DNA of 40,148 nucleotides from Promethearchaeota archaeon (GTDB lineage Archaea > Asgardarchaeota > Lokiarchaeia > Sigyniarchaeales > SOKP01), in NCBI GenBank assembly GCA_016926735.1, contig JAFGOA010000107.1:1-40148 (forward strand), written 5' to 3'. Positions within the stretch are counted from its first letter, which is position 1; each line of letters opens with the position of its first letter. The translations under genes were made by a program, and so were the position numbers. The notes beneath the pieces were generated by a model that made no database searches, was not told the origin of the DNA, and saw only the letters and a program-made list of their open reading frames with translations. This document shows positions 1-40,148 of the stretch, one piece after another.

Positions 1-1850
1 ATATTGATAACTTTAAAATTAAAAATGATAGTTTAAATAAAAAATATAATTTATGGGGATTTAGAGGATTAGCTGGAGCAATGTTCTTTAATCAATTATA
101 TAATGGTGAAAATAATAAAGATAGATTAGAAAAGGAGATAAAAAGATATCTTTTAGAACCTGATGATATTGAAGGTGCAAGATTAAAAATAGATAATTTC
201 TCTAAATATGTAAAAGAAGTAGGAGAGAAAATAGATTCTCATAATAAATCTCCTAAACCACGATCTTCAATATATTTTCTAAGTTATTTTTGGCATATTC
301 AGTCTCCCGAAAAATATCCAATTTTTTTTCCCAAAAGTAGAAAAGTTTTAAAAAAATTGGGATTATTTGATGAATTGGGAAGAGATGATTATGGGAATTT
401 ATATCTTGAATTTTTGAATATTATTCAAGAAATCTTTAATTTAATAAAAAAGAAAATTGGGACTACATTACCATATGATACTATTAATAATATTTTAGAA
501 TGGTATTTTGATGAAATTAAAAGAAAGGATGTATGGATTTGTCCAAAAGAATCATGTGAATATGTTGAAATAGAAATCACAAGAAATGATAAGAACATAA
601 TTGATTCAGGATCATATAGAAAGATTATTGTACATTTTTTGCAACATTTAAAAAATGATAATAGATATTTTAGCTCTCCCGATATTTATGAAATATTTTT
701 AGATAATTCTTCAGAGGATATTTTATCTGAAGAAGAAATTCAAACATATCCAAGCCGACATAAAATTTGGAAAAATCAAATAAGGTCTGTATTGGGTATA
801 ATGACAAAGGAAGGATATCTTGAAACAGATGAATTAGAAGAAATTGATAAAATATACAATAAGGAAATTACTGAAAAAAAGAAATTGAGAACTAGAAAAA
901 GAACTGAAAAATTTTTTGAAGAATTTGAACTTTTTGATGATTGGGAATTATATTCTATTTTACCAGTTCCTATTAAAATAGAGCCAGATTATTCTAATTT
1001 TATTAATTCAAAAATAGACATAGAAAATATAAAAATAGCATTATTAAAAAAAAAACAAATAATATTAATGGGACCACCTGGTACATCTAAATCTTATTTA
1101 GCAGAACAAATTGCTTTAGATTTAATTGATGATTCTTCTAATTATGAAATAATTCAATTTCATCCATCCTATTCTTATGAAGAATTTGTTGAGGGAATTG
1201 AAATTGAATCTACAAGAGATAATCCATTTAAATTTACATCAAAAAAGAAAATCTTTCGAAAAGTTTGTGAATTTTCTAAAGATTTGGAAGAAGGATCATA
1301 TTATGTATTAATAATTGATGAAATAAATAGAGGTAATGTTGAGAAAATATTTGGAGAATTAATTTTTGGCTTGGAAAAAAGAGATAAAGCAATTAAGACA
1401 TTATATATTAATAATAAATTAGAAATTCCGAATAATCTATTAATAATTGGGACTATGAATACTGTTGATTTATCTATAGCTAATATTGATGCAGCATTGC
1501 GTCGGCGATTTCATATTATAACAATAATGCCAGATAAGAAAGTTCTTGAAAATTGGTTATCAAGTAATTATAAGGATAATTTTAAAGACTTTCAAGTAGC
1601 TCTCATACAACTAATGGAAGATCTTAACGAGAAGATTACTTCAGATACTGCTTATCTTGGACCATATAGACAGCTTGGTCATACTTATTTTTTTATAGAA
1701 CCTGAAGAAAATATTGAAAATTTGAAAAAGAAAGTTGATTTAGAATGGAATTATACGGTAAAACCGCTACTTCTAGAATATTTCAATTTTTCTGAAGAAA
1801 AGTTAGGAGAATATGAAATATTATACAATAATTTTAAAAATAAGTTTTAG
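1..1850 (+). CDS. mcrB: McrB-family AAA+ GTPase (5' end outside window)
   Basis: Walker A GPPGTSKS, IQFHPSYSYEEFVEG, Walker B IIDEINRGN, GTMNTVD..D.ALRRRF signature; frame is open back to base 3, so the real start precedes the window. Confidence 0.92.
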   Translation, partial: IDNFKIKNDSLNKKYNLWGFRGLAGAMFFNQLYNGENNKDRLEKEIKRYLLEPDDIEGARLKIDNFSKYVKEVGEKIDSHNKSPKPRSSIYFLSYFWHIQSPEKYPIFFPKSRKVLKKLGLFDELGRDDYGNLYLEFLNIIQEIFNLIKKKIGTTLPYDTINNILEWYFDEIKRKDVWICPKESCEYVEIEITRNDKNIIDSGSYRKIIVHFLQHLKNDNRYFSSPDIYEIFLDNSSEDILSEEEIQTYPSRHKIWKNQIRSVLGIMTKEGYLETDELEEIDKIYNKEITEKKKLRTRKRTEKFFEEFELFDDWELYSILPVPIKIEPDYSNFINSKIDIENIKIALLKKKQIILMGPPGTSKSYLAEQIALDLIDDSSNYEIIQFHPSYSYEEFVEGIEIESTRDNPFKFTSKKKIFRKVCEFSKDLEEGSYYVLIIDEINRGNVEKIFGELIFGLEKRDKAIKTLYINNKLEIPNNLLIIGTMNTVDLSIANIDAALRRRFHIITIMPDKKVLENWLSSNYKDNFKDFQVALIQLMEDLNEKITSDTAYLGPYRQLGHTYFFIEPEENIENLKKKVDLEWNYTVKPLLLEYFNFSEEKLGEYEILYNNFKNKF

Positions 1851-1865
1851 AGGATAAAAAAATTA

Positions 1866-3179
1866 ATGAATGAAGCTAATCCAATTGAGATATTTGAATA
1901 TGGAAATGTTCCTAAACCAATAGAAATACCTATTGAAAAATTAGAAAAATTTTACTTGGATTTTAAAGAGAAATTAAAAATTAAGCCAAAATACGAAAAA
2001 TATAAGAAATTTAAAGAAAGAATAACAGAACATAATAATTTTAATCCTTCAAATAATATGTTCAAATTAAAGCTAAAGGCAAAATATTACATAGGTATAT
2101 TGAAATTACCAAACAATCAGACTATTATAATTAGACCAAAAGTTGGTGAGGATATTAAATTTATAAAAATGCTTGAATATGTTGATCCTCAATATGCTCA
2201 TATATATTATGAGATTTCTCAAAAAATTACGCCTGAAACTAATTTTTTAAGTATTTTAGTAGATAGATTTATTTCATCAGCTGAAAGATTAATCAAAACA
2301 TCTTTAATAAAAAATTATAAAATAAAAAGAAATAGAGGAACTATTATTAGAGGAAAAATTCTTCAAAAAGAGACTATGCAGAATCCAAATTTTTTAAAAG
2401 GATTAGTAGTCTGTGAATATAATGATTATACTCCAGATATAATAGAAAATCAAATCATAAAGTTAGCTTTAAATAATTTAAGATATATAGCAGATGAAAA
2501 CCAACAAGTTCGAATACGCCAATTATTAGTAGAAATACAAGATATTACTTTAAAAGATTTTAAGATCGAAGATATTGAAAGAATTAAATATAATCATTTA
2601 AATTCTCGATATAAAAAAATCCATGATTATTGTAAATTGATAATTGGTAATTTTTCATTTGGTTTTGAAGTTGGAAAAAATGAATGGTTCAGTATGTTAT
2701 TAAATTCTTGGGATATTTATGAACGTTTTATTAGACAATTATTCAATATTTTTTTAAAAGAATTGATGGGTAAAAATATATCAGTAAAAAAAAAAAAAAT
2801 AGGTCAATGGAATTCCTGCGACAAGCAAAAATTAATTCCTGATATTTTAATTAAACAAAAGAATGAAATATTATTACTAATTGATGCTAAATACAAGTTG
2901 AGATTTAAGATAGGAGATTATCATCAAGGACGTACATATTTACATGAAATTCTTAAGAAACATAAAAGATGTGAGGTAAATTTTAATAAAAATCATCGAA
3001 ATTTATTACTTATATATCCTGTTAATTTCACGAATGAATATAATTTCTTACCAATAGAAAAGGATCCAATAAAAAAATCCGGAATTGTTTATGCTCATTC
3101 TATTGATTTATATCATATTGATAATGATTCTTATTTAAGATCTTGGGTAAAAAGAATTTATAAAAAATTCCTAAAATAA
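1866..3179 (+). CDS. mcrC: McrC-family PD-(D/E)xK restriction endonuclease subunit
   Basis: Directly downstream of mcrB; C.Y.DYTPDIIENQIIK segment and IPDILI...IDAKYK nuclease motif. Confidence 0.88.
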   Translation: MNEANPIEIFEYGNVPKPIEIPIEKLEKFYLDFKEKLKIKPKYEKYKKFKERITEHNNFNPSNNMFKLKLKAKYYIGILKLPNNQTIIIRPKVGEDIKFIKMLEYVDPQYAHIYYEISQKITPETNFLSILVDRFISSAERLIKTSLIKNYKIKRNRGTIIRGKILQKETMQNPNFLKGLVVCEYNDYTPDIIENQIIKLALNNLRYIADENQQVRIRQLLVEIQDITLKDFKIEDIERIKYNHLNSRYKKIHDYCKLIIGNFSFGFEVGKNEWFSMLLNSWDIYERFIRQLFNIFLKELMGKNISVKKKKIGQWNSCDKQKLIPDILIKQKNEILLLIDAKYKLRFKIGDYHQGRTYLHEILKKHKRCEVNFNKNHRNLLLIYPVNFTNEYNFLPIEKDPIKKSGIVYAHSIDLYHIDNDSYLRSWVKRIYKKFLK

Positions 3180-3918
3180 GATATTAATTATACTTTCTTT
3201 AATATATATATTTGAATTTCTTTAAATATAATTTTTTTCATGATAATAAGCAATTCAAGAATTTAAAATAATAGATATTTATAGTTGTTTTAAATTGAAA
3301 ATGCAGAAATTTTCTTAAACATTAAGGATGATAGATGATACAATAAATTCTGATTTTTATAAAATTTAAGGAAAAAAAAAAATAAAATTAAACTAAGATT
3401 TCAGCTGATTAATCATATCAAAATTAAAAAAAATTAATTCTAAATCAGATATTAGACCATGTTATGATACATTAAATATTATAAATAATAAAGAAAATTT
3501 TAAAAATATTAATCTAACACGATTAATATTTTTATATTACGTAAAAATATATTTTGATTTTTACGGAAATATAAATTCATCTAATGTAGTTTGTCTTTTT
3601 TTTTTTAAATGTATTTTTCTATTTCTGAATACAAAATATATTTTTGGTTTTTTATTATTTATTAATAAAACTAAAATGAATTCTTCTATTTTTATTCACC
3701 CCTTTTGTATAATTCAAAATAATTGAAAATAAGTTATGATTTTGTCTATTACTCTAAAAAAATATAATGAATTTCTTTTGTCTCCTGTGATAAAATATAT
3801 GATTTTTTATATTTAAAATTATTTCGAAGCGCCTTTTCATATTTAAAGCGAATTTTTATTTTTAAACTAAATCTTATTATTTTAAAACTTTTAACATAAA
3901 CAATTTTAATATAATAAT

Positions 3919-3932
3919 CGTGAAAAAACGGA
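3919..3932 (+). repeat. Boundary site, degenerate type A
   Basis: CGTGAAAAAACGGA; left flank similar to that of the 24329 site. Confidence 0.65.
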
Positions 3933-4474
3933 CTTATATTGGGGGTTTCACGAACTTTTATAATTAATATCAATATCATTATTTTTTCCTTATATAGTAT
4001 AAATCTTATATTATTAGATTTGTTTAATAATAAATAACTCATTTGTTTTCCTATAGTACGAGTATAAGGTATACTCCATCATATTAAATTCTACTAAAGA
4101 AGTATATTAACTTCTTTAATATGATTTTTTATTTCAAATAATTCAAGATTAATATTTTCAGGTGTTATCTCTCTTCTTAATAATGAATATTCTTCTTTTA
4201 GATTGAAATTTTTTATATTTCTATAAAATCTTTTTTTTTTGAAATTTTCTCAATTTTTGTTGATTTATACTCTCAATTCCAATGTAAAGATTAATCTTAA
4301 AAACTTGAATTTTATAATAACCAAGTAATTCTTTTTTTAGCCCTTTTTTATTTATATTCTCTATTTTCACCTTCGATAGAATATTATCAAAATGAGAAAT
4401 TATATTTACATTTTGACAATAAATATTTAAGTAATAGTTTTACAATTATAGAATTATAAAAGACATAGGTTTTT

Positions 4475-5572
4475 ATCACGCCAGTAGAAGTTAATTTTAA
4501 TTTAGAGGATATTCGAAACATTGAGGATATAGCTAAAACCCAAATTCAAAAGTTTAATAATTTACGAGATTTAATTAAAGATTTAGTTTTTGTACCTACT
4601 GATCCTATTGGTCACTATTCTGCTATTACTTACAAATCTATTGATGGAGGTAAAATGGGTATTCATTTTGATCCTTTTGAGTTAGAATTCATTGTAATAA
4701 GTGATTCAAATGGATATGAAATAATGAAATTCATAGTTCCTAATAATGACAATTTAACTAAGAAAGATTTTAAATTTTTAGATAATTTCCATGAAATAAA
4801 TATACTTTCTTCAATTTTAAAGGTTAATTCTATTATAGAAGCTTCAGAAATTCTTAATAATCCTTATACAGCTATGGATCTAGCAGAATATGCTTGTATA
4901 TTTGAAAACTTAATGAAAGATAAAACTGAACCAAAATTATTTATGAAGGATGGTTTATTAAGATCAAAAGCTTTTAAACATGAATTAATGCAAAATTTAC
5001 TTGATATCTTAAAAGAATATCCTAAAAGAAAATTAGTCGGAGTAGCAAAAAGATCAAAAGTTTTAAGTCTTATTTCAACTGCTTTAAGGGTACAAAAAGT
5101 TTTTCCTCCTAATATGACAGGATATGTAGAAATTCCGTTAGATATTGAAAGAATGGCATATAAATGGACAGGAAAAGGAAAAATATCTAAAAATAATCAA
5201 GGACCATTGTCTTATGCTCTGGGTAAATTATATATTGTTAAATTATCAAAAAGAAATAATTTGTTACTAACAATAGAAATTCCTTATGATTATTTGAATA
5301 ATGAATCAATATATAATAATAAAGAAATAAATGAAATAATTGGCCATTTAATAAAAGATTCAATGATGTCTTATCCAATTTTAGGTTATCCGCAAACAAT
5401 AATGAGAGCACATGAAAAAGCAGTTAGATGTGGTTTTACAGGTTCTGTTTGGAAAGATAAAATAATAGAATATATTTTAAGTAATATTGGTGATAGAAGA
5501 TTATCAAAACTAATTAGAAATCAAATTTTTCTTCAAGAAATTGTTAATAAAGGAATTTTAGGAGGAATATAA
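4475..5572 (+). CDS. nurA: NurA-family 5'-3' nuclease, extended upstream of the called ATG at 4655
   Basis: Catalytic-type SIDGG lies in frame just upstream of 4655; MKDGLL, LVGVAKRS and LGYPQTIMRAHEKA motifs; frame open from 4469, proposed ATC start at 4475. Confidence 0.8.
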   Translation: MTPVEVNFNLEDIRNIEDIAKTQIQKFNNLRDLIKDLVFVPTDPIGHYSAITYKSIDGGKMGIHFDPFELEFIVISDSNGYEIMKFIVPNNDNLTKKDFKFLDNFHEINILSSILKVNSIIEASEILNNPYTAMDLAEYACIFENLMKDKTEPKLFMKDGLLRSKAFKHELMQNLLDILKEYPKRKLVGVAKRSKVLSLISTALRVQKVFPPNMTGYVEIPLDIERMAYKWTGKGKISKNNQGPLSYALGKLYIVKLSKRNNLLLTIEIPYDYLNNESIYNNKEINEIIGHLIKDSMMSYPILGYPQTIMRAHEKAVRCGFTGSVWKDKIIEYILSNIGDRRLSKLIRNQIFLQEIVNKGILGGI

Positions 5573-5573
5573 A

Positions 5574-7463
5574 ATGAGTGATCATAATGGTAATGTTGTG
5601 GGTTTATTTATTGGATTAAATAGTTCTTCATATGAATATATTGCAAGTATAATAGCTCCATATCAACAAGAATATGCTCCAATTGTCGGAGGATTTATGT
5701 TAATTGAAAGTATAAATGAATATTTAGTAGCAAGAATAATGGATTATGTGCCTAAAGGAGAATTTATGTCATCAATGGGAATAAAATGGCTTTCAGATGT
5801 AGCACTTTCTCCTGAATCAATAGGACAAGATATAAAAACCAGTAAAGTAAGTTATCAAGTAAAAATAAAATTATTAGGGCGTCTAGATAAAAATACTAAT
5901 GAATTCATACCTGGAATTAAAACCATACCACATATAACTAGTAAAGTTGTTCAACCAAAAAAAGAAATAATTGAGATGATATGTAATAAAGCATTAGAGG
6001 ATCAATCTGAAGGTATTGAAATTGGTGAATATTGGCAAAATAAAGACATAAAAATTCATTTTAATCTTGAAGATCTTGTTGGAAAAAGAACTTTTATATT
6101 TGCTCGTGCAGGTTACGGAAAAAGTAATTTAATGAAAGTTATATCTTCAAATTGGATAGATGATTTAGGATCTCTCATTATTTTTGATCCAGAAGGAGAA
6201 TATGCAGTTACAGATAACAAAGATAGACCAGGAATAATGGATAAAAAACCTGCAATTTTAGTAACAAATCGCAATGATGTAAACAAAAAAACTCGATTCA
6301 ATGTTTATAATAAACTTAAATTTGATTTAAGAAAATTTCCTCCCAATTTTATTATTCCAATACTTATTCCAGAAACAAAGCATGAAATGATATTCTTTCA
6401 AAAACTTATGGGGCTTCAACAGAATCCTTCGAACTGGTCGAGACTTGTTGATTATTTAGGAGAAAATCGATGGAGATCTGATCTGGCTGAAGTTGGGAGG
6501 ATTATTGATGTAGAACCAGGTGATTATCAAAATCTTAGACCTATCTTAAATAATCTTATTCATCCAATTGAACAACTACATGATTCTGAATCAAATTTAT
6601 TAGACATTTTAGAAGAAGGCGTGATACAGGATAGTATTATTATTATTGATATTTCATTACTTAATTCTAATACAGCACTTCAATTGAGTTCAACAATTAT
6701 AAGTCATTTTTTTAATAGAAATCAAATTAGATTTACAACAGGAGATAAGGAATTAGCAAAAGTAGTTTTTGTTGTTGAAGAAGCTCAATCAGTAATTGGT
6801 GGCAAAAAAAGTGTTTCAAAATTTGTAGAATTAGCAAAAGAGGGTAGAAAATATCAATTAGGAGCTATTTTTATTACTCAACAACCGGGAAGTATCTCGA
6901 AGGAAATATTAAGTCAAGGAGATAATTTTTTTGTTTTTCATTTACTTAGTAAATCCGATTTAATTACATTACAAAAATGTAATGCTCATTATTCTGATGA
7001 TATATTAACACAGATATTAAATGAGCCAATTAGGGGTAAATCATATATGTGGACATCAAATCAACCATTTGTTTTACCAATCCATATAAAGAATTTTGAA
7101 GATATCGCAAAAGCAAATAATTCTATGAAAATACAAGAAGAAAATAAGATATTAGATCAAATCCTTATGAGAATTGATAATTTAGGGGAAATTGAAGTAC
7201 AAATCTTTAGAAAGATGATAAATATTATTAATGACAATAATTGGGATATACAAAATCGAAGAGAAATTATGATGGATGATAATAAAAAAAAATTATGTCT
7301 TACACTTTTTAAATTATTAGATAATGAAGAAATAGAATATTTAAATCAACAAAATGGTCTAGCAAAAAATAGCGATACAAGTATTCCTTATTCTATAAGC
7401 TATAAGTATATTGGTATTCTTCATGAAAGAGCAAGGATTCATGCTAGTTCTATTGAGGAATAA
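5574..7463 (+). CDS. herA: HerA/FtsK-family ATPase/helicase (DUF87)
   Basis: ARAGYGKS Walker A, IIFDPEGEY, VVEEAQ Walker B, KEGRKY...ITQQP; coupled to nurA. Confidence 0.88.
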   Translation: MSDHNGNVVGLFIGLNSSSYEYIASIIAPYQQEYAPIVGGFMLIESINEYLVARIMDYVPKGEFMSSMGIKWLSDVALSPESIGQDIKTSKVSYQVKIKLLGRLDKNTNEFIPGIKTIPHITSKVVQPKKEIIEMICNKALEDQSEGIEIGEYWQNKDIKIHFNLEDLVGKRTFIFARAGYGKSNLMKVISSNWIDDLGSLIIFDPEGEYAVTDNKDRPGIMDKKPAILVTNRNDVNKKTRFNVYNKLKFDLRKFPPNFIIPILIPETKHEMIFFQKLMGLQQNPSNWSRLVDYLGENRWRSDLAEVGRIIDVEPGDYQNLRPILNNLIHPIEQLHDSESNLLDILEEGVIQDSIIIIDISLLNSNTALQLSSTIISHFFNRNQIRFTTGDKELAKVVFVVEEAQSVIGGKKSVSKFVELAKEGRKYQLGAIFITQQPGSISKEILSQGDNFFVFHLLSKSDLITLQKCNAHYSDDILTQILNEPIRGKSYMWTSNQPFVLPIHIKNFEDIAKANNSMKIQEENKILDQILMRIDNLGEIEVQIFRKMINIINDNNWDIQNRREIMMDDNKKKLCLTLFKLLDNEEIEYLNQQNGLAKNSDTSIPYSISYKYIGILHERARIHASSIEE

Positions 7464-7470
7464 AAAATAT

Positions 7471-8676
7471 CTAAATCCATAAACTATAATTTTCTTTTTT
7501 CCATTCCAAATATCTTTTATCTCTCTTGGTTCTAGGGATAATCCATCTTCTTTTCATGAATTCATTTATTTCTTCAATTGAAATATCATAATAATTAGGT
7601 TCTTCATTTTGAATTAATACTTGTTTATAATTTTTACATAGTGGAATAATAAATTGTTCACGATTTATATTATGTCTAAGAAAACTCTGTGGTTTCTCTA
7701 TTGATTTTAAAAATTTATGAATTACTTCTCTTTTATTTCTAAAACCAGATCCCCATTCTTTAATTTTTTGAGATGGAAGATAATATTTTGATACAAATGA
7801 AAAAATTTCATTATAGAGAGAACCATGAAATTGAAATTCACCATATCCATTTGAAAAACCACATTTTATAAATTTTTGACCATTAGGAAGTTTTATTCTA
7901 TCATATATTGAACTTTTGCCCAGAGCAGATAGAGTTGATATCATTATTAATTCACCCGTATTTTCTCTCTCTTTAATAAATGATTTTGTTCCTTGATATT
8001 TTTTTTTATAATCCTCCCTAATTTGATTGGAGAAGAGTAGAGAAGCAATTAATTTTCCCCCTAAAATCATATTATATGGTGGAACGGCTCCAATTAAGAA
8101 TCCATCCAATATCATATTAAGATTTTGTTGTTTATCTAGTTTTTTCCATCCAATATAGTTATCTCTTGATTTAATTGAAAATACAGGATCACAAAGACCT
8201 AAAATACCCATAATTTTGTTTGTTGTACTATCAAATATAAGATAGGTCAATCTTTTTCCATATCCACTAGATATTGGGATACTCCAATGAATTTTTATAT
8301 AATTAAATAAATTCCATAATTCGTGACGAGAATCAACGAGTATAATCTTAGGTTTTATTTTATTTGGTTTAATCTCATAACCATTAGCAATATATTCAAG
8401 TAATTTTTTTTCAATAGGTTTTAATTTCTTTTTATACTTTTTTCTCATTGCTTCAACAGCAACTTTATGAAGATTTCTTATATTATTTTTATTATTTTCA
8501 AATATTAATTGTTTATTTTCAATCCAAAATCCATTTCTATGAAAATATGGAAATATTTTTTGATCTAGTATGAATTTATCAAGACAATAATTAATTACAT
8601 TCTCATTTATTTTATCTAATATATTATTTTCATTATTATGATTTATATATTCACTGAAATTGATTTTTAAATCCAT
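7471..8676 (-). CDS. druA: Druantia DruA-like protein (DUF4338)
   Basis: WSIPISSGYGKRL.YLIFD...GILGL.DPVF...RD.YIGW and GAVPPYN.ILGGKLIA motifs typical of DruA. Confidence 0.75.
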   Translation of the reverse strand: MDLKINFSEYINHNNENNILDKINENVINYCLDKFILDQKIFPYFHRNGFWIENKQLIFENNKNNIRNLHKVAVEAMRKKYKKKLKPIEKKLLEYIANGYEIKPNKIKPKIILVDSRHELWNLFNYIKIHWSIPISSGYGKRLTYLIFDSTTNKIMGILGLCDPVFSIKSRDNYIGWKKLDKQQNLNMILDGFLIGAVPPYNMILGGKLIASLLFSNQIREDYKKKYQGTKSFIKERENTGELIMISTLSALGKSSIYDRIKLPNGQKFIKCGFSNGYGEFQFHGSLYNEIFSFVSKYYLPSQKIKEWGSGFRNKREVIHKFLKSIEKPQSFLRHNINREQFIIPLCKNYKQVLIQNEEPNYYDISIEEINEFMKRRWIIPRTKRDKRYLEWKKENYSLWI

Positions 8677-8891
8677 AAAATCTAATCCCTTTATGAAAAA
8701 TATTATTAAGTAATTATTTGTCTATTTTTAGAATAATAAGAATCTAAATTATTAATAGATTATTTGATCCTTACTTTTAGTATATCTTTATTATTCTAAA
8801 TTTTTTAATAAAAATGATTTAAACTATAAAATTTATGAAAATTATATTAATTTTACATCTCTTCTGTTTGAAAAGTTAAATATAATGGATT

Positions 8892-8905
8892 CGTAAAATA
8901 ACTCA
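8892..8905 (+). repeat. Boundary site, degenerate type A
   Basis: CGTAAAATAACTCA (2 mismatches). Confidence 0.45.
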
Positions 8906-8910
8906 TCTCT

Positions 8911-9286
8911 CTAACTTTGATTGACAAATACATCTGTAAACACTTGAAATTCATAATCATGATCATCAGTAAATATTTTTGCTTGATTCCATTCATATAA
9001 TATTTTCTTCTAACCATAAGGATGCATTATCTGGAGTCCATTCTTCAATTATTCCCTCTTTTCTTATATATTCGAGTTTTCTGCCTAATTCTTTACCAGT
9101 TACTGGAATTGATTGAGATAAGTATGATAATATATGTAGTTCATGCTCTAGTAATACCATTAAAGTATCTTAAAGAAATGATTCTCCTCCTCATGGATTC
9201 GAGTAGATTATTTCCCTTGATTCATGATTTGGATAATATTTAATAGCTATATTCTTCAGCTATTCCTTTTTAGATTACCTAACCAT
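8911..9286 (-). pseudogene. Degraded ORF of unknown function
   Basis: Protein-like segments (MVLLEHELHILSYLSQSIPVTGKELGRKLEYIRKEGIIEEW; YEWNQAKIFTDDHDYEFQ) broken by stops and a frameshift. Confidence 0.35.
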
Positions 9287-9820
9287 TATTTTAATAGAAA
9301 ATTCTGTTTTTTTATTACTAAAGAGAATACAACTAAAAAATTCATTTTTAAAGAATATTTACTGATATATATGAATTTTTTATAGTTTTTTTAGAATAAT
9401 AGGGAGAATTTTACTACTATTATTTTGCTGTAAAATATAAGTAGAGGATTTCTATTCTTATAATTTAATAGGATTAAAAATAACAAATAATTATTACAAA
9501 ATTATGCCTAATTAACCTATAATAGCTATATAGGAATAGGTATATAGTATATTATATATTCCTTTTAAGAGGCTCATGATATAATTTTCAATGAGGAACA
9601 TTTCTATTATCCGGATATCATAGGCATAAGTGTTATAAATTATTAATATATTGTAATGATAAATACTAAAATATAGCAATATCGATATAAGAACCATATT
9701 ATCTGTCTTTTTTCTTTATATTTTAGTGATATTAATTGATCCTATATTCTGGAATTTATCTTAAGTTTTATAAATAAGAATCTTGTTAATATATTTAAAA
9801 ATGATATTTTTGATATTTAT

Positions 9821-9834
9821 CGTTAAATAACTGA
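9821..9834 (+). repeat. Boundary site, degenerate type A
   Basis: CGTTAAATAACTGA. Confidence 0.75.
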
Positions 9835-10142
9835 ATATTTAATATTATAAGGATGCTTCATACAAAAAATTTTATTCTATTTTAATCTATAAGATTACGG
9901 CATAAATAATATTAATTTATGTGATTGAATTATAGAAACTGAAAAATTAAAAATATTACATATTAAGCTCAAAGGAATAATATCATCTCGATTTGAGATA
10001 ATTAAATCTATACTGGGTGTATAAAATGATGCTGAAGTTGTTAGATTTTTAATCCAAAGGTACTATAAAGAACATTTAGAAAGAGAAGAAAAGTCTGTAA
10101 GAGATGAACTAGAAAAAGATAGAAAAATTATTTCCAGATTTT
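9821..10142 (+). pseudogene. Decayed copy of the antitoxin module at 24900-25220
   Basis: Co-linear nucleotide similarity to 24900-25220 starting at the repeat site; ATG mutated to ATA, CAA mutated to TAA, doc toxin missing. Confidence 0.85.
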
Positions 10143-10148
10143 AGAAAT

Positions 10149-10310
10149 ATGGAAAGAGAAGAGGATACGGAGGAAGAAAGAAGAGTCTTTTATGTGGGTA
10201 TAACAAGAGCAAAAGATAAATTATATATTTTATCATTTGGAACTGAACATTCACATTTCATAAGTCCTGCTGAAATTGATCCTAATTTATATAAGAAGAT
10301 TATTCTATAA
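10149..10310 (+). pseudogene. C-terminal fragment of a UvrD/Rep (SF1) helicase
   Basis: 53-aa ORF MEREEDTEEERRVFYVGITRAKDKLYIL matches helicase motif VI (EE.R..YV..TRA). Confidence 0.75.
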
Positions 10311-10418
10311 AGTATAAATAAGATTAAAACTTAAAATTAAGTTATTATAAAATCTAAAAGACAAAATAAAGTATATAAATAATTAGAAACAATATTTATT
10401 TTTTATTGATGATTTCAA

Positions 10419-10946
10419 ATGAAAAACTTAAAAGCTCTAAATGTTCCATATTTGGATAAACTAGCAAAAGAATGCAATATTAAAGTTAAAGGTAAAAAGG
10501 ATATTAAGATAAAACAGATATTAGACGCTAAAATCCCAGAGAAGAAATTAGAAACATTATTTCAAAAATATTTAACTGAACAAAAAGAGAAAAAAAAAAG
10601 CCCAAATACTAATAGTGCTCGATTAAAAAATATAGAGAATCAAATTCAATTTATTATGTCAAAAATTAGTCAATTAGAAACAATGATATTAGAACATCAA
10701 GGAAATAATCAACAGTTATCTTTCATAAGATTGGATACTTTAAAAAAAAGAATAAAACAAGAGATATCACCAAAAGAAATGATGAGTGTAGATGATTTGC
10801 TTAATGTAATTAAACAAACAGAATATTCAAAGAAAGATATTGAAACAGCTGTAATTGAATTAATTGATGAGGAAGTACTTGATTTTTCAGAAGGAGCTTC
10901 AAAGGAAAAATTAGATGGTAAAATAGGATTACTCATTAGAAGATAA
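10419..10946 (+). CDS. Small coiled-coil protein, possible SAP-like N-terminus and winged-helix C-terminus
   Basis: 175-aa ORF with LDKLAKECNIKVKGKK.I N-terminus; operonic with the next gene. Confidence 0.6.
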   Translation: MKNLKALNVPYLDKLAKECNIKVKGKKDIKIKQILDAKIPEKKLETLFQKYLTEQKEKKKSPNTNSARLKNIENQIQFIMSKISQLETMILEHQGNNQQLSFIRLDTLKKRIKQEISPKEMMSVDDLLNVIKQTEYSKKDIETAVIELIDEEVLDFSEGASKEKLDGKIGLLIRR

Positions 10947-10982
10947 TAATTTAAAGGTGAATAGATAATTTCTACTCAAAAG

Positions 10983-13451
10983 ATGTTAATGTGGCCTTCC
11001 AATAGAGATAAAGATGAAATTGATAGTAAAATATTTGAAAGTAATCTTAATCCATTTGCTATTGCCAGTTATCATCAAAATCAATCAATAAAATCTGATT
11101 TTGTTGGAAGAAAGAAGGAATTATTTGATTTTAAGGAAAAGATCAAAGTGATCTATAAGGAAAAAGTGTGCAGAGCCTTTAGATTAGAAGGTCCCTCTGG
11201 AGTTGGAAAATCTACTCTATTTAATTATTTAAAGGAGGCGATAGAGGAAGAAAGAGCTAGTGAAAATCCTTCTACAAATTATATTCTTAAAAAATGTGAT
11301 ATCTTCTCTACCTATTTTGTAATTGGAAATAAGATTAATAATTTCTCAGATATTTGGCAACCTATGATTAATGGTCTTACACCTGGATTTGAAAAGGAAT
11401 TAAATAAGGATATTTCCTTACCAGAATATATTATATATAATTGTATATATCAAATGTTTTTATTAGATAGAGAATTATTATCTGAAATTATATGGAAGGA
11501 TTATACAGGAGAAAGACCAAAAAATATTTATAATATAGAACTGGTAGATATAATTGAACCATTGAAAAATCGTGGATCAGAAGGAGTCAAAGATCTTCAG
11601 GAATATTATAAAAATTACAAATTAATTCTTAGGAAAAATTTTAAATTTACAATAAATGAGAATTCATATGAATTGAAAAGAGAAGATAATGAAAAAATCC
11701 ATAATCTTTTTCGAGTGATAAATGAGGATGATCCTGATTTTTATTTAGAATCAATATTAAATAGAAAATCAGAAATATTTACCAGCGATAACGATCTAAT
11801 AGACTATTTTAACGATTTAATGCGTTATTATACGTGTTTTACAAAAAAGCAACCTATTTTGTTAATTGGTATTGATGAAATCGCTAAATCGAAATCAGAA
11901 GACAAAGAAGCTTATTATAGTGATCTAGGTTTGATACTTGTAAGACTTAGAGATTTACTTAATTATGTATTATTTGTGTTTATCTCAACTTCAAAAGATT
12001 GGAAATCCTATGATGATGTCATTAAAGATAATACAGATTTAAAGGGGCAATTATCAGACTTTATAGATCCAATGGTTTTAAGTCAATTACCTATTGAAGA
12101 TCTTATTCAAGTCTTCAGAAATAGAATGGTAGGATTTTGGAGGAATTATTCCACACTTCGACCCCCCGGAGCCCCTTATTATCCGTTCTCAGAAAATCTT
12201 TTTGAATATATATATAGGTATTGCAAAAGAAATTTAAGAGATTCTATAGTCTTTCTTCGAAAATTTTGGAATCATTTTAAATTCAACAAATTTATTCCGA
12301 AACTAGAAACTATGTTTGAATGTATGAGAGAGGTATATAAATTTGAATTAAAAACATTAGATCCTTCGAAATTTCAATCATTTGAGTGGAAAATAATTAA
12401 TAATTCTTTTAATAAACCAGGCAGATTTTCATCCAATGGTGATCGTTCCTCTGCTGTGGAGACTGGATTAGAATTAGCTTGGGAATGTCTATGTCACGAA
12501 AGTCCAAGAACAGTTTGGGATGTAAGAAATAATAAGACAATAAGAACATCTAATAGTAAGAAGAGAAGACCTGATGTTCTTGTGGAATTATTAAGCAATC
12601 TAGGATCGGAATATAGGAGGAATATAGAATTTCAAGTAAAGATGTATAAGAAAAATTCTACTGTTGCACATAAAGATATAAAATCATCAATTCAATTGTT
12701 TAATGAGAAATATACAGATTATCTTTATTTTATTATGACGGGTGGAGGTCTTGATTCGAAAGCTGAAGCTCATGTAAAAGAACTTGAGAAAAAATGGACT
12801 AATCGAATTATAAGACCAATATTAAACACAAATCAAGAAAATGCTCTTTATTTTCTAGCTTTATTTGAAGAAATTTCAGGAAAAAAGTTAGGAGCGAATA
12901 TAAAACATGATATTAAATTAGTTAAAGACATGCTTACAATCATCTTAGGACAAAATGTTGATATTTTTCTAAATAAAATTAAAAATTTACCACATCGAGA
13001 GATTGAAATTGAAGTTATTGAAGATGAAGAATCTGAAGGACAAAAAGTTAAACATAAAGATCAAACAAAATTAAGTGATTTTGAAAAAGAAGATATACAA
13101 AAAAAAGAAAAGAAAATAGAACAATCACAAAGTAGAGAAGAAAAAATACCTTTGAGAACATGGTTAAAAGATTATCCACAATTTAGTTCCTATCGAAATG
13201 AATTGTGTTTTTTATGTCTTTACTTTAAGGATAAAAAAAGAGAAACTGGTGCTGATCAATTTAAATTCTACCCTCCAACCATAATAAGTTATATTATGAA
13301 AGATGTTTCACTCGATAAAAATATATTTGATGGATTAGTTAAATTTATGAGAATAAATGGATTTATTATTAATGAGGCCAAATCCTTTAGAATGACTGAG
13401 AACGGAAGAGAATTATATAAAAAGATAAAAGCAGATAATTATCAATGTTAA
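10983..13451 (+). CDS. AAA+/P-loop ATPase fused to a PD-(D/E)xK nuclease domain
   Basis: FVGRKKEL, GPSGVGKST, LLIGIDE; C-terminal RRPDVLV...IEFQVK; possible terminal winged helix. Confidence 0.75.
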   Translation: MLMWPSNRDKDEIDSKIFESNLNPFAIASYHQNQSIKSDFVGRKKELFDFKEKIKVIYKEKVCRAFRLEGPSGVGKSTLFNYLKEAIEEERASENPSTNYILKKCDIFSTYFVIGNKINNFSDIWQPMINGLTPGFEKELNKDISLPEYIIYNCIYQMFLLDRELLSEIIWKDYTGERPKNIYNIELVDIIEPLKNRGSEGVKDLQEYYKNYKLILRKNFKFTINENSYELKREDNEKIHNLFRVINEDDPDFYLESILNRKSEIFTSDNDLIDYFNDLMRYYTCFTKKQPILLIGIDEIAKSKSEDKEAYYSDLGLILVRLRDLLNYVLFVFISTSKDWKSYDDVIKDNTDLKGQLSDFIDPMVLSQLPIEDLIQVFRNRMVGFWRNYSTLRPPGAPYYPFSENLFEYIYRYCKRNLRDSIVFLRKFWNHFKFNKFIPKLETMFECMREVYKFELKTLDPSKFQSFEWKIINNSFNKPGRFSSNGDRSSAVETGLELAWECLCHESPRTVWDVRNNKTIRTSNSKKRRPDVLVELLSNLGSEYRRNIEFQVKMYKKNSTVAHKDIKSSIQLFNEKYTDYLYFIMTGGGLDSKAEAHVKELEKKWTNRIIRPILNTNQENALYFLALFEEISGKKLGANIKHDIKLVKDMLTIILGQNVDIFLNKIKNLPHREIEIEVIEDEESEGQKVKHKDQTKLSDFEKEDIQKKEKKIEQSQSREEKIPLRTWLKDYPQFSSYRNELCFLCLYFKDKKRETGADQFKFYPPTIISYIMKDVSLDKNIFDGLVKFMRINGFIINEAKSFRMTENGRELYKKIKADNYQC

Positions 13452-13646
13452 ATTTGTTAATAAAATAAAAAATATTAGGAGAAAGAATCTTATGATGAGA
13501 ATCTCAATTTAAAATAGAAAAGATTAAAAAAAGAGGTGTAAATAAGAATTGGAAGTAAAAGAAATAATTTTTCTATTTTTTTTTCAATAAAATAATTCTC
13601 CATAAAAAACTGGGAAAAATCAAAATTAGATACTTAAGCCAATCAT

Positions 13647-13660
13647 CTTGAAATAACTGC
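13647..13660 (+). repeat. Boundary site, degenerate type A
   Basis: AATCAT-CTTGAAATAACTGC between convergent genes. Confidence 0.65.
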
Positions 13661-13733
13661 TTTTTTTTAAAATACGTGATAAATAATGATTATTTTTTTC
13701 CTCAAATATTTTTTTAAATACTTTCTGATTTGA

Positions 13734-14825
13734 TTATACGGGTAATTTACATTTACCTTCTATGTTATTTATGCTTTTCATATATTCATTAATACCTTGC
13801 TTAAAAGAAATAGTTGGAGTAAAATTTAATTTACTCTTAATTTTTGATATATCTGCAAAAGAGTGTCTTATATCCCCTAATCTATATTCATTAGTATAAT
13901 TTGGATTAACTTTATCATTAAAATATTGTGTTAATGTCTCTGCTACATCTCGAATTGTTATTCTATAACCAGAACCTACATTAAAGATTTCATTACTTCC
14001 CGTTTTTTTTTCCATACTAAGAATTAAGCTATTACATACATCCCTAATATTAATAAAATCACGACTTTGATAACCATCTTCGTATACAATAGGATTTTTT
14101 CCTCTTAATAATTTATTACAAAAAATAGATGCGACACCCGTATAGGGACTATAAAAGTTTAGATCAACTCCATATACTAAAAATAATCTTAATATAGTTA
14201 TATCAATACCATAAGTCTTTCCAATCATTAAAGACATTTGTTCTTGTATTTGTTTTGTTAAAGCATAAATAGAACTTGGATTTGTTGGATCATCTTCTTT
14301 TAATGCTTCTGGAATCAACGTATTTTTACAATTAGGACATTTAATCTCCCATTGTTTTTTTTTTAATTGGTCTTTAGATCTTAATTGAGGATAGACAATA
14401 CCACAATTATCACATATATATTTACCTTCTCCATATACGGTGTTGGATGATGTAATTATAACTTTTTCGATATTATTATCACAATTTACTAAAATATCCA
14501 TCAAATTTGCGGTTGATAGAACATTGTTTTGGAAAAATGAGCTAATTCTATACATTGATTGTGGAATTCCTAAGATTGCTGCCATATGGTAAATTATTTC
14601 ATTTTCTTGAATTAATTCTTTAAATATTTTATAATCACATGCAGAAGCATGCACAAATTTTACATTTTTATTTAGAGATTCTATATCAATGCTTTTTTTT
14701 CTATGAATATCCTTGTATAAACAGTCTAATATCGTAATTTCATGTTTATTCTCATTTACTAATTTATTGACTAAATTTGACCCTATAAAACCAGATCCCC
14801 CGGTAACCAAAATTTTTTTACTCAT
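13734..14825 (-). CDS. NAD-dependent epimerase/dehydratase (extended SDR) with CxxC insert
   Basis: VTGGSGFIG, SSNTVYG, YALTK catalytic motif, RDFINIRDV; CDNC/CPNC insert. Confidence 0.92.
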   Translation of the reverse strand: MSKKILVTGGSGFIGSNLVNKLVNENKHEITILDCLYKDIHRKKSIDIESLNKNVKFVHASACDYKIFKELIQENEIIYHMAAILGIPQSMYRISSFFQNNVLSTANLMDILVNCDNNIEKVIITSSNTVYGEGKYICDNCGIVYPQLRSKDQLKKKQWEIKCPNCKNTLIPEALKEDDPTNPSSIYALTKQIQEQMSLMIGKTYGIDITILRLFLVYGVDLNFYSPYTGVASIFCNKLLRGKNPIVYEDGYQSRDFINIRDVCNSLILSMEKKTGSNEIFNVGSGYRITIRDVAETLTQYFNDKVNPNYTNEYRLGDIRHSFADISKIKSKLNFTPTISFKQGINEYMKSINNIEGKCKLPV

Positions 14826-14852
14826 TTTATTATACCATTTGTTTTTTTTTAA

Positions 14853-16592
14853 TTATTTTGTTTTCTGTGCTAGAATTAAAGAGATTAATTGATTTGTATT
14901 CTGATAATTTACTATCTTAAATCCTGCTTTATTAAGCAAAAAACTATATTCACTAAAAGTCCTTTCTTTACCCCCTACACATACTAATAAATTAAAATTT
15001 AAAGTAATTCCTATATCTTTATCTGAATTCTCTGGAACAATTGTCTCAAAAATGAGAAGATGACCATTTTTTTCAAGAGAATTATGTATATTCTTAAATA
15101 ATATTAAGATTTTATTATCATCCCAATCATGCATAACTCTACTAAGGATTATAGTATCAGCTTTAATAGGGATATCTTCAAAAAAATTGCCTCCGCAGAA
15201 TTTTATTTTTTTTTGTATTTTTTTTTGTTTTGAATATTTATTAGCATTTCTTATTACATTAGGTAAATCAAATACAATAGCTTCTTTGATGTTCGAATAC
15301 TTTTCTAAAATTTTACTTACTAATTGCCCATACCCTCCCCCAAGATCTAATATAATCTCAGATTTATTAAAATCATACAAATCAATAATATCATTATAAT
15401 CTAAACTATACTCAGACATTGCTTTTCCATAAATATCTCCTTTCTCAACATTTTCCTCATGGTATTGAAAGAAATCTTTCTTGTATATCTTTTTAAATTG
15501 AGGTTTGTACTGTTTCAATGCTTTTGTTAATTCTGCCATAGCAAAATAATGTTCATTTCCCCACATTAAAGCAGCATATTTTAAGCTTTCTTCATGATCT
15601 TCTGTTAATAATAGTCCCAAAGGCTTTAAATAATATTTTTGATTTTTTTCTGCAATAAAATCCCATAATTTTAATACTTTTATAATCATCATTAATGATT
15701 TAGATGGTAATTCAGTCTTATCTAATAACTCTTGAAAATTATCATATCCTGTATTAATTAGATCTAATATTTCTAATTCAACTATCGAATGTATTATTTG
15801 AGTTTTCCAATATCCAATCAGCATATTCATTAACTTATTTCTGTCATTTTCTTTATTTTTTAATGAATTTTTATAAATTTCGTGAATAGTCTCTCCAGAT
15901 TTATTAATTATTATTTTGCTATTATCTTTTTTTAAGACTAGAGAATTATCATTATAGTATGGCTCAATATTTTTGAACCTTTTTTGGTATATTGATTTTC
16001 CTTTTTTATTTACATGGAAATAACCTTTACTATCCTTAGCTATAGCACATTCCTTATGATAGAGGTTTAAATATTCATATTTTTGATTATGAAAAAAAGA
16101 TCCATTTTCTGTAATGTGGTGTGCTTTACCATCTTTAGTATAAACAACCGCGATACCATGTTTGAAATCACCTACATACAGATATTTTCGATCATACACT
16201 GAATTACCCATTGTATCAATATGGTAATAGAATCCTTCAAAATTTCTTACTGGACATTTTTTTTCTTGATAATTTCCCACCCAATCATATCTTTTATTAT
16301 ATATCTGTTTTCCATTTATATCAATATGATAAAAACCAGATTCATCTATGACCGCAGCTATGTTTTCATAATATCCAAATGTTTTAATAAATTTATGATC
16401 ATATGTTGGAATCCCCTTAATATTAATGTGATAAGCTCCTAATTCATCTTCAACTGCAGCTATGCCAGGTATGTGAAAACTCATAACATTTTTGAATCTT
16501 TTCTTATATAAGGGTTGATTTTTATAAAGATGATGGGTTCCATCATATGAAATACTTATTTCATCTAATTTAATTGAATTAAAATAGCTCAT
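14853..16592 (-). CDS. WG/KWG-like repeat domain fused to class I O-methyltransferase
   Basis: N-terminal repeats (G.YHI..G..Y..Y..VG.F..G.A.V); C-terminal LDLGGGYG, FDLPNV, GNFFE, SRVMHDW, GKERT. Confidence 0.85.
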   Translation of the reverse strand: MSYFNSIKLDEISISYDGTHHLYKNQPLYKKRFKNVMSFHIPGIAAVEDELGAYHINIKGIPTYDHKFIKTFGYYENIAAVIDESGFYHIDINGKQIYNKRYDWVGNYQEKKCPVRNFEGFYYHIDTMGNSVYDRKYLYVGDFKHGIAVVYTKDGKAHHITENGSFFHNQKYEYLNLYHKECAIAKDSKGYFHVNKKGKSIYQKRFKNIEPYYNDNSLVLKKDNSKIIINKSGETIHEIYKNSLKNKENDRNKLMNMLIGYWKTQIIHSIVELEILDLINTGYDNFQELLDKTELPSKSLMMIIKVLKLWDFIAEKNQKYYLKPLGLLLTEDHEESLKYAALMWGNEHYFAMAELTKALKQYKPQFKKIYKKDFFQYHEENVEKGDIYGKAMSEYSLDYNDIIDLYDFNKSEIILDLGGGYGQLVSKILEKYSNIKEAIVFDLPNVIRNANKYSKQKKIQKKIKFCGGNFFEDIPIKADTIILSRVMHDWDDNKILILFKNIHNSLEKNGHLLIFETIVPENSDKDIGITLNFNLLVCVGGKERTFSEYSFLLNKAGFKIVNYQNTNQLISLILAQKTK

Positions 16593-16596
16593 TTAT

Positions 16597-17622
16597 TCAC
16601 CTTTTAAATTTGTTTTTTGGTTTTTTCATATTACAAATTTGGCAAACTTGATATTTGTTCCAATTCTTTACTAAAGATTGATATATTTCACTATTCCATA
16701 AATCAATTATATTATGTTCTAAAACATTACCAAATTCACCCAGAGTTCGTCTTAAATTATCAGGTGCGCAGCATACATTAAATGTTCCATCAAAAGCAAT
16801 CCACCCTTCTTTACCAAGAAAAGGACAGGCCCAATCTTTTGATCTTTTTTTTAATGATAATTCGAGAAAATTTTCTAGAAAAATTTGCTTACCATTTTCC
16901 AGAGGATTATTTTTAACATACTCTATAATTTTTTCCACATGTTTATTCCATCTATTTATAGAATCATTATTACGTCGTAATGATTCTTTTTGTAATTCAG
17001 GATGAGTTATCCATAGATGGTGTCCTTTAACTCGATCTATATTATGATTAATCGCTAATTTTATAATGTTTATGAGTTCTTTTAAATTTTGTTCCATAAA
17101 AGTGATTTGAAAAGTGATAGAAGGATAATTGATCTGGTTTTTAATTATTATATCTCGCATTTTGATGAGAATATCAATATCATTTAAAAATTTTTTAAAA
17201 TTCATTCCAATCATTATATTTTCAGCGATTTCTTTAGTAGCACCATTAATAGAAATTTTAATATCACTAACAATAGGTAAAATTAATTTTGCCCATTTTT
17301 CTACACCTAATCCAGGGAAAGTACCATTTGTTGTGATATTAAGCTTTAAATAATTCTCTTTTGTTAATCTAATAAGATCTTCCATATAAGGATATAAAAG
17401 TGGTTCTCCCATTGTAGAAGGAATAATCTCTCTCAAACCGTATTCTTTAGCTTCTCTCACTACTTTTTTTATGATCTGAAAATCCATTAGACGATTTTTT
17501 TTCTTATTATGTTTTGTATAAATACTATGTTCTTCACACATTACACAGTTAAGATTGCATAAATCGGGATTAGTATCAAATGTTAACCTCCAAGGACCCA
17601 TCTGGGAAACTTTAGAATCCAA
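16597..17622 (-). CDS. Radical SAM protein with SPASM/twitch domain
   Basis: CNLNCVMC motif, GEPLL, ITTNG; C-terminal CPF...DGTFNVCC...GN...W....C..C. Confidence 0.9.
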   Translation of the reverse strand: MDSKVSQMGPWRLTFDTNPDLCNLNCVMCEEHSIYTKHNKKKNRLMDFQIIKKVVREAKEYGLREIIPSTMGEPLLYPYMEDLIRLTKENYLKLNITTNGTFPGLGVEKWAKLILPIVSDIKISINGATKEIAENIMIGMNFKKFLNDIDILIKMRDIIIKNQINYPSITFQITFMEQNLKELINIIKLAINHNIDRVKGHHLWITHPELQKESLRRNNDSINRWNKHVEKIIEYVKNNPLENGKQIFLENFLELSLKKRSKDWACPFLGKEGWIAFDGTFNVCCAPDNLRRTLGEFGNVLEHNIIDLWNSEIYQSLVKNWNKYQVCQICNMKKPKNKFKR

Positions 17623-17627
17623 TAGTT

Positions 17628-18869
17628 CTATCCCTCCTTTGAAATGATTTGCTGGTATAAAAGCATAATATCTTCAGCATCTTGACTAATAGAACGAACA
17701 TATGTTTTATAAGAGGATAATTGCTCAATAAGTTTTGAATTATTTATCAAAAGTTCTAATTTATCTTTAAGATCATCTTTATTCCCTATTTCGAATAATA
17801 ATCCATTCTTTTTATCTTGTATTAATTCTGACATTCCTCCAATATTAGAAGTAATAACAGGTATTTTAGAAAGAAACGCTTCATGAATTACGAGAGGAGA
17901 ATTTTCATACCAAAGGGAAGGAACGATTAAGATATCAATTTGAGAGAAAATATTTGCAATTTCATTATAATCAAACCCTCCATAAAAGGTAATACTTTTG
18001 TTTTTACATTGTTCTTTTAGATATGCATATGATTTAGGGAGTGTTCCAAATATTTTTAATTCCGATTTTGAATGATCTATTTCATTAAAAGCATCAATTA
18101 AAATCTTAATTCCTTTAATAGGGATAATTCGTCCTACAAATCCAAACCTTATTTTAGATGATTTCTTTTTTTTATTATTTTCAAATAATTTTGTATCAAA
18201 ACCATAATCCAAATATTTTATTTTATTTTCTGGAATTCCATATTCTATATATTTCTCTCTTAAAAAATTCGATGGTGCGATGAAGATATCAATTAGATGA
18301 TTAATTTCATTAATCTTTTTTATCCACATAGCAATTTCTTTTCTTGACTCATCAGTAGAGAGAAAATATTTTTTATTACATTCAATACAATTTTCTAAAT
18401 TTGGACCATCGCATAATGTCGAGTTTTCACTTACTAATTGTCCCCTAATACACATCATCCAATAATCATGTAGTGTAAAGATAACTGGAATATTGTATTT
18501 TTTTGCCACAGATACAATTGTGACTGTGAGGTGACTTAAATGTCCTATATGAACAATATCTGGGTGGATTTCAAGAAGGTAATGCTCAAAAATTTGCTCC
18601 ATCTTCTTATCGATATATTTACTTCTAAAAGTATAATCTCTGTTTGGTTTATTTACTCGTATAATTCTAATATTATTTTCATAACTCTCAGAAATTTCAT
18701 ATTGATTTTGAAAGTCATTTTCAACACGAGTAAAGATTGAAATTTCACATTTTTTTGATAATTCATTGCATAAATTAAAGCTATAGATTTCTGAACCTGC
18801 CAAATAATAGGGAGGATAGCCATGAATAACTTTTAGTATCTTTAATTGCTTATTTCTTTTACTCAACAT
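17628..18869 (-). CDS. Glycosyltransferase family 4
   Basis: HGYPP..AGSE, TLHDYW..C, GRIIPIKG, PSLWYENSPLVIHEA, SNIGGMSE. Confidence 0.92.
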   Translation of the reverse strand: MLSKRNKQLKILKVIHGYPPYYLAGSEIYSFNLCNELSKKCEISIFTRVENDFQNQYEISESYENNIRIIRVNKPNRDYTFRSKYIDKKMEQIFEHYLLEIHPDIVHIGHLSHLTVTIVSVAKKYNIPVIFTLHDYWMMCIRGQLVSENSTLCDGPNLENCIECNKKYFLSTDESRKEIAMWIKKINEINHLIDIFIAPSNFLREKYIEYGIPENKIKYLDYGFDTKLFENNKKKKSSKIRFGFVGRIIPIKGIKILIDAFNEIDHSKSELKIFGTLPKSYAYLKEQCKNKSITFYGGFDYNEIANIFSQIDILIVPSLWYENSPLVIHEAFLSKIPVITSNIGGMSELIQDKKNGLLFEIGNKDDLKDKLELLINNSKLIEQLSSYKTYVRSISQDAEDIMLLYQQIISKEG

Positions 18870-18889
18870 ATCACCTTAATATTAAAAAT

Positions 18890-18915
18890 AAAAAAAAAAA
18901 TACCTCCAGAGAGGT
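18890..18915 (-). terminator. Hairpin plus poly-T between peptide gene and GT4
   Basis: Minus strand reads ACCTC-TCTG-GAGGT, then A and a run of more than 10 T. Confidence 0.5.
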
Positions 18916-18946
18916 TTTATAAAATAATTTATGTATATTTTAATCA

Positions 18947-19072
18947 TTATTTTCCTTTTGTTTTAGAATTATTTGGATTTTTTTGATTTGATCTATTATT
19001 TCTTGCTGCTTTATGTGCAGGATTATTTGGATTTTTTGTATTGGATCTACTATTATTACTCTTTTTACCCAC
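18947..19072 (-). CDS. 41-aa Asn/Lys-rich repeat peptide, candidate precursor peptide
   Basis: GGAGGTGA SD at 19080-19087, GTG start; MGKKSNNSRSNTKNPNNPAHKAARNNRSNQKNPNNSKTKGK with duplicated RSNxKNPNN. Confidence 0.8.
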   Translation of the reverse strand: MGKKSNNSRSNTKNPNNPAHKAARNNRSNQKNPNNSKTKGK

Positions 19073-19535
19073 TTTCTTATCACCTCCTTTTTAGTATTCT
19101 GAATTGATTTCAAGGTCTTAAAAATCGCTTCACCATTAAGAAAATTCCCCTATCTTTAAGAAACCGGGTTTTAATAAGTCTCTGGAAAATCCAAGATATA
19201 GGAATATTTCTGTGTAATTTGGTAATAGAATTTAAAAAAAGTGGATGATTATCTATAAAATAAGAGTAATCTATAAGTTGTAATCCTACAAGCTTTTGTT
19301 TCTTTATATTTAACACTTTTAGTAATTCCCTCCGAGCAAAATCAATCGAAGAATTTCGATTTGGAATCAGGGTTAATTCCACTAGGAAAAGCTCTTTTTA
19401 ATTATGATTAAATATTATTTTATAGTATTTAAATATTACATCCTATATTGAAAAAAAAAGAATTTAGTTAAAGAATCATGTATGAAAAAAACCCATGATA
19501 TAAATCTAGAACATTTATTTAAAAATTTATTTTGT

Positions 19536-20141
19536 TTATATAATACATTCCTCAGCTTTCAATTGAAGAATACAATCTGATTCAATTATCTCATTTTCCC
19601 TTGCTACTTCATTGATCAACCATAATTCAGAGAAAATATTATCATTAGCTTTATTTTGATTATTCTCAGGCAAGCGTAATTTACAAGAGTGGAGATCATC
19701 CAATATCCCATATACAAAATTATTTGAAATAATAGCCCAAAAGTTATTGATTTTTAATAATTTAAAATATTCCTGTGGTTGATATTGTTTACATTTATAC
19801 TTAAAATGAAACACTTTCTTATCATTTATGTAAATTGGCATCCCACAATACATGCAATGCTTCAAATATCCTTGAACTTTAAGATATCTTGGTTCTTCTA
19901 ATAAATAATAAATAAATTTAGTATACCCATATCTAACTAAATACCCATAACTACTATGGAATTTGAAAATTTTCTTATTATTTTTAGAAATTTTATTCAA
20001 TTGATATCTAACTTTAGAACGTGTCCATTCATCTCTATTATAATAACTTTTTTGGCAAAAAAAATCAGATCTTAGGTAATCTAATATTTCTATTGTCGCA
20101 AATGGTCCCAATTCAATTAAAATTGATTCGATTATAGTCAT
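19536..20141 (-). CDS. Hypothetical protein, possible winged helix plus Zn-binding motif
   Basis: 201-aa ORF with CMYCG...H....C. Confidence 0.6.
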   Translation of the reverse strand: MTIIESILIELGPFATIEILDYLRSDFFCQKSYYNRDEWTRSKVRYQLNKISKNNKKIFKFHSSYGYLVRYGYTKFIYYLLEEPRYLKVQGYLKHCMYCGMPIYINDKKVFHFKYKCKQYQPQEYFKLLKINNFWAIISNNFVYGILDDLHSCKLRLPENNQNKANDNIFSELWLINEVARENEIIESDCILQLKAEECII

Positions 20142-20330
20142 AATATGAATTTTTTCGAATTTTTAATAAACTAATGAGTATTGGAAGAGATGAGTGGCGT
20201 AATCTTATTGATTATTTATTTGAACATAGATATAAAGTAGAATATGAAAATTAAGCTCAAAAAATAATCCTTAGTTATATTCCAAATGAACTAATTTGGA
20301 TAGAAGAAAAATAAATATATCTTATTATTT

Positions 20331-21467
20331 TTATTCAGATCTAAGTGCTAGAGGAGGGTTCTTTAAATTCCATTTTTTCCAACCACTTCCCCTGACATTT
20401 TCCCAACCATATTCTTTCATAAGATCTAAAGTAATGTCTCTAATATTTCCATCATCAAAAGTTTTATAAATTTCAATTGGTTTATGAATGTCAACCCATG
20501 GAGGACTTCCCTTATTATGAAAATCAATAGATCTCTTCAAATTATATGTTTTTCCTACAAACCATTTATCATGTTCGAGTTTTAAAATATAAATTATTGG
20601 ATTCTCTTTTTGATATTCTTCAAATCCTTCAAATTGTTCTTTAAATTCTTCTAAAGGCCAAGTCTCATTATTACTTTTAAAACTATACCCCCTAACATTC
20701 CACCAACCATACTTTTTAATATATTCAATTGTTTTATCTCGATAATCCCCATTTTCAATGGATTCTTCGAGAGAAATTACTTTATAAAGTTTTGTCCAAG
20801 AAAGCCCCTCTCCAGATTTATGTTTTTCTATTTCTGCTTCTAAATTATTGGTTTTTCCTATATACCACTTATTTCGTTCTAATTTTAAGACATAAATATG
20901 ACTCTTATCATAATTTATTTGATTAATTTCTCTCTTATTTTCATTGATACCCGAATATAAAGAACCTTCTCTTATTATTTTATCAGAGTCTAATTCAATT
21001 TTTTGTTTTTTTTTTTCATTTTCTATATAATTATAGATAATCATTGGGATATAATCTGGGGATATATTCTCATAATAACAAGTACCTCTCACATTTTCCC
21101 ATCCATATTTTTTCATATATTCTAACATTTTTTCTGATAACTTAGACTGTTCATCAATTTCTTCTAATGAAATCAGCGGATATATTTTAATCCATTGATT
21201 TGATCTTCCTTTCTTATATTCTCTCATTCTTTTTTTTATATCTTTAGTTTTACCAATCCACCATTTTTCATTTTGGAGTTTAAGAACATATACAACTTCT
21301 TTTTCATTTAAAAGATCATCAATGTTTAATTTATTTGGTTTAAATTGAATATTAGTATTTTGAATATTTGCCATTTGACTTATTCGAATACATTCGGGAC
21401 AGATACTATTAAAATTATTAAACTGAAATTCAGATATCTCTTCCCCACAATTTTTACAGTGAAACAA
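20331..21467 (-). CDS. Zn-ribbon plus three tandem GIY-YIG-like domains
   Basis: CKNC..CPEC; three repeats of YVLKL...KW(Y/W/F)(I/V)GKT ... KYGW.NVRG. Confidence 0.8.
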   Translation of the reverse strand: MFHCKNCGEEISEFQFNNFNSICPECIRISQMANIQNTNIQFKPNKLNIDDLLNEKEVVYVLKLQNEKWWIGKTKDIKKRMREYKKGRSNQWIKIYPLISLEEIDEQSKLSEKMLEYMKKYGWENVRGTCYYENISPDYIPMIIYNYIENEKKKQKIELDSDKIIREGSLYSGINENKREINQINYDKSHIYVLKLERNKWYIGKTNNLEAEIEKHKSGEGLSWTKLYKVISLEESIENGDYRDKTIEYIKKYGWWNVRGYSFKSNNETWPLEEFKEQFEGFEEYQKENPIIYILKLEHDKWFVGKTYNLKRSIDFHNKGSPPWVDIHKPIEIYKTFDDGNIRDITLDLMKEYGWENVRGSGWKKWNLKNPPLALRSE

Positions 21468-21571
21468 AATTATTATTCACCAGATTAAATTGATTATTAT
21501 AAATAGAAATAGTTTTAACCATTTATAAGTATATAAGAAAAAAATTGATATCAGGATTAGAGCGCTATTAC

Positions 21572-21585
21572 CGTGAAATAACTGA
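21572..21585 (+). repeat. Boundary site type A
   Basis: Exact CGTGAAATAACTGA. Confidence 0.9.
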
Positions 21586-21629
21586 TAGAAAAATAATTCT
21601 AGAAAATATATAATTACATACAATTCTTA

Positions 21630-22496
21630 TTATGTTTTTAATCCAAAATCTTCTGTTAAAGACAAAAAAATTTTATCAAGTCTATTATAGTGGTCTTTAT
21701 CATCTCTAAAAAGTTTATTGAGAAAGGGAGATATAATTAAACCTGCTTCTTCTAAAATATTTTTTTTATTGATGAATTTAAATTGGTTATGAATTTTATC
21801 TACGATAGGTATTATCGTAGATTTGATAAAATATAATATAATTTGACAATATGTATTATGTATTAATTCTTTTTCTTCTATTGTCATTTCATGATTTTTA
21901 TGAACTATATTATTTCTTAAAGCATTGCAATTTATCAGAGAATCCTCAAGTTCTTCAGGAAAGTTCAATTCTTTTATTTTTTCAGGCATATACTTATTAT
22001 TTATCCCTTTTATTTCATTGTAATAATCTTCTAAATATGCAATTATCTTAATTAAGAATTTAAAATCATCAGAGTTAAGATATATCTTTTCAAGAGATTT
22101 TAAAGTATCCTTAATCAAATCATATGATATATCTTCTTTTAGTATAAATTCCACATCTCTAAAATAATCTGAGTAATCTTTAAAAGGTTTTTTGAATTCT
22201 TCTTTTTCATAAGATATATTCGGATTTTCAAGATTTATATGTGTTTTCTTTATTTTATTTACGATTTCCTTAATAAATTTTAATTCAAACCCACATTCAG
22301 GACAAAAAGTTATCCAATTTACAATAATTATTTTACTTGGAAAAAATCCTTCTTCGGTCATTAGTTTGGATGGCGTGTCCTTGAGAGGATATGTTGCACT
22401 ACGACCATCATAATGAAAATTTTGTAATGGATAAATTGTTGGAGGTATAAATTCTTTATTACAAAATGGGCATCTAATCTTTTTTACATCTTCCAT
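21630..22496 (-). CDS. Zn-ribbon plus HEPN-like domain protein
   Basis: CPFC...CPEC; RNNIVH fits the HEPN Rx4H motif. Confidence 0.6.
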   Translation of the reverse strand: MEDVKKIRCPFCNKEFIPPTIYPLQNFHYDGRSATYPLKDTPSKLMTEEGFFPSKIIIVNWITFCPECGFELKFIKEIVNKIKKTHINLENPNISYEKEEFKKPFKDYSDYFRDVEFILKEDISYDLIKDTLKSLEKIYLNSDDFKFLIKIIAYLEDYYNEIKGINNKYMPEKIKELNFPEELEDSLINCNALRNNIVHKNHEMTIEEKELIHNTYCQIILYFIKSTIIPIVDKIHNQFKFINKKNILEEAGLIISPFLNKLFRDDKDHYNRLDKIFLSLTEDFGLKT

Positions 22497-22635
22497 ATTG
22501 ATAATCTTCGAATCTTTGTCTATATCTATAATCTAGATTAAATACATAAAAATATTATGAAAAATAATTAATTGATAGAAAATAACAATTAGAATCTAAT
22601 ATAATATATGTGATATCATAAAAAATATAATTGCA

Positions 22636-22648
22636 TGTGAAACAATTA
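22636..22648 (+). repeat. Boundary site, degenerate type B
   Basis: TGTGAAACAATTA. Confidence 0.55.
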
Positions 22649-22712
22649 GAATAATTAATATCTAACTTATTGAAATCCATATTAAAGGGGTTTTTGGGGT
22701 AATTTGAGTTTA

Positions 22713-23732
22713 TTATGGAAACGTTATCACATCAACATCAGGATGATATTCCTTTAATCCCTTTAACCATTCTTTATATAGTTGTTTACTAACATTAACT
22801 TTAAATAATACACATATTAACCCATTTGGAAAATTTTGTTTGTATCTTAGACATTTATCAGCAATTGAAACTAAATCTTTATGAGACGTTGGTCCTTTGA
22901 TCTCAATAGCGATTCCTTTAACAACTATATCAGGTCTCGTGGAACCAACACTTACTTCTATTTTAGTATCAGGGAACTTAGATCTTAGAAATTGAGCTAA
23001 AGTGTCTTGATAATAGATTTCTTTATCATAGTGTCGAAAAGGTACGAATTCTAATATTACTTTTTTAACTTCTAATAATATTTTATTCCCATTTTTTTTG
23101 ATTTTATCTTTTAATTCTTTTACTTTCCATTCTGCTTTTATTCTTTCAATATCATTTAATATATCTTTTATATCAATGTGATTTCGCTTAGTAAAGGAAA
23201 TGATAGTATCTAACTTTAATCTAATTTTCAATATTGAAACGAGGTCTTCTCTCGTACGTTTTACCTCTTTCCAATATTCCTCACCAGAAGAATCATCTTC
23301 CTCCAAAATCGTTTTGTTTAAATTTATTTTCTTCTCCAAGCAGAGCTTTTTCAATTGAGTTTTTGTCATTCTAAGGAGGATTATACTTTTCCATTTACGA
23401 ATTTGAAATCTTTTTTTAGAAAAACGGACAACTTTCCTTGCACTCCTTATGATACCTCTTCCCATTTTCAGAGCAATATTTTTACCAAGGGACATCTGAC
23501 TATTCTTTGAATCTTTATAAATGAGCTCTTCATCTAAATTATTGGTTTTTAATTCTACAAAATCTTCATATTCCTTTTGGATTTCCTCTGGATTAATTTT
23601 AGTCAATTGTATTTTGTTTTTTCTCAATAAATCTTGATGTTCTCTGCATAATGGTTTATCAAATTCTTTAATTGAATATAAAAATTCTCCTTTAGTAATA
23701 TCCTTCTTGCAGATATTGCAATAATACCTCAT
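22713..23732 (-). CDS. Zn-finger plus PD-(D/E)xK nuclease
   Basis: CNIC...C..H N-terminus; RPDIVVKGIAIEIK C-terminus. Confidence 0.7.
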   Translation of the reverse strand: MRYYCNICKKDITKGEFLYSIKEFDKPLCREHQDLLRKNKIQLTKINPEEIQKEYEDFVELKTNNLDEELIYKDSKNSQMSLGKNIALKMGRGIIRSARKVVRFSKKRFQIRKWKSIILLRMTKTQLKKLCLEKKINLNKTILEEDDSSGEEYWKEVKRTREDLVSILKIRLKLDTIISFTKRNHIDIKDILNDIERIKAEWKVKELKDKIKKNGNKILLEVKKVILEFVPFRHYDKEIYYQDTLAQFLRSKFPDTKIEVSVGSTRPDIVVKGIAIEIKGPTSHKDLVSIADKCLRYKQNFPNGLICVLFKVNVSKQLYKEWLKGLKEYHPDVDVITFP

Positions 23733-23975
23733 AGATCCTCAATTTTTTTATTCATTTTATTATGTATTTTTTGAATATTTAAAGCTATTATTCTCTATAT
23801 ATTGTTGAATGTACTAGAGAATTAATTTTCAATCAACATTTATTAAATTTATTTTTTGTTTTTTATTCAACTAATACACCTGAAAAAGAAACTAATTTAT
23901 TATTGACAGTTATTTACTATCAAATTGGTATTATTGAAAATAAAAACATATGATTATTTCAATGTTATTCATCAA

Positions 23976-23988
23976 CGTGAAATGGTTA
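23976..23988 (+). repeat. Boundary site, degenerate type B
   Basis: ATCAA-CGTGAAATGGTTA. Confidence 0.6.
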
Positions 23989-24077
23989 TAGAAAAAAATA
24001 TATAATTTATATAGGAGATATTTATATCTATTAAAAATAAAAATCAAGTATAGAAATCACAATAAGATGAAAAATAT

Positions 24078-24254
24078 ATGGCGAAATGCAGATCTTGTGG
24101 AGTTGAAATATCAGAAGGGTCATTAAAAAATAGAAACAGATGCCCTGATTGTTTAAGATTTCAAAACTTTTTAATACCGATAGAAATACTTTTAATAATA
24201 ATTATAGGATTACTTCTATTAATATTATTACGAAATCTTACAGGATACTATTAA
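24078..24254 (+). CDS. 58-aa Zn-ribbon plus single-TM protein (not in ORF track)
   Basis: MAKCRSCGVEISEGSLKNRNRCPDCLRF followed by a hydrophobic helix; lies between two repeat sites. Confidence 0.7.
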   Translation: MAKCRSCGVEISEGSLKNRNRCPDCLRFQNFLIPIEILLIIIIGLLLLILLRNLTGYY

Positions 24255-24328
24255 TTTTTATTTTTTCTTTTTTAAATTGAATCTTATTATTTTATAGCTT
24301 TTAATATAAGCAATTTTAACATAATCTT

Positions 24329-24342
24329 CGTGAAATAACTGA
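24329..24342 (+). repeat. Boundary site type A
   Basis: Exact CGTGAAATAACTGA. Confidence 0.9.
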
Positions 24343-24375
24343 ATATTTATAATATAGATATAAGATTTAAAAATG

Positions 24376-24774
24376 CTAGAATGTATTATAATAATCACGA
24401 AAAAGTGATATAATATCTTTTTTAAATAAATCAAAGTATTCTATATCATGAAATGGGGATTTTCCAAATTCAAACCTACTATTATATTCCCTTATTATCA
24501 TATAAAGTGCTTTTTTGATATTTTCTTCCTTTTCATTTGTTGTAATTAAAACAAATGTAATCTTAAAGTCTTTCATACGAGAGATATTTATATCATATTC
24601 TCTAAATTTAAAAGATTTTTTTAATTCCTTTGTTGATTCAATCATTTCTTGAATCGGATGTACAATCTCCTCAAAAAGATGTTCATAGTCAATTATATCT
24701 TTAGGTCCTAAATTAATATGATTTAGTACAAGTCCAGTTTCCGTAAAAAAGAGTAAATCTCCATTAATTTTCAT
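24376..24774 (-). CDS. Longin/roadblock-like small protein
   Basis: LLFFTETGLVL N-terminal strands, FVLIT strand, C-terminal helices; fold guessed from pattern only. Confidence 0.45.
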   Translation of the reverse strand: MKINGDLLFFTETGLVLNHINLGPKDIIDYEHLFEEIVHPIQEMIESTKELKKSFKFREYDINISRMKDFKITFVLITTNEKEENIKKALYMIIREYNSRFEFGKSPFHDIEYFDLFKKDIISLFRDYYNTF

Positions 24775-24899
24775 TATCTATTTCTTTTTATTCCTTGATT
24801 AGAACTTTCTTTAGAATATTTTTGATTAATATAATAGTAATTTGAGTTCTAGTTAAATTTATGTTTTAAGACTTAGTATTTGAAGTTGGAATATTTCAT

Positions 24900-24913
24900 C
24901 GTGAAATAACTGA
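24900..24913 (+). repeat. Boundary site type A
   Basis: Exact CGTGAAATAACTGA. Confidence 0.9.
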
Positions 24914-25010
24914 ATATTTAACATTATAAAGAGGGTTCATACAAAAAATTATATTCTATTTTAATTTATAATAATTTGATATAAATAATATTAATTTATG
25001 TGAACAAATT

Positions 25011-25265
25011 ATGGGAACTGAAAAATCAAAAATATTACATGCTGAGCTTAAAGGAATATTATCATCTCGATTTGAAATAATTAAATCCGCATTGGGTATA
25101 CAAAATGATGCTGAAGTTGTTAGATTTTTAATCCAAAGGTATTATAAAGAACATCTAGAAGGAGAAGAAAAGTCAGCAAGAGAGGAATTAGAAAAAGATA
25201 GAGAACTTATTTCTAGATTTATGAATAGATATGGTGAAGAATGGAAAAAACTAGGTGAAGATTGA
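25011..25265 (+). CDS. Putative antitoxin (RHH-like) of the Doc toxin
   Basis: Small ORF overlapping doc; FEIIKSALGIQNDAEVVRFLI pattern. Confidence 0.65.
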   Translation: MGTEKSKILHAELKGILSSRFEIIKSALGIQNDAEVVRFLIQRYYKEHLEGEEKSAREELEKDRELISRFMNRYGEEWKKLGED

Positions 25266-25639
25266 TTATGTGGTTTCCTAGTGTAGAGTATATACTTGCA
25301 TTATTTAATGATCAAATCAGTTTAGGAACTTTAATGAATCGAAATGGATTAATATCTACTCTCGATAAATTAAAATGGGGAATTCCTTTTCATGATGCTC
25401 CAACTATATGGGAACAAGCAGCAATTCTTTATAAAGAAATAGTTGAGAATCATTATTTTTCAGATGGAAATAAAAGGATAGGTATTTTAATTATATATAT
25501 CTTCTTGTTTAAAAATGGTTATGTTTTTAATCCAAACGTAGGTGAGATTTATAATATAACTATGGATGTAGCTCAAGGGTTAAAATCATTTGAGGAATTA
25601 GTAGAATGGTTTAAAAAAAAATCAAAGAGAATAGAATAA
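25262..25639 (+). CDS. doc: Doc/Fic family toxin
   Basis: HYFSDGNKR matches the Doc HxFxDGNKR motif. Confidence 0.88.
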   Translation: MIMWFPSVEYILALFNDQISLGTLMNRNGLISTLDKLKWGIPFHDAPTIWEQAAILYKEIVENHYFSDGNKRIGILIIYIFLFKNGYVFNPNVGEIYNITMDVAQGLKSFEELVEWFKKKSKRIE

Positions 25640-25659
25640 TTAATTTTTATGTAAAATAT

Positions 25660-25673
25660 CGTGAAATAACTGA
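25660..25673 (+). repeat. Boundary site type A
   Basis: Exact CGTGAAATAACTGA. Confidence 0.9.
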
Positions 25674-25934
25674 GAAAGATATTATAGAGGATATTTAAGT
25701 ATGTTTTATACATATTTCAAAAATAACTGAAATATCAACTTATTTTTAATCAATGATTTTCATATGAAACAGAAGATATTTCTTAGTGTCCTATAATTCT
25801 TATATATCTCCATATCACCTTCTTTTATAATAATGTTTCTCCTCTCATAGTATGGTGATAATATAATAGAACCTCAACTCTTCCAAGAAAGAAACTCCCC
25901 ACAAAAAGAGAAGAAAACGCAATATAAAAAGCAC

Positions 25935-26357
25935 ATGGAAGAAATATCAAAGGATTTAGCATGTCCAAATGAACACTGTGAATCCTATGGAATTATTGGA
26001 AAAGATACCATCCTCTTTAGACGTAAATATGGAAATAAACCATCTCAAAATCTTTTTGTATGCAAAACATGTAAAAAAACCTTTTCTGAACGAAAAGGAA
26101 CTCCCTTTTTTGGGTTTCATTTACCTGAAGAGAAAATTATAACAATTATCCGTTGCCTTGTCGAAGGGAATGGCACACGGGCAACTGCTCGTATCTGTAA
26201 TGTCCATCGTGATACAGTGACCAAAATTATCCGTCGATTTGGAACGCACTCAGAACAAATATCTCGTCTCTTCCTTAAGAATTATCCTCTAAAAGAATGT
26301 CAATTAGATGAGATGTGGAGTTTTATTAAAAAAACAAAAAAATCTAACCCCCCTTGA
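25935..26357 (+). CDS. IS1-like transposase N-terminal part (Zn ribbon plus HTH)
   Basis: CPNEHC..CKTC, HTH GTRATARICNVHRDTV, ends in DEMWSFIKK. Confidence 0.85.
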   Translation: MEEISKDLACPNEHCESYGIIGKDTILFRRKYGNKPSQNLFVCKTCKKTFSERKGTPFFGFHLPEEKIITIIRCLVEGNGTRATARICNVHRDTVTKIIRRFGTHSEQISRLFLKNYPLKECQLDEMWSFIKKTKKSNPP

Positions 26358-27066
26358 ATACCAGGAAGGTGAATGTGGAGATGCGTGGATTTGGATTGCG
26401 TTTGATCCTATCCATAAAGTTGTTATAGCGTATACAGTTGGAAAGAGAACACTTTCAAAAGCAAAAGAATTGCTCCATACTCTTCGGAACTGCGTTTCAG
26501 AGGAAATCCCTTATTTCACAAGTGATGAATTAGACTATTATACTTGTGCTATTGCAGAAGAATATGGAATTGAAAAAAGCTTTCCGAACACTGAAAAGCG
26601 AGGACGTCCAAAAAAACCCCTCAAGGAAATCCTTTCGTCACTTGTATATGCCCAAGTTCATAAACACCGGGAGCGGGGCAGAGTAAAAAAGATTGATACC
26701 CGTCTTCTTTTCGGCACCGCATCTCAGATAAAAGGAATTCTTTTAGACTCTGTTGTGAGTAATTATGTTAATACTACGTTTGTTGAGCGAAATAACCGTA
26801 CTATTCGACAACAAAATGGCAGATTTCAGCGTAAGACCTTACAATTTTCCAAGAAAAAGGCATTATTTTCTTCCCAATTGGCCCTTTTTTTTGGATATTA
26901 CCATTTCATTCGTCCCCATCAATCCTTACAGATAAAAAATAACATGCTTTCTGAGAACTGGGAAAAACGGACACCATTTATGAGTGCTGGGATTGTGGAT
27001 CATATCTGGACCTTTCGAGAATTATACTTTTATAAGAGCTATAGAAAGAGAGGAGGTGAAGCTTAA
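26308..27066 (+). CDS. IS1-like transposase catalytic DDE part (frameshifted)
   Basis: WIWIAFD, FTSDELDYY, T.FVERNN.TIRQ...RKT..FSK. Confidence 0.85.
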   Translation: MRCGVLLKKQKNLTPLEYQEGECGDAWIWIAFDPIHKVVIAYTVGKRTLSKAKELLHTLRNCVSEEIPYFTSDELDYYTCAIAEEYGIEKSFPNTEKRGRPKKPLKEILSSLVYAQVHKHRERGRVKKIDTRLLFGTASQIKGILLDSVVSNYVNTTFVERNNRTIRQQNGRFQRKTLQFSKKKALFSSQLALFFGYYHFIRPHQSLQIKNNMLSENWEKRTPFMSAGIVDHIWTFRELYFYKSYRKRGGEA

Positions 27067-27080
27067 CAATTATAGGACAC

Positions 27081-27302
27081 TAAGATTAATTCACTTAATT
27101 TATTTGTATATATAAGTTTCATTTGCAAATCCACAAGATAATTATCATCTTCATTTCGAAATAGATTACCATATATTTTTTCAACCTCTGAATCTTTAAG
27201 ATAAAATTTATCATGTACAAATTGATAATCGCATTCGGTTTTTAATAAATTAAACTGCTCAAGATATGATATTAGTTCTTTAAATAAATTTTCTTTTGAC
27301 AT
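27081..27302 (-). pseudogene. Small hypothetical gene whose 3' end is interrupted by the IS
   Basis: The called ORF runs into the IS right TIR; removing the IS continues the frame to a TGA at 25760-25762. Confidence 0.5.
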
Positions 27303-27413
27303 TTATATATTTTTAATGTATTTGATTTAAAACCTAGACAGAATAAAATGATAAAAATAAGAAATTGAATATCTAAAAATTATATAAGTATTATAAAGAA
27401 ATTAATATTTTAA

Positions 27414-27426
27414 CGTGAAACAGTTA
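27414..27426 (+). repeat. Boundary site type B
   Basis: CGTGAAACAGTTA. Confidence 0.85.
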
Positions 27427-27652
27427 GATAATAATTTATGAATTAAATTATATGATTTAAAAAAAATTACAAATTAATTACAGAAAAATATAAAAAATAT
27501 AGATATCTTGGCTCTATAATCTTTAATAGAAAACCCAAATATAATAAAGAATATCATTATTATGAAAAAGATCTTATGATATAGTTATCCCTTTATCAAG
27601 AATCACCATAATTGGATTCTTAACTATGTTTTTTTTTTTCAAATTTATATAA

Positions 27653-28441
27653 TCATAAATTTCGAATGAATTTAACCAACTCTGATGCTTCATTTATCTT
27701 TTTTCTAATTATTATCGTCATTTCCTCCTGTTGGTTTTTAAACGTATCATTTATATCATATGCCATAATTATTGCTTGAAATATGTTTCCTAAATCGTGA
27801 GAATATTTATCCTTTAATTTATTTTTATCCCTTTGAATTGAAATAAGTTTTTTTTCTAATAATGCTACTATGGCAATCAAAATAATTATAGTATAATAAA
27901 TGATATTCATAGATAGATTATAGATTGTAAAATTGTATCCTGAATGATTTAAAAAATTAAAGATACCTGCGAATATTATGGGAATAATACTCAAACAAAA
28001 AAAAATGTAAATAACGTTCTTTTTTTTTAAAAAGATTTTAACTAACATTAAAACAATAATAATTATGAATATTTCAATAACTAATTCAAATATAAATAAA
28101 AGATTAGTTAAATTAAATAAAATAAAAAAGAATCCTATTGATCCTATTTTAGATGTAGAAACGTTTCTTTGTAAAAAAAGATGATAATATTCTCTAAAAA
28201 CAATAATAAATATCCAAAAGGCTCCAATAAGATAATTTATATCAACAATAATTAGTTTAGGACCTCCTGGATTACATATTTCACCTCCAAGATCTATAAG
28301 AGAACCAATTGCAGAAAAAATTAGTACTATTAACCAATATTTTAAATCCTTACGTTTTAAAAATGATATAATAATAACTATTATGGATATGATTGCTAAA
28401 ATCCCAATTATTATTTTTAATTCTAAATAGCATTGAGAGAT
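27653..28441 (-). CDS. Multi-pass membrane protein with C-terminal HisKA-like H-box and no ATPase domain
   Basis: Frame stays open for more than 130 codons upstream of the called ATG at 28048, with several TM helices; SHDLGNIFQAI H-box. Confidence 0.65.
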   Translation of the reverse strand: MSQCYLELKIIIGILAIISIIVIIISFLKRKDLKYWLIVLIFSAIGSLIDLGGEICNPGGPKLIIVDINYLIGAFWIFIIVFREYYHLFLQRNVSTSKIGSIGFFFILFNLTNLLFIFELVIEIFIIIIVLMLVKIFLKKKNVIYIFFCLSIIPIIFAGIFNFLNHSGYNFTIYNLSMNIIYYTIIILIAIVALLEKKLISIQRDKNKLKDKYSHDLGNIFQAIIMAYDINDTFKNQQEEMTIIIRKKINEASELVKFIRNL

Positions 28442-28633
28442 ATTTCCTCAACTCCGTCATTATAATATAGTTAAAATTAATATGTATTAATATTCTAATT
28501 AATTTTATTAAATATTTTCCTTAAATTAGAATTGTCACATTTAAAGCTAAAATATGAAAAAAAAAAATAAAAATAAATTCTTTTAGAATACCAAACCTTT
28601 AGATAATCATTTTTTGATATTAGAGAGTATCAT

Positions 28634-28647
28634 CGTGAAATAACTGA
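28634..28647 (+). repeat. Boundary site type A
   Basis: Exact CGTGAAATAACTGA. Confidence 0.9.
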
Positions 28648-28670
28648 GAAAGAATTTATAATTAATATCT

Positions 28671-29612
28671 TTAAACAATAAATTGACTAAAGATATAATC
28701 TTTAGGTGGGTCTATAGGTGTTTCACAATCACTACAAAGTGAATAACATTGTTTTAATTCTTCAGGAGATATTAAGTCAATTATATCTTTAAAAATCCGC
28801 ATACTTTTTAATTCGAACATTCCTGATTTTAATTTTGTTTTTGCAGTAAATATTATAAAACAATCCTGATGAATTGCATTATTAAGTAAATAATGGAACT
28901 TAATCAGTTCTGAATCAGGTTCTACATTCAAATTTCTTAGAGAATTAATATTAAAATCTTCATTAATAATTAGATCATTACCAAAGTAAGCAAACATCAT
29001 TATTGTACTATTATCAGGAGAAGTTTCTATAATTTTTAAGACATCACTTCTCAATGAAAGATAATCAGATTTAAGTAGTATTTTATTCTCTGAATATTTT
29101 TGATAAATATCATAAAGGTTTTTATTTTCTATTTCTCCCAATAATTTAAAATTGTCATCCCCTAAATAATTGTATATTAGGTCATAATAATCCACAGGAT
29201 CTCCCTCATCAATATTATATTTTTCAATCAAGAGTTTAAGATAATATTCAGCATATTTATTACCAAGAGATATAGGTTCAATATCTGATGTATCCGAATA
29301 TGTTAAATAATTCCAACCACATCCACTCCTATAACTAGCTTCTTTATTTCCATCATATTCTTTAAGAAAATCACCTACCTTTTTATATAAACTTATTAAA
29401 AAATATTTTGAAAATGGAATAAGCTCTCCAGAGTGATCATAGGGGTAATCATATCTGTGATCTATTATAAATTTAGGATTTTTTTCAATATACTCAACGA
29501 TTCTTTTAAAGATTTCTTTTTTCCATTTCTCATGAAGCTCTAATGAAATTTTATTATCTTCTATAAAATGTTGAATATCATTTTCCGTGAGAATTGATCC
29601 TTCTTTGATCAT
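28671..29612 (-). CDS. Hypothetical protein
   Basis: 313-aa ORF bounded by repeat sites; C-terminal CSDC. Confidence 0.7.
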   Translation of the reverse strand: MIKEGSILTENDIQHFIEDNKISLELHEKWKKEIFKRIVEYIEKNPKFIIDHRYDYPYDHSGELIPFSKYFLISLYKKVGDFLKEYDGNKEASYRSGCGWNYLTYSDTSDIEPISLGNKYAEYYLKLLIEKYNIDEGDPVDYYDLIYNYLGDDNFKLLGEIENKNLYDIYQKYSENKILLKSDYLSLRSDVLKIIETSPDNSTIMMFAYFGNDLIINEDFNINSLRNLNVEPDSELIKFHYLLNNAIHQDCFIIFTAKTKLKSGMFELKSMRIFKDIIDLISPEELKQCYSLCSDCETPIDPPKDYIFSQFIV

Positions 29613-29745
29613 TTTAATCAGAATTTAATTATTAAAGAAATTATTTTATTCATATATTTTAAAAATATACTCCTTGAACAATTAGTATTATACTATGATA
29701 AAATATGTATAGAATTCCTTTTCTCTTGATATTTAAGATAATGAT

Positions 29746-29759
29746 CGTGAAATAACTGA
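29746..29759 (+). repeat. Boundary site type A
   Basis: Exact CGTGAAATAACTGA. Confidence 0.9.
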
Positions 29760-29836
29760 CTATCATATTTTTATTATTTTATTGAATTATATACTCGAAA
29801 ACTTTAAATAATTCGAGTATTTATATTTTTAATAGA

Positions 29837-30088
29837 ATGACTATATCAGAAGAAAAAATGGTTTTAAAGGTTGGATCTAAAGGAGAAATCTTTCCTCCAA
29901 AAGAGATTAGAGAAAAATTAGGTTTAAAACCAAATCAACCGATTGTTATGACAATCCATCAAGATAAGTTAATAATTAGAAAATTATATTCTTTAGATGA
30001 AATATTAAAAACGCCTCCTAAAGTAAAAATAAGTTATCATGCTTGGAAACAATTTAAAGACGATTTAAATGAGGAATATGAAAAATGA
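29837..30088 (+). CDS. vapB: AbrB/MazE/SpoVT-family antitoxin
   Basis: KVGSKGEIFPPKEIREKLGLKP...LIIRK; overlaps the PIN gene. Confidence 0.85.
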   Translation: MTISEEKMVLKVGSKGEIFPPKEIREKLGLKPNQPIVMTIHQDKLIIRKLYSLDEILKTPPKVKISYHAWKQFKDDLNEEYEK

Positions 30089-30576
30089 AAATATTATTTG
30101 ATACTTCTTATCTTCTTCCTTTTATTAAAATTAAAATAGAATCTATATCTGACGATATTCTTCTAAATCTTCTCAATAATAAATCTAATGAATATTATTA
30201 CTCTGATTTATCATTATTTGAATTGACTGCAAAAGCTTTTAAGTTAATAGTAGATAATAATCAAATCAATTCACAAGATTTAATGATAGGAATAGATGCT
30301 ATACAAAATGATTCAAGATTACAATGTATTACATATATATATAATCCATTAATTATTGAATTAGCTATAGAATTCAAAAGAATTTACAATGATACTATTG
30401 ATTGTATTATTTTTGCATCAGCAATATGTAATTGTGATTGTATCATAACAATGGATCTCATATTTTATGAAAATATTAAAAATAATGATACCTTATTAGA
30501 AAAAATTCAATCAATTAATAAGAATTTTAAATTTTGGTTTAATGATCTTGTTAATTCCCAAGAATCTATAAATTAA
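30085..30576 (+). CDS. vapC: PIN-domain VapC toxin
   Basis: ILFDTSYL, SLFE, D.IDCII.ASA, IITMD. Confidence 0.85.
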   Translation: MKILFDTSYLLPFIKIKIESISDDILLNLLNNKSNEYYYSDLSLFELTAKAFKLIVDNNQINSQDLMIGIDAIQNDSRLQCITYIYNPLIIELAIEFKRIYNDTIDCIIFASAICNCDCIITMDLIFYENIKNNDTLLEKIQSINKNFKFWFNDLVNSQESIN

Positions 30577-30613
30577 TATTGCTGTAAATAATATATTTCT
30601 ATATATCTATCAA

Positions 30614-30626
30614 CGTGAAACAGTTA
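30614..30626 (+). repeat. Boundary site type B
   Basis: CGTGAAACAGTTA. Confidence 0.85.
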
Positions 30627-30730
30627 TCATAATAAAAATATAATATATTTTGTCTAAAATTAGTCTAAATTCTATTTAAATAATAAGATTTACATAATAA
30701 TCTTAAAATATATCCTTAAAAGAGAATTTA

Positions 30731-30964
30731 ATAACAATTTTTATCAAAATAAAAGATGGGTCCGAATTTAAAATAGATTGTGATGAGATTAAAAGAGTAA
30801 TTAATAATAAAAAATATTTAGAGATTATGTTTAAAAAAGAGATGATTAAATTTGAAAAGGATCAGTTGGATTCTTTTGAAATTACATTTCCAAAAGATAT
30901 TAAAAATAGTGACCCTAATGCATATGAAACTCGTTTAATAGTAATTCTTTCGAATATAATTTAA
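30731..30964 (+). CDS. About 77-aa hypothetical protein, possible ATA start
   Basis: Open frame 30707-30964 (ITIFIKIKDGSEFKIDCDEIK...) filling the gap between two repeat sites. Confidence 0.45.
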   Translation: MTIFIKIKDGSEFKIDCDEIKRVINNKKYLEIMFKKEMIKFEKDQLDSFEITFPKDIKNSDPNAYETRLIVILSNII

Positions 30965-31002
30965 GATATTGAAATATTATTTTTATAACTTAGATATATC
31001 AT

Positions 31003-31016
31003 CGTGAAATAACTGA
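31003..31016 (+). repeat. Boundary site type A
   Basis: Exact CGTGAAATAACTGA. Confidence 0.9.
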
Positions 31017-31126
31017 GAACTACGGAAATACATCTTAAACTATATTAAAATCTCTATATCTAATAAAATAAGTTGTATAAATGATAATTATTAGGATTTA
31101 GTAAAAAAAAAAAGAATTTAATAAAA

Positions 31127-31285
31127 TTATTCTTCATATATTATAGTAAATCTTATACCTCTTGCTCCAGCTGATGATTGAGCTATTCGAATTTTATCAA
31201 TCACAAGATTAGATCCTTGAAAAAAGGAGTTTAATTCTCGTTGAACATCATCTTTAAAGCCTTTAAATATTATCGCTTTTAGCAT
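31127..31285 (-). CDS. 52-aa protein, loosely Cse60/DUF2758-like
   Basis: AAGGTGA SD; MLKAIIFKGFKDDVQRELNSFF...IIYEE. Confidence 0.65.
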   Translation of the reverse strand: MLKAIIFKGFKDDVQRELNSFFQGSNLVIDKIRIAQSSAGARGIRFTIIYEE

Positions 31286-31371
31286 TATTTATATCACCTT
31301 TTAGAATATTTCTTCATATATTTGCATTTATATAATTATTATTTAAAATATATTCGAAAAAATTCTATTGA

Positions 31372-31437
31372 TATATAAAAGTTTGAGGTGTAGTTTTCAA
31401 ACTATTTTTTTCTTCCATCAAATACGTGAAGCAGTTA
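31372..31437 (+). repeat. About 65-bp direct repeat, copy 1, ending in a type B site
   Basis: Near-identical to 38915-38979; CGTGAAGCAGTTA at 31425 overlaps the DUF5615 stop codon. Confidence 0.9.
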
Positions 31438-31794
31438 TTCATTTAAAATATCTTTTCTAATTCTTATTTGATTAATTTCTACTATCAAGATTTTACCAAT
31501 AACTTTATTTAATTTAAAACTTTCCATAAATTCTTTAAAAAGAGATTTTACTGCATTTTTACCTTGACCTTTAGGTCGAAGAATTATAATTCCATAAAAA
31601 TTATCATTGATATTCGCAAAATCATAATCGAGAGTAATTAATATTCTATTTTCTTTAAAGCAAATTTGATTTAAAGATTTATCATCAATTCCTGTGATAT
31701 TTTCATGATAAACAGAATCTACTTGATGTTCTTCTATTTCTTCAATAACTTTTTTAAGAATCCAAGGAGTATTTTCATCTAATTTAAATTTCAC
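31435..31794 (-). CDS. DUF5615 PIN-like toxin
   Basis: MKFKLDEN, RILITLDYDF; paired with DUF433. Confidence 0.85.
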   Translation of the reverse strand: MKFKLDENTPWILKKVIEEIEEHQVDSVYHENITGIDDKSLNQICFKENRILITLDYDFANINDNFYGIIILRPKGQGKNAVKSLFKEFMESFKLNKVIGKILIVEINQIRIRKDILNE

Positions 31795-32044
31795 TTTGTT
31801 GCTCCTGAACTTTTGTTATTGATATAATTTCTTCTCTTGCTAATACAGCACCATATTGAAGGGCAATTTGGATATGTTCTTTTTTTAAACTTGGGTAATT
31901 TTCAAGTATTTCTCCTTCATTCATTCCTTCAGCTAAACAGTCCAAGATAACTGAAACCATTACCCTTGTTCCTTTAATATGTGCCTTTCCATGACAAATA
32001 TTTGGATTGAAGGAGATATATTCTTTCCAATTTAATTGAACCAT
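31784..32044 (-). CDS. DUF433 antitoxin
   Basis: PNICHGKAHIKGTRV.V..IL..LAEG....EIL..YPSL. Confidence 0.9.
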   Translation of the reverse strand: MVQLNWKEYISFNPNICHGKAHIKGTRVMVSVILDCLAEGMNEGEILENYPSLKKEHIQIALQYGAVLAREEIISITKVQEQQSEI

Positions 32045-32121
32045 GATTATTATATAGAAATAAATGTAAATTAATTTTTAGTTTTTTCAAAATACCATTA
32101 AATGATATTATAGATAATCAT

Positions 32122-32135
32122 CGTGAAATAACTGA
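32122..32135 (+). repeat. Boundary site type A
   Basis: Exact CGTGAAATAACTGA. Confidence 0.9.
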
Positions 32136-32243
32136 ATTATATATACTGGAAATTTAAGAAAAATAGAGAGAAGAAAACTTATTTTAAATTGTGATTTTTT
32201 TTTTTGAAACTAAAGGATGATATCTGGATTATTATTCATTATA

Positions 32244-32726
32244 TCATTGTTCATTTTTCACAATTTTATCAAGCTTATGTTTAATTACAAAATCAATTAA
32301 GAATTTTTCTATATCTTCAGGACCATCACAGAAAAGTTCACTAGAGTCATTCATTATTTTTTTTTGCATCTGTGTTAATTGTCGTAATTGTTCTTGACGT
32401 TTTTTTCTATTTTCATTTGGACCAGTTTCTCCAAAAAATCGATTTATTTCTTCCATCATTTTAGTTAAAGTTTTTGATCCAACAATTTTTAAATATTCAG
32501 GAATTAGAAAGGCTGAATTTCCGGTAGAATTCCAATAATATTGTTCTAATCCTCCGTTTCCAACTTCATAAGAGAATATCATTAGATCGACAAATATTTT
32601 TTCTTCTTGTGAAAAATTATCCCATGCAATCATTTCTTCTTTTTTCATCATTTTCATATACAACTTATCAAGATTCACCATAATTGTAAATAAGAAGAAA
32701 TTATTTATTTTTCCTTTGATAAGCAT
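32244..32726 (-). CDS. DUF4375/DMP19-family protein
   Basis: EVGNGGLEQYYWNSTG motif; true start may be a downstream Met. Confidence 0.75.
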   Translation of the reverse strand: MLIKGKINNFFLFTIMVNLDKLYMKMMKKEEMIAWDNFSQEEKIFVDLMIFSYEVGNGGLEQYYWNSTGNSAFLIPEYLKIVGSKTLTKMMEEINRFFGETGPNENRKKRQEQLRQLTQMQKKIMNDSSELFCDGPEDIEKFLIDFVIKHKLDKIVKNEQ

Positions 32727-32773
32727 TATTTTACAGATTATAAAAATATAAAAATAAAAAAAAGATTGATATG

Positions 32774-35700
32774 TTATAATTCCGCAGGAAATTTATCAAT
32801 TAATCCCACATAATATTGAGCAATAAATAGAGAATCTAATGTATTTATCAGTCCATCACCATTAACGTCTGCAGCTTCAGGAAAGAAGCCCTCTGGATTC
32901 AATCCTACAAAATATTGAGTTGTGAGTGTGGCATCTAAGGCATTAATTAATCCATCATTATTTACATCACCAAGGGTGATATTAGGATGAACGATTACAT
33001 GACTGTTTATACCAACAGGATTATCTATAGTATCTGTCATTTCATTTGCTAAAGTTAGTATATCTATTGCTAACACACATTCACCTACTCCAATCGTCTC
33101 CCAGGTTATGATGAGAAAATCTAAATTTGGACTTGGAAATGGACCTAATGCATCAAATCCACTCACTCGAGCTACTCCTTCTGAATTATTGATATCAATA
33201 GAACTTATAAATCCATCAGGTCCAGCAATAATATCTACTATCCTTAGTATAGTAGGATTAAAAGTAAATTCAAATCCATATGCAGCAACTCTATGACGTC
33301 CTGAATCTATATATACATGAGTATCAAAGATATCTCCTACTTTTTTATCTGCTACAGAACTGATGCTCACATTTCTCATGGGAATAGGAGTTGTTTTTAC
33401 ATGGCTATTTATGATATAAGTAGTCTCTATAGGTTCTCCAGAATCGTCTATTAAAGAAATTTTATCAAAAGTTATTGCACTTTCACCTACTCCAATTGCT
33501 TTCCAAGATATTGAGAAAAGGAACAGGTTTAAACCAGGGTCTATCCATGACTCAGTATATCCAGCTACTTTTATCCATCCTTCTGAATCATGTTTCTCCA
33601 CAGATGTTATAAATCCAGCTTGTGCACTATAAAAATTCGTTGGAACAACGATATTGGGATCAAAAGTAATGTTAAAATAATATCCAGTTAATTTCTGACT
33701 TCTTGAATCGACATTAACACTTGTAGAGAATGTATCTCCCACATACTTATCCGTAACAGAACTTATCCTGACATCACCATGTACTGTTATATTGCAATTT
33801 ATACCATTAGGAGTACCTATAGTATTTGTGGAAATATCTGCTAAAGTTATTATATCTATTTCAACCATACTTTTCCCTACAGAAATTGCCTTCCATGAGA
33901 TTGTTAGAAAGTCTAAGATTGCACTTGGAAATGGGCCTAATGCATCAAATCCACTCACTCGAGCTACTCCTTCTGAATTATCAATATCAATAGAACTTAT
34001 AAATCCATCTGGTCCAGCAGTAATATCTACTATCCTCAAGATTTTAGGATTAAAATGAAATTCAAATCTATATGCTCCAACTCTCTGAAGTCCTGAATCT
34101 ATATACACATGAGTATCAAATATATCTCCCACAAGCTTATCCGTAGTAGACCCTATCATCACACTTCCAGGTGTCCCCATAATTGGATTAGAATTGATAT
34201 GGATATTATTATCCTCATTAATCTCCAATACATCATTGTAGCAGTCTACATGACACATTAATTTATAGTATCCAGAGGGTAAGGTTATTGTCCCATTACA
34301 GTTTATAGATTTTATTTCGTTATGGTTTAATCCATCAATATAACATGTACCGAGCTCATAAACTTCCTCATTACTTACCGCAGTATATTTGACATAAAAT
34401 CCATTTGCAGTTCCATATCCAAAATTACCGATATTAGCCCATAGATCATAAGAAAAACTGATTTCATCACTTCCAGAGAAAACATTACTAAAATCACATA
34501 AAATATCATCTATAGAATAAAAGTCCGGCAAGTATTTTTGTTTGGTAAGATTTAAAGGATAATACATGATATTATTGTCTTCATTTAGTTCAATAACTCG
34601 ATCATGATAATCTATAACACACATTATTTCATACTCTCCAAATGGTAATGTAATTCGCCCTTCTTCAGTCGAAGATTTTATCTCAAATTTATCTAATCCA
34701 TTAAAACAATCATCCCCCAGATAATATGTATTATCACCTTTAACTGCAATAAAATCAATAGAAAATAGTTCATTAGTTGAAAACCCAAAATTAGAGATGA
34801 TCGTTGATATCTTATAAGTGAAACTTATCTCATCTCCTTCTTCCAAGAAAATATCACTTAATTCACAATCAAGTCTCAAAGGAATAAAGTTTGGTGCATA
34901 TTCTTCTCTCAAAAGTATTACATGATTATTGTTAGTATGGACATTATTATTTTCATTCGATTCAGTTACCTCATTAGCATAATCTATAGTACATATTAAT
35001 TCATATTCCCCAAATGGAACGGTTCTATAGCATCCTCTTATATTATTAATATATTTTACTTCATTTTGGTCCAATCCCCCCACATAACCATAACCTCCTA
35101 GACTATAAACACCTTCATCACTTTTCAAATCATATTGAATCCAAAAGTCTTCTGAAGTTTCACATCCATAATTTTTAACATAAGATGAGATATTATAAGA
35201 GAATTCTATTTCACCATCAATTGTTATACTTGTATCACTTATTATAAGTTCAACATCACTGTAAGGCATAATATCCGGTAGCAAAATATCTTCGGAAACT
35301 ACAAAAGGATAAGAATCACAATAATAATTATTATCATCATCCACTTCATTAATGCTATTATCATAATCTACAGAACAAGCTATTTCATATTGCCCAAATG
35401 GTAAGGTTATTTGTCCTCGACAAGTTGCTAATTTTAGTTCATTAGGATTTAAACCCTCCATATAATATTCTCCTAATACATATATACTATCACTAGTTTT
35501 TATTTCTCCTAATTCATATGGACTTTCACTACTTTTTACTTCTCCTAATTCATATGAACTTTCAATACTTTTTGCTAGATATCGAATATAAAATCCCTCT
35601 GAAGTACCTACCAGTCCTTTATTAAATATCTCAGAGGATATCTCATAATCAAATGTTAATTCATTATCTCTAAAGATAATATTACTTTTTGTAATTTCAA

Positions 35701-38700
35701 TATCATGTGAAATAAGATCTGGAGAAAAATACTCCTCTCTAAGAATTAAAGGATTAGGATTGGTGTGAATATTATTAACCTCCGTCATTTCATACACTTC
35801 ATTATAACAATCTATAGACTGCCCTAATTTATATTCCCCTAATGGTAAGGTTTTTTTTCCTTCACACACTATATTTTTCTGTTTACCACGGTTTAACCCA
35901 TTTATATAGCAGATTCCTAGATCATAAGTTGTATCATTGCTTATTGCTGTATATTGAACAGAAAAACCTGCTGCATCTCTTCCTCCTTGATTATAAACAC
36001 TAGACGATAAACGATAAGAAAACGATACATTATCACCTTCAATAAGAACTTCGCTTAGAGCAATTTCAACTTCATTATTGTTAGATAAAAATGTTAAATC
36101 GACTGGTTCAGATTCTTGTATAATTACAGCAGTAGGATCTCCAAAAAGATTTAAACACGCGCACGCGTGTTCCATGCTTGGATCACCCACTAACCAATTT
36201 GGTTTTTGAAGTATAAAATCCTTTTTTGCATCTAGCAATGCTTTACCAATTTTAAGTATACCCTCTCCAAATTGAGCATCATAAAATTCACGTCTCAAAA
36301 GACAACTCGCAAAATTTGTATTTTCTCCATTATATTCTACCATACCTGTGCTTCCAATAACAGCAAATGCTGCATTTGGAGAAGATAAATATCTACCTCC
36401 AATAGAATATCCCGGATAAGCAAAAACATCACATCCATCAGTATAGAGAAAAAAAGGTTTAGAATTTGCTAGACGATCTATATCATCAGGATATAATAAT
36501 CTCATATTGTACCACCTATTACTATGACCTACATGAGTTATAATATGAATATTATTATTTATTATAGGTATGAGATCTTCTTTATTCCACATAGATTCTC
36601 GATCATAAAGAGTTGTTATATTGTAATATTGATCAAATTGCCGTGTAGTGTAACCATGACTAAGACAAAAACCATTTGTTTCATTATTATAAATTAATTC
36701 ATCTAATTCATAACTACCCCAATATGGGATGCCCTCAAAAGTACCCCCATATTCACCTACTATTAAAACACTATATAAATAATCATCATCTCTACTTTCC
36801 ATTTCCAACTCATGGAGAATTGTTTTTCTTATGAAGTTTGAAAGCTCCTCTTCTGTATCAACAGGAGCTCTTCCTACTGCGACTTCTGTGTAACTATCAT
36901 GGGTAAAAAAAAATCTCCAATTGTCTCTATCGTCTTTAAATTCACCATAGTTCCCATCATAATCAGCATCCCAAGAACCATCTAAGTAAGCGTAATATAG
37001 ATCCGTATAAGTAAATACTTCATCTATGTAAAACATCCTCATAGGTACCTCATTTTCATCCCCTATTATAAAGACATACTCGGTACACCAAGAATAATAG
37101 GCATCTTTTATAAACTCTCTTATTTTTTCTTCTTCGTCCCTAAAATATTTATATTCTGCGTAAATTTCCTCAATAGTTATAATTATAGGATTATATCCTT
37201 GAAAAGATTTATACTCAATTAAATCTTGTAAAGTATATGGTCCATTGGAATATTTTAAGAATTTATTAGTAATAATTACATAGTCATGTGGCCCTTGATC
37301 TTTATCAAAAATACTCTGTTGTGGTCTAATAATTACCATTGGATCTCCAAACACTTCATAACCTAAAAAATCTTCAACAAGACGATAAGAAGTATCATAT
37401 GATTTTAAGACATCATATTTTGCGTCGGTTAATGCCCTACTAATCTCATCTATACCCTCTCCGAATATAGCATCATAGAATTCACGATATAACTTCTGCC
37501 CTGGAATATCTGTAGGATCATCTGGCGTATAAGTAGGAAAACTCCATGCATATTCTGAAGTTCCAATTGCAGCAAATGCTCCATTTGGAGAAGTTATTAG
37601 ACGCTCTCCTATAGAATCATATGTAAAATGGAATCCATTAGCATTGTGAATATAATTCTGGTCAATCTCATCAGCATAATTAAAGGCATAACTTTGATAG
37701 CTATATAGAAAGAATGGTTTCTTGACGTTTATATATGGAATATCATTTATATTCAGTTTCATCATATTATCATGTAGGCTATTAAGTTCATCTTCCCAAT
37801 AAACATAACCTGGTCCATATCCATCTTCAGTCGCAGTACAAAATGACGTCTCTGGACGTCCAAAATGATTTAGTATATGCACCCCATTGTTGCTCTCAAT
37901 AATATCTAATAAAGCATATGGAGTCCACGTTTTAACATAGGGATAATTGTAATTTGAGCGTTCATAAAGAGTCTTAAAGGTATACTCATTAGAAATCTTC
38001 CTTGTTTGATACCCATTAGCAGAACAATACTCATATCCATTATACATATATAATTGGTCCAAATAATCACCACCGTATACTGCTATTGGATCACCAGGAT
38101 CAGAACCCGGATCTAGTTGGTATCCATAAAATTCACCTACCATCAAACCATTATATAGATAATTAGTATTGTAATTTCTTAATTCTTGTTCATGAGCGAG
38201 GGTTTTTCTCACGAAATTTGAAACCTCCACTACTGAACCAACAGGGGCTCTCCCAAGATAGACATCAGCATGATAACCCCAAATCGCTTGGTTCCGTAGT
38301 ATCTCCCAATCCTCTACCTCACCATATACACGATTATTATTATCATCCCAATCATTATTTATAGTTGCATAATATTGATCTGAATAATAAGTTACATCAT
38401 CTGGACCCCATTCTTGCCCTGGTGGAGGGTCACCTCCTGAACAAAAATACCTTGGAGGGATAATATTTGAATCTCCTCCTAAAAGTACATATTGAAGGCC
38501 CCAACCAAAATACTTATCTACTATAAATGCTCGTATTTTTTCTGCATAATCTCTCCCATCATAACGGGAATATATCTCTTCAACAGTCACTATTGTTGCG
38601 CTAATACCTTGTGCAATTTTACTGTCAATAAGAGTATGAAATGAATATGCTCCATTATAATCTTTTAGGTCCTTATTAGTAATAATAGCATATGTAAAAA

Positions 38701-38851
38701 GTTGAAGGGGATCATCAAAAGAAAATATTTTAGGCTCTTTAAAAATTACTTTATCTTGTCCATTAGGAATAACCATCTCTAATAAAAACGCCGAGGAAGA
38801 TATAACTAAAAAAAAAGTTAAAAATATTCCAATCTTTGTTTGTTTTTTCAT
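32774..38851 (-). CDS. Secreted or anchored protein: two peptidase C25 (gingipain) domains, four CARDB-like repeats, three cohesins, one dockerin
   Basis: N-terminal hydrophobic helix; YVLLGGD/GRAPV/FGDP motifs twice; D..N.V.E.NE.NN repeats; cohesin repeats; GDVNNDG.IN.LDA...ADVNGDG dockerin. Confidence 0.85.
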   Translation of the reverse strand: MKKQTKIGIFLTFFLVISSSAFLLEMVIPNGQDKVIFKEPKIFSFDDPLQLFTYAIITNKDLKDYNGAYSFHTLIDSKIAQGISATIVTVEEIYSRYDGRDYAEKIRAFIVDKYFGWGLQYVLLGGDSNIIPPRYFCSGGDPPPGQEWGPDDVTYYSDQYYATINNDWDDNNNRVYGEVEDWEILRNQAIWGYHADVYLGRAPVGSVVEVSNFVRKTLAHEQELRNYNTNYLYNGLMVGEFYGYQLDPGSDPGDPIAVYGGDYLDQLYMYNGYEYCSANGYQTRKISNEYTFKTLYERSNYNYPYVKTWTPYALLDIIESNNGVHILNHFGRPETSFCTATEDGYGPGYVYWEDELNSLHDNMMKLNINDIPYINVKKPFFLYSYQSYAFNYADEIDQNYIHNANGFHFTYDSIGERLITSPNGAFAAIGTSEYAWSFPTYTPDDPTDIPGQKLYREFYDAIFGEGIDEISRALTDAKYDVLKSYDTSYRLVEDFLGYEVFGDPMVIIRPQQSIFDKDQGPHDYVIITNKFLKYSNGPYTLQDLIEYKSFQGYNPIIITIEEIYAEYKYFRDEEEKIREFIKDAYYSWCTEYVFIIGDENEVPMRMFYIDEVFTYTDLYYAYLDGSWDADYDGNYGEFKDDRDNWRFFFTHDSYTEVAVGRAPVDTEEELSNFIRKTILHELEMESRDDDYLYSVLIVGEYGGTFEGIPYWGSYELDELIYNNETNGFCLSHGYTTRQFDQYYNITTLYDRESMWNKEDLIPIINNNIHIITHVGHSNRWYNMRLLYPDDIDRLANSKPFFLYTDGCDVFAYPGYSIGGRYLSSPNAAFAVIGSTGMVEYNGENTNFASCLLRREFYDAQFGEGILKIGKALLDAKKDFILQKPNWLVGDPSMEHACACLNLFGDPTAVIIQESEPVDLTFLSNNNEVEIALSEVLIEGDNVSFSYRLSSSVYNQGGRDAAGFSVQYTAISNDTTYDLGICYINGLNRGKQKNIVCEGKKTLPLGEYKLGQSIDCYNEVYEMTEVNNIHTNPNPLILREEYFSPDLISHDIEITKSNIIFRDNELTFDYEISSEIFNKGLVGTSEGFYIRYLAKSIESSYELGEVKSSESPYELGEIKTSDSIYVLGEYYMEGLNPNELKLATCRGQITLPFGQYEIACSVDYDNSINEVDDDNNYYCDSYPFVVSEDILLPDIMPYSDVELIISDTSITIDGEIEFSYNISSYVKNYGCETSEDFWIQYDLKSDEGVYSLGGYGYVGGLDQNEVKYINNIRGCYRTVPFGEYELICTIDYANEVTESNENNNVHTNNNHVILLREEYAPNFIPLRLDCELSDIFLEEGDEISFTYKISTIISNFGFSTNELFSIDFIAVKGDNTYYLGDDCFNGLDKFEIKSSTEEGRITLPFGEYEIMCVIDYHDRVIELNEDNNIMYYPLNLTKQKYLPDFYSIDDILCDFSNVFSGSDEISFSYDLWANIGNFGYGTANGFYVKYTAVSNEEVYELGTCYIDGLNHNEIKSINCNGTITLPSGYYKLMCHVDCYNDVLEINEDNNIHINSNPIMGTPGSVMIGSTTDKLVGDIFDTHVYIDSGLQRVGAYRFEFHFNPKILRIVDITAGPDGFISSIDIDNSEGVARVSGFDALGPFPSAILDFLTISWKAISVGKSMVEIDIITLADISTNTIGTPNGINCNITVHGDVRISSVTDKYVGDTFSTSVNVDSRSQKLTGYYFNITFDPNIVVPTNFYSAQAGFITSVEKHDSEGWIKVAGYTESWIDPGLNLFLFSISWKAIGVGESAITFDKISLIDDSGEPIETTYIINSHVKTTPIPMRNVSISSVADKKVGDIFDTHVYIDSGRHRVAAYGFEFTFNPTILRIVDIIAGPDGFISSIDINNSEGVARVSGFDALGPFPSPNLDFLIITWETIGVGECVLAIDILTLANEMTDTIDNPVGINSHVIVHPNITLGDVNNDGLINALDATLTTQYFVGLNPEGFFPEAADVNGDGLINTLDSLFIAQYYVGLIDKFPAEL

Positions 38852-38914
38852 TTTTTTAATTTTTAATATTGAATTATTAGATATATACAAAATTAATTAT
38901 AGGAATATTTTCAC

Positions 38915-38979
38915 TATATAAAGTGTTGAGGTGTAGTTTTCGAACTATTTTTTCTTCCATCAAATACGTGAAACAGTTG
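38915..38979 (+). repeat. About 65-bp direct repeat, copy 2, ending in a type B site
   Basis: CGTGAAACAGTTG at 38967. Confidence 0.9.
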
Positions 38980-39004
38980 CTTTAATTTTTATCATTATTC
39001 ACCT

Positions 39005-39235
39005 CTAAAATAATGTATATTGAGCAAAGTGTATTTGATCTCTTAATTCAATTTGGAAATGTCCTTCAATTCCCCAAAAAACTTCATCTGTATCTGGATG
39101 TTTGTGGAAATTATTTTTTCTTTTCAATTTAACAAGTTTAAAATAATAATCATTCATTTGAGCAAAAATCTTTAAAGAATTTAATTTTTTAATTAAATTT
39201 GCTTTCTCTTTGATATTAATAATTTTAACATCCAT
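39005..39235 (-). pseudogene. Truncated cupin-domain protein
   Basis: QMNDY.FKLVK....FHKHPDTDEVF..IEG...IELRD, stops before the second cupin motif. Confidence 0.7.
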
Positions 39236-39316
39236 ATTAATTCATAATTGGAAATATTATTTGTACTAATAATATCAGAAAAAAAAAATTTTATAATAAT
39301 TTTTGAAAATTTTACA

Positions 39317-39703
39317 TTAATTTTCTTTTTTTAAAAGTGAATTATATAATGTATATCCAGATAAAAGAGTTAATATTGCTCCAAAAATATAATCCATCAT
39401 TCCAATTGGAAGATGTTCTGTTTCATTTAACATCGCAATTAATCCTAAACCTAGGATGATAATTGCAGCATATTTTTGATTTTTTAAATTCAATATACCC
39501 ATTATTATTCGAAGGCTTCCGACAATTTAAGCGAAGGATCCTGTAGTTGTTAAGCTTTCAGAAAATTCTCCTTGGATATATGAAGCTGCTATTTCTGGAA
39601 AAAATAGACAATATATTGCTCCCCATAACTCAATATATGCAAATAAAAACAATGTAATAGAGGTTGCAAATTTAACTAATTTATTTTTTCTTTCTTCATC
39701 CAT
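39317..39703 (-). pseudogene. Small membrane protein with an internal stop
   Basis: ATG at 39703 is in frame with ORF 39317-39502; single TAA at 39527-39529. Confidence 0.6.
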
Positions 39704-40148
39704 AAAATCATTTCTTATTGATTATTTTAATATAGATATTGTTGATCCTATATATATGTCTTAATTAGACTATTTATTGTTCCTCTATAATATTCTTTCT
39801 TATGATATTCAAGCTATATATATTGTTAATCCTACATACATATTAGTAAACTTATATATATATCTAGTATAATCTCTAAAACATAGGTCTTTTCTATGGA
39901 AAAAGTAAAGATTTTGATATATTAGAATTTGATCTTTTAATATAAGCTTGTATTTCTAAACCTTTATCAATTGAATTAATGTTATTTGGATTTAGAAATA
40001 AAAAATTAAATTAATTTAGAAAAAACCAAAAGTAAGTTATTACTACCTTATTATATAATATAGATATATTTTAAATTTAACTGAGTTTTAATTTTCTATT
40101 CGGATATTATGGTTTTTATGTGAAACATATTCCGATTTCTACTTCGAA

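Follow-up and report, generated by a model that had tools for sequence, protein, structure and literature searches.

What delimits the genes in a variable region of an archaeal genome, and which enzyme could move them? The question is raised by the window, by which we mean the whole 40,148-nucleotide stretch of DNA analysed here, from a Promethearchaeota archaeon. A preliminary description, made from the letters of the sequence, had read much of it as an integron-like array of gene cassettes bounded by a short site that is not attC, and had placed it in a probable Asgard archaeon; the close relatives are indeed named Promethearchaeota or Promethearchaeia, that is, Asgard. We consider it probable that a one-armed recombination site, belonging to a 7-6-7 core of tyrosine-recombinase type, marks the places at which genes and TA pairs are inserted, lost and swapped, much as in an integron. 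The anatomy of the site, its restriction to variable regions, the breakpoints inside it and one pair of empty and occupied sites are all directly observed.

A half-site motif and its palindromic core

The 14-mer CGTGAAATAACTGA occurs exactly eight times in the window, always on the + strand and always between genes, at 21572–21585, 24329–24342, 24900–24913, 25660–25673, 28634–28647, 29746–29759, 31003–31016 and 32122–32135; positions, strand and intergenic setting are those given in the preliminary description. In 100 dinucleotide-preserving shuffles no exact copy was expected, and 14 matches with up to three mismatches were found against 4.74 ± 2.38 expected. Two three-mismatch matches on the minus strand, at 26507 and 34854, look like chance. 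A scan of the whole genome for scattered copies returned only 12 in 3.88 Mb, namely the eight in the window, three on contig C222 and one on C25, and the motif is restricted to variable regions on three contigs. All three congeners have it (1, 9 and 4 copies), and of 57 other relatives four have it once each.

What had been missed is that the 14-mer is a half-site. It reads, as at 21572, as the arm CGTGAAA, the spacer TAACTG and a final A, and is one arm plus the 6-bp spacer of a palindromic core, CGTGAAA-N6-TTTCACG, which is found in full with this same spacer at position 22794 of C222. The pattern GTGAAA-N6-TTTCAC occurs eight times in the genome, whereas spacings of 3, 4, 5, 7, 10 and 11 give none, N8 gives one and N9 two; when at least 13 of the 14 arm bases must match, there are 11 sites at N6 against 0–1 at other spacings. 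All eight palindromes differ in their spacers, which are rich in G+C (23 of 48 bases, against 0.262 for the genome, p = 0.001) and lie in flanks of 0.17. Half-sites of other spacer classes form arrays of their own, with TGGGGG on C112, C56 and C168 and with GGACAG on C85. The same arms with other spacers, also overlooked before, recur at loci across the archaeal family: the 20-bp palindrome is in 23 of the 25 sampled genomes of this Loki-type family of Promethearchaeota and in 36 of 151 sampled genomes of the phylum, where a reversed control pattern was found in 1 of 151. Around nine full sites of genome G019 there is no half-site array within about 10 kb, and the full sites there are solitary. 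Two arms around a 6-bp overlap region, in 7-6-7 proportion, are the architecture of tyrosine-recombinase sites. The full sites conform to this plan of two Xer-type arms and a 6-bp spacer, but the array sites of the window keep one arm only, which is unusual for Xer substrates.

Four of the variants that the preliminary description had listed are not decayed copies but a second, B-type site that had gone unrecognised. At 27414–27427 (CGTGAAACAGTTAG, spacer CAGTTA), 30614–30627 (CGTGAAACAGTTAT), 31425–31438 (CGTGAAGCAGTTAT, with G at arm base 7) and 38967–38980 (CGTGAAACAGTTGC, spacer CAGTTG), all on the + strand, the arm CGTGAA(A/G) precedes CAGTT(A/G), which is the A-type spacer in reverse complement, so that A and B sites are alike in arm polarity and opposite in spacer. 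Four further variants are real but decayed A-type sites on the + strand with one or two mismatches. The one at 3919 faces an arm from another spacer class in inverted orientation (3919–3952; CGTGAAAAAACGGA on the + strand, CGTGAAACCCCCA on the minus strand at 3940–3952), those at 8892–8905 and 13647–13660 have two mismatches each, and that at 9821–9834 has one and precedes a degenerate copy of a Phd/Doc cassette. The last two are weak B-like sites on the + strand, of which 22636–22649 (TGTGAAACAATTAG) is not significant alone and 23976–23989 (CGTGAAATGGTTAT) has a flank like that of 30614 (78% over 45 nt; repeat family D16). The sites at 31425 and 38967 have a left flank of about 50 nt in common (repeat family D18).

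A coding reading of the motif (...DPRE(I/T)...) was rejected, the frames being full of stops, and for a C/D-box sRNA, a tRNA fragment or another RNA there is no Rfam match in the window. That the site is not attC held up as well, for no attC-like hairpin was found and the single-stranded DNA of four site regions folds no better than chance (z = +1.42, +0.41, −0.39 and −0.42). The unit that runs from an A to a B site in the congener G002 gave z = −0.48.

Cassettes and their cargo

By ORF coordinates, all 12 clear sites are intergenic; they share one strand and mark gene boundaries in the region from 21.5 to 39 kb, about 79% of which is coding (sum of ORF coordinates). The overlap with a stop codon at 31425, which had already been noted, is one of 4 nt, and the gene is that for DUF5615. 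The array itself extends from 21586 to 38966 and consists of co-oriented, mainly single-gene cassettes. Its cargo begins with Zn-ribbon proteins of 288 and 339 aa, a 58-aa protein and a 132-aa protein, continues with a Phd-like/Doc(Fic) TA pair, a 79-aa protein, a 131-aa membrane protein and a 313-aa protein, then with a MazE/PIN TA pair, an interval without ORFs (30628–31002) and a 52-aa protein, and ends with a DUF433/DUF5615 TA pair, a DMP19-like protein and a 2038-aa C25 peptidase with CARDB, cohesin and dockerin domains. Each interval holds one gene or one TA pair, as had been described for nearly all of them from 21.5 to 32.2 kb, or else a two-gene unit or no ORF. Both TA pairs described as inverted were located on the + strand, Phd-like/Doc at 25011–25639 and MazE/PIN at 29837–30576. 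The sole mobility gene in the window is the DDE transposase of an IS1-like insertion sequence (25781–27085, + strand), which has 43-nt inverted ends (inverted repeat I5) and ORFs for HTH and DDE_Tnp_IS1. This element is outside the cassette system; it interrupts a conserved inter-cassette unit of about 130 nt that starts at 25660 and has a B-type site at its end in G002.

The setting of the sites bears on whether they could instead serve a conserved transcription factor as operators or promoter modules, with insertions and deletions due to ordinary homologous recombination or slippage between these short repeats. A palindrome of two 7-bp half-sites could bind a dimer, and on the minus strand some A sites are followed, after 8–10 nt, by a TATA-like TAATAT(C)A, with the gene 78–134 nt away. 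However, the sites at 13647, 24329 and 31003 lie between convergent gene ends, an argument against a transcription-factor box that had already been made. A fourth site then cited, 25660, does not strictly belong with them, since what comes next there is the IS1-like insertion on the + strand. The sites hold no fixed operator position upstream of conserved targets, the motif is confined to variable regions rather than scattered, and the spacers are exact within a class but GC-rich and unique between classes. We consider regulation a very unlikely explanation of the sites, and comparison between genomes adds to the case against it.

Breakpoints within the sites

Six junctions were mapped base by base, between genomes or between copies within this genome, and all six fall within sites. 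In the window, the left flank of the site at 24329 (24263–24342) is repeated at 3853–3932 (84%), the likeness stopping at the last base of the site, and the right flank of the site at 24900 (24895–25194) is repeated at 9816–10115 (87%), the likeness starting at the arm. Contig C55 of genome G003 is 97.4% identical to the window over 27085–28650 and then jumps to 30976–31116; it is without the 2.37 kb between the A sites at 28634 (left breakpoint) and 31003 (right breakpoint), and the crossover lies inside 23 nt in common. The deletion could formally be due to recombination between these identical 23-nt direct repeats instead, which would suit the transcription-factor explanation.

An empty site, CGTGAAA TTAATC TTTCACG, is found on contig C485 of G003, with flanks that match contig C55 of the present genome (G000) at 94.3% and 95.7%, where they are set 5.26 kb apart. 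The insert has a one-armed junction at one edge and a full junction with direct repeats at the other, and it encodes a GTPase fragment, a dockerin protein and a GH10-CBM3-dockerin enzyme but no recombinase. The mapped junctions also include those on metagenome contig L052, where the PIN-TA cassette of C222 recurs at 95.9% identity with both neighbours different. In these comparisons, as in the window, the breakpoints lie within sites of the same spacer, and the proposal that strains should gain and lose modules at the sites was borne out, cassette content varying among relatives. The hybrid attL/attR-type junctions of the empty and occupied pair argue against operators, as do five full sites with identical spacers in G019 and G026 (another genus), of which four of the five pairs have no homology in their flanks.

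The same repeats could be taken for the ends of miniature transposable elements or for relics of one duplicated region, functionless now. Longer repeats do take in some sites (the 300-nt and 80-nt repeats, at 87% and 84%, just described), and the unit of about 130 nt between A and B sites is conserved in G002. Most flanks, however, are unrelated past about 25–40 nt, the core palindrome is in nearly all the family genomes with spacers that are always new, and there is no terminal-inverted-repeat structure because all A sites are direct rather than inverted. We give this explanation hardly any credence.

Two further cassette homologues, in G001 and on metagenome contig L045, count against the recombination-site reading. 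In G001 a homologue of the MazE/PIN cassette (81%) has sites of other spacer classes on either side, and the site arms are outside the homologous part. A metagenome scan with a 19-mer returned 16 stretches, 12 of them from unrelated organisms (GC 0.32–0.45, with the motif apparently in coding sequence) and four from relatives (L044, L045, L047 and L052); on L045 the homology to the Doc cassette stops 12 nt before the arm of 25660, with no site there. A contig from run X2 matches the window up to 30626 and then has 164 nt unlike it, and one from run X3 departs from it at 30997, just before the site at 31003; we take these as a hint only. Among the Logan contigs no listed joint was at a site, the sides of the joints being 20–23 nt long (one 77) and uninformative on circles or inversions, and in these short assembled contigs neither a circle nor a product of excision or inversion was seen.

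The search for the enzyme

The preliminary description had the recombinase acting from outside the window, and no recombinase, tyrosine recombinases included, was found within it. The genome as a whole lacks an integron integrase, and searches of it for IS110 and Y1-HUH genes were negative. The three serine recombinases are all of IS607 type, one adjoining a TnpB gene. The PF00589 profile matches a single gene, on contig C228 beside orc1/cdc6, which scores 240 bits on NF040815 recomb_XerA_Arch (cut-off 220) but, with 85.6 bits, stays well below the cut-off of 265 for TIGR02249 integrase_gron. This housekeeping XerA, the only tyrosine recombinase found in the genome, had not been noticed before. 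When 61 relatives were searched with it (E ≤ 1e-5), it was the sole match in 44 of the 52 with any match, and in 3 of the 13 family genomes with listed site positions a full site lies 1.6–3.9 kb upstream of xerA. By elimination and by co-distribution with the palindrome, which is confounded with phylogeny, we put it at about an even chance that the host XerA is the enzyme, acting in trans.

The same cassette system could be run by a dedicated recombinase, XerA being uninvolved, and that enzyme might be a highly divergent tyrosine recombinase, a member of a new family or the product of a gene on an unassembled or extrachromosomal element. One-armed sites with accessory direct repeats are more typical of dedicated integrase systems, xerA in this genome has no site nearby, and families f17 and f27, with XerA relatives at 36–39% identity, have the palindrome in 1 of 26 genomes; moreover, the assembly is in 238 contigs and many arrays run to contig ends. 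Set against this are the single PF00589 match, the lack of IS110 and HUH genes and the assignment of the serine recombinases to IS607 elements. An all-against-all BLAST of the ORFs within 8 kb of nine full sites gave no common gene or protein family, and an arm conserved across the family and beyond fits a conserved housekeeping protein. We think a dedicated enzyme unlikely.

The broader proposal, which we hold tentatively and at somewhat less than even chances, is that in Loki-type Asgard archaea XerA, the housekeeping resolvase of chromosome dimers and usually the sole tyrosine recombinase, doubles as the integrase of a genome-wide system of gene capture. It would then act on dozens of cargo-only cassettes with one-armed sites and accessory repeats and on 8–14 palindromic landing sites per genome, told apart by the 6-bp spacer alone. 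Such a system would be a natural counterpart of recombinase-mediated cassette exchange with heterospecific sites, and defence and accessory islands would be built and reshuffled without a dedicated mobile-element enzyme.

A model of cassette integration

We suggest that small units without a recombinase, each holding a single gene, a few genes or a TA pair, would carry one strong arm and a conserved accessory flank, which may be two direct repeats, (T)CATGGAAAA...TTTTAATGGAAAAT, or a AGATAATCAT-like sequence. As circles, which we infer, these units would integrate into a full palindromic site of matching spacer, and the insert would end in a one-armed junction at one edge and in a newly formed full site at the opposite edge. 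Because each integration would leave such a pair, repetition would produce an array of co-oriented half-sites, with a presumed order of insertion among the cassettes. Recombination between two direct half-sites would delete a cassette, and sites with the inverted spacer would be expected to give inversion. The GC-rich spacers may serve as separate addresses, so that one enzyme could serve many loci and leave the chromosome unscrambled.

Simple serial integration predicts neither the opposite spacers of A and B sites nor the full site on C222, whose spacer is inverted relative to its three neighbouring half-sites. No inverted isomer was seen among the contigs of relatives, read runs and metagenomes compared, and a search for the 'armless' TAACTG partner sites that an inversion model predicts gave no convincing candidate.

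Relation to known systems

The closest analogues are the dif modules of Acinetobacter, elements that exploit Xer, and integrons. The excerpted account of dif modules, or pdif, on Acinetobacter plasmids (PMC13141974) describes small modules (TA pairs, single ORFs, some without ORFs) between Xer-type sites, 6-bp spacers that are diverse and GC-rich, rearrangement between sites of identical spacer, alternating site orientation and a host housekeeping Xer that acts in trans, and in its modules, spacers, site orientation and rearrangements the present system is alike, as it would be in its host enzyme if XerA is at work. Those modules differ in being served by XerC and XerD and in their 11-bp arms and Rep_3 plasmids. 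Here there is an archaeon with a single XerA, about 7–9 bp are conserved and mostly in one arm per array site, cassette arms have accessory direct repeats, many loci are on apparently chromosomal contigs, and the system is known from sequence comparison. Genes of housekeeping type, among them those for thioredoxin reductase and an acyltransferase, border the loci, which do not lie on Rep_3 plasmids.

IMEX, that is, the CTX and TLC phages and the gonococcal genetic island, are recombinase-less elements that enter a Xer-type site, and their integration yields one good junction and a second that is defective, as does that of the insert of C55 relative to C485 of G003. In IMEX the target is a single chromosomal dif, whereas here there are 8–14 targets per genome with different spacers, and cassettes are stacked into arrays; the recombinase-less 5.26 kb insert sits at one of many palindromes. 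The shufflon, in which the Rci recombinase acts on sfx sites made of one conserved arm, a spacer and a non-conserved second arm, resembles the window in that single arm and in having inverted-spacer sites on one DNA segment. It differs in its Rci-type gene, since there is no second tyrosine recombinase here; the segments in the window are whole genes and not alternative C-termini, and insertion and deletion are documented but inversion is not.

Integrons are alike in their co-oriented arrays, their promoter-poor or single-gene cassettes with TA pairs interspersed, and, in the model above, serial insertion at one privileged site, and the primary-type site here, with its two extra direct repeats, may resemble attI of integrons with DR1 and DR2. 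In contrast to integrons, there is no IntI, no attC hairpin and no integrase gene beside the array, and a single genome has many arrays, every one of them with a spacer of its own. Integrons of archaea are treated in the excerpt of Ghaly et al. 2022 (PMC9668308).

Significance

In the literature that we searched on Asgard integrons, cassettes, XerA and hypervariable recombination, the site is undescribed; the excerpt of PMC11529989 describes other elements. The present system is set apart by its site, which has a 7-6-7 core and is one-armed in the cassettes, by the absence of a dedicated integrase from the searches made and by its many addressable loci per genome. Gene-capture platforms, such as integrons and dif modules, are well known from bacteria, and to our knowledge canonical integrons are the only ones to have been reported from archaea. 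With the sites, accessory and defence genes of Asgard genomes can be delimited exactly, and assembly breaks at such islands are explained. They are also a candidate set of orthogonal recombination sites from which genetic tools could be made for organisms now without any. The system is in nearly every sampled genome of the Loki-type family, and this lineage is the nearest to eukaryotic ancestry. If the system is run by XerA, archaea would have turned a housekeeping enzyme to the horizontal uptake of genes.

Site Structure

Eight copies of CGTGAAATAACTGA, the 14-mer of what we call the A type, had been reported in the window by a preliminary description, and all eight (8/8) were recovered as exact matches, every one on the + strand, against 0 in shuffled sequence. 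With up to three mismatches allowed, the window holds 14 matches where 4.74 +/- 2.38 were expected, and 12 of the 14 are on the + strand. Every clear site of the window lies between ORFs, in keeping with the reported position at gene boundaries. The genome-wide scan proposed at that stage found just 12 exact copies in the whole assembly of G000 (3.88 Mb, 238 contigs, 26.2% G+C), of which eight are in the window, itself the complete contig C147, three are on the minus strand of contig C222 and one is on contig C25.

The C222 sequence CGTGAAATAACTGTTTCACG contains the 14-mer as the left arm and 6-bp spacer of a palindromic core, CGTGAAA-N6-TTTCACG, and we therefore read the 14-mer as the left arm and spacer of this palindrome, which we term a full site. 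The variants reported at 27414, 30614, 31425 and 38967 are real, but they are not copies of the TAACTG site; in each, what comes after the A-type arm is the spacer in reverse complement, CAGTT(A/G). The same arm is thus followed by TAACTG or by its reverse complement, giving two site types, A and B, on one strand. In a loose-pattern scan of the genome, the arm plus CAGTT was seen only at these four sites and in the C222 palindrome.

The core GTGAAA-N6-TTTCAC occurs eight times in the genome, with all spacers different, whereas at spacings of N3, N4, N5, N7, N8, N9, N10 and N11 the counts are 0, 0, 0, 0, 1, 2, 0 and 0, respectively. When one mismatch was allowed per 14 arm bases, N6 gave 11 sites and any other spacing 0-1. 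The spacers of full sites are 48% G+C, compared with 26% for the genome and 17% for the spacer flanks. This pattern would be expected if spacer identity matters, as in the overlap region of tyrosine-recombinase sites; the centre of a protein operator would not be expected to show it.

One-armed copies also fall into spacer classes, with TGGGGG on C112, C56 and C168 and, inverted, at window position 3940, and GGACAG on C85 and C133. Immediately outside the arm, about 10 sites have a pair of direct repeats, (T)CATGGAAAA and TTTTAATGGAAAAT; most A sites have a AGATAATCAT-like flank in their place. A third flavour was observed on six contigs of G000 (C24, C41, C167, C1, C153 and C15), in which TCATGAA-N5-TCATGAATAAAGAT, containing two direct TCATGAA repeats, precedes the arm and the spacers are CAACTC, CATGTG and CAACTG. 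This may be the arm of another family of cassettes or elements.

Exchange at the Sites

Comparisons of related loci support well the view that cassette boundaries fall at the sites. Within the window, 3853-3932 matches 24263-24342 at 84%, with the match ending on the site's final base, and 9816-10115 matches 24895-25194 at 87%, beginning at the arm. The DNA between these shared flanks is 5.9 kb (NurA/HerA/DruA) at one locus and 0.55 kb (a 132-aa gene) at the other. A contig of a congener, G003:C55, follows window 27085-28650 at 97.4% identity before jumping to 30976-31116. It lacks the 2.37 kb that separates A sites 28634 and 31003, and the switch lies inside 23 nt that are shared. Metagenome contig L052 carries the PIN toxin-antitoxin (TA) cassette of C222 at 95.9%; its left neighbour is the flank of site 28634 in the window, its right neighbour is C125-like sequence, and both switches are at sites. 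Breakpoints fell within sites in all three cases. Most of the window's cassettes lack homologues in all three congeners. Between G019 and G026, of genus g6, there are five same-spacer full sites; four of the five pairs have no flank homology, and the fifth has a common block 2 kb away, on one side only.

An empty site was found on G003:C485, where a plain CGTGAAA TTAATC TTTCACG has flanks matching contig C55 of G000 at 94.3% and 95.7%. In G000 the same flanks are separated by 5.26 kb. On the + strand of its C55, the first junction has one arm (CGTGAAA GATTCA TATTACA) and the second is a full site preceded by both accessory repeats (repeat-repeat-AGTGAAA GATTAA TTTCACG). This pair has the attB to attL plus attR pattern of site-specific integration, and its junctions show that the strong arm and accessory repeats belong to the cassette. 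The inserted DNA codes for a fragment of a GTPase, a protein with a dockerin and a GH10-CBM3-dockerin enzyme; no recombinase gene is among them. The earlier reading of the array as a gene capture and shuffling platform was largely right.

Several observations fit this less well. On L045, similarity to the Doc cassette (97.3%) is lost 12 nt ahead of the 25660 arm, at a point with no site. A MazE/PIN homologue in G001 (81%) is flanked by sites of other spacer classes, with the arms outside the homology. At the C222 full site the spacer runs opposite to that of the three nearby half-sites. A and B sites share the same arm polarity. Formally, recombination of A with A would yield deletion or insertion, and that of A with B an inversion leaving one full and one armless site; we searched for this armless partner and did not find it, nor was any inverted isomer between A and B sites found. 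In G002, several cassette boundaries contain a conserved unit of about 130 nt with an A site at one end and a B site at the other; the window's single unit of this kind, at 25660, is interrupted by an IS.

Several G000 contigs (C30, C38, C43, C55 and C85) end 1-6 kb from a full site, and the assembly tends to break at these variable regions.

Cargo

Intervals between sites hold single genes, three TA pairs (Phd-like/Doc, MazE/PIN and DUF433/DUF5615), a C25-peptidase unit, one IS1-like element and, in one case, no ORF. A DMP19-like gene shares an interval with the C25 peptidase gene (32774-38890, minus strand), whose 2038-aa secreted-type product has two C25 (gingipain-like) domains, CARDB repeats, cohesins and, at the C terminus, a dockerin. 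The C55 insert likewise contains GH10 cargo with dockerin and CBM3 domains, and dockerin cargo in both places hints at a cellulosome-like surface system on cassettes.

The left 20 kb of the window encodes McrBC, NurA/HerA, DruA and glycan genes. Its defence-type cluster (3-3179 and 4655-8676) comprises an McrB-like AAA_5 protein with McrC, followed by NurA-like and HerA-like genes; the DruA (Druantia) gene is oppositely oriented. Set against locus 24329-24900, the stretch 3919-9821 acts like one large cassette. A 378-aa protein (20331-21467, minus strand) carries a zinc ribbon at its N terminus and contains, in triplicate, an internal repeat of about 100 aa (repeat family D6); two of the copies match the GIY-YIG nuclease domain. 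The IS1-like element (25781-27085), within the conserved A-to-B inter-cassette unit, has 43-nt inverted ends and an HTH and a DDE_Tnp_IS1 ORF, probably joined by a frameshift. The congener G001 has several full or partial copies of it and many short matches to the IS ends.

Candidate Recombinase

The recombinase had been predicted to act from outside the window, and the window indeed encodes none. A PF00589 profile search of the genome found one gene, of 307 aa, adjoining orc1/cdc6. Its score clears the threshold of the archaeal XerA model (240 bits against 220) and falls short of that for integron integrases (85.6 bits against 265). IS110 and Y1-HUH families were not found in the genome, and its three serine recombinases are all IS607-type. 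No gene family is common to the neighbourhoods of nine full sites. With XerA the only tyrosine recombinase and the other families absent or IS607-type, we name XerA as the likeliest enzyme of the system, an assignment with about an even chance of being correct.

Among the 52 relatives in which the XerA query found anything, XerA was its sole hit in 44, and orthologues (68-97% identity) are present in 25/25 genomes of the family. The palindrome is very rare in families with no XerA relative. However, f17 and f27 carry XerA relatives at 36-39% identity yet almost entirely lack the palindrome, so the co-distribution is permissive and not proof. At E <= 1e-10 the query matched 0/4 genomes of f8, 1/13 of f10, 2/26 of f12, 0/5 of f13 and 0/6 of f24, for which it is possibly too distant. 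Genomes of three genera have a full site 1.6-3.9 kb from xerA (3/13 of the family genomes with site positions listed), at the edge of a conserved trxB-like/xerA/orc1-cdc6 block: L121 (G013:C35) at 4407, L122 (G007:C126) at 4147 and L123 (G168:C6) at 3791. Their three spacers differ. G000 has no full site near xerA.

Relation to Known Systems and Distribution

An integron was rejected as the identity of the array: G000 differs from integron carriers in having no IntI, and its site, already described as unlike attC, showed no attC fold and no Rfam match. In mode of working, the nearest analogues are the dif modules of Acinetobacter, with Xer-exploiting integrative elements also close. The dif modules are small and often consist of TA pairs; the Xer sites that separate them differ in their 6-bp spacers, and rearrangement takes place between identical spacers (PMC13141974). 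The Asgard system differs in having an archaeal host with a single Xer, short conserved arms, one-armed array sites, a cassette arm with accessory repeats and many chromosomal loci. Archaeal dif is described as having an 11-6-11 architecture (PMC2958812). In the literature searched, we found no description of a CGTGAAA-N6-TTTCACG cassette site.

The probable Asgard host is borne out by close relatives named Promethearchaeota or Promethearchaeia. The 14-mer occurs in all three congeners (1, 9 and 4 copies) and as single copies in 4/57 other relatives, by a rough estimate about chance level; it is genus-specific, and the arms are much older. GTGAAA-N6-TTTCAC is present in 46/61 relatives, including 31/36 of the family excluding G000, at up to 14 per genome (reversed control, 0-1). 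Across the phylum, the 20-bp palindrome was found in 36/151 sampled genomes and its reversed control in one: 23/25 of f1 (the family of G000), 1/2 of f2, 2/2 of f9, 4/4 of f20, 3/5 of f21, 1/26 of f12, 1/19 of f17 and 0 in other families. Judged from these genome comparisons, the motif appears to mark a platform for site-specific exchange of gene cassettes; the platform is of tyrosine-recombinase type and occurs widely within one Asgard family.

Follow-up and report, generated by a model that had tools for sequence, protein, structure and literature searches.

CGTGAAA 13-mers in a Lokiarchaeial genome as probable junction half-sites of a recombination site family that bounds gene cassettes

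The window analysed here, a stretch of 40,148 nt from a Lokiarchaeial genome (G000), contains two classes of 13-mer that share the arm CGTGAAA and differ in the 6-bp core that follows it, TAACTG in one class and its exact inversion, CAGTTA, in the other. How can a core be inverted while its arm keeps its orientation, and what do such sequences do between genes? Type A (CGTGAAATAACTG, core TAACTG) occurs in 8 exact copies, all on the + strand, and type B (CGTGAAACAGTTA, core CAGTTA) in 2 exact copies, also on the + strand. With up to one mismatch, the counts become 10 for type A (0.01 expected; 0 of 100 shuffles reach 10) and 4 for type B (0.02 expected), and all 14 matches lie on the + strand. 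At these counts, the two classes that an earlier note on this DNA had described, with their exactly inverted core, are real. Of the arm by itself, the window contains 15 copies (1.75 expected), 13 of them on +. Every site in the window lies between open reading frames (ORFs), irrespective of ORF direction, and the strand of the half-sites stays constant whichever way the adjacent genes point. The sites, and the genes between them, are as follows.

3919..3952: facing arms CGTGAAA ... TTTCACG, 20 nt apart; the minus strand reads CGTGAAA-CCCCCA, of the TGGGGG/CCCCCA core family.
9821..9833, + strand: decayed type A half-site CGTTAAATAACTG, 1 mismatch; to its right, a truncated paralogue of the cassette at 24913.
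13647..13659, + strand: decayed type A half-site CTTGAAATAACTG, 1 mismatch.
21572..21584, + strand: type A half-site, the first exact one of the array.
23976..23988, + strand: B-like half-site CGTGAAATGGTTA, 2 mismatches to type B.
24329..24341, + strand: type A half-site; homology between its left flank (24263-24342) and the paralogous 3853-3932 stops at the core.
24900..24912, + strand: type A half-site; homology with the copy at 9813-10152 begins 9 nt before the arm and extends rightwards.
24913..25659, + strand: cassette with an 84-aa ORF (25011-25265) and a Fic/DOC-family ORF (25262-25639; Fic 39.1 bits, cut-off 24), a toxin-antitoxin-like pair.
25660..25672, + strand: type A half-site.
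25772..27085, + strand: IS1-family insertion sequence (HTH ORF 25935-26357; DDE_Tnp_IS1 ORF 26308-27066), with copies on contigs C213 and C93.
27414..27426, + strand: type B half-site.
28634..28646, + strand: type A half-site, at the left end of a 2,369-bp segment missing from the same-genus contig G003:C55.
28647..31015, strand not assigned: segment of three cassettes missing from G003:C55, whose junction lies inside the shared ATCATCGTGAAATAACTGAGAA.
29746..29758, + strand: type A half-site.
29837..30576, + strand: cassette genes for a MazE/AbrB-type antitoxin (29837-30088) and a PIN-like toxin (30085-30576).
30614..30626, + strand: type B half-site.
31003..31015, + strand: type A half-site, at the right end of the segment missing from G003.
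31425..31437, + strand: B-like half-site CGTGAAGCAGTTA, 1 mismatch, with a 25-nt repeat before it.
31435..32044, - strand: cassette genes DUF5615 (31435-31794) and DUF433 (31784-32044), a toxin-antitoxin-like pair.
32122..32134, + strand: type A half-site.
32244..38890, - strand: large cassette with a DMP19-like ORF (32244-32726) and a 2038-aa Peptidase_C25/CARDB/cohesin/dockerin protein (32774-38890).
38967..38979, + strand: B-like half-site CGTGAAACAGTTG, 1 mismatch, with the same upstream repeat as at 31425.

In the antitoxin-toxin pair at 29837-30576, the MazE_antitoxin match (28.5 bits) is above its cut-off, and the PIN match (23.1 bits) is just below the cut-off of 23.6. The IS1-family copy lies within a cassette and not at the sites, and is no part of the site system. 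The one-mismatch B copies at 31425 and 38967 have about 60 nt of upstream sequence in common and belong to a separate repeat; the 25-nt repeat upstream of them is present in 26 copies in the genome. A coding origin for this shared sequence was considered and rejected, the minus-strand ATG meeting stops after 17-27 codons.

Half-sites in which arm and core are exact and a second arm is absent number 31 distinct sequences for type A and 10 for type B. The earlier note had seen no conserved arm to the right of the hexamer. This holds insofar as the half-sites lack a second arm, but the first base to the right of the core is biased, being A in 25 of the 31 distinct sequences of type A and G in 8 of the 10 of type B. 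To the left, ATCAT precedes the A arms and is absent before the B arms.

The relationship between the two classes becomes apparent on another contig of the same genome, where a complete site, CGTGAAA-TAACTG-TTTCACG, lies at C222:22794-22813. Since this site reads type A on the + strand and type B on the - strand, A and B each correspond to half of a single site whose arms are palindromic, which agrees with the earlier suggestion that the classes reflect two polarities. The inverted right arm of this complete site also implies that we are dealing with classical symmetric sites that were split, rather than with a one-armed kind, and the contrast with classical symmetric sites that had been drawn earlier cannot be upheld: the complete symmetric parent is present at C222:22794, and other complete sites have a variant arm. 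There are also hybrid complete sites, in which CGTGAAA-type and TGCAAAA-type arms flank TAACTG. In G000 as a whole, TAACTG/CAGTTA hexamers carry at least one arm at 43 places and both arms at 7, compared with 0-3 for each of eight control hexamers. Exact complete sites number 5, and on contig C85 cassettes are located between complete sites. The C222 site and 27 more distinct complete sites share exact 7-bp arms and a 6-bp spacer. Conservation is weak beyond position -1, so the arm of the complete site is shorter than the 11 bp described for dif; the invariant length is only 7-8 bp, or 12 in A arms. Some complete sites are preceded by ATGGAAAA repeats.

TAACTG/CAGTTA is one among many core families. 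Others likewise come as reverse-complement pairs (TGGGGG/CCCCCA, GGACAG/CTGTCC and TATATG/CATATA), and a 39-nt repeat is followed by at least 20 different hexamers in the core position. The idea that only TAACTG and CAGTTA follow CGTGAAA, proposed earlier as a check, thus fails genome-wide.

We propose, with a probability of roughly 0.7, that this Lokiarchaeial family possesses a group of related site-specific recombination sites, and that the 13-mers are their junction half-sites and bound cassettes. Site anatomy, conservation throughout the family and breakpoints at the hexamer we regard as established. In a complete site, an arm that ends in CGTGAAA would be followed by an asymmetric overlap of 6 bp and then by an inverted copy of this arm (TTTCACG). 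The hexamer would be the overlap region in which strands are exchanged, recombination taking place only between partners with an equal hexamer. Each hexamer would therefore define one compatibility group, TAACTG being the group that spread in this genus. Insertion at a complete site would leave arm, core and foreign DNA at one junction (type A), and foreign DNA, core and inverted arm at the other. Read on the opposite strand, this second junction would be an arm followed by the reverse-complemented core, that is, type B, which may explain how an arm of unchanged orientation can be followed by an exactly inverted core. In the array of the window, half-sites would bound small accessory cassettes (toxin-antitoxin pairs, a DMP19-like gene, orphan ORFs), each carrying its own arm. 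Two sites of like polarity could recombine to delete or capture a cassette. Between an A and a B site on one strand the cores are opposed, and only inversion would be expected, yielding a complete site and an armless core. A single insertion puts the arms on opposite strands, whereas the arms of the window are all on one; additional inversions, or captures of both polarities, therefore have to be assumed.

Sites of this form are widespread among related genomes. Exact CGTGAAA-N6-TTTCACG palindromes occur in 29 of 41 relatives, while a reversed control gave 0. At the scale of the phylum, 57 of 201 genomes contain the palindrome and the control matched 1 genome. The distribution is concentrated in the family, where 47 of the 51 other genomes are positive, versus 9 of 149 other Asgard genomes outside it, and a family genome may contain up to 14 copies. 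The arms are constant and the spacers variable, and identical spacers recur between species in non-homologous flanks. Both A and B classes are present in 4 of 4 genomes of the genus; in G002, the polarity of the cores alternates in the order A, B, A, B. A scan of IMG/VR for the palindrome returned at least 118 matches in unrelated viral contigs, which is the chance level for a collection of this size, and was set aside.

Invariant arms around a free spacer are typical of the operators of dimeric regulators. It could be argued that the palindromes are bound by a conserved DNA-binding protein, or act as some other host signal, with the 13-mers as regulatory half-sites on which mobile DNA happens to land; the ATGGAAAA repeats upstream of some complete sites could be taken in the same sense. 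We consider this improbable. The half-sites keep the supposedly free spacer and lose the second arm, the strand of the site is independent of gene direction, and homology between strains breaks at the sites. Neither this reading nor a structured RNA or tRNA as target gains from the annotation of the window, which contains 0 Rfam families and 0 tRNAs.

The breaks in homology can be placed precisely. In the same-genus contig G003:C55, the left flank of the site at 28634 is joined to the right flank of that at 31003, without the intervening 2,369 bp, and the alignment jumps from window position 28650 to 30976 across a single site. The complete site on C222 combines a left half as in G002:C34 with a right half like that in G002:C20; the overlap between the blocks of homology is confined to AAATAACTG, and the C222 cassettes are found again in G002, bounded by identical A/B site types. 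A contig from another metagenome (X2, record 14) tracks the window to 30626, the end of a B site, and then diverges, and a contig of run X3 (record 21) matches the window only from 30997 on, at the site at 31003. Paralogous homology inside the window also ends or begins at sites (24329/3919 and 24900/9821). Mapping breakpoints between strains was a check that the earlier note had proposed, and the breaks in G003:C55 and in C222/G002 fall on the hexamer. Its view of the hexamer as a crossover or target core is strengthened by these strain and species breakpoints, as well as by an insert, described below, that has the hexamer duplicated at both ends. In G001:C120, a homologue of the VapBC-like cassette (81% identity) does not have TAACTG sites at its bounds, and the homology ends 30-40 bp inside the sites of the window. 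A contig of the source run covers 26912-31410 unbroken. Joints in Logan contigs give no evidence of rearrangement, because their sides are only 20-23 letters long and do not lie on sites; a stretch without cover is uninformative.

An empty and an occupied version of one site can be compared in a related genus. In G036:C113, two flanks are separated by an empty site, CGTGAAA-TTGCTG-TTTCACG. In its sister genome G038, these flanks recur (78% identity over 128 and 1010 bp) on either side of a 12.9-kb insert located exactly in the hexamer, and TTGCTG is present at both joints. The insert encodes two tyrosine recombinases and a VapE-like protein; its ends are 16-bp terminal inverted repeats with arms of their own, of the AAGAATAAA type, unlike CGTGAAA. 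A junction of arm and core like that in G038 is found in G040:C269, about 940 bp upstream of an integrase domain, and this is the only such junction among 18 loci around weaker PF00589 matches. On this comparison of sequences, complete sites serve as insertion targets. Terminal inverted repeats together with a 6-bp direct duplication of the target centre would also suit a transposase that aims at CGTGAAA-N6-TTTCACG, the hexamer then being a target-site duplication rather than the overlap of two recombining sites, and an IS family of Acinetobacter has been described as targeting Xer sites (PMC10132070). We think this scarcely probable. No transposase family was found in the 6 scanned ORFs of the G038 element, two of which are tyrosine recombinases. 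In G000, the TAACTG core stands on arms at 43 places, with cassettes that carry an arm of their own, which duplication of an arbitrary target would not yield. The genome has no Y1 HUH transposase, and its IS1-family copy lies inside a cassette, off the sites.

Which enzyme, then, would act at these sites? Tyrosine recombinases use a 6-bp asymmetric core between inverted arms, whereas serine enzymes exchange strands at a 2-bp centre. From the layout of arm, 6-bp overlap and arm alone, we infer that a tyrosine recombinase is probably the actor. A serine invertase or resolvase might be entertained, as G000 has three PF00239 genes, but we regard this as very unlikely: the site layout is the textbook one for tyrosine recombinases, one of the three genes lies beside an 889-aa ORF (a Tn3-type transposase by eye) and the other two beside TnpB-like ORFs (IS607-type by eye), and no CGTGAAA site was found near any of them in the stretches searched.

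The genome encodes a single PF00589 match, a XerA of 307 aa on contig C228 that scores 240.1 bits on NF040815 (cut-off 220). XerA is likewise the only PF00589 match in 14 of the 24 family genomes searched, some of which have 10-14 complete sites. No recombinase gene was found in or beside the arrays of the window, C222 or C1 (the last by eye). Among 20 ORFs of the window array and its flanks, no recombinase family was detected, the sole DDE gene belonging to the IS1-family insertion, and tblastn of 16 window ORFs against the genome returned scattered paralogues only, with no shared recombinase near arrays. Within 1.5 kb of xerA, 30 loci contained no such site. Archaeal XerA is described as a homodimer-type enzyme that needs no partner in vitro (PMC2958812, PMC3646895, PMC8371274), and the P. 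abyssi enzyme cuts at the edges of a 6-nt spacer and, in vitro, can recombine half-site substrates that have one arm (PMC3646895). According to PMC8371274, XerA sites occur in single copy. Host XerA is our leading candidate, at roughly even odds; the alternative is that integrases of mobile elements act in trans.

It is also possible, although we do not think it probable, that these are real recombination sites in which XerA has no part: attachment sites of virus or plasmid integrases, past or present, with the arrays of the window as inert scars. Only for the G038 element is an enzyme found in place, namely its own tyrosine recombinases, and the G040 junction is alike. Furthermore, the exact palindrome is absent from G032 and G038, two closed genomes of the same order that encode XerA. 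Dif candidates were sought there: matches at up to 2 mismatches were at the level of the reversed control, and the best 1-mismatch matches were rejected as dif, since they look coding and have no mutual homology. An excising Lokiarchaeum provirus with a tyrosine-recombinase-like gene has been reported, and an outward primer at the provirus end terminates in TTTTTCGTGA (10.64898/2026.02.13.705702); a search of IMG/VR and of 151 genomes from the order gave no match to this Fylgjavirus primer. Against integrases as the whole explanation, XerA is the only tyrosine recombinase encoded by G000 and by the majority of family genomes having as many as 14 perfect complete sites, and the G038 element's own arms are unlike CGTGAAA. 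Scars without an enzyme should decay, yet 14 exact type A copies are still present in this archaeon and both classes persist in all four genomes of the genus.

Integrons also combine co-oriented sites with small cassettes rich in toxin-antitoxin pairs, and have been reported in 75 archaeal genomes, with enrichment in Asgard and IntI in only 6 (PMC9668308). That the sites are attC sites recombined by an IntI integrase is nevertheless highly improbable. The sole tyrosine recombinase scores 85.6 bits on TIGR02249 (cut-off 265) and 56.4 on NF011946 (cut-off 435). Single-strand folds are no better than those of shuffles (z -0.37 to +1.42 for 10 sites with flanks and -1.61 to +0.62 for 3 A-to-B units). 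Finally, the sites are 13-20 bp long rather than structured elements of tens of bases, and genes point in both directions.

Among known systems, the junction half-sites proposed here resemble several without matching any in full. IMEX, such as the CTX, TLC and VGJ phages of Vibrio and the gonococcal genetic island, are described as lacking an integrase and carrying a dif-like site with a degenerate arm on one side, the central region and the other arm being preserved; their insertion targets are complete host sites, and they may stack in arrays and leave half-good junctions (PMC5357621). The window cassettes similarly lack a recombinase of their own (20 ORFs scanned), and their half-sites keep one arm and the core. 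The differences are that bacterial IMEX use XerC/XerD at a single dif, while here an Asgard archaeon has up to 14 complete sites per genome, each with its own hexamer, and that the units are gene cassettes of 0.35-7 kb rather than phages, with XerA as a candidate enzyme. The two reviews searched on this point name no archaeal IMEX. The pdif modules of Acinetobacter are reported to be alike in being small, often toxin-antitoxin modules with Xer-type sites and a 6-bp spacer that move between replicons without a dedicated enzyme. The C85 cassettes between complete sites and the alternating core polarity in G002 are further points of likeness. However, pdif sites are complete and two-armed and alternate in the orientation of the whole site, whereas window sites are one-armed, with all arms on + and only the polarity of the core varying. 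With archaeal XerA/dif our sites share inverted arms, a 6-bp spacer and a XerA encoded in the genome. Archaeal dif is described in text as single-copy with 11-bp arms, cleaved at the spacer borders by a XerA that accepts half-site substrates (PMC2958812, PMC3646895, PMC8371274), whereas the present sites are multi-copy, with diverse spacers and a short invariant arm.

Integron arrays, including the archaeal ones of Ghaly et al. 2022 (PMC9668308), likewise have serial co-oriented sites between small accessory cassettes and a capture site that is regenerated. Here, in contrast, there is no IntI and no folded attC, but short core sites of a double-strand type with a palindromic parent. Shufflons of the R64 type (recombinase Rci, sites sfx) also have a conserved core and one conserved arm, the other arm not being conserved. 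Their sites are mutually inverted, are confined to the 3' end of a single gene adjacent to that of the recombinase, and support inversion only; the arms in the window are all direct and intergenic, with no recombinase nearby.

If the 13-mers are junction half-sites, they offer a concrete mechanism by which Asgard archaea may gain and shuffle accessory genes, including toxin-antitoxin pairs, defence-linked genes and surface proteins. It would also account for assembly breaks at such islands, and the rule of arm plus hexamer would make cassette boundaries and insertion sites findable in hundreds of Lokiarchaeial genomes. A search of the literature, as far as main text goes, found no description of the motif or of archaeal Xer-type cassettes. 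Were XerA the enzyme, the system would rank as the first archaeal equivalent of Xer-exploiting elements found in that search, with one recombinase serving many addressable sites and possibly a set of orthogonal recombination sites. More tentatively, and with less than even confidence, we can imagine gene capture run by XerA, in which up to 14 chromosomal landing pads per genome with shared arms and private 6-bp addresses take up one-arm cassettes that are captured, excised or inverted in the absence of a dedicated integrase. The cultured Lokiarchaeum strains and the known excising provirus make these ideas testable. If the capture reading is true, the archaeal lineage closest to eukaryotes would possess an integron-like platform built on the enzyme of chromosome resolution.

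In the 3.88 Mb assembly under study (G000; 26% G+C), the 40,148 bp contig C147, which in its entirety makes up the window, carries the arm CGTGAAA 15 times, against 1.75 copies expected. Type A sites, CGTGAAATAACTG, in which the arm precedes the core TAACTG, occur eight times exactly and twice with one mismatch, where 0.01 copies are expected by chance; type B sites, CGTGAAACAGTTA, with the core CAGTTA, occur twice exactly and twice with one mismatch, where 0.02 are expected. These 14 matches confirm the two repeats with an exactly inverted core that the earlier note had described. All 14 are on the plus strand and intergenic, and the neighboring ORFs run in either direction, which argues against a role as promoters or terminators. 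The array may formerly have extended further, to judge from two decayed A sites (9821 and 13647).

Cassettes between successive sites of the window, with the type of each bounding site
21572 (A) to 23976 (B-like): two orphan ORFs
23976 (B-like) to 24329 (A): 353 bp, without a long ORF
24329 (A) to 24900 (A): one orphan ORF
24900 (A) to 25660 (A): small ORF and Fic/DOC ORF
25660 (A) to 27414 (B): IS1-family element (25772-27085) within the cassette
27414 (B) to 28634 (A): small ORF, no family above the cut-off
28634 (A) to 29746 (A): one orphan ORF
29746 (A) to 30614 (B): MazE-type and PIN-like pair
30614 (B) to 31003 (A): empty
31003 (A) to 31425 (B-like): no notable gene
31425 (B-like) to 32122 (A): DUF5615 and DUF433
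32122 (A) to 38967 (B-like): DMP19-like ORF and 2038-aa C25 peptidase/CARDB/cohesin/dockerin protein

Most of these cassette genes lack a paralogue in G000, and in the other three genomes of the genus (G001, G002 and G003) they recur as fragments only. Upstream of the array lie McrBC, NurA/HerA-like and DruA genes and a sugar-modification cluster. The defence-like cluster (3-8676) comprises an AAA_5 ATPase with a McrBC component, a NurA-like and HerA-like pair, and a DruA (Druantia) homologue. Adjoining the first exact A site on the left is a minus-strand gene (20331-21467), without a paralogue in G000, for a 378-aa protein with a zinc-ribbon-like start and a Pfam GIY-YIG match in two stretches; by eye, about three GIY-YIG/T5orf172-like module repeats are evident.

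Genome-wide, the A and B 13-mers occur 14 and 3 times in G000, 6 and 3 times in G001, 12 times each in G002, and 4 times and once in G003. Another contig of G000, C222, contains at 22794-22813 the complete site CGTGAAA-TAACTG-TTTCACG, whose inverted arms present A on the plus strand and B on the minus strand. When DNA is joined in at the hexamer, the left arm stays with the core at one junction and the right arm stays with it at the other; starting from its arm, the latter junction reads as the arm followed by the reverse-complemented core. A and B are thus the left and right halves of a single site with palindromic arms. A survey of all 1,605 TAACTG/CAGTTA hexamers in G000 supports this, since 43 have at least one arm and seven have both, versus 0-3 for each of eight other hexamers. 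The survey also revealed a second arm type, TGCAAAA, and hybrid complete sites in which the two arm types flank the same TAACTG core, which is the expected product of recombination at the core. Hence the earlier view of the two classes as two polarities stands, but these are halves of a classical symmetric site (C222:22794) rather than sites of a one-armed kind.

The TGCAAAA/TTTTGCA arm accompanies TAACTG at C85:18822, C85:21338, C85:22592, C125:19414, C161:2443 and C159:5617. On C85, complete and hybrid sites of this type are spaced 1.2-2.5 kb apart, so that the cassettes there lie between complete sites. In the window, facing arms stand 20 nt apart at 3919-3952 (CGTGAAA-AAACGG-8 nt-TGGGGG-TTTCACG), with a left flank paralogous to that of site 24329. 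The structure is either a pair of half-sites that abut or a complete site interrupted by an insertion.

More distant relatives provide an occupied and an empty version of one site. In G038, a closed genome from another family of the same order, CGTGAAA-CAGCAA and an opposite-strand CGTGAAA-TTGCTG lie 12.9 kb apart and enclose genes for two tyrosine recombinases and for a VapE-like protein. In a sister genome, G036, the site is empty (CGTGAAA-TTGCTG-TTTCACG); both of its flanks are homologous to the sequences that border the G038 insert (78% identity across 128 bp and across 1010 bp), and the hexamer is the sole sequence common to the insert ends and the target. A similar junction occurs about 940 bp upstream of an integrase domain in G040, a genome of the same genus. 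Set side by side, the two versions show complete sites to be insertion targets, with joining at the hexamer and half-sites as the junctions. A transposase that generates a 6-bp duplication at the sites fits in part: it accounts for the G038 insert but not for 43 arm-linked copies of one hexamer. The G038 element spans 4761-17650 of locus L092 (G038:C1:2604000-2622000), has 16-bp terminal inverted repeats, and encodes a VapE-like protein of 1013 aa. Its integrase gene is followed, after 30 bp, by another complete site, CGCGAAA-TACCTA-TTTCACG.

The proposal that the core is the crossover draws support from this pair and from homology breakpoints at the sites. Contig C55 of G003 tracks window 27085-28650 and resumes at 30976, linking the sequence left of site 28634 to that right of site 31003 within the common ATCATCGTGAAATAACTGAGAA; thus, one species has 2,369 bp with three cassettes that the other lacks. 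The complete site on C222 is a mosaic of two G002 contigs. From the left flank through the arm to the core it matches G002:C34, in which a small empty cassette comes next; from the core through the right arm into the toxin-antitoxin cassette beyond, it matches G002:C20, which has a different left arm. On C222 the two homology blocks overlap solely on AAATAACTG. Two more C222 cassettes are shared with G002, with homology beginning at the site and the same A/B types at the ends. Among contigs of two other metagenomes, one departs from the window exactly where a B site ends (30626), and the second joins it at 30997, 6 nt ahead of an A arm. Within the window, the paralogous stretch 24263-24342 versus 3853-3932 stops at the core, and 24891-25234 versus 9813-10152 starts at the arm. 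Reading the palindromes as operators leaves these breakpoints, the strand bias, and the conserved spacers with lost arms unaccounted for.

One insertion puts two arms on opposite strands; single insertion therefore leaves unaccounted for the arrays with all arms on one strand, as seen in the window and in those G002 arrays with the order A,B,A,B. Such an arrangement could result if a complete site and an armless core copy underwent inversion, converting L-T-R ... C-z to L-T-... L-C-z. Alternatively, DNA might be captured into a complete site in which an inversion of this kind had already reversed the core. Of 31 A sites, 20-25 have ATCAT ahead of the arm, and B sites do not. Directly after the core, 25 of 31 A sites carry an A and 8 of 10 B sites a G, indicating that the right side of half-sites is partly constrained.

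Other motifs accompany the sites. Eight copies of ttCATGGAAAA-N12-TTTTAATGGAAAA lie 4 nt upstream of an arm in G000, four of them at complete sites (C38:7925, C38:17055, C85:24019, C112:8359, C158:8941, C168:2079, C168:3012, C222:26714); the C222 copy marks the outermost site of its array, beside a flank conserved in G003. This motif may be a binding site for a putative helper protein. A 25-nt motif, AATAGTTCGAAAAGTACACCTCAAA, followed by the TATA-box-like CCTTTATATA, has 26 copies in G000 and probably serves as a promoter module in common use. Two of these copies, at 31382-31406 and 38925-38949 of the window (minus strand), lie next to the one-mismatch B sites. In G002:C34 (locus L057), a gene-less mini-cassette is repeated at 224-363, 4192-4290, 12143-12280 and 1169-1828, three copies being about 100-140 bp and one about 660 bp long. 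An A-type core is always on the left and a B-type core on the right, and some copies combine cores of two families (TAACTG with CATATA).

Of 41 relatives, 29 contain the exact pattern CGTGAAA-N6-TTTCACG, and none contains the reversed control. Across 201 genomes of the phylum, each at least 85% complete, it is present in 57 (control, 1). These include 47 of the 51 further genomes in the family of G000, where one genome may have as many as 14 copies, and 9 of 149 from outside that family. The arms are invariant, the spacers vary, and positions beyond the 7-mer are weakly conserved. Spacers recur between species of one genus in non-homologous flanks, and the hexamers therefore form shared families rather than the continuum that would have counted against the earlier note. 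The TAACTG family is restricted to the genus of G000-G003; among other relatives, 6 of 37 have one A copy, about the frequency of the reversed control. Further reverse-complement core pairs occur in G000 and G002 (TGGGGG/CCCCCA, GGACAG/CTGTCC, TATATG/CATATA), so the expectation of only two hexamers after CGTGAAA holds for the TAACTG/CAGTTA family but not for the genome.

A 39-nt repeat, CTTTCACTTCATGAAnnnnTCATGAATAAAGAT-CGTGAAA, occurs 25 times in G000 (on C1, C15, C24, C41, C153, C167, C171 and C188; for example, C1:16377-25136, minus strand), with a different hexamer after each copy. Its inner TTCATGA/TCATGAA stem is conserved and its loop variable. The copies delimit small cassettes, with arrays converging on C1, and the copy at C41:63273 is a complete site.

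Tyrosine recombinase core sites have inverted arms about a 6-bp asymmetric center, where the junctions form and whose sequence sets compatibility. G000 has a single tyrosine recombinase gene, encoding a XerA equivalog; the adjoining ORF resembles Orc1/Cdc6 by eye. XerA is the sole match in 14 of the 24 family genomes searched, among them genomes that carry 10-14 complete sites. No Y1 transposase was found in G000, and its three serine recombinase genes each lie beside ORFs that by eye belong to putative Tn3-type or TnpB-type transposons. XerA sites conform to the core-site layout (PMC8371274, PMC3646895), and XerA of P. abyssi needs no partner in vitro (PMC2958812, PMC3646895) and recombines one-armed half-site substrates (PMC3646895). 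On the strength of this half-site activity and the gene inventory, XerA would be the first candidate, provided that the sites are recombination sites; we put the odds at about even. Against XerA, dif is described as single-copy (PMC8371274), two closed relatives encode XerA without the exact palindrome, and no site lies near xerA. Moreover, the G038 insert, the only one with an enzyme aboard, carries an integrase of its own and has arms that differ from CGTGAAA. Separately, a preprint (10.64898/2026.02.13.705702) describes an excising Lokiarchaeum provirus; the outward-facing primer at one of its ends finishes in TTTTTCGTGA, similar to the context of the arm here.

An integron reading fails, given the integrase and the fold of the sites. 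Within the literature available as text, we found no description of the motif, of archaeal Xer-exploiting elements, or of Asgard cassette arrays of this type. Overall, the data support the core as the crossover, A and B as halves of a classical symmetric site, and the existence of many hexamer families. We rate these sites of Lokiarchaeia as akin to Xer-type or integron-like cassette capture, with XerA as a candidate enzyme.
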